This document shows, piece by piece, positions 1 through 64,000 of a stretch of 64,000 bases of DNA. Position numbers and translations under genes: made by a program. Within the stretch, counting starts at the first letter, position 1. Each line of letters opens with the position of its first letter. The notes under the pieces are model-generated. The model was not told the origin of the DNA. It was given only the letters and a program-made list of their open reading frames with translations, and made no database searches. Location of the stretch: the NCBI RefSeq assembly GCF_000315625.1, contig NW_005434537.1, positions 80,631 to 144,630 of the forward strand, given 5' to 3'. Origin of the DNA: Guillardia theta CCMP2712. Taxonomy: Eukaryota > Protista > Cryptophyta.

Positions 1-744
1 CATCGATCCCAACCCCACAGATCTTCAGGCATGACATGACCAGGCCGAACGAATCCGCTGGGCAGCCATAGTGATTCTTGATCTTGTTGTCCAATGCATT
101 CTGTAAAAAGACCATGTTTAGGTCTACCGTGTTGTTCCAAATCGTAAGGCAATCACCAGAAAGCACACCCTCCCTGTGAAATTGGAACCCATTCTGTGTG
201 ATCATCTTGGAAGAATCATTGGCGATCTCGATCATTGCCGCATTCAAGCGATCGACCCTGACCTGATCCAGTGGTTTCAAGCTTGGTAATATAGATTGGA
301 TATATCTCGATGTCTGATTGTTCACACTCTTGTAAGTCGATGCAAGTTCTCTGGGGAGTGCGCACGTTTCCAATATCAGTTTGATGTCTGGCTGTGCGCT
401 GTCAAAGGACTCGGACATGACACCCGGCTTTGACTCGATCAAGTCAATGGCACCCAGGCGCCCAGTGGTGATGTGGATATCCTTGATATTCAGACCAAAG
501 CAAAGGATGTTGCTGCCGCTCTTGATGTCCGGGCCACTGCACATCGCCATGAATTGGATATGCTGTAACTCCATCATGTTGCAATCCGACTCAAAGACAA
601 ATACATTGTCCTTGTCACTCACCCTCTTGCCTGAAAAGCTGCTGTATGCATTGTGCCATGCAAATAGCTTCGATACCATGTTGCCCGGCCTGCTGTTCTG
701 CATCACATAGGCCCTCACAGCAACGCAAATTTATTTTCACTCAT
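1..744 (-). pseudogene. 5' part of second copy of the 699-aa transglutaminase-like gene (runs off window; 1-bp deletion near 722)
   Basis: Matches 32179-32923 except caacgc vs caaacgc; the indel may be a sequencing error. Confidence 0.7.
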
Positions 745-860
745 TATCTTATGAAATTATTCAATTTGTCCAATAATCTCGATAGTCTTACAATCTCCTT
801 GTTCTTTTTCATGTACGAACAGGGCCATTCTGAAATAGGTTCATTGGTAAAAGCAAAATC

Positions 861-1292
861 CTATTCAGAGTCCGAGCACCCATCAAAATCTTTTCTTTTT
901 TTGCAAAGCATTGCGTCTTTATCAGTCTCTAGAGAAGGGGATGATCTCTTTATCTCTATGATAAGCCTGCCAGGACCATCATCAAACTCAGTGTAATAAT
1001 CGATGTACAGGCCATTCCCAATCTCCACTCGATCGTCAACAACGAAATCTCTGGACTTCAACCATCGCGTGGCCATGACTTTCATGCTCAGGTATTCCCT
1101 ATTCATCATGGTAAAGGATGGCTGTATACCCAACAGAGGCTCGATCCGTTCGTCGCGCGAAAGGCTTATCGGTATGATATGGTCCTTGATTACTGATTCG
1201 ATGGTATCAAAATCATCCATGGCAATATTAAGACTCATCCTGAAGATTGTCTCGCCACGTGGTTTATTCATTTCTATCAAAAACACTTGCAA
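861..1292 (-). CDS. Hypothetical viral protein (copy of 33040-33471)
   Basis: 143-aa ORF identical in both copies. Confidence 0.65.
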   Translation of the reverse strand: MQVFLIEMNKPRGETIFRMSLNIAMDDFDTIESVIKDHIIPISLSRDERIEPLLGIQPSFTMMNREYLSMKVMATRWLKSRDFVVDDRVEIGNGLYIDYYTEFDDGPGRLIIEIKRSSPSLETDKDAMLCKKRKDFDGCSDSE

Positions 1293-1316
1293 ATCTTTTA
1301 ATACAACGCATGTCCA

Positions 1317-2084
1317 CTAAATTTCCATCCGGTCCTCATGAGATAGGTCCTCCATCTTCTTTAACTTTCGGATAAGGTTGGATGTCTTGGGGTGGCGGAA
1401 AATCAAGGTATGGTTATTCAAATGCCACCATGCATTGACAATAGACAATATGATGAATTCATCACTCTTGTCATTGTTGCTCACGTCTCTGAATAAGCCA
1501 CGGGTTCTGTAGATCTCGGTGAAGCATTGTTTAAGATGGATGGGAATGATATGGAAATAGTAGTTTCTGAAACTTACGCCATCGCACAAAGAGTGCGCAT
1601 CCCTGTGTCTTGGTAGGATCGACTTTTTCTCCATCAATACATTGAAGAGGCGCTTTACATTCCTAAGATCTGGAATTGCAACTTCCCCTGGAGCTATGGA
1701 GAATGCAATTAACTCGTCCAGTGGAAGTAAGTTTTTTTTCAATGCATGTTGTTGATGTAAAGTCTCTACACCCCCTGACTGAAAACGATTGCATCTCCTC
1801 AACCAATTGGTGCATCGACAGCAGGTTGTAAGACGCTCGTCGCTGTCACAGGTCTTGCAGAGAGATCGGATACACTCCCAAGTAAACGTGGTACTCAACC
1901 AGCTGACATCGAGATTCAAAAGAAATGTCTCGACTCTATGGCTCCTTCTATCCTCCTTGGAAACCAAGAGCATGCCACATATGACACATATATCACACGG
2001 CTCCACAAAATCAGGGATTAGCCTGATGTCAAGGAACGTCACCTCATCCATGCTCACCCCCTGCATCTTCGCACAATCGATCAA
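1317..2084 (-). CDS. CxxC-rich hypothetical protein (copy of 33496-34299)
   Basis: CVIC, CKTC, CCRC motifs; duplicated ORF. Confidence 0.65.
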   Translation of the reverse strand: MIDCAKMQGVSMDEVTFLDIRLIPDFVEPCDICVICGMLLVSKEDRRSHRVETFLLNLDVSWLSTTFTWECIRSLCKTCDSDERLTTCCRCTNWLRRCNRFQSGGVETLHQQHALKKNLLPLDELIAFSIAPGEVAIPDLRNVKRLFNVLMEKKSILPRHRDAHSLCDGVSFRNYYFHIIPIHLKQCFTEIYRTRGLFRDVSNNDKSDEFIILSIVNAWWHLNNHTLIFRHPKTSNLIRKLKKMEDLSHEDRMEI

Positions 2085-2144
2085 AATGTAAAGTACTTAT
2101 GAAAGCACCAGCACACCTCAGATATGACATTTTTTTTTAAAACT

Positions 2145-2541
2145 NNNNNNNNNNNNNNNNNNNNNNNNNNNNNNNNNNNNNNNNNNNNNNNNNNNNNNNN
2201 NNNNNNNNNNNNNNNNNNNNNNNNNNNNNNNNNNNNNNNNNNNNNNNNNNNNNNNNNNNNNNNNNNNNNNNNNNNNNNNNNNNNNNNNNNNNNNNNNNNN
2301 NNNNNNNNNNNNNNNNNNNNNNNNNNNNNNNNNNNNNNNNNNNNNNNNNNNNNNNNNNNNNNNNNNNNNNNNNNNNNNNNNNNNNNNNNNNNNNNNNNNN
2401 NNNNNNNNNNNNNNNNNNNNNNNNNNNNNNNNNNNNNNNNNNNNNNNNNNNNNNNNNNNNNNNNNNNNNNNNNNNNNNNNNNNNNNNNNNNNNNNNNNNN
2501 NNNNNNNNNNNNNNNNNNNNNNNNNNNNNNNNNNNNNNNNN
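2145..2541. other. Assembly gap (397 N); comparison with the second copy implies ~2.6 kb is missing
   Basis: N run; flank offsets to the second copy change from ~32.18 kb to 34424. Confidence 0.95.
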
Positions 2542-3537
2542 CCTGAGGCTAATGCCGAGGCTGAGGCTAGCCGTTCGTCTAGGAAGCGTAAGGCGGATCT
2601 TCGCGATGTGCCTAAGAATCCCAAGGAGTAAGTGGTTAGTTTAACCTACTGAAACCACATATAATTTCGACTTTGAATTTCGAATAAACTACTATATACA
2701 ACTAATCTGATGTCACGGCCGGTAGCATAATTGACCGTTAAAAGGAAGAATGAGTGATTTTAAAGGGTTGTAGATCAATTCCTACGGCTTAGCTTGATTC
2801 CCATAGGGTTAGATTCAATGTGGGCCTCAAGGTTTTAAATCCCGAGTTGATCGGCTTACAAGCCGGCTGACTGAGTAGTCTGCACGTGGTCGGTAGAATA
2901 AGTGATTGAAAAAAGAGACAATGAGTGGTTTTAAAGGGTTGTAGATCAATTCCCACGGCTTAGCTTGATTCCCATAGGGTTAGATTCAATGTGGGCCTTA
3001 AGGTTTTAAATCCCGAGCCGATCGGCTTACAAGCCGGCTGACTGAGTAGTCTGCACGTGGTCGGTAGAATAAGTGATTGAAAAAAGAGACAATGAGTGGT
3101 TTTAAAGGGTTGTAGATCAATTCCTACGGCTTAGCTTGATTCCCATAGGGTTAGATTGGATGTGGGCCTTAAGGTTTTAAATCCCGAGTCGATCGGCTTA
3201 CAGGCCGGCTGACTGAGTAGTCTGAACGCAGGTGGATGAATAAGTTATTGAAAAAAGGAAGAATGAGTGATTTTAAAGGGTTGTAGATCAATTCCTACGG
3301 CTTATCTTGATTCCCATAGGGTTAGATTGGATGTGGGCCTTAAGGTTTTAAATCCCGGAACTGCACCGGGTGGTCGCTTATTGCGGCAATGTCCGTTCTA
3401 CCTTCTTGGTCAGCACATATAGTGTACTGGGGTAAATTTCGTCGTGGAACCCTGCAGACTCACAAGAGCCTAGCTCTAAGAAATATATATCGATGGTCCT
3501 GCTCTCGTGGGGGCAGTGCTGGTTGAAATTTCCTAGT
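2542..3537 (+). repeat. Direct copy of ~36966-37961 (end of the 859-aa gene, 171-bp repeats, spacer)
   Basis: Identical sequence at offset 34424, diverging after ...aatttcctagt. Confidence 0.97.
2741..3357 (+). repeat. 171-bp tandem repeat, ~3.6 copies
   Basis: aatgagtg anchor at 2749, 2920, 3091, 3262. Confidence 0.95.
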
Positions 3538-4153
3538 GCATTGTTATAAAAAATCCACCCGAGCACTATACGACCATGTGCAAAGCTGACCAAAATTCGA
3601 ATTTTTGGGTTTGTGGACTTGCATGGGGGGTGGGTACGGTCTCTGGAACCATCTGCGAGGTCTAGAACGGCCTCTGTCATCAAAAAACACGTAAGCCTCT
3701 GAAAAGTTCAGGCCATGACTAAGTGAGCCCGGCAAAAGTTCATGTATCGAAGACCGGCCCCGGGCACTATGGGGACCCCAGATGGGAGCTATACTATCGA
3801 TTACAAGGCCCTAGAGCCAAGGTCTAAGATTTCTTGAAAAGTTCAGGAACGATCATGACCACCCCACCCCCTGCTCTGACCGCATGGGCATGGTAAAATA
3901 GGTGGTGTTGGGTGGTTGATGCGGCCAGTCGATGGGAGGCTGTAGGGAGGGGAGGGGAACGCTTAAAGCTCTTCCCCTGGGCCGTTTTCGATGCTTCTTG
4001 CATGTGTCCCGACTTACTTTGATGTCCTGGGATCGATTTTTGGGGTTAAATGTTGCGTTTCTGTGAGGATAACACATTTTTCTTATGATGCTCCCTATTT
4101 GACGGTTACATTGCATGCTCAGCCATTTTGTGATTTTTAACTTGCAGGGTGAA

Positions 4154-7100
4154 ATGTCTTCGGAGCGCAAGACAAGGAGCACCAAGAGGGTCAATGAAGA
4201 CAACTTCAAGCAAAATCTCGAGGCTGCAGGTGATTTCTTTGCGATTCACTGCTCTCGCTGCCCTATTTTTTTGAATTTGATATGAAAATGCATGCACTTT
4301 GGATGTGAAAATGCGTTTCTTGCGCTGAAACTTTGTGGCAGAGCCTGAGAAGAAGAAGCAATGCTATGGGCAAGCCCCAATCATCAAGAATTTGTCGGAG
4401 ATTGTCAAGGTCTCGATGCTTGAGTCCGACAAGACCAAGCCTGAGGCCAAGCTTTCGTGCATGCATGGGGAGGCGGGTCAAGCGTGTAAGGAGGATTATG
4501 GGGCTTGTGCATCCAAGGATCTACTCCCTTTTATTGCCCATTACAAATGCTTCGATGTTTCGAAGAAGGAGAAATTTCCAAGCCCCGATTTCCTGCATTT
4601 CTGGGGAACCGCAGGCTGGTCGTTGCATGGATTTTCTGCTACAATGAAGGTCGGTGGGGTGATGGAGAAGGTCGATGCAGAGAACTCATCTTGTCAGAAC
4701 CTTGTAAAGGCCTGCAAGTCACTGAGCTCTGTCAATCCCGATGAGATGAAAATCCAGCACATCCTCCGTGCGATGTTCTCGGTGGAGAGCCTGTGGTCCA
4801 AGATCCCTGTAGAGGACTACTGGAAGTTTCTAGCTGACCTGAGCACATCGCAAGAAGTCCTTGATACCGGGATGGATGATTTCGTCTTAATAGTCATGTG
4901 TAGTGCCCATGCCTACTTCATCCGGGAGTTTGATCGCAAGGACTTAAAGGATGACCATCTGAACATGTATCAATGGATGCATTGTACCTTACCAGAGCTC
5001 ATTTGCAAGGGGTTTAAGAATTGCAATGATCTCTACAATTCCTACATAAAGTGGATTTCGAAGAATTTTGACATTGTCGATGCAAAATCTATAGACATGT
5101 TGGGTTACATCAAGGTGATCGTCAATTACTATTGCTTCAGCTTCCTTCGATACTCGGACAAGTTCACCCGTGAATATATGAAGACAGTGGCTCCCAAGGG
5201 CATGAACGTCGATATTGTAGATAGTGCATGCCTTGTGATGAGGAATGTTCAGTACATGAGGTTCGAACCCATGGACTACATCCTCTTTGTGAATTACGAT
5301 ACCAAGTCAAAGGATGACTTCGATGCCATCTACCTCAAGCAGATCATCATGGTGGACAATCCCTGTTGCTCCAGCAAAGGATTCAACACACTCTATTTCT
5401 TCCATGGCGAATTCTTCAACGAGATGCAAGAGGTGTTTGGAGAGAGCAAGAAATTTAGCCTCTTCAGCATGGAACAGCTCTTTGGATCCTACTTCAAGGC
5501 CGGGAAGGATGTCAGATACTTGCAGGCAACCATGATGGTCCTCATGGATATGATAAGCAAGAACTCGATCTTTCAGGTAAAATCTCTTTGTTCTTATTGA
5601 ATCTGTTTATTGAATCTGCTTATTGAATCTGCTTATTGAATCTGCTTCTAGGTTAACTTGATTGGGAGTGTGGAAGAAGATTCATATCAGTACAACTTCT
5701 TGTTTGTACCTGCTCAAGATCCAAGAATCAACTTTTTGCATGATAATGTTGCCGGATCCATGAAGATCAACCAGATCGGTGCCATGAAGGAGGGGATGAA
5801 GACTATAGAGTCCACTGCTCTATTGAATGAGAAGTGTACCTTGAGGTTCTACCAGATCGACAGGAACAAGTTCAGCCCGTATGGTGTAATGAATGCCAAG
5901 ATCAGCTTGAAGGAGTCCAAGATCAGGGAGGGTTATAATGCCTTGGATTTCAGAGATGATATCGTACGCATCATCGAGAAACAGCTAAACCCGTACGCCA
6001 AACTCTGTGACAAGCCATGCTTCTCCAAGGATGCAAGGGACTTTACATCTGACATCAAGGAGAACTTCGACTTCAAGGCTATCAACGAGACCAAGGTCAC
6101 TGAGAATATGAAACCTATCAACCTGATAGAAGCCGTCTGCAAGGAGATATTTCCAGTGCTCATGAACATCAGCTGCGGGAGCGAGGTTGGAAAGATCATC
6201 TGCCGTATGAGTGTGCTGAATTTGAAGAGGATGATGAAATGCTTCTTCTTCGATAACAACTCTACGTTTCAACTTGTTAAGAGCAATGAAAATGCCTTCA
6301 GTTTTGTTGCTCAATGCTACAAGAAGAAAGAAATCGTTGAGATCGTCGAATCAGATGACAAATCAGGCAAGACAAAAATGGATGATCCCATTCCAAAGAA
6401 GAAGGCTGAAGAACCCAAAACTAGTCTTGAAGCCGGTGCAAAGAAGGATGAAAAGGCAAAGAAGAACCCGGAAGAGATTGCAAAGGAAGCTCCAGAGCAA
6501 GCTTTAAAGACTGATGCAAAGACTGATGCAAAGGAAATTCCAAAGACTGATTCAGAACCTGTGCAGGAAATTCCGGATTTCGATATGAAGGTGATCCAAG
6601 CCGCCATCAGCAAAAAGATTGCTAGTAGTGCATCAATGATCGATCCATCGAAGATGAATGAGATCTTCTCGGAATGCATGATGGACTGTTATTACGACGT
6701 CATCTCATCGGATCCAAATCTCAAGGCCATCGTCGAAGATATCAAGAAGGATGTCAGCAAGTACGAGATAGCCATCAAATTGCTAGAGAAGAAGATCCAT
6801 GATATCAAGTTGGAGATAAGGAATAAGAAGGTGAACGAAGATCTCAAAAAGGATATCTACATGCAGCAGGACGGTGATGATGAAATCGTCATCGGTCAAG
6901 GAAAGAAGTCGCTGAGCAAGGATGAAATGGTCCACCTGGCAAGGAAAGAAGGAGTTTCGACCGATGCCTACATCCAGGGATGGAGGAGCCAAGAATGGTA
7001 CTGTCAGTGCTCTGACACAAAGAAGATGGGCAGGGTCAGGCTCAGCCCTCTCTATGAAACTCCTGACATGAAGACCCATTGCTGCGAGACCTGCTACAAG

Positions 7101-7469
7101 AAGCAGCAACTTTACATACTTCTCAACGCCCCCTGGAAGTTCAAGTTCAGCGAGTTGAAAGAGATCGGCAATCATTACCCCCATCCAAAGAACTACGACC
7201 TTCTGAGGCCAATCGATGGCTATACCATCTTCCAGTGTGATTTGAACCTCCTAGACAAGGTCCTTACTCTGAATGCCTTCACTCTCCGGGACTTGATGAT
7301 CATGTACGTGTCCCATTTGATCAAGAAGAAGAAATACGCAAAGGAAGACTACAAGAAGGCATGGATTGATGTAACTTCCATGCCAAAGGAAAGGCTTGTC
7401 GATGCTTTGGAAGAAGTCAAGACCTACATCAGGAAATTTGCAGATTTCTACTACAAAATCGCTCGCTGA
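4154..7469 (+). CDS. Large spliced hypothetical protein (~1042 aa; exons 4154-4229, 4342-5576, 5652-7469) with Lys/Glu-rich middle and Cys cluster
   Basis: Two GT..AG introns (4230-4341 phase 1; 5577-5651 phase 0) join MSSERKTRSTKR... to ORFs 4335-5600 and 5658-7469 in frame. Confidence 0.75.
5594..5645 (+). repeat. 13-bp tandem repeat (ttattgaatctgy x4) inside an intron
   Basis: Directly visible. Confidence 0.95.
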
Positions 7470-7480
7470 GCTTTTTGATC

Positions 7481-7560
7481 TCTAACATCACTAGGATGAT
7501 TTCTAACATCACTAGGATGATTTCTAACATCACAAGGATGAGCTCTAACATCGAGAGGAT
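7481..7560 (+). repeat. 21-bp tandem repeat (tctaacatcactaggatgatt, ~4 degenerating copies) just after a stop codon
   Basis: Directly visible. Confidence 0.9.
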
Positions 7561-7623
7561 TATTTTTCCAGTTTTTTAGCTCGATCGAATACATATTTAA
7601 ACAATAGCTATCTGATTCAAAAC

Positions 7624-8763
7624 GTGAAAGAGAATATGAATATTCTTGTTTTGCTCATAATGATGATTGGCTTTCCATCAGGACCCGCCAAGGCTCAACG
7701 CAAGAACGCTACTTTGGTCGAGATGCAGAAGGCTATGAAGGAGCTGTCTTTGCAAGATTCTGCTGCAGCCCAAGAAGAGGAACAGGAGGAGAAGAAGAAG
7801 CAGCCTTCAAAAGTATCAATCAATGATGTTGAGTTGGTTGTGAAACGTTTGGCGGTGAGGATGTTTTTGTACACAATTTACTCAAAAATCCTTTGTGCTG
7901 ACATGACACCTGACAAACTTGGGGTACATCACGAGGTCCTCATGGACACCATCGGACGTGATGAGTTCAAGAATCTCACAACGGAACAGAGAACACAGGC
8001 GAACGACTTGCAGGATCAACTTGAAACCATGTTCGATGCGGAAGACAAGTGTTTCCCGTTCTTCCCAGTACCTTTCGTGAAGATTATCATGAAGAAGCTT
8101 ACGGATGAATGCGTCTACATCAAGGAAGAGGACATTCAGTCTGCTTTTCTCAATGAGTCACTCGCTTTCAGTGAGGATCTTTTGCGTTCCAAGGAGAACA
8201 TCATTTCTAGATGCACGGTCGAGCATCCTGTGATTCCGGATGCAACCCCTTTCCAGATCGCCAGCATGAAGAAGTTCAAGTTGATCCAGTTTCCAAGTGA
8301 TTACAAACCACGTGACCATTACTTTATCGTCCCTGTGAAGGATCGAGGCAATTTGAAGATCAAGATATGCAACAAGCCATTCCTTGCCAAATCGATGGAG
8401 TCGATCAATTCGGTTGTGCAGAACATCGTGAGCATCAGAAACTTGAAGGACAATGTCGAACGCTACAAGAAACTGTCTGAGCTGTATACCAAGGTCGCGG
8501 GCCACTTCTTCAACACATATGCTCTCGAGGAAGAGGACGTTCATGTGACCAGGAGAATCGTCAAGTACAAGTACGCCCAGAACAATGACGGGCGCATGAT
8601 ATGTGAACTCGTTGTCCCATACAACAACGATTATGTCGTTATGATCAGCAGGCATGTTGCCACTGGTCCTTGTGTCAATTTTACCCACAACTTCAACATC
8701 TATGAAGATGGACCCGTCCCCACAGATGGTATCTTCTACATCATGGACAACATCGTCTCATAG
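7624..8763 (+). CDS. Hypothetical protein (~379 aa; 5' structure uncertain, may contain introns)
   Basis: Long ORF with the same codon bias as the upstream gene. Confidence 0.7.
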   Translation: MKENMNILVLLIMMIGFPSGPAKAQRKNATLVEMQKAMKELSLQDSAAAQEEEQEEKKKQPSKVSINDVELVVKRLAVRMFLYTIYSKILCADMTPDKLGVHHEVLMDTIGRDEFKNLTTEQRTQANDLQDQLETMFDAEDKCFPFFPVPFVKIIMKKLTDECVYIKEEDIQSAFLNESLAFSEDLLRSKENIISRCTVEHPVIPDATPFQIASMKKFKLIQFPSDYKPRDHYFIVPVKDRGNLKIKICNKPFLAKSMESINSVVQNIVSIRNLKDNVERYKKLSELYTKVAGHFFNTYALEEEDVHVTRRIVKYKYAQNNDGRMICELVVPYNNDYVVMISRHVATGPCVNFTHNFNIYEDGPVPTDGIFYIMDNIVS

Positions 8764-8886
8764 ACAGGTTGTGTAGGCCTAGATTAGTGTCCTGGTTCCG
8801 TAATAAATTTCATAATGAGCAATTGTTTTTGTGTCTTGGGTTTGATATAAATTCAATGGGTGAGTCGTCCATACAAACAAAAAGGC

Positions 8887-11506
8887 ATGAAATTCCATGC
8901 ATCATCATTATTATTCATCATTTTTTCATATTCAACGGAAGCGGCATACCCCCCAGCAAATACCCCCAACTACAATGTATACGTCTGGTGCGGAGTATAT
9001 GACACCTCTACGAGATATTTTTGCGGTGGGGCAACAACATTCTCGTGGCCATGCTCTGTCTATACCTCACACTACTACAAGTATGTCTACACTGGAAATG
9101 GGAACTGGCAAGAAGGTAAATTATGCAGAGATGGTTGGGATACACCTAGCTACAATTACTTTTACACGCCAGACTTGCAAAATGAAATCTACAACATCAC
9201 TTCAGTCACGAATGATTACTTTCGACCACACAATATGGTGCGCAAGTATCTAGGCAATCTTGGATGGGACTTTTTTCATATTTCAACTTACAAAACAGGA
9301 GATGGTACATGGATCTACAGACCAGAAAACAAAATACTTGCGTCTACGGGAGAGACATATACATTCGATAGTGGATGCCTTTCGAGCATTTACATAACAC
9401 TCTATTCACCCACCGACACCTACACTGAGACTGAGACCAAGCTTGTTGGTCAGTGGTATGGATCATATCCGGCCGCCGTGGCAAACATTGCAATGTCAAA
9501 TCCGAGTACGATACCCTCTAAGTTGAGGATTGCCATCGAGGGCACATGCAAGAGTTCAATATGTTACGGTCAAACAGTGGAGATAACAAAGTACAGTTGT
9601 GGCAATGTAAGTGAGTCGTTGTGTAGCGTAATGTTCCAGAAGCCTGTAATTATTTCATATCTTTCTTACACCGGTGTCTATCTAGACTCTCCAGTGTACG
9701 GTTCAATCGAGGTTTTATACAAAAAGATCAACATTTATTACACTAACACTGTAGAATCCGGCCCTACTGCAAGCAATGTTTATTTCTATCTCTGCTTTAG
9801 TGCAGGCGACATTCGACTTAGGACGTTTGAAGTTTTCTACGAGGGGAGCAATGTACAGAATTGGTATGATGTAGCTACGAGTCAATTATGTACGTTCGGT
9901 CGGTATGCTTCTACAGATGTAAACAATCCCTGTAAGGTATGCCCCGTCGGGAAGTATAGCAACCTGGTCAGTTTTGTTCCCAGTGATCCATCCCTGTATC
10001 AAGACGCATCATTTATCTGTAAGCAATGCCCACCTTACACCACAACCGATGGTATTAACCCCGTGGCCATCTATAGTGATTGCATATGCCCCCCGAACAC
10101 GACGCGATACGACTACACAAAGTATTCGAATATAGACTACACCCTTGTTGAAGGTCTGAATTATGCTTGGTGCATCCCTGATGATTGTCCAGTCGGATAC
10201 TACCATAATATGTACACATATGCAAATAGTTTTCATTATACGGATGTCTATACTTCAGTCTATCAATACATACGATGGGCTACATACTTCCAGATGACAA
10301 ACTATATCACCCCGTCAAGAGAGTGTTTTCAATGCCCTATTGGATTCTACAGAGACAGCAGCATGAGCAAAGAGAATTGTGTGGCATGTCCTAGTTCAAC
10401 AACAACAAAGTATCGGGGTTCGACATCAATTGGGGACTGTCAGTGTGAGGTCGGTTTTTACTTTTCCGTCTCCCAAGGTATATGTGCCCCCTGTGATGCC
10501 GGCTATTACAAGGACATTGCCGGAAACGGTGCCTGTACCCCATGCCCTTTAAGTACATCCACGCTGCAACTCGGGAGCCAGAGCATCGCATCCTGTGTTT
10601 GCGACAAGGGTTATTTTGGTTACAGCTATGACCAGTGCTTCGAATGCCCTACTGGTACTTACAAGGATGTGATAGGTTTCAACGACACTTGCCAGGACTG
10701 TCCCGGGTACTCTACTACAGAGTTCACGGCATCCACCGATTTCAGCCTTTGTAAGTGTGGGCCTGGGTACACTGGGGCTGATGGCAGCGACTGCACAGCT
10801 TGCAATTCCGGTTACTTCAAGAAGCTATATGGGAATTACCCCTGCATACAATGCCTTGACACATACGTCACCGTTAACGACGCCCAGGGGAATCAAGCCT
10901 GCTTCTGCAACTATGGGTACTACCAGAACGATGCAGGTACCTGCTCGGCGTGTGCTGTCAACACTTTCAAGGACACGATATCCAATGACAATACATGTAA
11001 AATCTGCACGAACTACAGTGTGACGCTGCAGACCGGGAGTACGAGCATCAATGACTGCCTATGTGAGCCAAGGTACGGTCTGAACAACGATGGGCTGTGT
11101 GTCCCGTGCGATGGGAATACATATCAGGATACATTCAGCAGGAGCACATGTGTGGGCTGTCCTTTGTATTCAACTTCAAACGGTTTCTCCATTAAGAGCG
11201 ACTGCCATTGCATTGCAGGGTATACCGGCCCTAATGGTGGCCCTTGTTATCCATGCCCCGCAAACACTTACAAAACAAACGTTGGCAATACAAGTTGTAC
11301 AGACTGCCCATTGCATACAAACTCATCTCTGGCATCCATTGCTCTGGCCTCGTGTCAGTGTGGGGTCGGGTTCCAAGGCGCTGCTGGTGGGCTGTGTCAG
11401 GCGTGCGATCCGAATGCCTACAAGGGGGTGATTGGGGACTTTCCGTGTAAGTGCAAGCCTGGTTACACAGGGCCGGATAATGGGGTATGCACGGCATGCC
11501 CGCAAG
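8887..11506 (+). CDS. Secreted Cys-rich repeat protein (GCC2/GCC3, ephrin-receptor-like CxxCPxGxY repeats); genuine coding appears to stop at a splice donor
   Basis: Signal peptide MKFHASSLLFIIFSYSTEA; many CxCxxGY..CxxCP repeats; repeat broken at CPQ-G by AAG|GTGAGA, after which the ORF reads the antisense of the next gene to 11685. Confidence 0.8.
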
Positions 11507-11531
11507 GTGAGAGCATCTGCTCGAAGCACAC

Positions 11532-13919
11532 CTGCGTGAAGTTGAAACCCGCGCTGTCGCGTTTGCTTCCCGCCACGCCAAGGAATCGCGTCCGGCCCTT
11601 GTCCTGGATCACCAGCTCGCTCTGGCACGCCGCGTCGACCAGCATGATTGTCGTCGCCCACGCGGGTTCCTTGGGCAGCGTGTAGGAGATTGTGTTCGTC
11701 AGCAGGATGTAGAGGAGGTTTAGGTTGCTGTTCTTAAGCCGGAAGACGCGATTGATCAGTTGTATGGTGCGCTGGAGAATCACAAGCGGTGTCTCCCACA
11801 TGCAGACGGAGGGGATGGCGCCCGCCTGCAGGATCTCGGTCAGCTGCGTCTCGAGCAGCTTTAGCACGCCGTCCTTCCCTGCGTCCTCCGCTAGCACCTT
11901 CAGCGCCCGCACCAGTCCGGCCTGCACGGGGGACTCGGAGACCGACGCCTGCTCGCTGATCCGATGGATTATCAGGTTCGCCGTCGAGACCACCGAGGTA
12001 TACTCCCTGCTCTTCAGCGCGATGTCGAGCATAACGGAGAACATGCGATTTGTGCTGTGGTGCTTCCCGATAGTCCGCAGGTAGGCGTCCTTGACCTCCA
12101 TCCCGGGCTCATCGCGCTGCTCCTCCACGTTGGAGATCATGTAGAAGGCCCACCTTGCCTCCGGAGAGCGCAGGTTCTCCAGGTGATTGGCCGAGCAGCG
12201 CAGGTTCTGCATCTCCTCCCGGAAGGCGTTCGAAGCCGCCAGCCTCGGGTCGCAGATCACGCGGAAGAGCGTCGCGAAGATGCAGTTGCGGGTCACGTCA
12301 CTGACGGACAGGCCATCCCTTAGCCAGTCCTCCCCCAGGTTCAGCGAGAAGGAGAACGTCGCCGGGGGGAGCGGGGCGCACACCACATCACCCCTCTCTC
12401 CGTCCTCGTTGCGCATGACGTACACGCCACGGAAGAGCGCGTCCACCTCCGCCACGATCTTAATTTGCTTCATCTTGGTAGTGGCCTTGCATTGGTTCAT
12501 CTTTTGCTCGATGATCCCGACGTAGCGCTGCACGTCCTTGTGGACGCATCCGAGGACGACCCTGCCGAAGCCCTCGGTGGCGACAGGGACGTCGCTGCTA
12601 AGGATCTCCAGCTCCCGGCCTACCGACCAGTTGTAGAGCATCATGCAAAGGAAGGAAGGAGCCGTGATCCAGTGCATCATCGTCTTGATATCACTATCCG
12701 AGAGCATGTTCCCCTTGTTCAGGCACTTGACCATGCCGTCCAGGATCGACCACACCGACTTGCGCACCCGCGGGCCCAGAGAGTTCATAGACTCGATGAA
12801 GGCGCTGTACGGATCCACCCCGCTCATGCTCCGGAGCAGCACCGACTGCGCGACAAAGATCTTCTCCACCCCAGAGCTGTCCTGGCATCTCACCATCCGC
12901 ATCTCCACGGAGGCGTCCAGTATACCCTTGCTGATCACAAAGTTCTGGTTGTTCTCTAGAAAGTTATCCACCACCAGCGTGTAATTCAATGTGCTAGTGT
13001 TGTAAGAGGCCGACAGCATCTCTTTCATGTCATCGGGAGAGAAGTTGTCGTCGTTCTCCATCTCCTTCAGCCGTTCGCCATTCGACGCTTGTATGATCTC
13101 CTTGAGCTGATAATGAAGACCCTCGATCTCCGAGCGGTTGAGCTTCACGCGCACCGAGTCCGCCTTGCTGCTCGCGTTGTCCCCCCGGTACTTCATCAGC
13201 GTCGTGTTGGTCTGCACCGTGAAGTTGGTGAGGCAGTGGCTCTTCCCGCCCTCGCTGATGTTGTGCGCCACACGGATCACGTCCAGGAGCCCGGGGTGCA
13301 GGTCCACCCCCTCCGTAATCACGGTGAACATCATGCTCGGCCCATCCGTCTCGAAGTGAAGCTGGTGAAAGCGGTTCAGCTTGTCGTAGCACGCGAGGGG
13401 CTTTGCACAGCTTCCGCCAATGGTGAAATCAGAGGTGAACTTGTTCCCCCACAGGCAGCTCCCAAACTCGTTGTTCTGAAGACGGGATATATCCTCGATC
13501 ACGCTCAGGAACTCGATCCTGTCCCACTGGAACGGTGGGATGTCGAAGAAGCACTCCTCCACCGTCTCTTGGGTGAAGCCCTTCGGTAGCTGGTTTTCGT
13601 TGCAGACAAACTGATTCGTCTGGATGTGCAAGGCGCTGAGCTTGCTGACCTGGATTTCCCTCTCCTCTTCAACCGTGAGCTCGGGCACCTTCGTCGAATG
13701 CACCCCGTCGTCCAGGTCTGCCTTTCTCTTCGTCCCCCTGTTGCTGCTCAAAATTTTGTGATTGGGTCTCACTGGGATCGGGGCCATGGAAGCCAACCTC
13801 AGTGCCGCGCTGCTTATACTCACCCCAGTGCTCGAAGCGGCATCGTCTTCGGGAACCGAGCTCTGCGACAGCAGGGCAGCATCCCCCATGCCCTCGCGTG
13901 GCGCTGCGACGGCTAACAT
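11532..13919 (-). CDS. Large viral protein, candidate N-terminal half of a split AAA+ helicase (ORF formally extends to 11463)
   Basis: 818-aa ORF with strong GC3 bias, ending in degenerate P-loop-like GSKRDSAGFNFTQ followed by CAG|GTGTGC. Confidence 0.6.
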
Positions 13920-14103
13920 GCCCGGATTACCGATTCGGGCGGGAAATAGGCGCCGACGGGCCGTAAGCTCAAATCCAAAAAAAAGTATAAAAAAACGTTA
14001 TGGGTCGCAACTATTTTTTTTGTAGCCGGATTGGAAGGTCGATCGCATCCGGAGTATTTACCCTCCCACGCCAATATACAAAGGAAAAAAAGAGCACGAG
14101 GAA

Positions 14104-14819
14104 ATGCACCTCACGCACACGGACAACCAGCAGAGGGTGGACCTTTGGAGGGGCGGGAGGGTGACGGACATTGAGATCTTCCTCGCAGCCAAGCCCTACC
14201 TGAACCGGAGGCTCGCGATTCACTATGGCGACGGGCAGTATGTGAGAGTTTTCGACGAGCCCGAGCTGAGCATAGTGAGCCGCATGCTCGCGGCCTACTA
14301 CAACTTCGAGAGCGACCGGGTCGAAGATCCGCTTTCCGACCCCTTCTACAAATCGAGCCTGTGGAACACATGCGTCTTTGCTCAGGAGCCTGATGGCTCT
14401 ATCATGCCAGTCGATGGCTCTAGGAAGAAGAACAGACAAGAGGAGGATGACCCAGGTGAGTCACATGGGTGTATTTATTCCGAATGCGACGAACACACAC
14501 CGAAATAATAGAGACGAGCATGGAGGCAGAGAGGGAGAGCGCGACAGACCTGGTGAGGGGAAAACTGCATGACATCATGCTCCCCGCAGCCCCGCTCAAG
14601 ACGACGCAGCTGCGCGAAAAGCTCATGGACCTCAACACCGACACATCCAAGATATGCTTAGAGTACCTTGATTCTTGCCAGAACGTCCGCATGATCGATC
14701 TCATGACCATATGCCACATACTGAATAGGGAGCAGCTCTACATCCTCGAGGACGAAGAGTCCGTTGTGGAGGAGGACTTCCTGCGGTCGCTGGAGAGCAT
14801 CGTGTCTATCGGAGAGTGA
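14104..14819 (+). CDS. Spliced hypothetical protein (219 aa; intron 14456-14511)
   Basis: CAG|GTGAGT donor and TAG acceptor, both phase 1, join ORFs 14104-14508 and 14469-14819. Confidence 0.75.
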
Positions 14820-14833
14820 CCATACAGGCGCCC

Positions 14834-16117
14834 TTAAACGCTGAACACCGCCGACTGGGCGATGAGAATGATGGCCAAAAACGCCTTGGAGAACGTGCTC
14901 AGCATATTGTAGGCATACTCCCGTCGGTAACCGGAGGCCTTATTTTCCTCATCCTGGATGAAGTGGAAGTAGATCTGCGCCGCGGCGAAGGTGAAGAAAA
15001 GAACTAACTCGAAAATATAGATAAGGAGTGGAAAGACTGTGTAGCTGAAAAGGTTCTTGTTATTGAGGCAGTTGAATTTCCCCATGTAGTCTCCAAAAAG
15101 GCTGTTGCCGATGTAGAACCATATCATCACGAATAAGTACATCCCGAATAAGAACGCCAGCCCCTTCACGTAATCCATTATCTTCTTCAGGTCCTTCGGG
15201 TCCACCCCCTGTGCCCCCCGTAATGCACTCATCTCACTCCCAATCGTCCTGTAAGCAGGCCTGACCACCGGCCCCTTCTGCCACGGCATGTTAAGCCGCA
15301 CGGGGACGATAACCGCGCTCGTGCGGTCGGAACCCCACACCCCCCTGAATGCCATCTCACTCTCTTCTGTGTTGTTGTTGTATTCTCCGGGCTCGATTTT
15401 CTCATCCGGAATGCTTTCCGTATCCTTCAAGTGGCACTCCTTCGAGGCCACGTAGTCCGCCGCCTCGACGACATACCCTAGGAAGCACATCACCGACTGC
15501 GCAAGGGACACGAAGGTCAGCACCCACACGTCCGTCGTCCCAGTGTAGAGGCAGATCACGATGATCATTGAGGAGGACGAGAGCGCGTACTCGATCCAGC
15601 GATCGTAGCGGGGCAGGCCCTTCTGAAGCGCGTCTATGAATGCACCCAACATGATCGCCCTGTAGAGATCGTGATACAGATGAAGAACAGGATGAAGAAA
15701 CTGACAGGGAAGAAGTACGTCTGCGAAGATCGTGATACAGATGAAGAACAGGATGAAGAAACTGACAGGGAAGAAGTACGTCTCCACCACCCTGGGCTGG
15801 TACATCCAGGGGTCGGAAGAGCCCCACCGCACCTCGTAAGGAGGCGGAGTATTGACACCACAGCGGTCCAAATCAGGATGGCTCCCCGCCTGCGGCACCG
15901 TGATCATGCTGGCATTCCACAGGAGCGGCACCGTGCGCGTCGTCGGGGGTGTGCGGATTCGATTCATCGCCAGAAGGACGATGAAAGCGATTAGAAGGAG
16001 TCCATGAATGAACGCATTGAACAGATTGCGGTTTCTGGAGTACCGCAACCTATCATCTTCTTTTACCTCTGCGCCCTCGAAAGCAAAGATCATCTTGAAA
16101 TCATTCCCCAACCCCAT
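14834..16117 (-). CDS. Heliorhodopsin
   Basis: TM1 NAFIH, TM3 RWIEYALSSSSM..GTTD, TM4 FLGYVVE, TM7 EYAYNMLSTFSKAFL with retinal-binding Lys. Confidence 0.88.
   Translation of the reverse strand: MGLGNDFKMIFAFEGAEVKEDDRLRYSRNRNLFNAFIHGLLLIAFIVLLAMNRIRTPPTTRTVPLLWNASMITVPQAGSHPDLDRCGVNTPPPYEVRWGSSDPWMYQPRVVETYFFPVSFFILFFICITIFADVLLPCQFLHPVLHLYHDLYRAIMLGAFIDALQKGLPRYDRWIEYALSSSSMIIVICLYTGTTDVWVLTFVSLAQSVMCFLGYVVEAADYVASKECHLKDTESIPDEKIEPGEYNNNTEESEMAFRGVWGSDRTSAVIVPVRLNMPWQKGPVVRPAYRTIGSEMSALRGAQGVDPKDLKKIMDYVKGLAFLFGMYLFVMIWFYIGNSLFGDYMGKFNCLNNKNLFSYTVFPLLIYIFELVLFFTFAAAQIYFHFIQDEENKASGYRREYAYNMLSTFSKAFLAIILIAQSAVFSV
15666..15783 (+). repeat. 57-bp direct duplication (period 61) inside the heliorhodopsin gene
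   Basis: agatcgtgatacag...aagtacgtct at 15666-15722 and 15727-15783. Confidence 0.95.
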
Positions 16118-16198
16118 ATGGTCACCTGCGATCCCTTCCTTCCCCACACTTACCCAAGCCCGCGTTTTATATGAAGTGAGTAACTCACAATACCCTCC

Positions 16199-17662
16199 TC
16201 AGTCAATCTTGAGCCCCGCGCTGAAGTCCACCGTTGGGAGCACCGCGTTCATCGGCTGGGAGAAGGCGAAATGCTGGTTGCCGCTCTGGTGCCCCTGCTG
16301 CTCCAGTCGTCTCCTCCGGAAGTCGTCGAACTCCGACCCAGTAGGGTCGTAGTTGAAGACCGAGCCCACCATCATGATGAACTGGAGGGTAAGCACACTG
16401 CTGAGGAAGTAGAGGTGAGGGTACGTGTTGACGTGGCCGGAAACCCCCGGAGCGAAGAGCCTCTCCCTGTGGCCGAGCGCCGCGTCCTGGTCCCTGAACA
16501 AGAAGAGCAGCAGCGCGGTCATCTGGAGGGCGAGGTTCATTAGGATGTAAATCGGCACTGTCATCGGGTATTTTGTCAGCGGGAAGTGCTGGTACCCATA
16601 GTCGCCCAGGGCCTGAAGCAAGAAGCAGACCACCAGGGACCCGTTCATGATCCCGAACACGAGGTAGAATTGGTTCCAGATCCCATAGCGGTCACCCGTT
16701 TCGGCCATCCAGGGCGTCGACCTCACGTCACACACCACCGTGCCGTGATTGGCCGCCATCTGCAGCAGCAGTGTCATCGCCGTGAGGTGGAAGGTGAAGC
16801 TCGTGTGGACGAAGACGCGGTTGCCCCTCGTCCTCATGGTCGTCGCGGCGGAGAGGAAGAGGTAGAGCAGCACGATGATGGTCAGCAGCACCGTCCAGAG
16901 TACAAAATAAAGGTCCTGCCACGGAAACATGACCGGGAACAGCAGCTTGGCCAGCTGCTCGTTCACCGAGAGCGTATCTCTCGCCCCAATGACCAGAGAA
17001 CCGTAGAAGATCCATGTGACGGTCACCGCCAACACCGCCGTCAGCGCCCCGTTGACGACGGACTGGAAGCGGTGGTCCGTGATCTTCATCTTGTTTTCGA
17101 CGAAGGTGGCCAGCACCATGCCTACCACCATCAGCGCCGTGGCCAACGCGACCGAGCCCAGCGCCCAGAACGTCAGCGTGGGCACCGAGCCCGTGGGGTT
17201 GCTGGTGAAGCCACCCAGGGCAGTAAAGGTGGCATATGTGAAGAGCACCAAGACAGAGATCTCCACCACCCATACAAAGATCCGAGAGGGGGCGAAGGTG
17301 CGGTTGACCTTGTCCAGCGCCTCATCTAGTTTCATCTCCTCTTTCTCCATACCCAGCTCGTCATCCATGGAAGGATCATTGATGGGAGCATTCATGGGAG
17401 CATTCAGGGGGGTGTTCAAAGAAGTATTCATGGAAGCCATAAGAACTCTGTCCCGAGGGCGCCGGATCCTTGGAAACAGCGCACCGAGGTTGGACTTCAT
17501 GGGATCTTCGGACAGGGCCGTTTCCGGCTGGGGCGGGGTGTTCCGTTTTCGGGTGTACTGTAAGGGAATGCGTAGCACGCCAGGTGACGTCGGGTGCGAC
17601 CTTCGGCGGAGGACCAGTTTCCCGGGCACCACCTCCTCGCGCGGGAGCCCACCACCCTGCAT
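16199..17662 (-). CDS. Polytopic membrane protein (about 8 TM segments; start at 17662 or 17500)
   Basis: 487-aa ORF with multiple hydrophobic helices and GC3 bias. Confidence 0.75.
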   Translation of the reverse strand: MQGGGLPREEVVPGKLVLRRRSHPTSPGVLRIPLQYTRKRNTPPQPETALSEDPMKSNLGALFPRIRRPRDRVLMASMNTSLNTPLNAPMNAPINDPSMDDELGMEKEEMKLDEALDKVNRTFAPSRIFVWVVEISVLVLFTYATFTALGGFTSNPTGSVPTLTFWALGSVALATALMVVGMVLATFVENKMKITDHRFQSVVNGALTAVLAVTVTWIFYGSLVIGARDTLSVNEQLAKLLFPVMFPWQDLYFVLWTVLLTIIVLLYLFLSAATTMRTRGNRVFVHTSFTFHLTAMTLLLQMAANHGTVVCDVRSTPWMAETGDRYGIWNQFYLVFGIMNGSLVVCFLLQALGDYGYQHFPLTKYPMTVPIYILMNLALQMTALLLFLFRDQDAALGHRERLFAPGVSGHVNTYPHLYFLSSVLTLQFIMMVGSVFNYDPTGSEFDDFRRRRLEQQGHQSGNQHFAFSQPMNAVLPTVDFSAGLKID

Positions 17663-17738
17663 TTCATGTCTACACTTACTTTACTAATTTTAATAGGCAC
17701 ACACCCACGTTAGCAACACACAAGTTACACAAATCAAA

Positions 17739-18939
17739 TTATACACAGGACTTGACACACTCCTTGACTGTCTCCATCGCCCGGAACGCATACTGTTCGC
17801 ACTCGAGCGTCCAATGCAGGCGGCTCTTGAAGGACACACGGACGCACAGGATGCCCCTCCGCGTCAGGGTGCAGTTGAATGTACTGCAGTTGTCGACCCA
17901 CTTGCGCGGGAGGTCGGGGAACATGCCGGGCATGTCCTGCACGCTGAAGATGATGACGTTGTAGTGCTGCTCGGTGCGGCACATGAACCGGACGCAGTCG
18001 GGCCATCGCATGTTGAACAGGCGCTGCAGCATGCCCATCTCCGAAGTGTCCACATACCGGCCGACGTGGCAGTTGGCCCCGATCATGTTGACGGTGATGA
18101 CGGGCTCCGAGCACAGCTCCTCCACCAGCGAAGACTGCAGCGTCGCAACGACATCCCGGGTGCTCCTGAACCCCCTGAAGAGCACGCTGGGCATCCCATC
18201 CTGATGCTGCAGGTTGCCGCTCAGGTGGTAGAGGTTGGACATGCGCCCGAAGCAGTTGACGTACACATCCAGGCACGCCCTGTACTCCGGCTTGAAGACG
18301 TCTTTCGTCTTGACGTTCGTGCTGCAGGAAACACCCCGAAGGTCCATCTTCCCACTCATGTTGTGGACGCGGAAGGATGACTCCTCCTGGTGGAAGTACT
18401 GGCTCGTCATGAGATCGTAGAAAGGGCCCCAGGCGACCAGGGCCTGCGGAACGTCCCCGTTGCTGAACCCACCGGTCATATCGATGTCCAGGCCCACCGT
18501 GTAGCCATCCTTACCCTCGGAGCCCTGCACCGTCGCCTGCAACTGCAGGCCGCCCACCTCCACGCGGAAGGCCGTCGCGTCATCCCTGGCCCACACCCTC
18601 CTGTAGATCCTCATCGTCCCCCCCATGTTGAAGACGAGGACGTATTGCGCGTTCTTGCCCTGCGCATCCACCTTCCGCTCACCGTGGCTGGTCTTCAGGC
18701 GCTTCCGAAAACATGACCTCGCGGACAACCTTGTCGTATCGGAGGCAAGATCCAAGGAAGCACCGAGACGCACAGTCCCACCTCGCATCCTCCACCGTCA
18801 CAAGGGCACCGGTCGGGTTGAAGAGGGAGAAGTGGACCGGCTCGGAAACCAGGACCTCCACCACGCTCAGCTCACCGCGTGGCGCCAGGACGATGCGATG
18901 CAGCCCCACCCAGCGGAGGATCTGCCCCTGCAATTCCAT
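17739..18939 (-). CDS. Hypothetical protein with possible divergent TBP-like C-terminal region; frameshift near 18710
   Basis: MELQGQILRW... frame joins the 349-aa ORF if one T is removed from a T4 run; VNMIGANCHVG..VD and TFNCTLTRRG weakly resemble a TBP repeat. Confidence 0.5.
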
Positions 18940-19088
18940 AGGGGCGCAACGCGCGTTACCCCTCCCTGCACGCCGCCCCTCCCAGCACCCCTCCCCTACT
19001 TTTTTTTTTCCAAACCAAACCCGACCAAAAAAAAAAGCGCGGGAAAGCGGGCCCGTGAAGGGTTCCTTGGCGCCCAACCCATGGGGGG

Positions 19089-19442
19089 ATGCGGTCTTTT
19101 GTGATCTTCCTTTGCATGTGCCTTCTGTGTGCTCCATCCAGAAGCTGCCACGTCCTGGTCAAGGGCATATCGACGGTCCTGCGCGAGAACATCGTCTACA
19201 GCAAGCGTGAAATGCGCCAGTGCCTAAACCATATCATCCACTGCCCGCACTGGCACCGCAACTGCAAGGAGAACGCACACCACCAGAGGGTGCTGCTGCA
19301 GCCAGAGAGCATCGACTTCCTCGTAAAATCGGGATTGTATGCAGAGCTCATGGAGCTGGGTATCCGGGGAGGGCATCCTTCCCCGAATTGTGACAAGCCC
19401 CTTTCACACTGCAGGCCTCCCCAGGGCCCGTCCCCCGCCTAG
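19089..19442 (+). CDS. Small Cys/His-rich hypothetical protein, possible signal peptide
   Basis: 117-aa ORF with codon bias, fills an intergenic slot. Confidence 0.5.
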   Translation: MRSFVIFLCMCLLCAPSRSCHVLVKGISTVLRENIVYSKREMRQCLNHIIHCPHWHRNCKENAHHQRVLLQPESIDFLVKSGLYAELMELGIRGGHPSPNCDKPLSHCRPPQGPSPA

Positions 19443-20084
19443 GGTCCAGGCGGGCATCGCCAGGCGGTTGGCGTGGAGATTCTGACCTATGTGTAACGAC
19501 GCGTTCGTGGTCTTCTTGTCTTCCGCCTTCACGTCGGTCTTGGGAGAATGGCTGGGAGAATGATTGCCCAGAAGGAATACCATCAGCACCCCAGACACCG
19601 ATATCACCAGCAGGACCTGGAACACGACGAGCTCCACCTCCCGCATGTTCTGCCGCGTCACGAACCTCCTGCTCACCGGGTCGTACACCACCTGCACGTC
19701 GTTGTAGAAGTCGGCGTCGTGCAGCGTCTGCGAGTGGAAGTTCCCCATGACTGCCAGGAGTACCAGCCTCACCAACTCCCCGTCATGGAAGAGACTCGCG
19801 TTGCGGATGTCCTCCAAACTGCCCAAGGAGGAGAAGTTCCCGGAAATCGACAGCAGCTCCCCGTACACCGCGGAGAGCACCACCGGGTCGACGGAGCTCT
19901 GCACCGTGCTCCCGTCCCGCACCACGAAGATCCTCTGCACCTCCGACACCACCACGGGGGACAGAGTGCCGAAGAAGGACGACGGGGTTGCCTGCGATGC
20001 AGCACCGGAGTCGACAGAGAGGCAGAGCAAAAGCAGAATAAAGAAACCTTGCATCCACACCAAACAAAATACACCAAGTCGCAT
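19404..20084 (-). CDS. Type I membrane protein (signal peptide plus one TM)
   Basis: Hydrophobic N-terminus, TM LVVFQVLLVISVSGVLMVFLL. Confidence 0.7.
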   Translation of the reverse strand: MRLGVFCLVWMQGFFILLLLCLSVDSGAASQATPSSFFGTLSPVVVSEVQRIFVVRDGSTVQSSVDPVVLSAVYGELLSISGNFSSLGSLEDIRNASLFHDGELVRLVLLAVMGNFHSQTLHDADFYNDVQVVYDPVSRRFVTRQNMREVELVVFQVLLVISVSGVLMVFLLGNHSPSHSPKTDVKAEDKKTTNASLHIGQNLHANRLAMPAWTLGGGRALGRPAV

Positions 20085-20237
20085 CCTATTTGGCTTAAAT
20101 GCGGGCTGCCATATAAGATGTTATTATGGGCGTGAGGTAAAGGAAGATGGACCCACCTACTGCAGAACCAGTCTATCCACCCCAACAACTAATGATTCAC
20201 AACCATCACATTTACCATCACACGGTTGACCAGTCTC

Positions 20238-20725
20238 ATGAAAACAGCAATGTTCTCCTTCAATCCATCTTATGTTGTCTCTTCTTTGGCTGTCCATGGA
20301 ATTTGCTCCTTTGCCAAGCGGAACCCACCAGGAGACGTACAATCTCGGTGCATCAAACTCACTATAATCAATACCCGCACAATCAATAAAAAAAGAGTAT
20401 ATCCACCTACATCGTTGTCCCATTCCTTGCCCACCCCATCCCTCACCCTCCCTCCAACACGTCTTCGCAGCCTAGGCCAGAGAGGCGGGGCCCAGTGAAC
20501 CCCATCCTGCGCCACCTGCTCACCGAAGCCTCCGGGATCAAGAGCGCCAGGGTCGAGGAGCACGTCAGGCTCGTCCAGGAGCGCAAGCGACAAGAACTCC
20601 GCGACTACATCATCGTCTGCATCCAGAGGCTCGACCCCCAGAGGCCCTCCCTCCTCCCGCCTCCCGACCACCACTCCAACGTGCACGCCATCATGGAGGA
20701 GACGCTCCGGAGGTGGAAGGATTAA
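20238..20725 (+). CDS. Small probably spliced protein (intron 20397-20470)
   Basis: AGA|GTATAT donor, pyrimidine-rich intron, TTCGCAG acceptor, phase 0 joins ORFs 20226 and 20495. Confidence 0.5.
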
Positions 20726-20756
20726 TAGAGAATAAGACAAGAAGACACCACAGGAA

Positions 20757-21254
20757 ATGCTCGCCTTCGACATCGAGACCATGGGCCTCAGCATGCACCA
20801 CCACGAAATCACTGTCGCCGCCGTCTACGACCCAACCAAGGGCATCCGCCACTGCTACAACTTCTACAGGCACCGCCACGACCGCACCAGGTGGCAGCGC
20901 GAGGTGGACGATTTCCTACGCATCCTCGACGAGGCCCGCACCCTCTGCACCTTCAACGGCATCCGTTTCGACATCCCCTTCATCCAGACACAGTTCAAGG
21001 TCGACCCGGAGAGGGTGGGCCGCTGGGTGCTCAAGACCGTCGACCTCTTCCACCGCTGGAAGCTCCTCCGCGACCACACCTTCTCCCTCGACAAGCTCCT
21101 CATCGCCAACGGCCTCCCCGTCAAGACATCCAAGGGCTGCTTCGCCATCGATATGGCCAGGCAGCAGCGCTGGGACGAGCTTGAGGACTACTGCATGAAC
21201 GACACCGTCCTCACCCACCTCGTCTCGTCCAAGGAGAGGCTCGTCATACCCTGA
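20757..21254 (+). CDS. DEDD/DnaQ-like (RNase H fold) 3'-5' exonuclease
   Basis: ExoI AFDIET, ExoII TFNGIRFDIPF, SLDKL, ExoIII YCMNDT. Confidence 0.88.
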   Translation: MLAFDIETMGLSMHHHEITVAAVYDPTKGIRHCYNFYRHRHDRTRWQREVDDFLRILDEARTLCTFNGIRFDIPFIQTQFKVDPERVGRWVLKTVDLFHRWKLLRDHTFSLDKLLIANGLPVKTSKGCFAIDMARQQRWDELEDYCMNDTVLTHLVSSKERLVIP

Positions 21255-21296
21255 AGTTATTAAAATTCGAACTTTATTCTCGTGTACGTACAAGCT

Positions 21297-22547
21297 CTAC
21301 TTGGAGTACTTCTTGGAAAGCATAACCTTGTGCTGATAGTCGAACTCAGAGATCCAGTAATTGAACAACACCGTCTCAATTGCCTCTCCGGTGTTGTTCT
21401 TCTTGAACTCCTCTGTGTACACCTCCGACCCGTCGGCCCTGCGCTTGTTCCCCGGATTGGACGGTTTCCAGCCAACAGCCCTGAAGTCCACAAAATGCTG
21501 GTCCTTCTCGCTGAGCAGCACAAGCCATTCTAGCTTCTTGATCCTCTTTTCCTGCAACTTCCAATCATCGAGAGTTGGGGTGGGAGCACAAATGATTTCG
21601 ATGAACTTTCCCAGAACAGAACCATGAAACTTCATAGGCTTTAGCATTCCTTTCCAAAGCATCTTGAAGGTCTTGTGTACAAACTTGTCATCGAGCGACA
21701 CGTTGTTCAGGATACGGAAGAAATGGCACCACGTCTTTGCATCGTTCGTACTCTTGTAGAGAGCTTTCAGTCCTTTTTCCTCACCGGTCAGCTCTTTGTT
21801 CTTCACCCTGAGGACAGATGCCAGGAACATGGAGACACCAACTTTGACGTAGGTATTCTCGTAGCAGGGAACATCTGGCTTCTCCTCGTTCGATCGAAGG
21901 ATGTCCAACATACCCAGGATAACATCCCTGGCAAGCTTATTGCGCAGCTCCTTGCACTTCGCGACCTGCTCATCCGGCGGGGCATCGTTGACCTTGGAGA
22001 CATATATCCAGGCTATCTCGGTCATCTCATTCAGATTCTTGTACTTGGCCACGGTCACTTTGTTCACAGCGTCATCGTCGGTAGGATCAACACCCGTATT
22101 CTCACGGATAGAGATGATGTAGTTGCGATATGAAATTTTGCAATCTGTCTTGATCTGCTCAAACTTTTCCCAGCACATCTTTCCAAGCTGGTCAAAGTCG
22201 ATCTCATACTCTGGTTCAAACTCCACTTCCTGCCATTGCTGGAATACCGGCGACTGACCCTGCTGACCCTCTGCGGAGTAACCGTCCTCTGGAGTTGGTG
22301 TCTCTTCATCTTCTTCCAACACTTGCGTCTCCTTATCGTCTTCCTCCTCCAGAATCTGCGTCTCGTTATCCAAATCCACCATCTTCTCACTGACGGGAGA
22401 AGGACTTGGAGTCGGGGTCGGTGGTATGATGTAGCACTGCTTCTTCATTTCATAGGGTATCTTATCGACGTAATCCCTAGGATCAAATCCCTGAAGCTCG
22501 ATCTTGTAATCGTACAACGAAAGGTCTAGCAAGATATTGATAAACAT
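21297..22547 (-). CDS. Hypothetical protein with acidic N-terminal region (416 aa)
   Basis: Long ORF from MFINILL; upstream TATTTAAA. Confidence 0.7.
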   Translation of the reverse strand: MFINILLDLSLYDYKIELQGFDPRDYVDKIPYEMKKQCYIIPPTPTPSPSPVSEKMVDLDNETQILEEEDDKETQVLEEDEETPTPEDGYSAEGQQGQSPVFQQWQEVEFEPEYEIDFDQLGKMCWEKFEQIKTDCKISYRNYIISIRENTGVDPTDDDAVNKVTVAKYKNLNEMTEIAWIYVSKVNDAPPDEQVAKCKELRNKLARDVILGMLDILRSNEEKPDVPCYENTYVKVGVSMFLASVLRVKNKELTGEEKGLKALYKSTNDAKTWCHFFRILNNVSLDDKFVHKTFKMLWKGMLKPMKFHGSVLGKFIEIICAPTPTLDDWKLQEKRIKKLEWLVLLSEKDQHFVDFRAVGWKPSNPGNKRRADGSEVYTEEFKKNNTGEAIETVLFNYWISEFDYQHKVMLSKKYSK

Positions 22548-22642
22548 TTCGATGCGTGACCCGACCGCTACACCAGGCTTTAAATACACTCTCTGTCTAT
22601 TTAAAAAAAAAAAACAGAAAAAAACCAACAGAAAAAAAAATA

Positions 22643-22900
22643 ATGCCCACCCTCCCGGACACCCTCCGCGCAGCCACCCTCCTGGCCTCCTTCGGCCTCT
22701 TCGTCGTGCTCCCGCTCTACACCCCGCTGGGGATCGCCCCCGCCATCGCCGGGGCCCTGCGCAACCAGGCGGGTCTCGACGCCTCCCAGTCCGGCCTCTA
22801 CCGTAACGTCTACATCTCCACCGTGGGCCTCTTCGTCCTCTCCCTCTACGTCACCGGGTGCAAGTTCATAAACCCTTCATTGGAAACAAAAGATAATTAG
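22643..22900 (+). CDS. Small membrane protein (may have a second exon ~22901-22981)
   Basis: MPTLPDTL..., two hydrophobic segments, C-ending codon bias. Confidence 0.55.
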   Translation: MPTLPDTLRAATLLASFGLFVVLPLYTPLGIAPAIAGALRNQAGLDASQSGLYRNVYISTVGLFVLSLYVTGCKFINPSLETKDN

Positions 22901-22995
22901 ATAGCAAAGGTCAGCGAGCTCGACATCCCGCTGTACACGTCCGCGAACGTCGTCGCCTGGATAGCGACCGGGTTGAGATAAGCAGGGAAATTCAG

Positions 22996-25704
22996 GTTGT
23001 GATTCGCGGCGTTCCCGCAGAAGAATTTCTGCGGCTGGTCGAAGGTGCGTCGCCTTTCCTCCTCGCCAAGACACGGAGCCCCGACATGGTGGTGAGCGGG
23101 GCAAACTACACGGACGGGAAGAAGAAGCGCATGGGCCTGACCCTAGCACTGAAGAATGACCAGCGGGTGGACCCCGAGGACACGGTGCCGCTGTGCGAGT
23201 ATGGGAAGTTGATCTTCGTGAGCGAGGACTGCCACACGCTCATCCAGAACACGGGCCAGGCCAAGACGTTCCTTAGGGAGGCCTGCTCCAAGAAGTCGGA
23301 TGCGGACGGCGGGGCGAAGACGGGTGAGAACTACAACAAGAAGCTCATGCTTATGGAGGAGCCAAGGATCATGCTCATCGCCACAAACCGCAAGGAGACT
23401 GAGATGGGTGACGTCTTTTCGCTCGCGGCGCGGCTCAGGTTCTTCGAGTCGGCGGCGGAGGACACGTGCGTACCCCTGAGGACGAGCGAGCAGGAGAACC
23501 ACACGCGGGCCAGGCTTGGCAGCGACGCCGTCACCGCCGTGTCCACCACCTCCGCGCGCTTCTCCCTCGCCCACGACCTTGGGCACCTGCTGGCCCGGGC
23601 CGACGGAAGGGGCAAGGAGTCGGTGGACCTGAACCTGACCCGGTCGAGGCAGAACGCCCTGCTCATCGTGGTTCAGCACGCCTGCACCGCCATCGCACAG
23701 CTCTTCACGCTGAGTGGGTTCCGTCTTTACTGCAACGAGAACAATTGCGTCTCCCGCATGGTGCAGAAGGAGGTCAATGCCGTCCTTTTTAGAATTTTGG
23801 AGCCCCTCTTGAGCTCGGATGTGAACGAGGAGGACCGCTTCGTCAGGAAGCAGGAGGGGCTTATGCTCTCTCTAGCCGTTCCGATGCACATCCAGGCCAT
23901 CGTGCTGCGGAAGCTGCTGGCACAGACAATGCGGGGCGCGACACCGGACCTCGACACCCTGGTGCGCGACAGCATCATGGAGCTGATCTTCTCCGACCTC
24001 TCTCTGCACTGCATGGTGTCCGCCTACGTCTCCAACGTGACCTACGACTCTTTCATGTACGTGATGATGCGCTGCTGCATCCGCAAGCTGGAGCTGCCGA
24101 CGGGCTACACCCTCCCGCTCCTCGTCCGCCTGGTGGAGGCGGGCTCGATCGAGGGGATGGAGGGGGCGACGGCGCAGGAGGTGGCGGCGCTCACGGCGCT
24201 CAGGGTGTGGGTGCAGCACCGCATGAAGTTCCTGGTCCAGACCAAAGATTTGTACAGCACTAAGCCGAGGGAGGTGGACAGCCTTATGGATAGCTACCTA
24301 GGGATAAGGGAGCACTGGACGAGCGCGGAGGGGCGCTCCAACTTCATCGCGGACGCGGGATTCTTCGCCAGTGGCCAGATGGAGGACGCGGAGGGGGAAG
24401 AGGCGGGGAAGAACATATGGAAGACGATCCAGGGCCTGCTCTTGGGGCTGCCGGAGGTGCAGAATGCCTTCTCTAGCTTCCGCCTGCGGAGGGAGATGCT
24501 GAGCCCCGAGCTGCTTCAGATGCTCTTCGGTGCCAAGCGGCTGAACCGTGCCTGCATGGACACCATCTTCGGGAGGGAGGGCTTCAAGTTCGTCGAGCTG
24601 CTGCAGGCGCTCGGGGTGCCCGCCGAGCTCGTGCCCGCGGGGTGGAAGAAGATGAGCCTGCACTCGGCGCTCAGGGACGAGGGCAACCGCAACTCCAACA
24701 TCTTCAACCTCGTCTACGTCGGGAGGACCTCCTGCGTGCTGGCAGTCAACGTGATCGCGCTGGTGCTGCTCGCCCCCCTCTTCCAGACGGAGAACCTGAA
24801 CATCCTCCACCAGCTGCAGCAGAAGCACACCACCTGCAAGGCCGTGGAGTTTGCCATCACGCGGAAGGTGCCCAGGGCTTACTGGCCCCGCGGCGCGCTC
24901 CCCGTGCTGCAGGTCGACCACCTCGGCAAGTGGATCAGCTTCCGCCTGCCCGACGAGGAGGCGCTGCCGCCGCACCGCTGGCTCTTCCCTCGCATCCACG
25001 ACATCGAGTGGCATGGCGCGCAGCCAAGGATGAAGGGCAACGCCTCCAGCATCACGCCCTTCTTCGAGGAGGAGACAGCAATATGCGGGAACATGGTCGG
25101 CATGGCAAAGCGGATGCGGGAGGGCATGGAGCTCACCGACGACCCCATCCCCTTCTTCGACTACCTGCAGATGATCGACAACTTCCGCACCGAGGGCCCG
25201 GAGTTTTTGATGCCGCTGGATTACGACGCCTTCAACCTCTACGTCCTGGTGACCCCCGAAGGGCAGTACGTCCTCTGCAAGATCATAGACGACGGAGCAC
25301 CGCAGGTCGACATCTACCTCTTCAACGTGAACCAGGACTTCCACATGGAGAGAGAGGATGTCATCCGCATCCCGCTGTCAAACATGCACACCGCGCTCAT
25401 GCGGCTGCGCGCCTACCCCTACCCCCGAATCTTCTGCCGCCGTCTGGTGTTCGCTGGGAGGCAATACCGCGACAAGTACGAGGGCCTGGAGGGCAGGGAG
25501 TCCATCGCCTCCTTCGGCGTCGTCCTCGCCCCGCCCGGGGAGATGATCCTGGACTACGACGGAACCTACACCGTGGAGCTCTACGATCTTGAGCGCGACG
25601 AGCCCTTCACGGCCGTGAAGGGCTCATACAGAGAGAAGTCAACAACGGCATCCGGGAGCGTGGTTGGATTGGATCGTATGATCAACATGCCGATTCCAAA
25701 TTGA
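22996..25704 (+). CDS. Large viral protein, candidate C-terminal half of an AAA+ helicase lacking Walker A
   Basis: Walker-B-like KLIFVSED, sensor-1-like IMLIATN, Arg-finger-like SLAARL; begins after TTCAG acceptor, first ATG only at 23086. Confidence 0.6.
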   Translation, partial: VVIRGVPAEEFLRLVEGASPFLLAKTRSPDMVVSGANYTDGKKKRMGLTLALKNDQRVDPEDTVPLCEYGKLIFVSEDCHTLIQNTGQAKTFLREACSKKSDADGGAKTGENYNKKLMLMEEPRIMLIATNRKETEMGDVFSLAARLRFFESAAEDTCVPLRTSEQENHTRARLGSDAVTAVSTTSARFSLAHDLGHLLARADGRGKESVDLNLTRSRQNALLIVVQHACTAIAQLFTLSGFRLYCNENNCVSRMVQKEVNAVLFRILEPLLSSDVNEEDRFVRKQEGLMLSLAVPMHIQAIVLRKLLAQTMRGATPDLDTLVRDSIMELIFSDLSLHCMVSAYVSNVTYDSFMYVMMRCCIRKLELPTGYTLPLLVRLVEAGSIEGMEGATAQEVAALTALRVWVQHRMKFLVQTKDLYSTKPREVDSLMDSYLGIREHWTSAEGRSNFIADAGFFASGQMEDAEGEEAGKNIWKTIQGLLLGLPEVQNAFSSFRLRREMLSPELLQMLFGAKRLNRACMDTIFGREGFKFVELLQALGVPAELVPAGWKKMSLHSALRDEGNRNSNIFNLVYVGRTSCVLAVNVIALVLLAPLFQTENLNILHQLQQKHTTCKAVEFAITRKVPRAYWPRGALPVLQVDHLGKWISFRLPDEEALPPHRWLFPRIHDIEWHGAQPRMKGNASSITPFFEEETAICGNMVGMAKRMREGMELTDDPIPFFDYLQMIDNFRTEGPEFLMPLDYDAFNLYVLVTPEGQYVLCKIIDDGAPQVDIYLFNVNQDFHMEREDVIRIPLSNMHTALMRLRAYPYPRIFCRRLVFAGRQYRDKYEGLEGRESIASFGVVLAPPGEMILDYDGTYTVELYDLERDEPFTAVKGSYREKSTTASGSVVGLDRMINMPIPN

Positions 25705-27149
25705 TACGTGTTCATTGCATTGTTGTTGTTTGCGAGCGTGCCGACGTAAAGCTCTATTGCCGTCTGTAAGATCTCGATTGTCAGTATGCTGTTCGCCCTG
25801 TCCGCATCGTTAGCATAATAAGACTTTATCCCATGTTGTTCGTCGTATAGTTCCATAAAGGTCCTGTTTGGCATTGCATCGATCAACTCCTTGGCAGTCA
25901 TCGTGGTGGAGTAAGAGCTTGGAAGCCCGTATATGGATGTGTAGTAATCCACTTGCATGTCATAGATACAGTTCACTGTGGAAGTGGTCTGGATGCAAGG
26001 GTTTAGGCGGTCCCCTGGCTGTGCCCCATTTGGCTTGGTAAAGTAAATTGCCTGGATGTAGTCATTGTTGGTGGGGTCGTCGTAGTGCTTGACCTTGGAG
26101 GTCCAGGTCTGGGTCTGGTTGGAATAGGTAAGGCCAACAATGACCTGAAGGCTGGGCGATGCCTGCTTGAGGACGTTGAGGGCCTCGCCTTCACCGGGAA
26201 CGACGAGAGAGGTAGTGGAAGACAGCACATTGATCTGGAGTAGCTGCCTTGCGTTGACCTGTTGTGCAAAGAGGTTGGAGTTGAGTGTTGAAGTGAGCAG
26301 TTGCATCTGATCCCATGACTGTGATTGTAATGCCACCAATACATAGGTTGAGTTAGCTGCAGATCCGTCCGACTGGGACACGAGATCAAGCAATCTCCTG
26401 CGCAGTATTCCCTGTGATACGATGCTTCTCTCGAACTGTGTGAATGATCTCCAAAAGTCCAGCATCTCCTTAGTTTGGATCTTCTTGTACTCCGAGAGGC
26501 GTTGTAGCTCTTGAGCGATGGGGTTCTGTTCATTGTAGTATTGAGCTCCATTGGATTCACCCGCAAAGCTGTAGTTTGATTCATTGAATGCCTGTGGATT
26601 GTAGTAGACGACACCACTGGGGTTGGCGTTGGGGTCGTAGCTAGATAGGGTCTCAATGTATTGTAATGAATCAACCGTGATACTTCCGTTTGGTTGAGGA
26701 CTTGGTTCAGCGGATACATACACATCTTGACTGATGTTTGTGATGTTTGTAGTGAATCCGAGCCCTTGTAAGAGCTGGGTTGTGTTTTCATAGGTTGCAT
26801 TGCTCGTATTGCTTTCGAGCCATTGAAGCAATCTCCTCCCAACGGGTGTTGAGTTGAACTTGCTAATAATGGTAAGATCATCAAACAGAGCATCAGAATT
26901 TTTAAAAATAGATACGAAGGTCTGGATAACATAATCCATCGCCTTGGACGTCTGGGACTGCAGATATTGATTGACTTCGGTCTGAATGTAATCCTTGATG
27001 TCCGTCCCATTGAGCTTCGACTCTGCAACAACAAGGCTGTCTGGTGGGATGGAGATGGTTGCAACCGTAAAGTACTTCGTATCATATATGCCCGCGTGAA
27101 TGATGGAAACATAAGACAACAGGAGTATGAGTTTCAATGCGCTGTTCAT
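25581..27149 (-). CDS. Secreted S/T/N-rich protein with RRLL motifs
   Basis: Signal peptide MNSALKLILLLSYVSIIHA; GRRLLQ, RRRLLD, ARQLLQ; many NxS/T sites. Confidence 0.75.
   Translation of the reverse strand: MNSALKLILLLSYVSIIHAGIYDTKYFTVATISIPPDSLVVAESKLNGTDIKDYIQTEVNQYLQSQTSKAMDYVIQTFVSIFKNSDALFDDLTIISKFNSTPVGRRLLQWLESNTSNATYENTTQLLQGLGFTTNITNISQDVYVSAEPSPQPNGSITVDSLQYIETLSSYDPNANPSGVVYYNPQAFNESNYSFAGESNGAQYYNEQNPIAQELQRLSEYKKIQTKEMLDFWRSFTQFERSIVSQGILRRRLLDLVSQSDGSAANSTYVLVALQSQSWDQMQLLTSTLNSNLFAQQVNARQLLQINVLSSTTSLVVPGEGEALNVLKQASPSLQVIVGLTYSNQTQTWTSKVKHYDDPTNNDYIQAIYFTKPNGAQPGDRLNPCIQTTSTVNCIYDMQVDYYTSIYGLPSSYSTTMTAKELIDAMPNRTFMELYDEQHGIKSYYANDADRANSILTIEILQTAIELYVGTLANNNNAMNTYQFGIGMLIIRSNPTTLPDAVVDFSLYEPFTAVKGSSRSRS
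25600..25625. repeat. Perfect 26-bp palindrome in the overlap of two convergent genes
   Basis: gagcccttcacgg|ccgtgaagggctc. Confidence 0.97.
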
Positions 27150-27291
27150 GCAAGGGTGATGTCGGGCGTAGTTTGGTTCGGTTTGATTTTTGGCTTGATT
27201 TGAGTGGGTCAGTCACCAAAAATAACACCTCGATTAGGTTTGGATGTAATTTTATAGTTCTACATTTGTTTTCAACCTTTTATATAGGATT

Positions 27292-28155
27292 TCAATATAC
27301 CGTACTGTAAAGCCATGCCTCCAAAGATAGCACCAACGCCTTCAACAATGCCGCAGCGACAAGAAGCACCGTAGGACCGCCCAAGAGTGCCAATCCAGCA
27401 CCCAGAGACGATGCAACGGCGAACGAGACCACGAAACCACTCAATCGGTAATCCGATGGTATGGTTCCTAAAAGGCCTAGGATCATCAGGCTCCTTGGCC
27501 AGAAGTGTGTGTAATCGTCCGAATTGAACCAGCCAAGCATCAGCGGTATCTTGCTAGTTGTGTCCCTTATCCATGCTCGATCAAGCACCAACAATACTAT
27601 GATAAGGAATACGTCCAACTCTGCGTGCTTTGTGTAGGACTGCCTGATATCACGGTAGGAGACAATAGCGAGCGCGATACAGTTCATCACAATAGAGCCG
27701 ATCTCGTAGTTATACCTCGTGTCTACTGCGAGCGTATCTTCAGTCATCAATGATTGGTTGTATGTGTTTATGTTGAACACAAGGAATAGTAAGAAGAGCC
27801 ATGTCTTGTAATTATCCATAGGTTTAAGCGCAAAATGGAGAAACAGTATCAACAGCCCCGTCCCAACCGCGTTGTCAGTGTACCCAATGGATAGGATGAC
27901 CGCGCATGGTATAATCATCTGGCTCACGCTGTAGAGATTGTCTAACCATGGGATGCATCTCCTCCCATTGTATAAAGGTATTGGGTATGCAATCGATGTA
28001 AGGTATGCAATCGTCACGGATACATTGTATGCAACGAGGGCGGGTATCTGGAGCTCGCTACTCGTTATGAAGCTTTGGTAGGATGCCAGTATATAGATGG
28101 GCAGTATAGAGATTCGGGTATGAGATGTTCCCATATCTTGTGGTTCTTTATGCAT
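27292..28155 (-). CDS. Polytopic membrane protein (287 aa)
   Basis: ORF composed largely of hydrophobic helices. Confidence 0.7.
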   Translation of the reverse strand: MHKEPQDMGTSHTRISILPIYILASYQSFITSSELQIPALVAYNVSVTIAYLTSIAYPIPLYNGRRCIPWLDNLYSVSQMIIPCAVILSIGYTDNAVGTGLLILFLHFALKPMDNYKTWLFLLFLVFNINTYNQSLMTEDTLAVDTRYNYEIGSIVMNCIALAIVSYRDIRQSYTKHAELDVFLIIVLLVLDRAWIRDTTSKIPLMLGWFNSDDYTHFWPRSLMILGLLGTIPSDYRLSGFVVSFAVASSLGAGLALLGGPTVLLVAAALLKALVLSLEAWLYSTVY

Positions 28156-28279
28156 TTGCTTTCCTTTGGATTATTTCATGTAATGCCGATGATTTTTTTA
28201 ATACTCAGGATGGTGGAGATTGATGTTTGGTGACTGATATTAAAGACATTTTATATTGACATGATGCAAAGATTGGGAC

Positions 28280-28642
28280 ATGTACACTCCATACAGGATC
28301 AAACACAACATATTGCAGACAAATAACATGCGCCTGGGAAACCATTCGGAAGAGATTCCAGAGGCCCAGATAGTCAATCCGTCCGAAAAGGACATCGAAG
28401 AACTCAGGCACGAGGTTGAAGGTTCTCAGCCCCTCAACCCTGTCAAATGCTTCTCCGTCTTGACTGGCATACCCAGTTACATCATGGATTACTTCAAGAA
28501 GACAGACCCTTCTTCTATCAAGACAGAGGGCGATGTGCGGGCGGAGGAGGCCAGGTTGCAGAGAGATATACTTGCCTGGATGTTTATAGGTGCCGCCTTC
28601 TTCGCCATATGGGTCATTGTAGTGCAGAAAAAGGGGTTGTAG
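28280..28642 (+). CDS. Small tail-anchored membrane protein
   Basis: C-terminal TM ILAWMFIGAAFFAIWVIVV followed by KK. Confidence 0.6.
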   Translation: MYTPYRIKHNILQTNNMRLGNHSEEIPEAQIVNPSEKDIEELRHEVEGSQPLNPVKCFSVLTGIPSYIMDYFKKTDPSSIKTEGDVRAEEARLQRDILAWMFIGAAFFAIWVIVVQKKGL

Positions 28643-28697
28643 GTGGTAAAGGATATTTTAAAACTCAATAAATGATCGGGGCAAAGACATTTAAACG

Positions 28698-30041
28698 GTG
28701 ACAATACAACACAAATTCATCCAAATCTGCGTAATGGGTATAAACGCGAGCCTGATCGGAACGATGGTAGCCAGAGATACGATGAGGAGCGAGAGGCTAG
28801 AGAGCCGAGAGATGAAGAGGAGATGCAATAAAAGGCACACGAGAGATTCTGCACAAGCAATGCATCAGATAAATCCCGACCTAGAAGACATGGATTCGGA
28901 AGAGACGAACGGTGGAAAGAACCTTCAGACAAACTGGTTTAGTCTAAGGAAGGGTTTCATATGCCCTATGACATTGGAGTTTGTGGACAAGGGGATGGAA
29001 GAATGTCCAATACTTCTGGAACGTTTTCAAGAATGCAAGCTTGAATTCAATGAGGGCTTGAAGTATGAGATGAAAGATTCGAATGGAGATATGAAGGTCT
29101 TCAACAAGGCAACCATCGATGGTTGCAAACACTCATTCTTTCCACTTGCACTGGCGATGCATTGGATGATCCACGGGATGAGATGCCCGTTGTGCAAGTT
29201 TGGGGATGACAGGAAGCTCTCTGTGTCCTGCCTTCCATTCCACTGTGCCCACAGGATGAAGAATCAAGTCAGGAAGATCAGGAACGAGATCGACGAAGAA
29301 GTCTTCGAGTCGGATCTTCAACTCGTACAGAACATTAGATTCGAGGACGATATGAACCTCCTGGGCAACATTTCGGGTGAGCACTTCCCTACCGCTATCA
29401 TGCTCGATGTCATTCCATTGCAGAATTGGGATATCATCAATGAGCATATGCAACTATATGTCACCCTTCACTATGAAAGTGATTTGATATCACAGGAGCG
29501 CGTATTGGCAACACTTGGTACACTAGGAGTTACCAGTCAATGGAGGCTCGAACGTTCATCAGAGGAGTCGACGACGTTCACGGTACAAGGTTGTTTATCT
29601 TTATGCGAAGATACTTTGATAATCGACGACCCTACATTTGGATTTATGAACGTTCCTCGTTCCCAGTGCCGCTTGATGTCCAAGATCAATCAAACGACCA
29701 AACCTTCTTACATCAGTTGCAGTCTGGTCTATCAAGATCCGATGATCACATTGAACGTCTGTAAATCGAACGATATCCCAGCCAAGTGCCCTGACAATGG
29801 CACATTGTTCTCCAGCTCGCAACTGATCATGGAAGAGAACGATGAGGCCGTATGCTGTGGATATCTAGAGACACAATGGATGCCGCTGGAGCTCTGCAAC
29901 CCATCCACTTTCGGTTATGGCATATTCTATCAAAGGGTTATTGTGGACAAACAGGCATTCATTACAAGAGTGACAAGGAGTAAGATCATACTGTATCTAG
30001 TTGAAAACGAGATGCTCATGAACGATAACCAGTTCTATTAG
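28698..30041 (+). CDS. RING/U-box-like domain protein (likely start 28734)
   Basis: FICPMTLEF ... GCKHSF ... RCPLCK. Confidence 0.65.
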   Translation: MTIQHKFIQICVMGINASLIGTMVARDTMRSERLESREMKRRCNKRHTRDSAQAMHQINPDLEDMDSEETNGGKNLQTNWFSLRKGFICPMTLEFVDKGMEECPILLERFQECKLEFNEGLKYEMKDSNGDMKVFNKATIDGCKHSFFPLALAMHWMIHGMRCPLCKFGDDRKLSVSCLPFHCAHRMKNQVRKIRNEIDEEVFESDLQLVQNIRFEDDMNLLGNISGEHFPTAIMLDVIPLQNWDIINEHMQLYVTLHYESDLISQERVLATLGTLGVTSQWRLERSSEESTTFTVQGCLSLCEDTLIIDDPTFGFMNVPRSQCRLMSKINQTTKPSYISCSLVYQDPMITLNVCKSNDIPAKCPDNGTLFSSSQLIMEENDEAVCCGYLETQWMPLELCNPSTFGYGIFYQRVIVDKQAFITRVTRSKIILYLVENEMLMNDNQFY

Positions 30042-30084
30042 TGTATTTATTTCAATACATTCAGATAATTATTAAACAATAGTG

Positions 30085-30771
30085 ATGCAGTCATCGAAGA
30101 ACATGTTCTCTCTGCAATCGCTCTGGCAGCAGTGCATAGACGCTGTAGAATTGCTCAGGAGATCCAGCGAAGCAGAGACGGGTGTCTTGAACGAGATAAA
30201 GCTAGAGACTGAGTTAGAGAGGAGATTAAGACTGCTCCATGAGCGCGAGAGGAGGGTTGAGTCGGGTGTAAAGGACATGGACGGCTTCAAAAGGATGCAG
30301 AGATGCAGGGATGCGCTATCGACGCTGGATAGGAAGGGTTGGCCAAGGTCATTCCATCAGAAGGAGTTCCATGACGACTTTCTAAGAGCTTGTGCAAGAT
30401 TGTTTTGGAAGACGGAGCCCAAGGGACAATTCAACAGGGACCATCAAAAGATATTGGAGCTCAATGGATGGGATCATCTTGCACAGGAGATCCTTGTAAG
30501 CACGCCGAGAAGGTTTGGAAAAACAATATCTGTCAGCATGTTTGCGGCTGCTATCATATTCTCGGCCCCGTCCATTGAAGTATCCATTTATTCCACGTGT
30601 AAGCGCATCTCACAGAAGCTGTTGAACAATATCCGGAAGTTCCTCCACCTAATCTACGAAGGGATGGACGCAGAACCCTTCAAGGTGATCCGCTCCAACA
30701 TGGAGGAGATCGTTCTCAAAGGAGACAATGGAAGCCAGGACGTCAGACTCGTCAATTCTTATCCATCCAAG
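30085..30771 (+). CDS. Terminase ATPase subunit, N-terminal (Walker A) exon
   Basis: SFHQ adenine-binding motif, ILVSTPRRFGKT Walker A (cf. herpes VPRRHGKT); ends NSYPSK at AAG|GTAATG; no Walker B or nuclease (ORF stop at 30822). Confidence 0.85.
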
Positions 30772-30823
30772 GTAATGCAGTGTGGTAGTTTAGGTTTTAT
30801 TTACACACTAACAAAATGCTAAC

Positions 30824-32923
30824 CTAATGCAGACAGAACTTGGTATTGACAGGAAGAGAATGGTTCTCAATCTCTTTCAAATCCATCCTTGGGACTACTT
30901 GTACTGCAATCAACTTGTTTCCTATCGTGCAAGTAAATCGGGTTGTCGGTTCCTCCTTCACCCAGGCATCCAACTTCTTCGCCTCGCTCTGCTTCTGTGT
31001 ACCATACACAAGTGGGATGGTGGGCAATGAGATGGGGTAGATAGATGACTTCAGCGGTGGGCTGACGTTCTTTTGAAAGACCTTGATGTAGGGGAGGATG
31101 GGAGGTGTTGCATACGTGGAGATGAGATTGAACTCGTCCATCTCTTCCTTGGATTGATTGATCTTTATGGCCTTGACACGCTCAGCCATCCCTGGCTTAA
31201 TGAGCTCTGATACGGGTATGCCAACCGTCTTTGTGTCGGGTAACATCAACATCTTATCACCAAGAATGCCCCCGATATGCCAAAAGACCCCATCAAGGTC
31301 CTTCATGTGCAGCCATACCTTGGATCTGCCAATGTCCGGGGCACAGTCATTGCAAAGCTGGGAATAGAATAGATCTTCAGTGACCAGATCATCCGATGCC
31401 TTGTTCTTCATAGCAAGCTCCTTCATCATCTTCTTCATCTCGATCACCTTGTTGTAAGAACGTTTCATCTTGTTCAGATCCGCATCCGGGACCCCGTGCG
31501 TAGATGCTTTCCCCGATTGTAACGAGAGCATGTAGACGGGCGCAGTCATCTCGGCCAGGTAAAGATTGCCTTTATGGCTCGTCATGGCAGCGCAATGCCC
31601 GCAGATTTCATACCCCACCCCGTCACCATTGGAGATACTCGACTTCTCCACGTTCGGGGCCTTTGCGCTCATGAGAAGCAGCTGGATACTAGAATCCTTG
31701 ATGTGACTGTAGAGCTGCTTGCACTGGACCAACCCTTTCCGGATGTCCTCTAGAGACCAATCCTGCATGATCGAGTATGATTTGATGGTCCCGGCCAGCT
31801 TCTCGTGATCACACGCCTTGGAAATACGGCTGGCGCTCTGACAGAAGCGATGCGCCATGCCAAAGCAGATCTTGAGTATGCTGGCATCGCCCTCGCAATC
31901 GTCATAGAAGATGCTGTCATGGTAGGACCTCTTGAAACCAGACAAGCCAGCCCCGTCCACCTTCAAACCCCTCGAGATCAAAAGCCTTTTCAGGATCGCC
32001 GCGCTGTAGGCCTTGTCCTCATAGACATTGTCCGACATGGGTGTGCTTATGTCTTCACTCATCTCAAAGGATCCGGTGTTGGGATCCTTCTTGAGATCGG
32101 ATGCATAGGTGATCGCAGTGGACACGTAACAAGGGAATGCGCGCATAAAGGAGTCTGCGGTATTTGCATCAATGACCTCATCGATCCCAACCCCACAGAT
32201 CTTCAGGCATGACATGACCAGGCCGAACGAATCCGCTGGGCAGCCATAGTGATTCTTGATCTTGTTGTCCAATGCATTCTGTAAAAAGACCATGTTTAGG
32301 TCTACCGTGTTGTTCCAAATCGTAAGGCAATCACCAGAAAGCACACCCTCCCTGTGAAATTGGAACCCATTCTGTGTGATCATCTTGGAAGAATCATTGG
32401 CGATCTCGATCATTGCCGCATTCAAGCGATCGACCCTGACCTGATCCAGTGGTTTCAAGCTTGGTAATATAGATTGGATATATCTCGATGTCTGATTGTT
32501 CACACTCTTGTAAGTCGATGCAAGTTCTCTGGGGAGTGCGCACGTTTCCAATATCAGTTTGACGTCTGGCTGTGCGCTGTCAAAGGACTCGGACATGACA
32601 CCCGGCTTTGACTCGATCAAGTCAATGGCACCCAGGCGCCCAGTGGTGATGTGGATATCCTTGATATTCAGACCAAAGCAAAGGATGTTGCTGCCGCTCT
32701 TGATGTCCGGGCCACTGCACATCGCCATGAATTGGATATGCTGTAACTCCATCATGTTGCAATCCGACTCAAAGACAAATACATTGTCCTTGTCACTCAC
32801 CCTCTTGCCTGAAAAGCTGCTGTATGCATTGTGCCATGCAAATAGCTTCGATACCATGTTGCCCGGCCTGCTGTTCTGCATCACATAGGCCCTCACAGCA
32901 AACGCAAATTTATTTTCACTCAT
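30824..32923 (-). CDS. 699-aa protein with transglutaminase-like Cys-His-acid motifs
   Basis: YDDCEGDA ... CGHCAA ... YLAEMT order and spacing. Confidence 0.55.
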   Translation of the reverse strand: MSENKFAFAVRAYVMQNSRPGNMVSKLFAWHNAYSSFSGKRVSDKDNVFVFESDCNMMELQHIQFMAMCSGPDIKSGSNILCFGLNIKDIHITTGRLGAIDLIESKPGVMSESFDSAQPDVKLILETCALPRELASTYKSVNNQTSRYIQSILPSLKPLDQVRVDRLNAAMIEIANDSSKMITQNGFQFHREGVLSGDCLTIWNNTVDLNMVFLQNALDNKIKNHYGCPADSFGLVMSCLKICGVGIDEVIDANTADSFMRAFPCYVSTAITYASDLKKDPNTGSFEMSEDISTPMSDNVYEDKAYSAAILKRLLISRGLKVDGAGLSGFKRSYHDSIFYDDCEGDASILKICFGMAHRFCQSASRISKACDHEKLAGTIKSYSIMQDWSLEDIRKGLVQCKQLYSHIKDSSIQLLLMSAKAPNVEKSSISNGDGVGYEICGHCAAMTSHKGNLYLAEMTAPVYMLSLQSGKASTHGVPDADLNKMKRSYNKVIEMKKMMKELAMKNKASDDLVTEDLFYSQLCNDCAPDIGRSKVWLHMKDLDGVFWHIGGILGDKMLMLPDTKTVGIPVSELIKPGMAERVKAIKINQSKEEMDEFNLISTYATPPILPYIKVFQKNVSPPLKSSIYPISLPTIPLVYGTQKQSEAKKLDAWVKEEPTTRFTCTIGNKLIAVQVVPRMDLKEIENHSLPVNTKFCLH

Positions 32924-33039
32924 TATCTTATGAAATTATTCAATTTGTCCAATAATCTCGATAGTCTTACAATCTCCTTGTTCTTTTTCATGTACGAACA
33001 GGGCCATTCTGAAATAGGTTCATTGGTAAAAGCAAAATC

Positions 33040-33471
33040 CTATTCAGAGTCCGAGCACCCATCAAAATCTTTTCTTTTTTTGCAAAGCATTGCGTCTTTA
33101 TCAGTCTCTAGAGAAGGGGATGATCTCTTTATCTCTATGATAAGCCTGCCAGGACCATCATCAAACTCAGTGTAATAATCGATGTACAGGCCATTCCCAA
33201 TCTCCACTCGATCGTCAACAACGAAATCTCTGGACTTCAACCATCGCGTGGCCATGACTTTCATGCTCAGGTATTCCCTATTCATCATGGTAAAGGATGG
33301 CTGTATACCCAACAGAGGCTCGATCCGTTCGTCGCGCGAAAGGCTTATCGGTATGATATGGTCCTTGATTACTGATTCGATGGTATCAAAATCATCCATG
33401 GCAATATTAAGACTCATCCTGAAGATTGTCTCGCCACGTGGTTTATTCATTTCTATCAAAAACACTTGCAA
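33040..33471 (-). CDS. Hypothetical protein (likely ATG at 33450)
   Basis: ORF conserved in both copies; TATTAAA 26 nt upstream of the ATG. Confidence 0.65.
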   Translation of the reverse strand: MQVFLIEMNKPRGETIFRMSLNIAMDDFDTIESVIKDHIIPISLSRDERIEPLLGIQPSFTMMNREYLSMKVMATRWLKSRDFVVDDRVEIGNGLYIDYYTEFDDGPGRLIIEIKRSSPSLETDKDAMLCKKRKDFDGCSDSE

Positions 33472-33495
33472 ATCTTTTAATACAACGCATGTCCA

Positions 33496-34299
33496 CTAAA
33501 TTTCCATCCGGTCCTCATGAGATAGGTCCTCCATCTTCTTTAACTTTCGGATAAGGTTGGATGTCTTGGGGTGGCGGAAAATCAAGGTATGGTTATTCAA
33601 ATGCCACCATGCATTGACAATAGACAATATGATGAATTCATCACTCTTGTCATTGTTGCTCACGTCTCTGAATAAGCCACGGGTTCTGTAGATCTCGGTG
33701 AAGCATTGTTTAAGATGGATGGGAATGATATGGAAATAGTAGTTTCTGAAACTTACGCCATCGCACAAAGACTGCGCATCCCTGTGTCTTGGTAGGATCG
33801 ACTTTTTCTCCATCAATACATTGAAGAGGCGCTTTACATTCCTAAGATCTGGAATTGCAACTTCCCCTGGAGCTATGGAGAATGCAATTAACTCGTCCAG
33901 TGGAAGTAAGTTTTTTTTCAATGCATGTTGTTGATGTAAAGTCTCTACACCCCCTGACTGAAAACGATTGCATCTCCTCAACCAATTGGTGCATCGACAG
34001 CAGGTTGTAAGACGCTCGTCGCTGTCACAGGTCTTGCAGAGAGATCGGATACACTCCCAAGTAAACGTGGTACTCAACCAGCTGACATCGAGATTCAAAA
34101 GAAATGTCTCGACTCTATGGCTCCTTCTATCCTCCTTGGAAACCAAGAGCATGCCACATATGACACATATATCACACGGCTCCACAAAATCAGGGATTAG
34201 CCTGATGTCAAGGAACGTCACCTCATCCATGCTCACCCCCTGCATCTTCGCACAAATCGATTCAAAAATGTAAAAGTTACTTATGAAAGCACCAAGCAC
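33496..34299 (-). CDS. CxxC-rich (putative zinc-binding) hypothetical protein
   Basis: CVIC, CKTC, CCRC motifs. Confidence 0.65.
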   Translation of the reverse strand: MLGAFISNFYIFESICAKMQGVSMDEVTFLDIRLIPDFVEPCDICVICGMLLVSKEDRRSHRVETFLLNLDVSWLSTTFTWECIRSLCKTCDSDERLTTCCRCTNWLRRCNRFQSGGVETLHQQHALKKNLLPLDELIAFSIAPGEVAIPDLRNVKRLFNVLMEKKSILPRHRDAQSLCDGVSFRNYYFHIIPIHLKQCFTEIYRTRGLFRDVSNNDKSDEFIILSIVNAWWHLNNHTLIFRHPKTSNLIRKLKKMEDLSHEDRMEI

Positions 34300-34475
34300 A
34301 CCTCAGAATATTGACATTTTTTTTAAAAACTTGACATTGTATTTAAGTAAGACTGCCCAGGACTTGGCGTTAAATCGAGTTATAGTAGTATTCGCATTTT
34401 CCACACACCAAACAGTTCAATCACTTTGAAAAGTTCGAAAACTTTAGTCGTTTTTATTCAGTAGCGCGACCCATC

Positions 34476-37055
34476 ATGTCGATGGAAACCAGGAGCAAGC
34501 GATCAACCCCGATTCAGGAGCCTATTGAAACCCTTCAGGGTCATAGGAGCTCAGGCGTCGCGGGTCAGCTTACTATGGGAGACTCCAGACGCGGCAGACT
34601 CAACCCCAAATCGGGTGCAGCGACGTCGAAGGATCAGAAGGGCAAGTCGGGTTCAGCGACATCGAAGGATCAGAAGGGCAAGTCGGGTGCAGCGACGTCG
34701 AAGGATCAGCACCAACCCCCCACCCTTGCAGAAAGGCAAGGGGGCGTGCGTGGTGGTAGACAGATTAAGGCAAAAGGTTTTCCACCCGTCAAGCCTCAAT
34801 CCGAAGGCCGTCAACTCGACGCACCTCCAGGACTCAAAAGTGTCCTTCGCCTTGCAAATAGCACTATGAAAAAGAAGGCTAAAGCCTCTAAGCAGGCTAA
34901 AGCCTCTAAGCAGGCTAAAGCGTCTGAGCAGGTTGAAGAGCCTGAGCAGGTCGAAGAGGCTGAGCAGGTCGAAGAGGCTGAGCAGGTCGAAGAGTCTGAG
35001 CAGGCTGCAGCGTCTTCTAGCAACGCACCTGTAGCTCTTACTGAGCAGCAGATCGAGGAGCAGAAGAAGGCTGATGCAGAGAAGGCGGCTGCTTTGAAGC
35101 AGTTGAAGACTGATCTGATGGCCGAGGCTGTGAAGCTCATCAGTGTGCAGACTTTGCAGGAAGCAAGGGAAATTCTCCTCAATATCCAGCAGATGGCTCT
35201 TCAGCGTGCTGCAACCGACATTGCTGTCAAAATTGATAGCTTGTCCGATGAAGACAAGGCGAAGGCATTTAGCAGCATCCAACGAAGAATCAACTTCTTG
35301 TCCAACAAACCACGCACTCCTAGGAAGGGGCGCGAAGCGGCAGGGGGTGGAGACAATGAGCGCAGAGTTGCAAAGAGGAAGATCGTGGCTAGGAAGGACT
35401 CCGACCATTCGGAACCGGCCGCTCATCGCGTCGTCGTTCGTTTTGACTCTGAGTTTATTACGATCAAAGAAGATGGAAAGGCACTTGGGTTCAAGCAAAA
35501 TGGGATCAACGTGCTCTCGCACTGCTTGAATAAGGACAGTGTCTCCATCCTCAGGCTTCTTGTATTGTCCATGCTGAAGAGAACCGTCTACGCGAATTTC
35601 AAAATTCCCTTGAGTTATTTTTCACCAGAGGATGGGGACTTCACTCCTGCTATCAAGGCTGTCGCAAAACCCCTTATTGAGGGTGGGGAAGCAAAGACTT
35701 TCCTTAGACTCGAGTATAACCTCAACAACCTGTACATCACTCTGCAGCCTCTCGACTTCAAGGTCTTCCATATGTCTACCCTGGTCAATCGTGAGATGAT
35801 CAAGGCCAGTGATGAGGTGTGGGAAAAAGCTCTTGAACTTCAGGGGGATGACAATGATGCAGTGGCTGATGCATCCACCGATAAGTCGAAGAGGCGACTG
35901 GGGAAGCCTGTAGCGGAAGGGAATGTCACGCTTTACAACTTTATCAAGGCGGCCCTCCCTAACCTTAGGTACGAAAAGAGACCGTCCGCCCCCTGCATGA
36001 TGTGCATGATCGTCAACTCGATGATTTCCGTCAATGTTGACAATGTAAACAGACATCGCCAGGCATGGTGCTGCTGCAATCAGACGGACTTGGCTGTCTT
36101 GAGGTGTCCTTTCAAGGACACAACCATCAACTTCACCATCTGCACCCATTACATCACCCTTCTTCACACGGAGAAGTGCGATAACAACGGTGTTATTACC
36201 TGGTGGGAGAATGAGAACCTTCTTCAGACGCTTATCGAAGATTTCCTTCTTATGGACGGACCCGAATCCGACATGCTGTACGCAAGCAACAGCTTTGTCC
36301 CTGTCAGGGCTGAAATCACCGATTGTAACTGCAACCAACGGTGGATCAAGTTCAACCCCGAGAAACGGGCCAACAAGGAAGGAAAGCTCAAAAATCTTGT
36401 GGCTAGATCCAATCTGCTTCAGCCATTCGAGGAGAAGGACGGCGACAAGCACGGTGAGCTCAATAAGTTGTTCAACCAATACTTGGTGTCCTTATTGAAG
36501 AACCCGAAGGGCATGACCAGAAACCCCGTCATGGCCAACAAGAACAAGAACAAGGGAGGTCCAAGGCCGGAGGTGCAGGAGAAGGAGATCCGCTCCGAGC
36601 AAGATATCCCCAAGCCCCCCCGGAAGAAGCAGAGGAGGATCGATTTTTCTTCTGCTCTTGCTGTTGCTGCTTCTGCTGTTGCTGCTTCTGCTGTTGCTGC
36701 TTCTGCTTCTGCTTCTGCTTCTGCTGATCATGCTTCTGCTGATCATGCTGCTGCTATCGCTGAAGAGAAGAAGCGTGCCGATGAGGCACAGGCAGAAAAC
36801 GCAAGGTTGAAAGCTATGCTTGACCAGCTCAAGGCTCAGATTGCCGCGTCTGCGGATGGACCTGTGTCTGGACCTGTGTCTGGACCTGTGTCTGGAGCTG
36901 TGGTTGAGGCTGATGCTGCTTCTGCTGCTGAGCCTGTGGCTGCTGAGCCTGTGGCTAATGCCGAGGCTGAGGCTAATGCCGAGGCTGAGGCTAGCCGTTC
37001 GTCTAGGAAGCGTAAGGCGGATCTTCGCGATGTGCCTAAGAATCCCAAGGAGTAA
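34476..37055 (+). CDS. 859-aa protein with low-complexity repeat arms and a Cys-rich core
   Basis: Peptide repeats SGAATSKDQKGK, KASKQA, EQVEEA, GPVS; CMMC/WCCC core; basic NLS-like stretches. Confidence 0.8.
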   Translation: MSMETRSKRSTPIQEPIETLQGHRSSGVAGQLTMGDSRRGRLNPKSGAATSKDQKGKSGSATSKDQKGKSGAATSKDQHQPPTLAERQGGVRGGRQIKAKGFPPVKPQSEGRQLDAPPGLKSVLRLANSTMKKKAKASKQAKASKQAKASEQVEEPEQVEEAEQVEEAEQVEESEQAAASSSNAPVALTEQQIEEQKKADAEKAAALKQLKTDLMAEAVKLISVQTLQEAREILLNIQQMALQRAATDIAVKIDSLSDEDKAKAFSSIQRRINFLSNKPRTPRKGREAAGGGDNERRVAKRKIVARKDSDHSEPAAHRVVVRFDSEFITIKEDGKALGFKQNGINVLSHCLNKDSVSILRLLVLSMLKRTVYANFKIPLSYFSPEDGDFTPAIKAVAKPLIEGGEAKTFLRLEYNLNNLYITLQPLDFKVFHMSTLVNREMIKASDEVWEKALELQGDDNDAVADASTDKSKRRLGKPVAEGNVTLYNFIKAALPNLRYEKRPSAPCMMCMIVNSMISVNVDNVNRHRQAWCCCNQTDLAVLRCPFKDTTINFTICTHYITLLHTEKCDNNGVITWWENENLLQTLIEDFLLMDGPESDMLYASNSFVPVRAEITDCNCNQRWIKFNPEKRANKEGKLKNLVARSNLLQPFEEKDGDKHGELNKLFNQYLVSLLKNPKGMTRNPVMANKNKNKGGPRPEVQEKEIRSEQDIPKPPRKKQRRIDFSSALAVAASAVAASAVAASASASASADHASADHAAAIAEEKKRADEAQAENARLKAMLDQLKAQIAASADGPVSGPVSGPVSGAVVEADAASAAEPVAAEPVANAEAEANAEAEASRSSRKRKADLRDVPKNPKE

Positions 37056-37164
37056 GTGGTTAGTTTAACCTACTGAAACCACATATAATTTCGACTTTGA
37101 ATTTCGAATAAACTACTATATACAACTAATCTGATGTCACGGCCGGTAGCATAATTGACCGTTA

Positions 37165-37781
37165 AAAGGAAGAATGAGTGATTTTAAAGGGTTGTAGATC
37201 AATTCCTACGGCTTAGCTTGATTCCCATAGGGTTAGATTCAATGTGGGCCTCAAGGTTTTAAATCCCGAGTTGATCGGCTTACAAGCCGGCTGACTGAGT
37301 AGTCTGCACGTGGTCGGTAGAATAAGTGATTGAAAAAAGAGACAATGAGTGGTTTTAAAGGGTTGTAGATCAATTCCCACGGCTTAGCTTGATTCCCATA
37401 GGGTTAGATTCAATGTGGGCCTTAAGGTTTTAAATCCCGAGCCGATCGGCTTACAAGCCGGCTGACTGAGTAGTCTGCACGTGGTCGGTAGAATAAGTGA
37501 TTGAAAAAAGAGACAATGAGTGGTTTTAAAGGGTTGTAGATCAATTCCTACGGCTTAGCTTGATTCCCATAGGGTTAGATTGGATGTGGGCCTTAAGGTT
37601 TTAAATCCCGAGTCGATCGGCTTACAGGCCGGCTGACTGAGTAGTCTGAACGCAGGTGGATGAATAAGTTATTGAAAAAAGGAAGAATGAGTGATTTTAA
37701 AGGGTTGTAGATCAATTCCTACGGCTTATCTTGATTCCCATAGGGTTAGATTGGATGTGGGCCTTAAGGTTTTAAATCCCG
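37165..37781 (+). repeat. 171-bp tandem repeat, second locus
   Basis: Identical to 2741-3357. Confidence 0.95.
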
Positions 37782-37960
37782 GAACTGCACCGGGTGGTCG
37801 CTTATTGCGGCAATGTCCGTTCTACCTTCTTGGTCAGCACATATAGTGTACTGGGGTAAATTTCGTCGTGGAACCCTGCAGACTCACAAGAGCCTAGCTC
37901 TAAGAAATATATATCGATGGTCCTGCTCTCGTGGGGGCAGTGCTGGTTGAAATTTCCTAG

Positions 37961-38855
37961 TTGTCTCGGTCACGTGATGTGTCACGTGACCGGTCAGGTG
38001 AGCCTGTCAGCCGGGTCACGGACCCTGTCAGCCGGCTGACATGTCACGGGCCTGCTGACACGGTCCGCTGACCGGTCACGGCCGCCCGGAGAGATCAGGC
38101 CCCCGGCCAATCTCCGGACACTTAGCCTCCTGGCGGGCCTCCAGGGGGTCTGAGGCGGGGCTGAAGGCTGCAGTCGGTCTACTGACGGGCCCGGCCGGCA
38201 GGATCCGTCGAGAAACAGGGGGGTCAAGGGAGGTTTTCTTCCCCCTGGGAGAAAATTTTTGGGATCTGCGATATAAAAAAGTCTTGTCTCGGTCACGTGA
38301 TGTGTCACGTGACCGGTCAGGTGAGCCTGTCAGCCGGGTCACGGACCCTGTCAGCCGGCTGACATGTCACGGGCCTGCTGACACGGTCCGCTGACCGGTC
38401 ACGGCCGCCCGGAGAGATCAGGCCCCCGGCCAATCTCCGGACACTTAGCCTCCTGGCGGGCCTCCAGGGGGGCTGAGGCGGGGCTGAAGGCTGCAGTCGG
38501 TCTACTGACGGGCCCGGCCGGCAGGATCCGTCGAGAAACAGGGGGGTCAAGGGAGGTTTTCTTCCCCCTGGGAGAAAATTTTTGGGATCTGCGATATAAA
38601 AAAGTCTTGTCTCGGTCACGTGATGTGTCACGTGACCGGTCAGGTGAGCCTGTCAGCCGGGTCACGGACCCTGTCAGCCGGCTGACATGTCACGGGCCTG
38701 CTGACACGGTCCGCTGACCGGTCACGGCCGCCCGGAGAGATCAGGCCCCCGGCCAATCTCCGGACACTTAGCCTCCTGGCGGGCCTCCAGGGGGTCTGAG
38801 GCGGGGCTGAAGGCTGCAGTCGGTCTACTGACGGGCCCGGCCGGCAGGATCCGTC
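37961..38855 (+). repeat. 323-bp GC-rich satellite, block 1 (~2.8 units)
   Basis: Period 323 (pseudo-ORFs recur at 37994, 38317, 38640). Confidence 0.97.
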
Positions 38856-41617
38856 CATAGCGTTGTTGGGTCAAGGAACTTGCTGACAATTGGGATTTGT
38901 ACCAGATCCAGGCATTTTCCAGTACAAACATGTGTGTGAGTAAAAAATCGAAGGATTGGAAGGTTTGAAAATCCATTTCCAGCGCTGCACGTTCAACGGC
39001 AACCTGGGGTAATTGAGAGCTTAGATAAGTAAACAGTTGTTCCTATTGCCTTTGCATAGGATCACTTAGGCCCTTGTATAGTGGAGTAATGATTTGTACC
39101 AGAACCTGATGGGTAGGCGTGGTAGTATTTCAAATGATTCGAACCCAACGGACGCGACAGGGGGGTGGGGGGTACAGGTCTTGGTCTGGTACTGTAATGG
39201 GTACCTTTTAAAATACATTTAGCAGAGGGTGTCTCCCTCCCCATCTCCCTGCCCTCCGCACTTGCGCATCCCTATCCTTCCCTGTCCATGAGTCTCAGAC
39301 TCTCGTCAGACCTTCCCTGATGACCCTCAACTTTCTTTGAAGCTTCTGTCTGCCTTGTCCTTCCTCAACTTGCTGGAAATTCAAACTCTGAAACCATGCC
39401 CATGAGTTGACAAGCACTGAGTTTCTCAGTTTGAATGCGGAAGGAAAGATGATTCATGGAATGAAACTCAGTGATTCATATTTCAAGCTGATGGATACGA
39501 GTCGTATAGCACTGGCAAATGACTGTCATTTTACTTCTCAATGATACAGCATCAAGAACTTGCTCTCGATCCATCAGTACTTGCAAAGGGTCATTTTTCA
39601 GACAGAACTTCGAGTTCATCTTTGTTTTGCGTCGATCCACACGATGACATCTGTTTGATACACTATGTTTGATGAATAGCAAGAAAGAAAGGCTGAACTG
39701 TGCACCGCTTGACTGAATTTTCTACAATACTCTTCAATTGTGTAAGAGAGCATGTCACATGTAATCATACCAGGCAAACAAGTCACAGTATCGCTCCAAA
39801 CCGCGTTGAGCTTGAAACTGAGGCTCTACATGAAGATGTTATCGGACTAGTCGAATGATGTACAACTTTATGGTGATACGTGGTTTAGAACTGTTGCAAA
39901 GCGGACATGGGAATATGTAGCGGCCTAGGTGATGTTTTCAACGTACTTCAATAAAACAAAGCCAAGTTGTTGCTAACAACATCATCATTTCTCCATGAGC
40001 CTGCATGACCTGATGAACATGTTAGAGAAGTCGATGCTCATTCATCAAAAGAGTGGTTAGACAAGAAATTGGTAGATACTTCTGCGCAGCATTCTTGTGT
40101 ATGTGGAATCGTGCACACTCACCGTCGTGTGGAAGTGTTTGCACATTCTTCTGCGCAAGTCTCATACATTGTCCTTATCATCTGGAATGGTTGACTTTCG
40201 CTGCAAGTAATATGAGCAGCGCAAAGTTGGCAAACTTATCCATTGCAGCCAGCATAGCACCTTAGCGCTTTGTTCCACTTATCGCTTGGTTCCAAACAAT
40301 TGATGATATCGCAGCATGCAACTCGCATTGGCCCAAGGGTGTCAAGCGAGGAAAAGATCAGGATGATGGAAGGGCGAGAATGCAGCGAATAGAAGCTGGT
40401 CAGGCTCAGTTTACTTTGTGTAAGAAAATGCCAATGCTTTGTACATGTTAGGTTACAAAGAAAGAGGCAAGAAAGCTCTGGTATGAGACTCGAGAAGAAA
40501 GATATATTCAAAAGGGTATGTCCATTTTCGCCTGCATGATTCAATCGGATCCAACATCAATTAACTGCTCCTGATACCATGTCAGTCTAGTCACAACAAA
40601 GATATCAGCACCTTGAAAATTTCTTGCTTCGACTCGAGGTGAAGGAAATGAAATATGATTTACAATGCTATAAGGGGTATCGTTTTGTCGCTCAAAGCGT
40701 CTTGATTGTAAGTCATGAAATAGAACACGACATGCAATCAATTTGCAAGTCATGCCTTCATGTGGTACCTCATCACTGCCATTTGATGAATGCACTGGTA
40801 TTCCTTGAAACTCTTTACATGCCTTGGCAATACTCTTGCATCTTGCTCAGACCGCCCTCAAGCCCGACTCTTTGCAGCAGATTCCTATGAAATAAGTATA
40901 GATCATGCTGTCTCCGTGACATGCTTCATGACTTCCTACTTATTGCTCATGAGAGTCAATGTCATCCATCGTACAGCGCCACTAGCGGACGGTCCGTGCG
41001 GAGTACTCCTTATTCAAGCTGCTAAAATCTATGATGATCAACCCTCTTTACATGTGTTTGCAATCACAGAGATGTTTTCAGACTGCTGCGCTCACACCAG
41101 ATTCTGCAGGGATTGCCTCTGCTTGTCCTGGTCTGAGCTCTCCTGCTGCAGATGAGTCACGTCTGCGTAACATTCACTTGCTAACCTTGGATATGCAACC
41201 AGGGAAGGGAAGGGGCAAGGCTTGAGAGCTCCCTCTGATCTACAAGGGTGGTCTATGTTGGTCGGAGGCAGGGTAGGGTCCAAAACTTGACCCCATCGGA
41301 GAAGGGACTTTCACTGGGAAACAGGTGGGTCCAAAGCATCATAGTTTGAACAGGGGAGGTACCACATAAACTATTTTGGTACAAGTTTTCCTAACAGTAC
41401 TCGAATATGTACCATAAAATTGGTACTGTTGGTACAATTATTTGCTACCAGGAAGTACCCTACCCCCTTAAACAGGTCCCAACCAATTTGAATCAGCTCC
41501 CAGCCGTCTGACCCACCCCAGACCCCAACTGCCATTTGCTATTCACATGTGTGGAAGGATACCCCCACAGAAAACTATTGGAAACCAGAGGGGTCAGTTA
41601 AGAGCGACAACGCTATG
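38856..41617. mobile_element. Unclassified 2.76-kb TIR element without an intact transposase ORF
   Basis: Ends catagcgttgt(tg) / (cg)acaacgctatg; interrupts satellite ccgtc|gagaaac with an apparent 1-bp (C) duplication. Confidence 0.8.
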
Positions 41618-43471
41618 CGAGAAACAGGGGGGTCAAGGGAGGTTTTCTTCCCCCTGGGAGAAATGTCCTATGGGTTTTTGGATCTGCGATATAAAAAAGT
41701 CTTGTCTCGGTCACGTGATGTGTCACGTGACCGGTCAGGTGAGCCTGTCAGCCGGGTCACGGCCCCTGTCAGCCGGCTGACATGTCACGGGCCTGCTGAC
41801 ACGGTCCGCTGACCGGTCACGGCCGCCCGGAGAGATCAGGCCCCCGGCCAATCTCCGGACACTTAGCCTCCTGGCGGGCCTCCAGGGGGTCTGAGGCGGG
41901 GCTGAAGGCTGCAGTCGGTCTACTGACGGCCGGCAGGATCCGTCGAGAAACAGGAGATCAGACCCCCGGCCAATCTCCGGACACTTAGCCTCCTGGCGGG
42001 CCTCCAGGGGGTCTGAGGCGGGGCTGAAGGCTGCAGTCGGTCTACTGACGGGCCCGGCCGGCAGGATCCGTCGAGAAACAGGGGGGTCAAGGGAGGTTTT
42101 CTTCCCCCTGGGAGAAAATTTTTGGGATCTGCGATATAAAAAAGTCTTGTCTCGGTCACGTGATGTGTCACGTGACCGGTCAGGTGAGCCTGTCAGCCGG
42201 GTCACGGCCCCTGTCAGCTGGCTGACATGTCACGGGCCTGCTGACACGGTCCGCTGACCGGTCACGGCCGCCCGGAGAGATCAGGCCCCCGGCCAATCTC
42301 CGGACACTTAGCCTCCTGGCGGGCCTCCAGGGGGTCTGAGGCGGGGCTGAAGGCTGCAGTCGGTCTACTGACGGGCCCGGCCGGCAGGATCCGTCGAGAA
42401 ACAGGGGGGTCAAGGGAGGTTTTCTTCCCCCTGGGAGAAATGTCCTATGGGTTTTTGGATCTGCGATATAAAAAAGTCTTGTCTCGGTCACGTGATGTGT
42501 CACGTGACCGGTCAGGTGAGCCTGTCAGCCGGGTCACGGCCCCTGTCAGCCGGCTGACATGTCACGGGCCTGCTGACACGGTCCGCTGACCGGTCACGGC
42601 CGCCCGGAGAGATCAGGCCCCCGGCCAATCTCCGGACACTTAGCCTCCTGGCGGGCCTCCAGGGGGTCTGAGGCGGGGCTGAAGGCTGCAGTCGGTCTAC
42701 TGACGGGCCCGGCCGGCAGGATCCGTCGAGAAACAGGGGGGTCAAGGGAGTGCGATATAAAAAAGTCTTGTCTCGGTCACGTGATGTGTCACGTGACCGG
42801 TCAGGTGAGCCTGTCAGCCGGGTCACGGCCCCTGTCAGCCGGCTGACATGTCACGGGCCTGCTGACACGGTCCGCTGACCGGTCACGGCCGCCCGGAGAG
42901 ATCAGGCCCCCGGCCAATCTCCGGACACTTAGCCTCCTGGCGGGCCTCCAGGGGGTCTGAGGCGGGGCTGAAGGCTGCAGTCGGTCTACTGACGGGCCCG
43001 GCCGGCAGGATCCGTCGAGAAACAGGGGGGTCAAGGGAGGTTTTCTTCCCCCTGGGAGAAAATTTTGGGATCTGCGATATAAAAAAGTCTTGTCTCGGTC
43101 ACGTGATGTGTCACGTGACCGGTCAGGTGAGCCTGTCAGCCGGGTCACGGCCCCTGTCAGCCGGCTGACATGTCACGGGCCTGCTGACACGGTCCGCTGA
43201 CCGGTCACGGCCGCCCGGAGAGATCAGGCCCCCGGCCAATCTCCGGACACTTAGCCTCCTGGCGGGCCTCCAGGGGGTCTGAGGCGGGGCTGAAGGCTGC
43301 AGTCGGTCTACTGACGGGCCCGGCCGGCAGGATCCGTCGAGAAACAGGGGGGTCAAGGGAGGTTTTCTTCCCCCTGGGAGAAAATTTTGGGATCTGCGAT
43401 ATAAAAAAGTCTTGTCTCGGTCACGTGATGTGTCACGTGACCGGTCAGGTGAGCCTGTCAGCCGGGTCACG
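41618..43471 (+). repeat. 323-bp satellite, block 2 (~6 units including 332-bp and deleted variants)
   Basis: Directly visible. Confidence 0.97.
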
Positions 43472-43961
43472 TATTGGAATCAATTCCTGACTCCTAGAGT
43501 CTGTGCACAGATGAATGACTAGTAGAACAGCTCAACAGCTGACTGATAAGTCCAAAGACCAAGACTCACAGATGATGTGCGCACGAAGACACCAATGACT
43601 TTCACAGCCAACCAAACACCTCAGATAACTCAGATCAACTTCCCAACAATCCCCAGCACTTTATTCCCAACACTCGTAGCAGCAAGACCAACCAAACAGC
43701 TTCCCTTCACACACCACCGCCTTACTTCCACCACTGTACGAGTGCTGCCTCTTCGACAGCCGGCGCCTCTTGATTCCTCCGGCGCCGCCTCAGCTTCCCC
43801 AGGCTCCAACCAACCGGATCTTCTAAGTCACAGACTAAGCTCCAGCCCACTAGCTTGGACCTGCAGGCTTCACTTGGTTCACAACCTGATTAGACGCATC
43901 CCTTGAACTTATCGCGTCTGAAAGAACTTCTGAGAGGTTTGTCAGAACCTGAGTTCTTACA
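43472..43961 (-). repeat. Copia 3' LTR
   Basis: Matches 58165-58654 (offset 14693). Confidence 0.95.
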
Positions 43962-45508
43962 CCCTCCCTTTGGGAAGCAAGTCAGAAGTCTGCAACCTTC
44001 TCAGCTTGTCAAAATCATCTGCTTAACAGCTAAGCAGCTGTCCCTTGCGATGTCCTCCTTTCCAACGCTCGCTCAAGCTTTACAAGCTGACTTCCATGCT
44101 GCTCACCTGACCATCAACATCTTTCCCAAGCTGACTTCCATGCTGCTCTCCTCTCCAAGGTCATCTTGCTGCTACCACTCCATCAACCGTTCTGCACAGG
44201 CTCATCCCCCATCTTGCATGCCTCCTGCGCTCCTCCTTCGCTTCAAGTGTGCACCCTGGTGCGCCTGCGTTTCTCCTCCTGTGACACCTGCGCTCCTCCT
44301 CCGCTTGCGCTGCGGATGCAGTGCGGTCGCACCCCGCCAACAGTGCACCTGTGCTGCTCCTCCACCTGCGCTGCGGCTTCTCCCCACCATCGTAGGGCCT
44401 GCGCTGCTCCTCCAGCGCTTGCGCTTCAGCAGCACTCCTGCAGCACCTGCGCTGTCCTCCTCTAGCGCATCCTGATGCTCGTGCACACGGGTTCCTCAGC
44501 TTGTACCATCCGCATGCCACAGAGACGCTCCTCATCCGCCTGCGCTGTCCGCATGCACCTGTGCTCCTCCTCACCTTCCATCATAAACTCTTCCCAGCTG
44601 CCTGCAGTGTCAGCTCAAGACTAAGTCCTGAACACATCTGCATCTTTCAAGTCAGACAGCTCCTCCTCCTCTTCAACCTGATCCTCATGATGGGATTGGT
44701 CATCATGTGACCTCTCTGAAGCTTGCACATTGAGCAATGAAGACATCTCCACCCATTGATGATGCCAAGAATTTAGAATTCCAATCAAGCTCCAGAGATC
44801 AGGTACAGAATTCTTGCAATGCATTGATTGATCTCTGATTGTTTTGAACACAATTTTCTCGTTTCTAATCTATGGGCCCTTTCTATCCTATCTACCCCGG
44901 GGATCATTGTTTTGCCAAGGCACAATCATTTTTGACGTCAGCGCTTTCATTTCAACCACATGACTTATCGATCTCGACTCATCCGTCATTTCTTTCTCAA
45001 TTTTCATTTTTTGGCCATTCAATTTCATCGTTCACTACCGTCATGGGTTCCATAGATCAGGATGAGCGAGTTTCTAAGATACTAACCTAGAACAGATGTC
45101 TTGGTTGCAGCTAGCCACAGGCTTGAGGAAGACGTGTCTGTCTTTATCCTCCTTCCGATTCATCCGATTCCTTCACGTTCTCCATGAGAGTCTCCTCGGT
45201 GACATCACCCGAGACACCCTCCCTGAATCGGATAGAAGACGGAAGACTGACAATTCTCGAGCGACACGGACTCGGTGGCAAGGGTCCGAGACACCCTCCC
45301 TGAATCGGAGAAAAGACGGAAGATAAAGCCTGGAAGCCACCGCAGCAGGATCGGTTGAATCTCCTTGTCGGAGACTGGAACTCGGATCACCGTCAATCAC
45401 ACACGGGGCATACAACTTTGGCGACTGGCGGCATGGGAACAGAGTAGCACTGTCCCTGACAGAAGCGCAGAGAGCATGAAGCGCAGAGAGCATGACAGGC
45501 GAGCATCC

Positions 45509-47593
45509 TCAGAGCAGCATATCCGGTAAGGGGTCTCCGAAGAGAAATTCACCAAGGAGCCTCCACCGATTCAAAGGCAGAACTTTCGTCAGCAAATCAC
45601 CAGGCTGATAAGAAGTATGAATCTTTTCTGGATAGAGCTCGTCCTTTTCTACCAAATCAACAGCATACTTCGTTCGAATATCAATGTGTTTGAGTCGACT
45701 ATAACTGCGCTTGTCCCACAAAAGCCTCAGACATGGTTCATTGTCGATTAGCAAGAGAGTAGGACGAGTCTGCGTAAATCCCATCTGACCCAAGAGATTT
45801 CTATAAAGCTTGACTAGTTTTGCGCATGTGGTGGCAGCATAAATTTCCGCTTCTGAAGAACTCAGGGCAACAACCTTCTGCATTTTTGAACCAAAGACGA
45901 CTACCCCACCATTCAGAACGATTCCATATCCGCTTTGACTCCGTCTCGTAATAATCTCGGTACCCCAACCAGCATCACTGAATGCAATCATCTCATTGAC
46001 AAAACACTCCTGGTGGTAAGATACTCCGTGACAATGGTATACGATCTGAACCTCCCGAGTAGTGTAAAGGTACTGTAGAAGATGAATTAAGGCATCCATA
46101 TCGCACTGCCTAGGAGCCCGAGCAAAGCGACTAAGGACGCTCGTCGCGAATGCGATATCAACCCGCGTACAATTTGCCACGTAGAGAATGGACCCCAGAA
46201 GACTCTGATAAGTGCGGACTTCCTTCTTGTTCAACAACTTACCCTCCAAGTGATAAGTCTTGAGATAGTGACCAGGTAATACCGTTTTGACACCCCTGGC
46301 AACGATTTGAAAGCGTTCAACAATCTTTTCAATGAAATGCTGTTGTGACAAAGTTATCCGACCCTGATCGTCATTCTGTTCTATTTTAATGCCCAAGAAG
46401 GTACCTGTTGCCTCACTCCCCGAAAAGTCGAATACTGTGTTGAGCTTCTCAAGAAACTCAATCTTAACTGCTTCAGTTTGAGAGACAATGAGTAAGTCAT
46501 CCACGAAGACAGTCAGAAGCAAGACGTCCCCCGCACAGTTGGAGTATCGGTAGATGATCTCATCATGTCCTATCCCACTTGCTCCCACCGTCTTCAACAC
46601 CTGCGTGAACTTAAGATACCATCTCCTTGGTGCAATGCGAAGTCCATAGAGCGACTTCAAGACTTTGAGGAGGCACTCAGGAGGAAGACTCATGATATCT
46701 GGAGGAATCAAATACACAGGAACCTCCAAGTCACCATACAAGAAAGCAGCAGAGATATCCCTGAATGTGATTCTCCAACGGTTGCCTGCCGCGATGCTCA
46801 GCAAGAGCCGGATATTGTCCAACGATGTAGTCGGTGCAAACAATTCTTCAGATGAAGGAAGTAAGTTGCCCATGATAACTAGCCGCCCCTTTCGTTTCAA
46901 GATCTTGCCCTTCAAGTCTCGTTTTGAAGCATACACCCACAAGCCGCGAGCAAGGACAGAATGATTTGACTCCCTGTTTTTCTGATCACGCGTAACAACT
47001 TCCCAGACCCCACGACTTTCGATCTTCGCAATTTCCTCCTTTTCAGCCTGCTCCCAAAGATGCCGATCCGGACGACGTAACATCTCTGACCTTGTCTTGG
47101 GATCTGGTAACTTGTCAAAACTACTTTCGTTCTCCACATTTCCTGCATCGCAAGCCGCTGTCATCGCGTAATCTGCCTGATTCTCAGGCATTGCAGCTGG
47201 ATTGTCACGGTCGGAAGACATCAGAGATAACAGGTCAGACGCCAGCTCCACCGCGTCCCATACGGGAGAGACCAACGCTAGATTCGCCACAAGAAGACGC
47301 GTATCCCTGAAAGTAGGGTCCACATTAGCACTGACCTGTGGGGCAGATGACACAGGATCGACATGCTGTAAACGAGTTTTGTACATCTCATCCCTCCATA
47401 CTGGAACAAAACGCTGGGATGCTGGCTGAAGGCTTGTCCTGTCTTCCCCCCTGTCCCAAACATACAAGATCTCTTCAGATTCAGTCGACCCCTGCACAAT
47501 ATGTGTAACTTGCAGATACTGCGAAAATTGCTTGTGCTGGGAAAGTACAACCACTTCAGGCGAACCCCCAACTGTAGCTTCGACAACATCCAT
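45509..47593 (-). CDS. pol: Copia reverse transcriptase / RNase H
   Basis: DISAAFLYG, KSLYGL, FVDDLL, FSDAGW, SSSEAEI, KHIDIR; +1 frame offset from the integrase ORF near 47625. Confidence 0.93.
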   Translation of the reverse strand: MDVVEATVGGSPEVVVLSQHKQFSQYLQVTHIVQGSTESEEILYVWDRGEDRTSLQPASQRFVPVWRDEMYKTRLQHVDPVSSAPQVSANVDPTFRDTRLLVANLALVSPVWDAVELASDLLSLMSSDRDNPAAMPENQADYAMTAACDAGNVENESSFDKLPDPKTRSEMLRRPDRHLWEQAEKEEIAKIESRGVWEVVTRDQKNRESNHSVLARGLWVYASKRDLKGKILKRKGRLVIMGNLLPSSEELFAPTTSLDNIRLLLSIAAGNRWRITFRDISAAFLYGDLEVPVYLIPPDIMSLPPECLLKVLKSLYGLRIAPRRWYLKFTQVLKTVGASGIGHDEIIYRYSNCAGDVLLLTVFVDDLLIVSQTEAVKIEFLEKLNTVFDFSGSEATGTFLGIKIEQNDDQGRITLSQQHFIEKIVERFQIVARGVKTVLPGHYLKTYHLEGKLLNKKEVRTYQSLLGSILYVANCTRVDIAFATSVLSRFARAPRQCDMDALIHLLQYLYTTREVQIVYHCHGVSYHQECFVNEMIAFSDAGWGTEIITRRSQSGYGIVLNGGVVVFGSKMQKVVALSSSEAEIYAATTCAKLVKLYRNLLGQMGFTQTRPTLLLIDNEPCLRLLWDKRSYSRLKHIDIRTKYAVDLVEKDELYPEKIHTSYQPGDLLTKVLPLNRWRLLGEFLFGDPLPDMLL

Positions 47594-47612
47594 GATCTCA
47601 TCCGCTGCACGA

Positions 47613-49330
47613 TCAGAGACAGGGTTTAAAAACTTTGGTATGGTCGGTCATATCACCAAAGACGTTCGGTGGAAAGCTGCACGAGTAATAATCTGCTAAC
47701 ATGCAGACCTCTGATATTGTCTCCCCACTTGTAAGCACCACCATTGCCTTCTGTTCGGTTTGTTCCAAAAACTTGATGTCAGGATCAGTGACAGACCGTA
47801 ACACCCAGTAATTGTCGAGAGTTGGGAAAACAATCCGCGCGAGAAACTTTCCCTCCTTGAAAACCATCTGCAAAATTTTGCCTTGCTCTACTTGACCATT
47901 TACAAGAACTTCGACATCTCGATTGACATATTTGCTTTCCAAGACCCCTCGCTCCGCCTTGAAATCCCTCCGTGTTCTTCTGCCTGCTGGAGGAACTGGA
48001 GACATTGCACCGTCAGGCACATATTCGGTATCATCCCTCAACCGATGCTCTCCTGTATCCTCCCGTTGATCTCCAGATGTCAGGCCTTGGACCGAGGAAG
48101 GTGGAAATTCCAATTGGAGGCGCTTGCTCGCGGAAACTTCACTTGCGTCAGGACCAGAGCCTCCCTGACAGTGTCGCTTCCTGCCAGACGTTGCAACTTC
48201 CTCAGGAATTTGCAATTCTGTTTCACTCGCATTTTCCGAGGAGTCTTCGTCGTCATCAGATGCCACTGGTGCACAAGGTACTAGTTCCTTCAACAATTCA
48301 TCCTCCACATTAGATGCCTGAAAACGTCGGCAACGTAATGGAAAATACAGCTCGTCAAACGTAAGATTATTCGTATGGACGATTCTATCATGCTCGATAT
48401 CCCAAACCAAATACCCCACCTTATATCCAGAGAAAGCGCACGCGTTTCCCAGATTTAAACCATCAATTGCTGGATCATCCACCTTTGACGTGCGTAGTTC
48501 ATTCTTGAAGAAGGTGCTGCACCCAAAAACCTTGAGCTTGCGATAGTCAAACTGCTCGGTTGTATATATCAAGTATGGTGAGGAATACCCTAGATTTCGT
48601 CCACTAGGCAGAATGTTGTACAGTAATACTGCCTGCTGTACGGAATATTCCCATTTGACAGGCCTGGGTACTCCGCTCTGACGTAGTAACGTCCGATGAA
48701 TGGACATTACGCTTCTGATTCCACGTTCAGCGAACGCATTGTAGACCTGAGAGTACTCTGGAATTTTGTCATGTCGTATCCCATGATCAACGAAAAAGCT
48801 CTCCAGCTCCACAGAGCTGAATTCTGAACCGTTGTCAGATACAATCTTCTGTACCTTAGGACGAAAGCTGTCACGATCCTCTTGTAACAGTATTTCCTTG
48901 AGGATAGCAGCCGTCTGACTTTTCGTGCGCATAGGTCGTACTCGCACAAATCCGGAAAAGACGTCCACAATGATCAAGAAATATCTATAACCACCAGGCT
49001 CGGATTGTACAATCACGTCCTTCAAATCAATATGCCAGACTTGATTGACCTCTGATGCCCGCTCCTGTCGGAAATCCGACTGTCGATGGATCGGCCGTGA
49101 GACGAACTTTGCTATTCTACAGGTGTGACAAGGAGATTTCTTTAGGCGCCTGTCGTACGTGATATACTTCACCGAATCGGCTAGTAATTTTTGAATCTTT
49201 GCTTCCAGATGTCCGAGCCGAAGGTGCCAGATGGCCGATTCTGTCGCAGCTGACAATCTGGACTGCTCACACATGTTCTCCTCTGGCTTGAGAGTCACTA
49301 AACTTGATGGACCCCCACTGTAATTATCAC
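47613..49330 (-). CDS. pol: Copia integrase region
   Basis: WHLRLGH, CHTC, HIDL, SDNGSEF, AERGIR, LKVFGC. Confidence 0.92.
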
Positions 49331-49690
49331 CAGCCAACTGTCCTTTCATCCTGATAGGCCTTTGCCTTGCTGCAACAAAGGCCTCCACAGGGGTCCTTTC
49401 AGACGATTGTTGAGACGTCTTTGTGTGTATCGTCTTGTCTTGTTTTGTGTGTGTGTGTGTGAAAGAAATAAAAGAGAGTTAGATCTCCTTCTGTTTCACC
49501 GCTTTCCCTCTTAGTAGAGAAATCCAACGTGAGTTCTTATTGAACTGCGCTTGAAGGTCCACTCGAGAATCTTCGAGGTGTGACATAAAATTGGTAGCAA
49601 GGTTGTGATCGGTGATAGAGATCGAGTCTTCTCTCTCCCCCTCCCTTTCTCCACTGTTCTTCTGCTTCTTCCTACGCTTACGTCGCGTAG

Positions 49691-52600
49691 ATGTCCGGAT
49701 ACAATACTCGACTCGCAGCTCGCATGCTGGACGAGAATGCTACGGATACTTTGGAACATGACTGGCAATCTGCTGCCGGCATTGACGACGATCTTCGTCC
49801 CGAATCGACCGAGGATCGGTCGCTCCAAAACATGTCTGCCGCGCTGCTGGAGGTTCAGCAGCGGTTGAACGCTCTCGAAGCTCCTGCTTCTTCTGAGGCG
49901 GTCCCGCCCGCCGCTCTCAAGCCTGGACCGCCCCCCATCTCCTCGCGTGACGGTCCTCAGCTGGTCTCTCTGGCTGATCAGCAATTGCTTGCTAAGTTGC
50001 GAAATCTCCCCAAGTTGGATACTGCCCGCCAAACTAGCGCCAACAATGTCTTGACATGGGTTCAAACCATTCAGTACTCCTTTGCTGTGTATGGTATCCC
50101 CCGAGCCAACTGGGTTGTCCATACCCTCGATTTACTGGATGCTCCAGTCCGCCAACACTTCGTGGCCAAGTACCCGCCAGAGACCTTTCGCCGCATGGAG
50201 TGGGATACATTTTCAGAGGAAATTCGTGAAAAATTCCTGCCTCCTCACCTGCTGTCGAATCTCATTCACCAACTCGACAATTTGAATCAAGACCGTCAGG
50301 AATCTCTTGCTTCGTATGCTGCCCGAACCCTGACCTTAATCGAGCAACTTCAGCTCCTTCCGGATGGTAAATTATTTGCGACGTCCTCACTGCTCTGCAA
50401 ACGGTTCATTAATGGTGTCCGATCGCATATGACTGCTCTACTCTTGAATCAGTGGGTGACTCTACAGCGTTCGGATGATGTTGACTTCCGTCAGCTCAGG
50501 GAGTACGCGCTCAAGATCGACAATCAGACCAGAACCAAAGACCATTCGACGGGAGCAGATCCCCACCGGCAGCTCTACTCCGTGCAGGTGGGCAATCGCT
50601 CCTCTAATTCTAATGATCGCAAGAGTCGTCCTTCTGGCAAGGCTTCGGCCTTCAAAGAGCGCCGTGCTGCTCGGCAGGACGCCAGGAGTGCGGGAGACTC
50701 CTCGTCCCCAAACACATCGACCAATGCCATCCGTTGTTACAACTGTGGCAAACTCGGACATCGATCTTCCGAGTGTCGTCGTACCCGCCGCAGTCAGAGT
50801 CCTGAACGTGAGCAGCCGTCCGACTCCTCCTCTCCGCCTCTGCTTGGCGCTGTTCAGACTTCCGACGACCGCAAGGCTGCTCCGTCCGTTGCAGCTAACA
50901 AGATTGCTGCTCGCTCGAAGACGCCTAAGCGCCGTCCTCAGGTGCATTTTGCTGAAGAACTGGAAGATGCAGTGCCTCTGGACGGTGACGCTCTCGAGGT
51001 ACACTTGCATCCGATTGCACTCCATTCCCTTGGCTCTCAGGAGCACGGGGCGTCTTCAGGATCGCTTCTCTATCTGCCCATTGTACCACTCACCTCTCCG
51101 GTGCCAGCTACTACTTCCGAGATCCTGGCTTTGCTTGACTCGGGTGCTGAGATCAGTGTGATCTCGCGTCAGGTTGCGCGACAGCTCCAACTGACCACAC
51201 AGCGTATTCCCGCCACGCTTACCGCTCAGTTCGCTCATGGCGACGCCAAGGTCGTGCTTCGTGAAACCTGTCTCCTGCCGTTTCGCATTGCAGGCACCAA
51301 TGTTGAAACGCAAGAAACGTTCTTCATTTTGGACTCTCCAGCATCACTGCCGGCGATCTTGTCCCAACCGTTCATTGCCAAGATGAAAATGAATATCGAC
51401 TTTCATTCCAAGCTCGTTACTATTCCCGCGCAGGATGGTACTGCGGGGCGTCAACGCCTTCCGCTCGCATTTCACATCCCTGGTCCTGGCTCCGCGGCTA
51501 TGCGGCAAGCCCAGTGTTTGCTTTTTCCCTGGCATGCGGACTGGAACACGCTTCAGCCTCCTCCACCGGAGGATATGATGCCCTGGGTCATGGCGACCGT
51601 GTCCTCGCCTGTTTCTACCAGTTCGTTGGTCTCTCAGGTCGCCTCGTCGGCCTCGCCGCTCGCAGCTCAGGCCTTGCAGGAGCTACTCGAGGACTTTTCC
51701 GATGTTCTGGTGGACGAACTACCAATCCAGTCACCTGTCTCGCGGGGGCAGTATGACGTTGTCCTTCGGGTTCCTGATGACGTTCGTCCAATTCGTCGTC
51801 GTCCCTACCGACTTCCTGCGACGCTCCAGGAGGAGCTCGCTAAAACGATCGACTTCTTGTTGGCACGAGGCATCATCGAGCGGAACAATGATGTCATGTG
51901 GCAGAGTCCCGTCATCTTTGTTCGCAAAGGTCTTTCCTCTGAAGGAGTCCCTCAATTTCGTTTTTGTATTGATTATCGAGGAGTCAACAATCACCTCCTC
52001 GACGACAGTTTTCCGCCTCCCGTCCCTACCGAGCTCATGGAACGGATCGGGCGAGTGCTCTCGCAGCGTACTGAGTCCAGTACGGATACCCTCTACTTCA
52101 GCAAGCTGGATATGGCCTCAGGATTCTGGCAGCTAGCTCTCACTCCTGACAGCTCTCAATATACTGGGTTTGTTACTGAACAAGGATCCTACCAATTCCG
52201 CGCTCTGCCCTTTGGTCTAAAAACGGCCACAGCTGCCTTCCAGAAGTTCTCACAGGGCATCCTCGCAGGTATGGCCAACGTTTTAGTCTACGTCGATGAT
52301 CTCTTACTCTTTTCCATGGGTAATCCTCGTTCACACCTACAGCAGGTGCGTCTCCTACTGGAGCGCCTCCGCCACCACCAGGTCTTCGTTAAACGGAGCA
52401 AGTGTGTGTTTCTTCAGACGCAGATCAGTTTTCTCGGATATACTTTGAATGCGCATGGGATTGCACCCGAAGCTAGCAAAGTTGCTGCCATCGAAGATTT
52501 TCCGCCTCCTGCATCTGTGAAACAACTTCGCCAATTTTTAGGCCTCGCCAATTTTTATCGGCGTTTCATCAAGAATTTTGCCAACTATGCTGCACCTCTC

Positions 52601-54739
52601 TCAGATCTGCTGAAAACCAGTCAACGTCGCTTCGTGTGGACTCGGTCTGCTGAGACTGCTTTTGCCGCGCTCAAGACAGCTCTTACGCAGGCTCCAGTCT
52701 TGGCTCACTTCCGTTCTGATCGGCTGACCATCCTGTACACAGACGCTAGCGACCTGGCCATTGGAGCCGCGCTTCATCAGATCGATGAAAACAACGAGGA
52801 ACATCCCGTTGCATTCTATGGCAAGAAACTCTCCTCCGCCGAACGCAATTACTCCACCTATGAGCGTGAGCTTCTTGCTCTCAAGGAAAGTCTCCGTCAT
52901 TTTTCCTACTACTTGATTGGTCGTCGCTTTCGTGTATGTACCGATCACCACAGCTTGATCAGATTGAACACCCAGTCTGAACTCTCTCCCCGCCTGGCTC
53001 GTTGGTTGTCTACCTTCCTTCAGTACGACATGGAGATCCACCACATCCCTGGCGAAACTAACGTCGTTGCTGATGCCCTCAGTCGGATCTCAGGCGACTC
53101 GCCTGCTCCATCGTTCGCTCCCCAATCACCCGCTGATCTGACTCAGGCTCATGATCGCGCTATGCGCGCTGAAGACATTGCTCGGGATCTTCTTGTTGGT
53201 CTTCATACCGTTCAGATGCTTACGGATTCCTCGTTCGTCTCCCAACTGATGCAGAACTACTCCACCTGTCCTGATTTTCAGGTTTTATACCAATTGGGCA
53301 AAGACGGTGAATTGCTCGGCCAACCGGGTTGTCGTCATTTTGAATTTTCGGATGACTTGCTCTACTATGTTGACTCTACCGGCAGGACGAGGATCTGTGT
53401 TCCTACCGCTATCCGCGCTGCTGTACTCCGCCTAGCGCATGATGATGCCGGACATGTGGGTTCTGACAAAACCTACCTCTCACTTGTTGCCAAAGTCTAC
53501 TGGAATAACATGAAGCGTGACGTCGAAAATTACGTGCATTCCTGCCTCATTTGCCAGGCTGCGAAGAACTACAAACAGAAACCCATCGGTTTGCCCAAGA
53601 GTCATGACGTTCCTGCTGACAAATTTGACGTCATCTCCGTCGATCTCCTCAGCGGACTTCCGACTACCTCCCAAGGTCATGATTCTCTCTTCGTCATGTT
53701 GGACTCGTTCTCGCAACATGTGACGCTGGCTCCAACTCACAAGTCTGCTACGACCCAGGAACTTGTGGATTTATTTCTCCAATACTTCTATCGCACTCGT
53801 GGTCTTCCTGCTGCAATCCTTTCGGATAATGGGCCAAATGTCTCCTCGCATTTTTGGGATACAGTATTTCAGACGCTAGGCGTTCAGGTACGCCACTCTT
53901 CCAAGTACTATCCCCAGGCCAATGGTCGCGTTGAACGGATCAATGCAACCATTCTGGATATGCTCCGCACTAAACTCGCTCAGGGTTCATCTGAATGGAC
54001 AGTCCATCTTCCATTCATTGAGTTTGCCCTCAATCATGCCCCCCGTCGTGAAACAGGGTTATCTGCCTTTCAAGTGGAATACGGCAAGAATCCGCGCTCA
54101 GTTATGGATTTGACCCTTGATCAGGTTCTTCCTCAAGCCCGCACGACTGTCGACAACATACGTGCAGGTGAAAACCTTGTTCGAGATACCTTGGCCTCGA
54201 TCGCCAATCGAGCAGAGACGCGTCTACTTCCTTCTCGCCGCCCGCTTCGATGGCAAGTTGGTGATTTGGTCTGGATCGACGCGCGTTTATTCAATCAGCA
54301 GTTTGAAATTCGCAAATTTCGAGATCGATACATTGGTCCTTTCCCTATCACCGAGGTTTGCAACAACAACAATTATCGAGTTGATGTTCGCCAGCGCTTC
54401 CCTCGCATGGATCAAGATGTTTTTAATGCCAAGTTCCTACGCCCCCATGTGCGCAGGAAAGATCATTTGCAACAGCCTGTGGTTTCCCAACCTGTGCCTG
54501 GATTCTACGAAGTGGCTCGCATCATCAATCATCGTCAACGTAATGGTGCGAAGCAATATCTGGTTCGTTGGAAGGGATTTTCCTCCGCCGACGACACTTG
54601 GGAACCTGTTGCCCATCTCTCGCGTACACCGGCGCTCCGTCAGTTGCTTCAGAAATATGAACAGCATCGCACGCGTCAAGATGCTTCTGCAGCTTCTCAT
54701 GGACAGCGGCAGCGGCAGCGTCGTGCGCCTCTCCATTAG
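49691..54739 (+). CDS. Gypsy gag-pol polyprotein with C-terminal chromodomain (1682 aa)
   Basis: CCHC knuckle CYNCGKLGHRSSEC, LLDSGA, YVDDLL, TDASD, HHCC plus DDE integrase, GPF, YLVRWKGF..DTWEP. Confidence 0.96.
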   Translation: MSGYNTRLAARMLDENATDTLEHDWQSAAGIDDDLRPESTEDRSLQNMSAALLEVQQRLNALEAPASSEAVPPAALKPGPPPISSRDGPQLVSLADQQLLAKLRNLPKLDTARQTSANNVLTWVQTIQYSFAVYGIPRANWVVHTLDLLDAPVRQHFVAKYPPETFRRMEWDTFSEEIREKFLPPHLLSNLIHQLDNLNQDRQESLASYAARTLTLIEQLQLLPDGKLFATSSLLCKRFINGVRSHMTALLLNQWVTLQRSDDVDFRQLREYALKIDNQTRTKDHSTGADPHRQLYSVQVGNRSSNSNDRKSRPSGKASAFKERRAARQDARSAGDSSSPNTSTNAIRCYNCGKLGHRSSECRRTRRSQSPEREQPSDSSSPPLLGAVQTSDDRKAAPSVAANKIAARSKTPKRRPQVHFAEELEDAVPLDGDALEVHLHPIALHSLGSQEHGASSGSLLYLPIVPLTSPVPATTSEILALLDSGAEISVISRQVARQLQLTTQRIPATLTAQFAHGDAKVVLRETCLLPFRIAGTNVETQETFFILDSPASLPAILSQPFIAKMKMNIDFHSKLVTIPAQDGTAGRQRLPLAFHIPGPGSAAMRQAQCLLFPWHADWNTLQPPPPEDMMPWVMATVSSPVSTSSLVSQVASSASPLAAQALQELLEDFSDVLVDELPIQSPVSRGQYDVVLRVPDDVRPIRRRPYRLPATLQEELAKTIDFLLARGIIERNNDVMWQSPVIFVRKGLSSEGVPQFRFCIDYRGVNNHLLDDSFPPPVPTELMERIGRVLSQRTESSTDTLYFSKLDMASGFWQLALTPDSSQYTGFVTEQGSYQFRALPFGLKTATAAFQKFSQGILAGMANVLVYVDDLLLFSMGNPRSHLQQVRLLLERLRHHQVFVKRSKCVFLQTQISFLGYTLNAHGIAPEASKVAAIEDFPPPASVKQLRQFLGLANFYRRFIKNFANYAAPLSDLLKTSQRRFVWTRSAETAFAALKTALTQAPVLAHFRSDRLTILYTDASDLAIGAALHQIDENNEEHPVAFYGKKLSSAERNYSTYERELLALKESLRHFSYYLIGRRFRVCTDHHSLIRLNTQSELSPRLARWLSTFLQYDMEIHHIPGETNVVADALSRISGDSPAPSFAPQSPADLTQAHDRAMRAEDIARDLLVGLHTVQMLTDSSFVSQLMQNYSTCPDFQVLYQLGKDGELLGQPGCRHFEFSDDLLYYVDSTGRTRICVPTAIRAAVLRLAHDDAGHVGSDKTYLSLVAKVYWNNMKRDVENYVHSCLICQAAKNYKQKPIGLPKSHDVPADKFDVISVDLLSGLPTTSQGHDSLFVMLDSFSQHVTLAPTHKSATTQELVDLFLQYFYRTRGLPAAILSDNGPNVSSHFWDTVFQTLGVQVRHSSKYYPQANGRVERINATILDMLRTKLAQGSSEWTVHLPFIEFALNHAPRRETGLSAFQVEYGKNPRSVMDLTLDQVLPQARTTVDNIRAGENLVRDTLASIANRAETRLLPSRRPLRWQVGDLVWIDARLFNQQFEIRKFRDRYIGPFPITEVCNNNNYRVDVRQRFPRMDQDVFNAKFLRPHVRRKDHLQQPVVSQPVPGFYEVARIINHRQRNGAKQYLVRWKGFSSADDTWEPVAHLSRTPALRQLLQKYEQHRTRQDASAASHGQRQRQRRAPLH

Positions 54740-54849
54740 GAATTTTACGTGCTGCGCCTGGAGCGTGTCAGAGGAAAAACAGATTTGACAAGCTGAGAAA
54801 GCGAAGTTTTCTGAGTCCGGAGCACTCCAAGAAAGCGCAGAGAAGAGCG

Positions 54850-55486
54850 TGTCAGAGCTCATAGGAACCGAGCCCGAGTCAGGCAAAGGCCTATCAGGAT
54901 GAAAGGACAGTTGGCTGTCTCGTACTCGTGTTCGAAGCTGACTTCTCCTGGATGACCCAGGATACTCTACTCCAGTGTGAAGCTGCTGAAAGGACCCCTG
55001 TGGAGGCCTTTGTTGCAGCAACCGTGTACCCGTGGGGGACTTACAAGGTAAACAGAAGGGGTGCGTCTTGTGCAGTACGACCCGTTGGAAGCAGCTTGCT
55101 GCCATGCAAGGACGGGGTTCTCTTCCCTGCGAGAGAGCATGGTATCCTCTCGAAGGTCAGAAGGGATGCTTGTCAACTTCCAAGAACAGGACACCCCTCC
55201 TTTCTGTAGCCAAGAGACGGCACCCCTGGCTCATTCCTCGAAGCTATAAAAGGATGAAACTCGTCAGAGCTAGGTGGTCCTCTTCCCCTTTCGTGTGTGT
55301 GTCACGATTGTTGAGACGTCTTTGTGTGTATCGTCTTGTCTTGTTTTGTGTGTGTGTGTGTGAAAGAAATAAAAGAGAGTTAGATCTCCTTCTGTTTCAC
55401 CGCTTTCCCTCTTAGTAGAGAAATCCAACGTGAGTTCTTATTGAACTGCGCTTGAAGGTCCACTCGAGAATCTTCGAGGTGTGACA
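54850..55486 (+). repeat. Gypsy 3' LTR (TGTCA...TGACA; start could alternatively be ~54766)
   Basis: Purine tract before 54850, internal tataaaa and aataaa. Confidence 0.75.
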
Positions 55487-57964
55487 GTAAGACTTTAGGG
55501 CACTCCTGGAGCCCCGTGATAACATGTGGTAGTCAGTCCCAAGAACATCATCCAAGCTAAGCAACGATATCGGGACAAGCGGGCATACGCGAACGTTGAC
55601 AATAATCTCGTCCAGACAGGTGTTAGTTGTTGGACAAACCAGTTGCAGTCGTAATTTTCCAACCTTATCACAGACGACAGTACCTCCAGCGGTAAGCACC
55701 TGAAATTCAGGTCCAGCTTGGACATCAAACAACATAGACTCTTCCTTGACCATGGAGATATTAGCACCAGAGTCCAGCAAGAACGTATGGCCTCCAGCTC
55801 CTTCTTTCTCCTTTACCTGCAATGCAATTTCCTGCAATTCCTCGATGGTAGACGTGGAATCGAGACCAAATGTGAAATTTGCTTTCCACGCTCCTTGCCG
55901 TCGATTAGCCTGTGATGCAGATTCCGTTGCATTCTGGGCCGATGAGCGTTCAAATGGATTTGCAGGAACAGAAGATTTCTTTTCTGACTCATTCCGCTGG
56001 CCGTCTGCGTCAGCCTTCTGCTGGTGACTGTGTGAACTTGAAGAAGCATTCGCTGCCATGCGTTGAGCTGCCTGAATCAACGCTTCCCCCATCTTGCGCG
56101 TGGTTTCAGCGTCCACAACTCCCCCTGACAACAAATTCTGCAAGACAGATGACGGTTGTTCACTTTCAACCCCTCGAGGGTTAAACCGCTGATTTTTGTA
56201 GTTGCCATCATTTTGATTGTAGTTGTTGTTATTGTAGTTGTGGTTGTGATTGAAATTTCCATGACCTCGACCACCCTTCCAACCTTTGCCTCCATGTCCT
56301 TTCTGTCCACCCTGACCTCTTCCATAGCCTCCTTTAAAACTTCCTCTCCCTCCATTATGGTACCCATCCTGATTCCTCCTTCCCCTGCCACGGTAACCCG
56401 TATGGTTAGGTCCGCCGTCCCCCTCGCCTCCGCGGCCAGGGAAACCACCACGGTATGAGCTAGGGTCAAACGCCGCCTGATCTTGTCCCGTCCTACCAGG
56501 TCCTGAAGGAGCTTGACCAGAAGCCTGGTAAAACGTTGGGACGTTCCCGACCGGACCTTGGATAGGAAATGGATACATAGAGGGTTGACCTTGAGCATAG
56601 AAATTGAAAAACGGGTCTTGGCTGGGAAACATGATACCTTGTGGATATGATGGAGGTATACTCCCACGAACTGGGTAATTACCATACCATTTGGGATCGA
56701 CGTGAGAATTCTCTCCCGAATCCGCTTGACCACTGTTTTCGCCTGACCCCGAGGATCTCTTCTTGCCCACTGCAACTTCTCCGACAGCCTGCGGTTCATT
56801 CGGTACCAACGGTTCACTTGCCACAGTGATATTCACCACTGACACGTCTCCCTTCGCATCCATCGCGGGCGTCACGGTCGTAGTCGTCTTGCTTCTAGTT
56901 TTTAAGATGCGCCCCCAGTGGAATATTTCGTCGAGAGAAATCTTTTCTGGTCTCATATTACTCTTCTTCCAATTTCGCAATTCTCTATTCAATGCCAATG
57001 ACTGCAACGATTCACAAGTCGATTCTTTACACCTGGCATGCAAGAGTTCAGCGATCTGGATCTCTAACGGCCCCATCCTTTGGTGTGCCCCCACAACACC
57101 TTGAATACTATCCTTGAGATTCTTAAACAGTAGCTTGATTTTGTCCACGTTCCTCCAGAAGGCTTCTTCAGACTCAAGTGGCTGTTTCGCTAGCGCTCTG
57201 AGCTGATCTCTCCCTTCGTCCTCAGTAAGCTCGATAAGCTCAGCTCCACTTCGTTGCTTTACATTCCAGCGTACCAGTGCCAAAGTTTTGAAGAATGCCA
57301 AAGGATAGTTGCCTCCTCCTGACATCTGCCACTCTATGTCGAAATCATCCTTTAGCTTAACTCGAAAATAACTGTTCGTGCTTACAAGTACCTCAGCAAT
57401 ATCTTCAAATAAGACTTCCACCTCCTGTCGATCAGCTGAGGATCTGAACAACCTCGGTGATATTTGGTACTTGTGTGGAGAGAAAACCACAGATGTATCG
57501 AGTGGATTACCCATCTCTCCATCCTCTGAAGCACCATCAATCACATCCTCGCTGGCTGCGATTGCCTCCTCGAATTTTCCTCGCAACTTCTTAAACTTCT
57601 CAAGAGCATCCTTGAATTTCTTCCCATTCTTCCAAATGTACCCAGCATGCAGAAACAACGCCGTGACCTGAATCTTCCACTCCAGCGAAGAGAATTTTTC
57701 TAGACCTTCTGGAGACGACTCCCACAGTTCATGAAATTCTCCAACAAACGATCCAGTCTCGTCAATCGGAAACAAGTCCAACAGTTTTAAGAAACAAGCC
57801 CCAAGATTCGGACGAAAACGACTCATGGCACCTGAGAAAGGAAGGAACAGGTCCTCGAGTTTTTCCTTGGAGGTAACCTTCCCATGCTTCAGCTTGTCGA
57901 CCTGAACATCACCATGGCTTCGTTTCAACTCCTCTTGCAGATCTGGCATGCTCATGATCGTCAA
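55487..57964 (-). CDS. gag: Copia gag-protease, interrupted by the gypsy insertion
   Basis: Gly/Arg/Asn-rich nucleocapsid-like region, FLLDSGAN protease motif; ORF reads into the gypsy LTR. Confidence 0.85.
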
Positions 57965-58164
57965 CTTGGAGTTACCAATACCGTTCCAAAAAAATGAGTA
58001 ACAGCGTACAGTACAACAACCAGGAGCCTTAAAGAGCCTTCAAACTCGTTGTCAATTCGACGCACAAAGACCAAGAGCCCTTTAACTCGTTGTCCTTGGA
58101 ATCTTATCGTAGAGTCTTTTTGTATTCCTTTGTTCGTGAATACAAAAAAAAAAATTTCTTTTTG

Positions 58165-58654
58165 TATTGGAATCAATTCCTGACTCCTAGAGTCTGTGCA
58201 CAGATGAATGACTAGTAGAACAGCTCAACAGCTGACTGATAAGTCCAAAGACCAAGACTCACAGATGATGTGCGCACGAAGACACCAATGACTTTCACAG
58301 CCAACCAAACACCTCAGATAACTCAGATCAACTTCCCAACAATCCCCAGCACTTTATTCCCAACACTCGTAGCAGCAAGACCAACCAAACAGCTTCCCTT
58401 CACACACCACCGCCTTACTTCCACCACTGTACGAGTGCTGCCTCTTCGACAGCCGGCGCCTCTTGATTCCTCCGGCGCCGCCTCAGCTTCCCCAGGCTCC
58501 AACCAACCGGATCTTCTAAGTCACAGACTAAGCTCCAGCCCACTAGCTTGGACCTGCAGGCTTCACTTGGTTCACAACCTGATTAGACGCATCCCTTGAA
58601 CTTATCGCGTCTGAAAGAACTTCTGAGAGGTTTGTCAGAACCTGAGTTCTTACA
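58165..58654 (-). repeat. Copia 5' LTR
   Basis: Matches 43472-43961. Confidence 0.95.
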
Positions 58655-59744
58655 TCACGGCCCCTGTCAGCCGGCTGACATGTCACGGGCCTGCTGACAC
58701 GGTCCGCTGACCGGTCACGGCCGCCCGGAGAGATCAGGCCCCCGGCCAATCTCCGGACACTTAGCCTCCTGGCGGGCCTCCAGGGGGTCTGAGGCGGGGC
58801 TGAAGGCTGCAGTCGGTCTACTGACGGGCCCGGCCGGCAGGATCCGTCGAGAAACAGGGGGGTCAAGGGAGGTTTTCTTCCCCCTGGGAGAAATTTTTGG
58901 GATCTGCGATATAAAAAAGTCTTGTCTCGGTCACGTGATGTGTCACGTGACCGGTCAGGTGAGCCTGTCAGCCGGGTCACGGACCCTGTCAGCCGGCTGA
59001 CATGTCACGGGCCTGCTGACACGGTCCGCTGACCGGTCACGGCCGCCCGGAGAGATCAGGCCCCCGGCCAATCTCCGGACACTTAGCCTCCTGGCGGGCC
59101 TCCAGGGGGTCTGAGGCGGGGCTGAAGGCTGCAGTCGGTCTACTGACGGGCCCGGCCGGCAGGATCCGTCGAGAAACAGGGGGGTCAAGGGAGGTTTTCT
59201 TCCCCCTGGGAGAAATGTCCTATGGGTTTTTGGATCTGCGATATAAAAAAGTCTTGTCTCGGTCACGTGATGTGTCACGTGACCGGTCAGGTGAGCCTGT
59301 CAGCCGGGTCACGGACCCTGTCAGCCGGCTGACATGTCACGGGCCTGCTGACACGGTCCGCTGACCGGTCACGGCCGCCCGGAGAGATCAGGCCCCCGGC
59401 CAATCTCCGGACACTTAGCCTCCTGGCGGGCCTCCAGGGGGTCTGAGGCGGGGCTGAAGGCTGCAGTCGGTCTACTGACGGGCCCGGCCGGCAGGATCCG
59501 TCGAGAAACAGGGGGGTCAAGGGAGGTTTTCTTCCCCCTGGGAGAAATTTTTGGGATCTGCGATATAAAAAAGTCTTGTCTCGGTCACGTGATGTGTCAC
59601 GTGACCGGTCAGGTGAGCCTGTCAGCCGGGTCACGGCCCCTGTCAGCCGGCTGACATGTCACGGGCCTGCTGACACGGTCCGCTGACCGGTCACGGCCGC
59701 CCGGAGAGATCAGGCCCCCGGCCAATCTCTGGACACTTAGCCTC
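58655..59744 (+). repeat. 323-bp satellite, block 3 (~3.4 units)
   Basis: Directly visible; resumes in register after the copia TSD. Confidence 0.97.
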
Positions 59745-60261
59745 GTGGTGATGCTGTAAAAGTCCGATATGGGGAGTTTTAAAATGCTCGTACCATATGG
59801 CATCATCCAGTACTACAGCGAGTACATCAGCAATCACTGACAGTACCACTGTGACTCAGGACTGGAGTGGGTCTTAGTATTGGAACTCTGAAAGTTTGGT
59901 ATCGTGATACTATGTCGCATATCGAATTAGTATGAGATATTCAATATGTTACATGTACCGGGTGCTGTACACACCTAGGTATCATGTTTAGTCAATCGAC
60001 TATCTAATCACCGGGCGTATCTTCAATACCAGTTTGGTCCCTAAAAAGAAACCAAGTTACCGTACCAATGGAGCTGCCATTTCCCTATCCAATCTCTACG
60101 CTTACGGTCGTCGTCGAGGTCGAGCGTGCCCTCCATGGGCATGCCGCCGGCGTAGTACTGCGGCTGCGGTGCGGGCATGGGTGCCAGCATGGGGTAGTTG
60201 TATGCCTGCATGCTCTGGCCGTACCCGTGCCGCGCCGCGTCTTATATCCCCTCCCGGGGCT

Positions 60262-60828
60262 TCAGTAAACCGTGGTGCGGTCGAATATGGTGCGGAGGAA
60301 GGGGGTGGCGATGCCCTGCACCGTCTCGCCGGGCGGCAGCGGCGGCGCCGAGGGCACGGGTGGGTACTCCTCCGCGGGGGCGGCGGCGGTGGGCAAGAAG
60401 AGCACCCCGCCGGGTGGCACGGGGAACACCTGCGGCTCGACGCCGGCCTGCTGCGGCCTGGGTGCCGGTGGCGGCGGGTAGTAGCCCTGCGGCGGGGGTG
60501 GGGGCCAGTAGGCCTGGGGCTGCGGGGGGTAGTGGATGATGTTGGTGTGGTGCACGGAGGCCGGGGCGGGCTGGCTCCTGCCGCGGCCCGTGACTTTGCG
60601 CAGCGTGTCCCAGAAGCCGTCGCCCGTGCGTTGGATCCTGTCCCGCATCTTGCAGGAGAGGCCGTGCAGCTCGCGCCACTCGAGGTCGGTGATGAGGTGG
60701 GGGTTGCGCAGCATGAAGAGCTGCAACGCCACGTCCTCGTGGGCCTGCTCGAGGGTCATGGGCTCGGCGGCGGAGTCCGCCAGCAGGGGGTCGGTGTTGA
60801 GCTGCAGTGGGGGTGGGTGCTGCTGCAT
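60262..60828 (-). CDS. Pro-rich hypothetical protein
   Basis: 188-aa ORF with GC3 bias and PSAPP motif. Confidence 0.6.
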   Translation of the reverse strand: MQQHPPPLQLNTDPLLADSAAEPMTLEQAHEDVALQLFMLRNPHLITDLEWRELHGLSCKMRDRIQRTGDGFWDTLRKVTGRGRSQPAPASVHHTNIIHYPPQPQAYWPPPPPQGYYPPPPAPRPQQAGVEPQVFPVPPGGVLFLPTAAAPAEEYPPVPSAPPLPPGETVQGIATPFLRTIFDRTTVY

Positions 60829-60877
60829 CGGTCTGGGGGCCGGGGCCCCCGTGGTTTCTTAAATGCGTTAACTACGA

Positions 60878-62533
60878 CTAGGACACGAGCGACTTCTTGG
60901 CGTACTCGGTGTAGCTGACGGTGAGGAACGTCATGAAGATGAGCACGTTGAGGAACGCCTGCTTGGTGGCGGTGACGTTGTGCAGCTTGAGCGCCTGGAA
61001 GTCGTTCCAGAGGTCCGGGAAGACGAACACGGCGAACAGCGACACCATCAGCACGAGCCAGTTGTACATGGCGATGTAGCTGTACTGGGTGACGTCGCTG
61101 GTCGGGGTGGCGGTGAAGCAGAGGGCGATGATGATGAACAACTGGCAGAGAGTGATGGTGTTCTTGTACCCCTGGTAGAAGCCGTCGAGGTTGTTGCTGA
61201 TAGCGCCCAGCACCATCGAGCTCTGCCTCTTCTCCGGCACGTTCTGGTTCTGCTTGTTCTGCGCCTCGATGAACGTGACGACCCTGGTCCAGTGGCAGGT
61301 CACCCAGTTGCCGGCGGCGGTGAAGAGGAGGAGCAGGAAGACCAGCAGCGCGTTGTACAGCAGGATGTCGTAGTCGGTCCAACCGCGCATGATGCAGACG
61401 GCGATGATGAGGGAGACGAATGCGGGGATGGCGAGCACGTCGGTCCAGAGCTGCTCGATCTGCCCCTGGGCGTTGAGGACGTCGGAGGCCAGGTACCGGT
61501 CGCGGATCTCCTTGTCGATGAGGAGGATGCCGGTGTCGATCTCGTGGCTGATGAGCCCGTGGATGGCGTCGAGCACGTTGGGGTAGGTGAGGTAGGGGAC
61601 GACGAAGAGTACCACCGCCGCGGCCACCATGATGAAGATGCCGACCGTCAGGCCGATCTCGGGGTTCTTGGCGTCGGTGGGCGCCCCCTTGTTCACGAGC
61701 AGGAGGGTGATCATGAGCGCGATGGTCAATCCGAGGAACACCACCACGGTGGCGATGAGCTTCCACTTGATGGCGGCGAAGAGGTTCTCGGGCGACGCCT
61801 TGGAGCTCTTCAGCATCATCACCACCAGGTCGTGCATGAAGTTGGCGATCAGGATGCAGGTGCAGGAGAGGAACAGGAAGCTGTAGACGTAGAACAGGGT
61901 GCGGTAGGCCTTGGGCTTGGCGGTGAGGTTGTGCGGCATGCTGCCCTCGTAGGTGCAGAAGTTGATCATCTTCTTGACGTCGTCCTTGCTGGGCGCCGTG
62001 GCGGTGGCGTACAGCCAGCCGTCGCCCATGGCGTTGGCCACCTGTGCGATGCAGTTGCAGCCCCCGGGGATGTACACCGGGTTGTTGCCGGAGACGACCT
62101 CGAGGGTGAGCTTGTCGGTGGACTTGGGCACGCGGCCGGTGGTGATGTACTGGTCGCACTTGGACCAGGCCCAGAGCGTCCGCACGTTGTCCTTCTTGGT
62201 CCCCGTGGCGTTGGTGAAGCCCTTGAGCACGTCGCCAAAGGTCTGGTACTCGTCCCAGGGGTCGATGGAGTAGGTGATGATGTTCATTGGGATCTTGCTC
62301 TGCCCGTACGACCGGGTGATGGTCACGCAGCAGGCCCCGAAGGTGAGGAAGAAGAGTATCACGGCGATCACCGAGTTGGCGATCTTGGCGGTGTTCTTGT
62401 ACGAGATGAGGCTGTACGACTGGACGTAGTCGACCGCCTTCTGCTGGTCGGCGGGGACATAGTGGTTGCCCAGGGGCTGCGGCGCGTACTGTATGGTGTT
62501 CGGGTAGAAGCTCTTCTTGTTCACGACCACCAT
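60878..62533 (-). CDS. Polytopic membrane protein (551 aa)
   Basis: Starts MVVVNKKS; about 8 hydrophobic helices, Cys-containing loop; extreme GC3 bias. Confidence 0.8.
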   Translation of the reverse strand: MVVVNKKSFYPNTIQYAPQPLGNHYVPADQQKAVDYVQSYSLISYKNTAKIANSVIAVILFFLTFGACCVTITRSYGQSKIPMNIITYSIDPWDEYQTFGDVLKGFTNATGTKKDNVRTLWAWSKCDQYITTGRVPKSTDKLTLEVVSGNNPVYIPGGCNCIAQVANAMGDGWLYATATAPSKDDVKKMINFCTYEGSMPHNLTAKPKAYRTLFYVYSFLFLSCTCILIANFMHDLVVMMLKSSKASPENLFAAIKWKLIATVVVFLGLTIALMITLLLVNKGAPTDAKNPEIGLTVGIFIMVAAAVVLFVVPYLTYPNVLDAIHGLISHEIDTGILLIDKEIRDRYLASDVLNAQGQIEQLWTDVLAIPAFVSLIIAVCIMRGWTDYDILLYNALLVFLLLLFTAAGNWVTCHWTRVVTFIEAQNKQNQNVPEKRQSSMVLGAISNNLDGFYQGYKNTITLCQLFIIIALCFTATPTSDVTQYSYIAMYNWLVLMVSLFAVFVFPDLWNDFQALKLHNVTATKQAFLNVLIFMTFLTVSYTEYAKKSLVS

Positions 62534-62603
62534 TCGCGAACCCTTTGCCCGCACTTGGGCCCCGCGGTCTTTAATACGATACGGAAAGAATGGGATGACC
62601 GGC

Positions 62604-63921
62604 TCACGGGCCGCTCCTCTGCGCCGCGCCGCGGGCGACACCCCAGCCCGCGGCGCCCGACCTCGCCCGCTTGTAGCCGAAGGTGTTGGAGTAGGGGTCC
62701 GGGTGGTCCGTCTCCGCGTTCCAGTAGTGCAGCGTCCAGAGGGAGTTGCGCGCGTTGCTGCGGAGGTACTGCGCCGTGGGCAGCTTGCTGCGCGTGCTCT
62801 CGGCCATGCTCTCGCACGAGGCCACGCACCGCACGATCCTCCATCTCCCCGACCCCGAGCCCGGCGTACGCCGACTGGTTCACCCTCACGCTCACCCTCC
62901 TCTCGTACACGGCGGCGTAGAGCACGGGGCAGGCCAGCGACAGCGTCGCCACGTCCCTGTCGTGCGCCTCCTGCCCGCCCCGGAGGGTGGAGAGCAGCGG
63001 GATCACCCTCTCCCGGTTGCACCACACCCGCGTCGGGCCGATGGTGGGCAGCCCCTGCGTGTAGTCGCAGCCCGTGAGGATGGCGAAGCTCGCGAGCACC
63101 GTGCACGCGTTGCGGCAGCCCGGGCAGTGCCGCGCCACGTCGTCGCAGAGCTCCTGCGCCATGCGGTTGATGTGCACGTACTCGTACTTGGGCTCCGAGG
63201 CCGAGGCGGGCGCCGCCGCCCCCGCCCTCACCCGCATGCGGTAGATGGCGATCTGCGGCAGCGAGGCCTCGGGCGTCCCGGCCCTGGCGAGGTTCTCCAG
63301 GTGCACCATGGCCATGGGCACGTAGTCTCCATCGATGGCGTCGATGAGGAGGTTGCCGAGGTGGGTGTAGGAGGTGAACTTGACGTCGCTCTCGCCCTTG
63401 AGCCCCGCGTGCGGCAGCTCAAAGTCCTGGCACGTGCCGTTGGGCAGGTGCACGACGGGCGTGCTGTTGTGGTCGATGATGAGCCTCTGGTGGGCCGCCA
63501 GCGTCAGGTGCTTGTGCAGGTTCGTCTTGACGTAGTCGATGACCCGCGACTTGAACAGCCGGTTGCGGATGGCGTCCTCCCAGTTGTCCGGGATGATCGG
63601 AGGCAGGCACTCCCCGCTGGCGAAGCTGAAGCTGTTCACCTTCTTGTTGCGCTTGTGCTGCGTCATCCCCTTGCACACGGGGACGTGCTCGTAGTTGTCG
63701 AAGGCGAGCACCACCGTGCTCACCCCGGCCTCGAAGTGCCGCCGCACGCAGTTGACGAACTGGCAGACGAGGAAGAGCTGCCACGTCTTGACGCTCGTCG
63801 GCTTCATCAGCTTGATCTGCCCGTCGATGAAGGCCACGTCCGGCACGAACGGCGCCGTGGCCTGGAACGCCCCGCCCGCCGCCGCCTTCCATATCTTCAT
63901 CCAGCCGGAGTTGATCGTCAT
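62604..63921 (-). CDS. FEN1/XPG-family (PIN fold) 5' nuclease; frameshift near 62845
   Basis: FIDG, LAFD, GESDVK, IDGDY, H3TH motif ILTGCDYTQGLPTIGP; C-terminus in ORF 62604-62834. Confidence 0.8.
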
Positions 63922-64000
63922 GCCGCGGGTCACGATCCCGGGTGCTCGGGTGGGTGGGGGGCCGGCCGCCGTGGCCGTGGCCGGGGTGTTGGCCCCTTTT

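Follow-up and report, generated by a model that had tools for sequence, protein, structure and literature searches.

Does the virus-like DNA in the assembly of Guillardia theta CCMP2712 (NW_005434537.1:80631-144630; the whole stretch of 64,000 nucleotides is here called the window) belong to a provirus that could still act, or to one that has been broken? A sequence-only reading had described positions 1-37960 as a largely intact, possibly active mirusvirus-like segment with little decay. The stretch is present in sequencing runs from five studies, and it is young DNA of a herpes-related virus of single-celled eukaryotes, likely a mirusvirus, in what is probably a chromosome of a cryptophyte alga. 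The assignment as mirusvirus-like and endogenous is supported by a terminase split at a conserved donor, by mirusvirus-type neighbours and by a unique part at about single-copy depth. The claim of an intact and possibly active segment is not supported, in view of an inversion, a fold-back junction, truncated genes, a 10.5-kb duplication, the lack of a second terminase exon and scant transcription. The segment is best read as a recent, defective endogenous mirusvirus mosaic, and other copies of part of it are better preserved in the organism's DNA. Since its genes are cut, flipped and duplicated, the present copy is unlikely to make virus.

The viral DNA is laid out as satellite / A / B1 / S (inverted) / C / B2 / A / satellite, where B1 is 3538-11511, S is 11512-23049, C is 23050-25614, B2 is 25626-27485 and A is 27486-37961. 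Repeat A, of 10,476 bp, is present twice, and its two copies border on a 323-bp satellite where they face outwards. The other copy has its start within the gene at 27292-28155 and adjoins the satellite, which is what the loose read end before 27486 consists of; its position directly upstream rests on the assembly. The end of this upstream copy (1-3537) contains a scaffold gap of 397 N (2145-2541), with 1-2144 equal to 32179-34331 at 99.35% and 2543-3537 equal to 36967-37961 at 100%, and most differences between the A copies are single-base indels near the gap. A 171-bp tandem repeat (3.6 copies) lies at 37173-37781 and again at 2749-3357. Contig depth over A was 170 compared with 92.5, about twice single copy, with alternative letters near 50%. 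A head-to-tail tandem or circle of the full 34.4 kb was rejected, as 25,965-27,106 is single-copy and the second copy starts at 27486.

Downstream, the array of the 323-bp, 65% GC satellite (37961-59748) is interrupted by mobile elements, namely a short-TIR insertion (38856-41617), a Ty1/copia element (43472-58654, TSD TCACG) and a chromodomain Ty3 element nested within the latter (49403-55486). The host LTR elements reported earlier are therefore present, but they mark no clean host flank because they lie inside the satellite with more virus-like genes beyond it, at about 60-64 kb; within the window, no gene of the host was seen connected to the viral DNA. A putative nuclease is also found past the satellite at 62.5-63.9 kb, and a sequence search of solved structures with it gave nothing significant. 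Scanning with a satellite motif gave no match.

The GC-rich block (11512-25614, 14.1 kb), at which GC steps from 0.45 to 0.58, lies between two truncated genes of a block of 45-47% GC. Its larger piece, S, is inverted (reverse strand), and in a contig from a different copy the end of 11512-13919 is followed directly by 23050. The inversion splits a gene of about 1,750 aa, whose function was not recognised: its N-terminal 802 aa (11512-13919, reverse strand) and its middle 855 aa (23050-25614, forward strand) lie at the two ends of the block; they match residues 7-782 (67%) and 785-1639 (65%) of the protein P0121. The two halves match adjoining parts of three proteins of 1,703-1,772 aa, and the 802-aa piece also corresponds to the N-terminal half of each of P0122 and P0123. 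The gene lacks about 115 residues at its C-terminus; other copies continue past 25614. An Atlas search with the ~1,750-aa protein gave no usable match. An orphan 3' end of 50 codons (22897-23049, reverse strand) is open to its stop and lacks its start, the sequence upstream being the reverse strand of the long gene.

Genes are also cut at the edges of the block. A secreted-type protein with GCC2/GCC3 (ephrin-receptor-like) Cys repeats (8887-11511, forward strand; PF07699, E 6e-48), repeats also found in 3/14 related loci scanned, is cut at the upstream junction, beyond which its reading frame continues on the opposite strand of the neighbouring gene. At the other edge, a perfect 26-bp fold-back palindrome (25600-25625), the only perfect loop-free one with arms of at least 10 bp in 1-38000, joins the block to the lower-GC block and cuts a second secreted-type protein gene (25626-27149, reverse strand). 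This gene is single copy (depth 9-12x) and transcribed at a low level, with RNA contigs in 3/3 RNA-type contig runs, and its relative in the metagenomic contig L001 is open for about 160 codons further, up to that contig's end. Altogether, junctions interrupt at least four genes, plus a fifth within the other copy of repeat A. Loose read ends were found at 23050, 25614 and 27486. Further loose ends lie at 19078, 19982 and 25162; short matches at 12059/12100 and 24799/24832 were attributed to chance and disregarded. The segment is not an intact giant endogenous viral element, which would be colinear with unbroken genes and defined ends.

Raw DNA reads place the unique part at about single-copy depth, a check suggested with the sequence-only reading. 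In run X17 the depth was about 30-40x over 17.4-25.4 kb, 12x over 25,965-27,106 and 20-30x over 27.7-34.5 kb, with the same steps in X18. This corresponds to about 1x for B2, 2x for A and 3x for S and C, although depth may be biased, the raw DNA coming from ChIP-seq runs whose reads are 38 bases long; run X1 may be the source of the assembly. The reads thus contain about two further copies of the GC-rich block, in which the long gene is unbroken. We tested 80 differences between copies (the 40 listed of 96 and the 40 listed of 271), and 50 of the 65 coding ones were synonymous, compared with 28% expected (p 4e-16); in the long gene it was 35 of 37. No nonsense codons occurred among the GC-block differences examined. 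The mostly synonymous differences and the unbroken long gene in sister copies indicate that the damage is recent. The earlier description of little decay is right about age but was not confirmed for the structure, where genes are broken and duplicated.

It is probable that the locus is a young, rearranged piece of virus DNA, likely from mirusviruses with a terminase predicted to be trans-spliced, that repair of a DNA break, and not an integrase, likely placed in a cryptophyte chromosome, and that it would make no virions alone. A virus replicating in the nucleus would have exposed free linear DNA ends there, and end-joining repair may have stitched several pieces into a break in the satellite array; the junctions within genes, the snap-back palindrome and the templated duplication would be its traces. 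The pieces of 45-47% GC and of 58% GC may come from two viral genotypes, because only the latter have diverged sister copies. The GC-rich block includes a gene of 48% GC, and composition alone is therefore no proof of two viruses. The event would be recent, because the long gene was maintained by selection almost up to the time at which it broke.

It is improbable, in our view, that the scrambling took place during viral replication, giving a defective genome from one or two viruses that then integrated in one piece; the same defective insert would result, and only the place of scrambling differs. Concatemeric replication and recombination also give fold-back junctions and long direct duplications such as those found here, and pieces of two genotypes could meet in a co-infected nucleus. 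However, upstream A starts mid-gene directly on satellite and downstream A ends on satellite, which means that the outer joints, at least, arose at the array itself. For the inner junctions, only single-copy depth was seen.

Assembly errors merging several co-resident, more intact copies are a still less probable source of the junctions. Such errors would be in keeping with the gap of 397 N where about 2.6 kb is expected, with read-end-type errors beside it, with the existence of at least three copies of the GC-rich block, and with two inner junctions not spanned by reads: 3537/3538 and 11511/11512 have no read support, and 23049/23050 is seen only from the side of other copies. In contrast, a DNA contig free of differences and an RNA contig from another study both cross the junction at 25614, the depth steps coincide with junctions, and self-comparison lists no repeat of at least 60 bases at 11.5 or 23.05 kb that could cause a mis-join.

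The affiliation of the virus is read in part from its terminase, whose exon 1 (30085-30771, forward strand) carries the Walker A motif PRRFGKT without Walker B and ends at a splice donor at 30772 (AAG|GTAATG); only this N-terminal exon is present. We found 1,032 homologues of similar length, and SYPSK or SYPSE occurs at the same point in all 20 inspected (the window's own included), and immediately beyond it the similarity between the aligned relatives ceases. For 77 of 80 loci the match extended as far as the end of the exon, and GT follows this codon in 76 of them; among longer homologues 6 of 13 were inspected, all 6 diverging after SYPSK. The ATPase exon thus ends at a canonical donor, with the remainder predicted to be encoded elsewhere, as in mirusviruses with trans-spliced terminases. 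No Walker B-like motif occurs in any frame of the window, and no second terminase exon was recognised in it; a cis acceptor about 60 bases behind the donor was considered, and the sequence downstream has no Walker B motif. A guessed degenerate pattern for the second exon gave no match and carries no weight. Among the RNA reads and contig pieces listed from four RNA-type runs, none lay on the exon. The closest named relatives are from cryptophytes, Hanusia phi (86%) and Baffinella, the former standing with the window in a starred 4-row set.

The earlier description of the terminase as herpes-type agrees with its AlphaFold model (pLDDT 89.3). Among the 14 BFVD matches at E<=0.001, 11 were herpesvirus proteins (TMq 0.44-0.60), 2 phage terminases (0.33-0.35) and 1 unnamed, whereas a PDB search ranked by E-value placed T4 gp17 first, ahead of the herpes-type terminase complex. 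The model suggests that the terminase is closer to those of herpesviruses than of phages, a call made by fold comparison and not by phylogeny with phage outgroups. PHROGs named terminase families weakly (E 0.003-0.03), for 28, 13 and 7 of 120 members. Neither the exon nor its 120-row profile had a significant match when solved structures were searched by sequence, and no relative was found in viral_contigs.

The genes adjoining the exon are of mirusvirus type, and L001 has the same four-gene order, plus histone H3. The RING-like zinc-finger gene (28734-30041, forward strand) was confirmed, but weakly (zf-RING_2, E 0.24; relatives in 7/80 loci). Spliceosomal introns had also been proposed, and RNA contigs of 3 runs contain two GT-AG splices in this gene, 29377-29423 and 29377-29495, both of which break the frame (220 or 303 aa spliced compared with 435 aa unspliced). 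Two further GT-AG introns (4230-4341 and 5577-5651) are predictions; they bring the 1,042-aa gene at 4154-7469 (forward strand), whose function was not recognised, into one open frame. Convergent behind the terminase exon is a 699-aa protein (30824-32923, reverse strand), whose DCE and GH motifs make a Cys-His enzyme possible. It matches the family profile built without it (E 2e-9; hhalign 54 compared with at most 25 in 20 shuffles), and of the 31 loci with enough sequence to contain it, 14 have the family in this convergent position after terminase exon 1. The family profile found nothing significant in a sequence search of solved structures, and an Atlas search with the protein gave only leads under 0.9. 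A Cys-rich protein (33496-34245, reverse strand) has relatives near the terminase exon, with tblastn matches in 6/80 loci.

Within the GC-rich block, a heliorhodopsin (14834-16117, reverse strand; PF18761, E 4e-12) was recognised as reported, and its Schiff-base helix aligns with that of the 48C12 heliorhodopsin. As assembled, it has an in-frame templated duplication at about 15667-15783, near the end of helix 2, with a 61-bp repeat (75 letters here compared with 24 in another copy). A candidate TATA-binding-protein-like protein (17739-18788, reverse strand) has a low-confidence model (pLDDT 44.7), for which Foldseek gave TBP chains the highest probabilities (up to 0.99) but E of only 0.02-0.07. 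Of the nucleases named earlier, we could confirm one DnaQ/RNase H-like 3'-5' exonuclease (20757-21254, forward strand; PF13482, E 1.7e-15). The dense, unrecognised ORFs were borne out, as 25 genes or gene pieces cover 87% of 3538-37961. No tRNA genes were found in the window.

It is the terminase exon and its neighbours that carry the assignment to the phylum, because no capsid, portal, triplex 1/2 or jelly-roll protein was recognised among the window's ORFs with Pfam, PHROGs and NCBIfam, libraries without mirusvirus profiles that would probably miss them; structure prediction covered two proteins only, the terminase exon and the TBP-like candidate. The mirusvirus core accessory set comprises heliorhodopsin, RING ligase, TBP, histones, Snf2 and Snf7 (PMC12768974). 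In the window heliorhodopsin is clear, RING weak and the TBP-like match of low confidence; TBP was found in 4/14 related loci scanned and histone H3 in 1/14, and neither Snf2 nor Snf7 was seen. Finding an A32 ATPase or double-jelly-roll capsid would have argued for Nucleocytoviricota; neither had a Pfam match among 36 ORFs of the window, and the A32-type Walker A motif GxxGSGK[ST] is absent from all its six frames. We consider it very improbable that the DNA comes from other eukaryotic Duplodnaviria (herpes-like, outside Mirusviricota) or from a viral contaminant of the culture. The best fold matches are herpesvirus proteins, in a library (BFVD) that may lack mirusvirus proteins, and no capsid gene was seen; however, the heliorhodopsin, RING, TBP and histone neighbours are those of the mirusvirus core set, and a contaminant is hard to reconcile with presence in runs of five studies, joining to an LTR-carrying satellite and near-single-copy depth of the unique part.

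RNA was scant, with 9 reads on 17.1 kb from 764 million letters in one deep run. RNA contigs lie essentially only over 25.5-30 kb, with one 244-base piece in the GC-rich block; the runs used are RNA-type, no run containing the stretch is catalogued as RNA, and we do not take missing contigs over the GC-rich block and the terminase to prove that these are silent. The reading as a provirus segment that is largely intact and possibly active would fit the high coding density, the lack of stop codons among the differences tested, the partial transcription and splicing and the native gene order around the terminase, but is the least probable reading given at least four cut genes, one inverted block, a window lacking the second terminase exon, and observed splices that break the frame.

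How does the rearranged mirusvirus piece compare with known systems? In most mirusviruses outside Demutovirales and Soporavirales, the ATPase and nuclease halves are encoded apart and trans-spliced, Soporavirales thus being excluded from the mostly trans-splicing orders (PMC12768974). The window resembles the trans-splicing Mirusviricota (Okeanovirales, Styxvirales and cryptic orders; PMC12768974) in its lone ATPase half with a canonical donor before Walker B, in its heliorhodopsin, RING-like protein, spliceosomal introns and few annotatable genes, and in the TBP and histone H3 of its related loci. Okeanovirales and Styxvirales are further characterised by a lack of PolB and RNA polymerase and by their place in the MCP-terminase-portal tree. 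The episomes and the one chromosomal integrant in the database of PMC12768974 are all Soporavirales; unlike these, the window DNA is apparently chromosomal, fragmentary and scrambled, and its trans-splicing is predicted. With the Aurantiochytrium episome and integrant (Soporavirales), as described in PMC12768974 and PMC10827195, it shares occurrence in a cultured protist and spliceosomal introns, but those are whole genomes, one making particles, whereas the DNA here is a broken mosaic. Like exon 1 of herpesvirus terminases (UL15 and BGRF1 type, and the split terminases of alloherpesviruses), it has an N-terminal ATPase fold split before Walker B; unlike herpesviruses, it has only 12-18% identity, no other recognised herpesvirus gene and a likely protist host. 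Mirusvirus DNA in cryptophyte assemblies is already published, and in this the window is alike: PMC10827195 gives 18 capsid homologues from three assemblies (MCP clade E03), judged recent by its authors. The window, which may belong to that clade or to one of those assemblies, adds junction structure, copy number, a selection test and RNA data to the capsid-gene-based account in the passages of that paper considered here. In the literature searched, we found no publication combining mirusvirus, cryptophyte, integration and rearrangement.

Metagenomes are the main source of knowledge on the mirusvirus orders whose terminases are trans-spliced. Here the exon of a split terminase lies in an organism for which DNA and RNA runs exist, which links such a virus to a likely cryptophyte host and indicates where the partner exon can be sought. 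The locus also shows the order in which such DNA decays: cutting, flipping and duplication come first and point mutations pile up later, so that a dead insert with open frames and high coding density can look intact. If the unbroken sister copies are a whole genome, the culture becomes an experimental system. There is an outside chance that the organism also carries a complete nuclear trans-splicing mirusvirus at about two copies per genome, as provirus or episome. The sister copies still under purifying selection would then be that virus, the scrambled locus would be what its replication, still under way or only just past, left behind, and the 323-bp array of 65% GC could be a terminal repeat of the virus instead of a satellite of the host. 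If true, this would provide a cultured host for direct tests of terminase trans-splicing and of polymerase-free replication of a large virus.

We examined genes, layout, copy number and expression across positions 1-37,960, and found that the open reading frame at 30085-30771 represents the first exon (exon 1) of a split terminase whose partner exon lies outside the window. It encodes 229 residues with a PRRFGKT motif and a C-terminal SYPSK followed by GTAATG, remained unnamed by Pfam, PHROGs and a PDB sequence search, and has 1,032 homologues close to it in length. All 20 homologues examined (the window's own included) show SYPSK or SYPSE at the corresponding position, directly after which similarity among the aligned relatives drops. 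The structural model, built from 120 sequences, reached a pLDDT of 89.3. Among its 14 matches to predicted viral structures at E<=0.001, 11 were herpesvirus proteins (TMq 0.44-0.60; best match, Ranid herpesvirus 3), two were phage terminases (0.33-0.35) and one was unnamed. The top 11 matches in a PDB structure search were all terminases, with T4 gp17 first by E-value and the herpes simplex terminase complex 6m5u having the top TM-score (0.48). A GT directly follows the exon in 76 of the 77 matches that reach its end across 80 metagenomic loci, and none of the window's reading frames contains a Walker B-like motif. Terminases of most mirusviruses outside Demutovirales and Soporavirales show the same kind of split and are trans-spliced (PMC12768974). 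Together, the fold, the conserved donor, the missing Walker B and these precedents identify exon 1, so the herpes-type terminase of the sequence-only reading is borne out for this exon only. In three Baffinella gene models (P0134, P0135 and P0138) exon 1 is fused to unrelated sequence beyond SYPSK, as expected if gene callers seek a nonexistent cis acceptor.

The heliorhodopsin recognized from sequence is also clear. At 14834-16117, it exceeds 48C12 by about 110 residues in the C-terminal half and also has a long loop near the N terminus. At contig level, a stretch that measures 24 bases in another copy spans 75 bases here, most of them duplicating neighbouring sequence. The proposed RING-like protein had a weak match, as did a TBP-like call in the window. 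The four-gene order of 25.6-30.8 kb recurs in metagenomic locus L001 (77% terminase identity), which also has histone H3. In the 14 of 80 loci scanned (118 selected ORFs), TBP was found in four and GCC2/GCC3 repeats in three. Among the 31 loci with 1.5 kb or more of room behind the terminase exon, 14 have a member of the 699-aa gene's family there. The family's members, of about 700 aa (30824-32923 here; also in L002, L003, L010, L012, L018, L044 and L066), are convergent and directly behind exon 1. They have invariant YxxD, DC and H residues and may represent a Cys-His enzyme so far unannotated, of papain or transglutaminase type, that is linked to the packaging gene.

The layout of the segment is rearranged. 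GC content is 58% in the block 11512-25614 versus 45% and 47% in its flanks, and the genes flanking this GC-rich block both point inward and are both cut. The repeat protein of the left flank reads on into the reverse strand of the neighbouring gene, and the gene at 25626-27149 ends where its L001 relative remains open for about 160 further codons. An ORF at 11512-13919 (minus strand) matches residues 7-782, and another at 23050-25614 (plus strand) residues 785-1639, of a single 1,754-aa protein; both halves of this long gene match two further proteins likewise. Since a contig from another copy joins the halves and other copies extend beyond 25614, the piece 11512-23049 is inverted here and the long gene is broken at two points. 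On its right side the block ends in a perfect 26-bp fold-back, the sole such palindrome in 1-38000. Contigs of run X1 have loose ends at 19982 and 25162, which may mark an insertion or breakpoint in another copy.

Self-comparison showed that 1-2144 repeats 32179-34331 and that 2543-3537 repeats 36967-37961. Raw DNA reads gave three depth levels across the viral segment: in run X17, 17.4-25.4 kb lies at about 30-40x, 25,965-27,106 at 12x and 27.7-34.5 kb at 20-30x, with the same steps in run X18. One-copy depth is about 10x if the X1 contigs (98 million letters) approximate the genome, a rough figure because the libraries are ChIP-seq. Contig depth is 92.5 across 25518-27515 versus 170 from 27486 onward, and the loose end before 27486 is 323-bp satellite sequence. 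From the depth levels, the contig step and this loose end, only 27486-37961 (repeat A) is doubled; within 27486-34500, the contig shows just 2 sites that distinguish its two copies.

Capture by repair is the likely origin of this arrangement: free viral DNA, probably of two genotypes, would have been joined into a satellite array by end-joining. This is argued by junctions that fall mid-gene, by snap-back and templated scars, and by the viral part itself, which yielded no recognisable integrase or terminal structure. Snap-back and templated scars mark microhomology-mediated repair. Scrambling before integration, which would place the inversion and breaks in the incoming DNA, seems unlikely; satellite DNA meets both outer ends, one of them mid-gene. 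Mis-assembly, which would make the joints artefactual, is quite improbable, and the fold-back junction is spanned by both a DNA contig and an RNA contig of another study. We give very little credence to a virus other than a mirusvirus or to a contaminant; the functions seen in the window and related loci match core functions listed by PMC12768974. An intact provirus is hardly credible, and the earlier description of the segment as largely intact fails on the inverted block, the twice-broken long gene, the cut flanking genes and the partner terminase exon outside the window.

A 2026 RNA run of 764 million letters placed 9 reads on 17.1 kb. Contigs of three runs, whose type (RNA) was guessed, cover essentially 25.5-30.0 kb, the single-copy truncated gene included, plus a lone 244-base piece at 22.2 kb. 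GT-AG splices within the RING-like gene confirm that these contigs are RNA and bear out the presence of introns read from sequence, although neither splice preserves the frame (220 or 303 aa versus 435). At 29377-29495, one donor and two acceptors inside an otherwise open viral ORF are apparently used by the host spliceosome, with the frame lost in both products; this is possibly cryptic splicing of viral transcripts. No RNA pieces were listed on the terminase exon in four RNA-type runs. The locus is in part weakly transcribed, nothing in the four runs examined points to a lytic programme, and together with the few reads and frame-breaking splices this speaks against the suggestion that the element is possibly active.

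The 323-bp array (37961-59748) has a GC content equal to that of the genes beyond it and runs of G, C, T and A that may resemble herpesvirus packaging signals; it could be a viral repeat, and had no match in viral_contigs. Inserted in it is a Ty1/copia element (43472-58654) with identical 491-bp LTRs and the target-site duplication TCACG. Nested within this element is a chromodomain Ty3 element, whose 183-bp LTRs are also identical and which has a single open ORF of 1,682 aa; both elements are very young. A 2.76-kb insertion at 38856-41617, bounded by 11-bp terminal inverted repeats and lacking a long ORF, is possibly a non-autonomous DNA transposon. Beyond the satellite, 59990-64000 holds further virus-like genes at 65% GC, one of them encoding a multi-pass membrane protein of 551 aa (60881-62533, minus strand); a more extensive GC-rich viral region may begin here. 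An ORF in this distal region, a putative nuclease with FEN1/XPG-like motifs, had no library match, and its 3' part seems to shift frame near 62.9 kb. Of the nucleases named earlier, one exonuclease is clear.

Mirusvirus DNA in cryptophyte genomes was already known, PMC10827195 describing capsid genes in three cryptophyte assemblies. A later preprint (10.1101/2025.04.19.649669) places endogenous mirusvirus regions mainly outside Demutovirales, and a term search of PMC12220804 returned no mention of mirusviruses. Our searches of literature available without subscription found no account of either this junction structure or a split-terminase exon from a cultured host. The nearest named relative of the exon is a Hanusia phi protein (86%), which groups with the window in a four-row starred set, from 50 selected rows analysed with no outgroup. 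Baffinella proteins are also among its nearest named relatives, and those of the long gene are likewise from Hanusia. As these relatives are all from cryptophytes, the host is likely a cryptophyte.

Roughly 60% of raw reads carry the alternative letters in the GC-rich block, as expected for two sister copies; this pair, in which the long gene is unbroken, could belong to a whole virus, although we find this doubtful. From 80 listed differences (40 of 96 and 40 of 271), we set aside 13 that fell beyond the ORFs considered and two within repeat A, leaving 65. Fifty of these were synonymous versus 28% expected (p 4e-16), including 35 of the 37 tested in the long gene, and none of the 65 created a new stop codon. 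The copies have thus diverged under purifying selection, and the long gene therefore broke recently.

What the first reader, a model, noticed from the sequence alone, without database searches (positions are those of the whole stretch)
11532..25704. Two halves of one putative AAA+ helicase on opposite strands with phase-matched splice sites: candidate trans-spliced or inversion-split viral gene
Seen: the minus-strand gene runs 796 codons to ...SKRDSAGFNFTQ and then CAG|GTGTGC (phase 0, exon end 11532). 11.5 kb away, the plus-strand gene begins after TTCAG| at 22996 (phase 0) and has Walker-B-like (LIFVSED), sensor-1-like (IMLIATN) and Arg-finger-like (SLAARL) motifs but no Walker A. Both share the same GC3-rich codon usage. 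Joining gives DSAGFNFTQ-VVIRGVPAEEFLRLVEGASPFLL, which resembles the P-loop-to-helix pattern (SAGKS...V...P.E....L..ASP) of MCM-like/viral AAA+ helicases, in a ~1700-aa protein. Inference: because the halves point away from each other, cis-splicing is impossible. Expression would need trans-splicing, inversion of 11532-22995 (both ends share CAGGT), or two separate polypeptides (ATG at 23086). Caveats: the P-loop lacks the canonical Lys, and I see no clear base-pairing between the intron halves.
Basis: partly seen in the sequence, partly recalled or inferred. Interest (0 to 1): 0.9.

Follow-up and report, generated by a model that had tools for sequence, protein, structure and literature searches.

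The report
Inversion-broken gene in endogenous algal virus
The two opposite-strand pieces are halves of one normally unbroken viral gene that a DNA rearrangement has split in this one copy of a virus, likely a decaying mirusvirus lodged in an alga's genome, so this is likely ordinary erosion rather than trans-splicing.

Summary
Unsplit relatives of 1,702–1,772 aa exist, one as a single ORF on a contig. They join at a DNA breakpoint, 11510/23048 (±2 nt), which matches the three closest relatives 55 of 55 residues with no gap. The proposed splice (11532/22996) drops 8 residues and adds 18 read antisense from a neighbouring gene. Read-derived DNA contigs carry all three window junctions without mismatch, and also an intact version joined at the breakpoint (one sample). 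The window copy is broken a second time at 25614 and lacks the last ~100 residues; a 26-bp palindrome sits there. Best reading: a 14-kb piece of one endogenous mirusvirus-like element, captured in shuffled order into another, probably by error-prone end joining, in a cryptophyte genome. The MCM-like helicase label fits by motif order only; profile and fold tests were inconclusive. RNA data were too sparse to test splicing. Interest is low.

The parts
11510..13919 (-). 5' half of the ~1,750-aa viral gene (about residues 1-798 of P0003); the ORF runs on into antisense of the neighbouring gene and stops at 11463
23048..25614 (+). middle/3' part of the same gene (about residues 799-1653 of P0003); the last ~100 residues are not found in the window
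11510..23047 (.). segment inverted relative to the 3' half; its genes lie in the same order and strand as in the intact gene model P0011
11504..11512 (.). junction J1 (ephrin-receptor-like repeat gene | 5' half); the hexamer AAGGTG at 11504-11509 recurs at J2
   Evidence: bridged with 0 differences by X3 record 16 and X4 record 23
23042..23050 (.). junction J2 (truncated neighbouring gene | 3' half)
   Evidence: bridged with 0 differences by X3 record 2 and X4 record 10, 22978-23112
25600..25625 (.). junction J3: 26-bp perfect palindrome centred on a native GGCC; homology to the intact gene ends at 25614, so the last 11 nt are likely a templated inverted insertion
   Evidence: bridged by X1 record 8 (0 differences) and X4 record 28 (0 differences, 1 gap)
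22894..23048 (-). 3' end (49 codons and stop, GC3 0.80) of a gene whose 5' part is missing here; possibly the major capsid protein C-terminus (recalled, untested).
   Evidence: intact continuation as loose end behind 23048; no relative found in viral contigs
8887..11509 (+). ephrin-receptor-like repeat gene of the low-GC3 flanking element, apparently cut mid-repeat at J1
   Evidence: Pfam PF07699 E 5e-48; repeat ends C-T-A-C-P-Q-G at the junction
25626..27149 (-). low-GC3 (0.58) gene of the flanking element running into J3
14834..16117 (-). heliorhodopsin-domain gene inside the inverted segment (a core mirusvirus function per PMC12768974)
   Evidence: Pfam PF18761 E 3e-12

Best explanation
A normally unsplit gene of about 1,750 codons is broken at the DNA level in this copy, by an inversion-type junction at 11510/23048 and a truncation at 25614, likely because a 14-kb piece of one endogenous mirusvirus-like element was captured in shuffled order into a second one. 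Shown: unsplit relatives, the breakpoint positions, the three junctions in read-derived contigs, an intact version in the same sample, and the missing C-terminal ~100 residues. Inferred: the repair route, error-prone end joining with snap-back synthesis (26-bp palindrome at J3; no bases lost or gained at the internal break); a recent date (no stops or frameshifts in either half; 98.6% identity to the intact gene model); and that the locus gives no full-length product. The intact protein is probably a large nucleic-acid-dependent ATPase with a divergent MCM/AAA+-like core and a non-canonical P-loop (about 50%; motif order only).
For: Six unsplit proteins of 1,702-1,756 aa, plus P0017, P0018 and P0020. 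L001 holds a 52-53% relative as one 1,752-codon ORF. A joint 11512->23050 on opposite strands appears in 4 of 4 DNA runs; it carries synonymous differences from the window, so it comes from another copy. J1, J2 and J3 are each bridged by contigs in 2 runs with no substituted letters. The intact model P0011 covers the genes at 20084-14200 and both halves on one strand. GC3 is 0.65-0.96 inside 11510-25614 and 0.50-0.65 in the flanking ORFs measured. The longest perfect palindrome of the window lies exactly on J3; 1 of 100 shuffles reached 26 bp anywhere. Of the listed differences between copies, 49 of 59 are at third codon positions (only rows shown).
Against: All four DNA runs are one sample and may be the sample the window came from, so they test the assembly but are not independent biology. 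The order of events (one-step capture, or capture then inversion) cannot be fixed, because no intact copy of the flanking genes was found. The repair mechanism rests on one clear palindrome and a 6-bp shared hexamer. The mirusvirus label rests on heliorhodopsin, literature on the host genus and recalled motifs; the terminase-like and capsid-like assignments got no database support.
Confidence: 0.89

Rival explanations
1. Trans-splicing: separate transcripts are joined at CAG|GT (11532) and AG|G (22996), as for mirusvirus terminase genes.
For: Both sites exist and are phase 0; the join is open. Trans-splicing across opposite strands is documented for mirusvirus terminases (PMC12768974).
Against: The product would replace 8 aligned residues of the helix after the P-loop-like motif with 18 antisense-derived ones and still lack ~100 C-terminal residues. 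GT is impossible at that place in 5 of 8 relatives. Only one 8-nt complementary stretch (E 3.0) lies between the supposed intron halves. Near-identical copies are contiguous in DNA.
Confidence: 0.03
2. Assembly artefact: near-identical viral copies were mis-joined by the assembler.
For: Several copies at about 96-99% identity exist; the window has an N gap and large repeats.
Against: Each junction is present in independently built contigs of two runs, with no substitutions, 31 or more letters on both sides, and depth like the flanks.
Confidence: 0.03
3. A reversible invertible switch turns the gene on and off.
For: Re-inversion restores the frame with no base lost; a joined form exists in the same sample.
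Against: No inverted repeat longer than 6 bp around the two ends. The reciprocal joint is not among those listed. The joined form has other variant letters. The gene would still be truncated at 25614 and the neighbour at 23048.
Confidence: 0.02
4. The halves are kept as separate, host-co-opted polypeptides (818-aa N half; C half from ATG 23086, or cis-spliced behind the small membrane gene as in gene model P0010), for example as a decoy against the virus.
For: Both ORFs are open; automatic gene models exist.
Against: The break falls inside the putative ATPase core, and 98.6% identity to the intact model leaves no sign of separate selection.
Confidence: 0.03

Closest known systems
Eroded endogenous giant-virus elements in protist genomes (Euglena GEVEs, PMC12455990; mirusvirus clade E03 in cryptophyte assemblies, PMC10827195)
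   Same: Multiple near-identical copies, duplications, retrotransposons nearby, truncation and rearrangement of viral genes.
   Different: Here the junctions are mapped to the base, and one element seems to be captured inside another of different codon bias.
Trans-spliced terminase of Okeanovirales/Styxvirales mirusviruses and alloherpesviruses (PMC12768974)
   Same: Two halves of an ATPase-like gene far apart, on opposite strands.
   Different: There the halves end at canonical splice sites and RNA reads span the join. Here the homology boundary is not at the splice-like sites, close relatives are unsplit, and the copy is also truncated.
Synthesis-dependent microhomology-mediated end joining, snap-back class (PMC5728401)
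   Same: A repair junction at which inserted letters create a longer inverted repeat, as at J3.
   Different: The passages read describe a plasmid repair assay; nothing here tests the enzyme or pathway in cryptophytes.
MCM/Cch-like AAA+ helicases; mirusvirus orthogroup OG0000022 (PMC12768974, supplementary file 10)
   Same: By eye the motif order matches the MCM core printed (G-L-T segment, Walker B-like, REA/HEA, sensor-1 N, Arg finger). OG0000022 (469 genomes) has weak structure hits to Cch (E 5e-4) and to chain 4 of a human replisome entry (E 7e-5).
   Different: This protein is ~1,750 aa against about 1,030-1,100 aa, lacks the GK[ST] lysine in all 8 rows aligned, and gave no significant profile match to 11 MCMs. 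Membership in OG0000022 was not testable.

Membership tests
trans-spliced viral gene | Homology boundary coincides with GT/AG splice sites | tested here: not met
   boundary at 11510/23048 ±2, 22 and 52 nt from the proposed sites
trans-spliced viral gene | Split conserved among close relatives | tested here: not met
   relatives at 92-99% identity are unsplit; L001 is one ORF
trans-spliced viral gene | RNA reads across the joint | tested here: inconclusive
   X5 gave 3 reads in 764 Mb read, X6 none
site-specific invertible switch | Inverted recombination sites at both ends | tested here: not met
   longest inverted match within ±60 nt is 6 bp
MCM/AAA+ helicase | Canonical Walker A GxxxxGK[ST] | tested here: not met
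   K-x-D-S-[AT]-G-F-N in all 8 rows
MCM/AAA+ helicase | Walker B, sensor-1 and Arg finger in order | tested here: inconclusive
   ED, A-x-N and R conserved in order, but hhalign against 11 MCMs scored 19.4 against a shuffled maximum of 19.6 and was not significant
MCM/AAA+ helicase | ASCE fold | tested here: inconclusive
   models at pLDDT 40.5 and 35.8; fold searches uninformative
Mirusviricota (endogenous) | HK97-type major capsid protein of mirusvirus type | not testable with these tools
   only a 49-aa tail, resemblance recalled; no hit
Mirusviricota (endogenous) | Core genes such as heliorhodopsin and terminase | tested here: inconclusive
   heliorhodopsin met; ORF 30085-30822 has a Walker A motif but no family hit as terminase
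Mirusviricota (endogenous) | Embedded in a eukaryotic genome with host mobile elements | tested here: met
   retrotransposon ORFs at 45.5-54.7 kb; matching database proteins are named as cryptophyte gene models

The most novel reading that the evidence does not exclude
A trans-spliced gene caught at birth: a fresh inversion happened to leave usable phase-0 GT and AG sites beside both breaks, and the host spliceosome rejoins the halves into a slightly altered protein. That would show how the split, trans-spliced terminases of mirusviruses and alloherpesviruses can arise in one step.
Probability: 0.03. Interest if true: 0.8.

Novelty: new member of a known kind. Interest (0 to 1): 0.2.

Why it matters
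As it stands it is a base-resolved example of how integrated mirusvirus-like DNA is scrambled in a protist genome, with a junction signature pointing to error-prone end joining, and a warning that chance GT/AG pairs beside breakpoints can mimic trans-splicing in a group where trans-splicing is real. The more durable lead is the intact protein: a conserved, unannotated ~1,750-aa family whose named members come from cryptophyte genomes and transcriptomes. If it proves to be an MCM-like helicase, it bears on how nuclear mirusviruses lacking a DNA polymerase start replication.

Tried and rejected
No RNA holder listed. The RNA lay was uninformative: X5 gave 3 reads from about 6% of the run, X6 none, and only 22640-24300 was laid. 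No whole genome is held. Viral-contig scans found no relative of either half, the alignment, the tail peptide, the terminase-like ORF or the 25627-27149 gene; searches used wrong frames, so L002 is disregarded. Pfam, PHROGs, NCBIfam and PDB-sequence searches gave nothing credible for the protein. ESM Atlas hits were all under 0.9. Both AlphaFold models were too poor to use, and the four fold searches mean nothing either way. Profile comparison with MCMs was not significant (one search timed out). tblastn of the core against phages gave one E=8 hit. One search covered only 3,102-5,000-aa proteins and is uninformative; one search added no new sequences. Earlier findings: none returned.
Full report
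Observation. The window is viral DNA in a eukaryotic setting: a heliorhodopsin gene, an ephrin-receptor-like repeat gene, an exonuclease, and retrotransposon ORFs at 45.5-54.7 kb. Database proteins matching the window's ORFs are named Guillardia theta gene models, and PMC10827195 lists that species among assemblies with mirusvirus capsid genes of clade E03 (passages; section 7).

One gene, normally unsplit. A search for longer proteins returned 6 hits among 7,978 candidates scored, all 1,702-1,756 aa. Cluster and representative searches added P0009, P0011, P0017, P0018 and P0020 (the 1.84-billion library gave 8 hits at E up to 0.001). P0003 is 94% identical to the N half and 96% to the C half, in consecutive parts. 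L001 encodes a 52-53% relative as one 1,752-codon ORF. P0020 is a transcript-derived protein of another cryptophyte, which says nothing about splicing.

The join is not at the splice-like sites. Relatives read ...T-Q-V-C-F-E-Q-M-L-S-S-P-F..., so the N half continues 8 codons past the 'donor' and the C half starts 18 codons after the 'acceptor'. Joined in a script at 11510/23048, the frame is open and 55 of 55 junction residues match P0011, P0003 and P0017 without gaps. Of 4,000 breakpoint pairs, 3 give an exact match, all the same junction ±2 nt. I recall that tail as resembling mirusvirus capsid C-termini; this is untested (one search found no relative). In 5 of 8 aligned relatives the residue after the 'donor' is not Val, so no GT can stand there.

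The junctions are real DNA. In read-derived contigs of four runs (one sample, one study, possibly the window's source), J1 is bridged in X3 and X4, J2 in X3 and X4, and J3 in X1 and X4, with no substituted letters (one gap in the X4 record over J3) and at depth like the flanks (both tables were cut, 248 and 12 rows not shown). All 4 runs also hold a joint 11512->23050 on opposite strands, and a continuation past 25614. The joint carries different synonymous letters, so it belongs to other copies. Gene model P0011 shows such a copy with the neighbouring genes and both halves on one strand. The window copy lacks the last ~100 residues altogether (best tblastn E 0.095).

How it likely happened. 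The stretch 11510-25614 has GC3 0.65-0.96 in 10 ORFs or pieces; the 9 flanking ORFs measured have 0.50-0.65. It looks like a 14-kb piece of one viral element set into another, with genes cut at all three junctions. The internal break loses no base. J3 carries a 26-bp perfect palindrome, the longest in the window, reached by 1 of 100 shuffles anywhere. Homology to the intact gene ends at 25614, so about 11 nt are likely a templated inverted copy. PMC5728401 (passages) describes snap-back end joining in which inserted letters create longer inverted repeats. The hexamer AAGGTG stands at both J1 and J2, but no inverted repeat over 6 bp supports a recombinase switch. The repair route is inference. 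Open frames, 98.6% identity to P0011 and 49 of 59 listed differences at third positions suggest selection on the gene before a recent break. Erosion of this kind is described for endogenous giant viruses (PMC12455990, passages).

Trans-splicing. It is real in mirusviruses, for the terminase, sometimes across strands and with RNA support (PMC12768974; passages, section 10). Here it fails the boundary and conservation tests. The RNA test was inconclusive, as too few reads were available. It is not strictly excluded for this copy (about 3%).

What the intact protein is. Conserved motifs follow the order of an MCM-type AAA+ core by eye, but the P-loop lysine is absent in all 8 rows. Profile comparison with 11 MCMs did not beat shuffles, and both models were too poor to test the fold. 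In supplementary file 10 of PMC12768974, mirusvirus orthogroup OG0000022 (469 genomes) has weak structural hits to Cch and to a human replisome chain. That is a lead only. Three large supplementary tables and one picture-only PDF could not be read and may bear on it. Paper searches showed no title on this locus or family; apart from the four papers named, I saw listings only. I put the MCM-like ATPase reading at about 50%.

Verdict. A rearranged, doubly broken copy of an unsplit viral gene in a decaying endogenous element (0.89). A new member of a known kind; interest 0.2.

Noticed in passing
window 30085-30822 (+): ORF with a Walker A motif (TPRRFGKT), resembling a terminase ATPase half (recalled; no family hit). 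A canonical-looking donor AAG|GTAATG follows at about 30772, and a motif scan found no Walker B/nuclease half in the window. This is the better candidate for the known mirusvirus terminase trans-splicing.
   Followed up: partly
window 1-3537 and 32179-37961: Direct duplication: 1-2144 matches 32179-34331 at 99.4% and 2543-3537 matches 36967-37961 at 100%, with a 397-N gap between; the viral block looks tandemly repeated or collapsed, ending in AT-rich ~171-bp repeats.
   Followed up: no
window 37961-38855, 41618-43471, 58655-59748: Arrays of a ~323-bp unit with an internal imperfect palindrome, interleaved with retrotransposons and with direct repeats 43471-43961/58164-58654 and 49403-49585/55304-55486.
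   Followed up: no
window 60262-63921 (-): A third gene block with very high GC3 (0.91-0.98) and no credible family hit; possibly another viral fragment.
   Followed up: no
window 15666-15783: 57-bp direct duplication in the heliorhodopsin-domain gene, absent from other copies (joint 15667->15743 in 4 of 4 runs); this gene is also more diverged from other copies than its neighbours.
   Followed up: no
window 22643-22900 (+): Small hydrophobic ORF (GC3 0.96) after a poly-A tract; an automatic gene model (P0010) splices it to the C half.
   Followed up: partly
runs X1-X4 on window 12059-12100, 23078-23183, 24799-24832: Loose ends of more distant paralogues show that the sample holds further, diverged copies of this gene; P0019 and P0023 are such fragments.
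   Followed up: no

Follow-up and report, generated by a model that had tools for sequence, protein, structure and literature searches.

Outside two orders, the large terminases of mirusviruses are mostly trans-spliced (Medvedeva et al., Nat Microbiol 11:228; PMC12768974), a description that PMC13595911 repeats. In such split genes, that of Mirus_G_0318 for example, a canonical splice donor closes the Walker A half, the Walker B motif as well as the nuclease is encoded elsewhere, and the tails that read through the donor are random; the splice site differs by clade, some sites match those of alloherpesviruses exactly, and the trans-spliced cases include halves on opposite strands (PMC12768974). 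The authors' response to review (supplement file 7 of that paper) sets out exactly such a puzzle. In orthoherpesvirus UL15/UL89 the split falls in the loop that precedes Walker B, and other genes occupy the gap (PMC3079670; PMC13595911); alloherpesvirus terminases consist of several distant exons, with three ORFs in SalHV-1 (PMC13030845). Mirusviruses have also been linked to cryptophytes, through the associated clade E03 and through capsid homologs in three cryptophyte assemblies (Zhao et al.; PMC10827195).

The element described here probably belongs to this herpes-related type of virus of single-celled algae, and the gene in question is that for the DNA-packaging enzyme. Within the stretch of 64,000 nucleotides that we analyzed (the window), a plus-strand ORF of 245 codons (30085-30822) comprises 229 codons (30085..30771) that the modeled fold identifies as the half of a large terminase that carries Walker A, hereafter exon 1, followed by a nonconserved tail of 16 codons and a stop (30772..30822), which doubles as the 3′ untranslated region of a convergent gene. 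The original prediction held that terminase similarity stops at NSYPSK, in AAG|GTAATG at 30772 and in phase 0, and the 229 codons indeed end there: the last residues, CCATCCAAG, lie directly 5′ of GTAATG (30772..30777, plus strand; G of GT at 30772), a phase-0 spliceosomal donor that is conserved in related loci and whose partner acceptor is missing from the window. The roughly 50 AT-rich nucleotides and convergent 3′ end expected to follow are also present; the next 52 nt are 33% GC and contain the end of the convergent gene, with an AATAAA on the minus strand at 30796. That gene (30824..32923, minus strand; 699 amino acids) belongs to no known family, giving no Pfam match, a best Atlas value of 0.80, which is under the useful range, and no tblastn match among 95 loci. 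The nearest plausible acceptor, two copies of CTAAC and a CAG at 30808..30832 on the plus strand, would close a 61-nt intron at 30832 and leads, as anticipated, into 66 residues unrelated to terminase. Because this CAG is the antisense of the convergent gene's last codons, and because the product is not a terminase, we regard the site as probably a decoy.

Sequence searches of Pfam and PDB with exon 1 failed to recognize a terminase, weak terminase rows appearing only once, and the fold and the unsplit relatives were therefore needed to identify it. An AlphaFold2 model built from 47 sequences (pLDDT 89) finds its closest structural match by VIA in orthoherpesvirus UL15 (HSV-1, 6m5r_A; Z 10.9, rmsd 3.2, 156 aligned residues), with residues 63-229 of the model placed on 148-340 of the UL15 chain; matches 2-5 are four phage terminases (Z 8.1-9.5). 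In Foldseek terminases are among the top ten PDB rows, none at E ≤ 0.001, and the BFVD matches are pieces of herpesvirus and phage terminases, headed by a 314-residue protein of an alloherpesvirus, Ranid herpesvirus 3. Less split relatives, at 35-44% identity, occur in 15 viral-contig loci, 13 of which read in one frame through Walker B and the nuclease, while two have short introns slightly later. A profile of these relatives retrieves T4 gp17 and UL15, and through them STPRRFGKT (30499..30525, plus strand) aligns with the Walker A motif of both. Like the large terminases (TerL/UL15), exon 1 has a Walker A motif within a TerL-type fold; Walker B and the RNase H-like nuclease are absent from the window and form a separate exon in relatives. 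The nearest relatives of exon 1 are gene models of Hanusia phi (86%; placed by tree), with Baffinella models further out, a cryptophyte link in common with clade E03, although that clade is defined by its capsid protein (PMC10827195) and the element in the window is recognized from terminase and heliorhodopsin only. Compared with the cases in PMC12768974, exon 1 has no internal intron, its nearest relatives are cryptophyte gene models rather than metagenome bins, and it is known from DNA only, whereas joined RNA is reported there.

Comparison with homologous sequences indicates that the donor, placed after Walker A and ahead of Walker B, is real and conserved. A search with exon 1 gave 1032 matches of similar length and 13 longer ones; we checked the 13 and the best 120 of the 1032, 133 N-half proteins in all, one of them the window's own. 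The end motif occurs in 132 of the 133 and is followed by V (GTN) in 127 and by Walker B in none (with a narrower pattern the two counts are 130 and 125). Among 143 further representatives, 75 reach the end motif, and the next residue is V in 71, I in three and A in one. At the DNA level, the same codon is followed by GT in 71, GC in two and AT in seven of the best 80 of 429 metagenome loci (one extra spurious match left out), a set that includes near-duplicates and so does not represent 80 independent cases. All seven AT loci have a GT four bases further on and fall in a single clade (L045, L052, L055, L078, L080, L086 and L090; FastTree 0.993). They read K-I-G|GT, so placing the donor 4 nt downstream, in phase 1, past residues that open exon 2 elsewhere; the offset has the appearance of a junction shift, and this would then be a clade in which the terminase junction moves. 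In the seven nearest relatives, identity over the last 160 residues of the exon amounts to 123-159 positions, against 1-4 of 9-16 in the read-through tails, which argues that the end of the exon is more than chance; one relative retains 159 of the 160 although its N-terminus and tail have diverged. A canonical donor that is conserved through the lineage and ends the Walker A half is the mark of the split mirusvirus terminase, and exon 1 carries it.

Both halves are visible in four of the 80 loci, exon 2 always being downstream on the same strand and 0.19-3.3 kb away. It lies at 2,519 nt in L053 and at 3,313 nt in L082, with ORFs between and with CTAAC and AG just 5′ of its start, IGTTKGTGGDVLILEEAA; in L049 and L032 it is a 16-nt micro-exon about 190 nt away. 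The junction of the relatives reads YPSK|IGTTKG, exon 2 opening with I/V-x-T-T-K-G-T-G-G-D after the acceptor and continuing to Walker B and then the nuclease. The expectation that exon 2 would begin with xRG is contradicted by this xxTTKG opening. Exon 1 and exon 2 put end to end are in exact register with the unsplit relatives, whose gapless reading is YPS-x-x-x-x-LRGxGGD. A protein search with the second half yielded 1060 matches, limited to 102-326 residues so that fused forms could not show; among the best 120, the start motif is found in 71, preceded by Q (CAG) in 64 and by R in one and lying at the called protein start in six. The second half also exists as a gene model of its own in a cryptophyte genome, that of Guillardia theta (P0342). 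Within the 190-nt intron that leads to the micro-exon, L049 (10547-10619) and L032 (1184-1256) carry a tRNA gene (UAU anticodon) that begins 7 nt past the terminase donor, and in L049 the start of the micro-exon is duplicated at 10894.

No Walker B or nuclease exon was expected to be recognizable in the window, and none was found on either strand by HMM (best E 2.1 and 1.3) or by tblastn (best E 0.087 and 0.029). The span searched takes in 30 kb upstream and 33 kb downstream of exon 1, with 397 N at 2145-2541, on a contig that exceeds the window. A micro-exon scan of the window gave three AG-led I/V-x-T-T matches (7442, 10674 and 17257), none continuing with KG. Exon 2 is likewise missing in eight of nine related loci with at least 9 kb of downstream sequence.

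The exon boundary had been predicted to be herpesvirus-like, and alignment with UL15/UL89 sustains this for the loop before Walker B and not for the exact site. K229 falls on UL15 residue 340 by structure and one residue later by the sequence profile, which is ungapped at the junction and makes K229 the fifth residue before RG in UL15; exon 1 of HSV-1 UL15 ends at what we take to be residue 343 (junction 343/344). In the relatives, four residues separate the junction from the K/R-G that follows in the pre-Walker-B motif. The second exon of orthoherpesviruses starts two residues before RG, judging by the duck enteritis virus acceptor, which was mapped by RT-PCR and reads S-L-R-G in our translation (PMC3079670); the donor printed in that paper has a TGA in phase 0 and misfits its acceptor, which limits it as a source. 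With the herpesvirus position as taken here, the split in the window is in the same loop as that of UL15/UL89 and 2-3 codons upstream. Exon 1 ends in phase 0 but not at the site two residues before RG, so that its intron position is not identical to that of UL15/UL89; the offset, seen in the structural and profile alignments, calls for caution over a single ancestral intron of mirusviruses and orthoherpesviruses. After the junction, the mirusvirus-type relatives have TTKG where orthoherpesviruses have x-I/L-RG. An intron of the UL15/UL89 type, a few kilobases long (about 3.5 kb in herpesviruses) with nested genes and removed in cis, is not found within 33 kb downstream of exon 1; L053 and L082 do have one. 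The passages on terminases in PMC13030845, PMC12031113, PMC8787488 and PMC12326992 give no junction coordinates.

The reading we favor, with a probability of about 0.68, is that the window holds exon 1 of a split mirusvirus-type large terminase, likely joined by the host spliceosome, and probably in trans, to a separate exon for Walker B and the nuclease. The exon 1 transcript would leave at the conserved donor, in phase 0 after NSYPSK; a distant exon 2, presumably elsewhere in the genome, would open with I/V-x-T-T-K-G in phase 0; and the host spliceosome would join the two into a complete terminase. That the second exon is distant or joined in trans was part of the original prediction, and the conserved donor and the match with the published mirusvirus arrangement (PMC12768974) lend it support. 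We infer trans joining from the distance, since the halves would be over 33 kb apart, separated by genes on the same strand, a 15-kb LTR element and four AATAAA sites, and from the published cases. Counting against it, the four relatives with both halves all fit ordinary cis splicing, which weighs against assuming trans joining for the whole lineage. Those relatives also lend some substance to cis splicing over one very long, gene-containing intron, built like that of UL15/UL89 though exceeding 33 kb, or stretched afterwards by retroelement insertions: L053 and L082 have genes between same-strand halves, a single LTR-bounded insertion (43471-58654) makes up some 15 kb of the 33 kb downstream, and the contig runs past the window (the longest contig carrying the exon 1 protein is 191 kb). 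Such an intron is nevertheless unlikely, given the more than 33 kb without exon 2, the several same-strand ORFs and four AATAAA sites in its path, and the opposite-strand halves among published cases (PMC12768974). Published joined reads alone do not, as we see it, separate trans splicing from a very long cis intron where the halves share a strand.

The nested LTR retroelements, tandem arrays and duplicated blocks of the window mean that this copy of exon 1 may be a silent endogenous one, its donor inherited from a split viral gene and the copy unexpressed or its partner exon lost. We consider such a relic improbable, since the exon is intact, with 159 of the last 160 residues identical to a relative diverged at its N-terminus and tail, and since neighboring genes are present in contigs of three probable RNA runs. 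Farthest from the evidence, and very improbable, is the proposal that each half is translated on its own and the two come together as proteins, or that exon 1 is spliced to 30832 to make a short nonpackaging protein. The in-frame stop at 30822, the CTAAC and CAG 61 nt from the donor, and the six of 71 second halves that begin at a called protein start are what it can point to, but a CAG-type Q precedes 64 of the 71, there is no conserved start, the conserved GT would serve no need, the cut falls inside the ATPase fold ahead of Walker B, and the product from 30833 is not terminase-like.

No RNA record is listed for 29800-31400. Of one raw RNA run, about 6% was scanned and 12 reads were placed, none of them on exon 1; together with three probable RNA contig sets it covers the neighboring genes and places nothing on 30276-32849 except one stray read, a result that says nothing on splicing or silence. 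Between post-donor and pre-acceptor sequence in L053 and L082, RNA pairing gave no signal (29-96% of controls were as stable; longest complement 8 nt). Rfam matched nothing resembling an snRNA at the gathering threshold in the window, L053, L082, L049 or L032, and at E ≤ 2 gave only sub-threshold chance rows (L053 at 10.5-15 kb, L082, and the window at 28-44 kb). AAAAGTC is not present after the window's own donor. In the metagenome loci it occurs within 150 nt after the donor in 21 of 76, compared with 3 of 558 after other stop codons, often in several copies (L053, L082, L043, L048 and L073, for example) and in at least two clades; L053 and L082 also have AAAGTC 50-70 nt 5′ of their exon 2 acceptors.

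The terminase half that ends at a donor in the window is real, and the split is, as a phenomenon, already published for mirusviruses (PMC12768974); since it has been both published and reviewed, the locus adds little in that respect. A bolder proposal, which we hold to be doubtful though worth stating, is that the element is a mirusvirus active in a cryptophyte-type alga that can be cultured, that its terminase halves are truly trans-spliced, and that its lineage holds the whole series of short intron, gene-filled intron of 2.5-3.3 kb, distant halves and 4-nt donor shift, AAAAGTC being a candidate pairing cue in the clades that have it close to both ends. If active and trans-spliced, it would bring into the laboratory a process known to date from metatranscriptomes alone. 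Joined short reads cannot settle cis versus trans for same-strand halves; long-read RNA could do so, provided that the host is an alga in culture.

Among genes that bear on a mirusvirus, only two are recognized in the window, the terminase and a heliorhodopsin-domain protein (14834-16117, minus strand; PF18761, E 3e-12), and a heliorhodopsin gene is often carried by mirusviruses. For each of two genes of no named family, one of 249 amino acids (33496-34245, minus strand) and one at 20757-21254 (plus strand), four related loci have a homolog close to the terminase half. The LTR-bounded 15-kb element (43471-58654), which has Ty1/copia-type genes and identical direct repeats of 491 nt, is inserted in a 322-bp tandem array and is itself interrupted by a Ty3 chromodomain element (183-nt repeats at 49403-49585 and 55304-55486). 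Duplicated blocks (1-2144 = 32179-34331, 99.4%; 2543-3537 = 36967-37961, 100%) flank the 397-N gap and could be a recent duplication, a terminal repeat or an assembly artefact. Together, the heliorhodopsin, Ty1- and Ty3-type retroelements, duplications and tandem arrays fit an element that is endogenous or persistent. At 29375-29495, inside the 435-residue ORF upstream, 119 nt with GT..AG ends are absent from one contig of a probable RNA run, possibly a minor intron.
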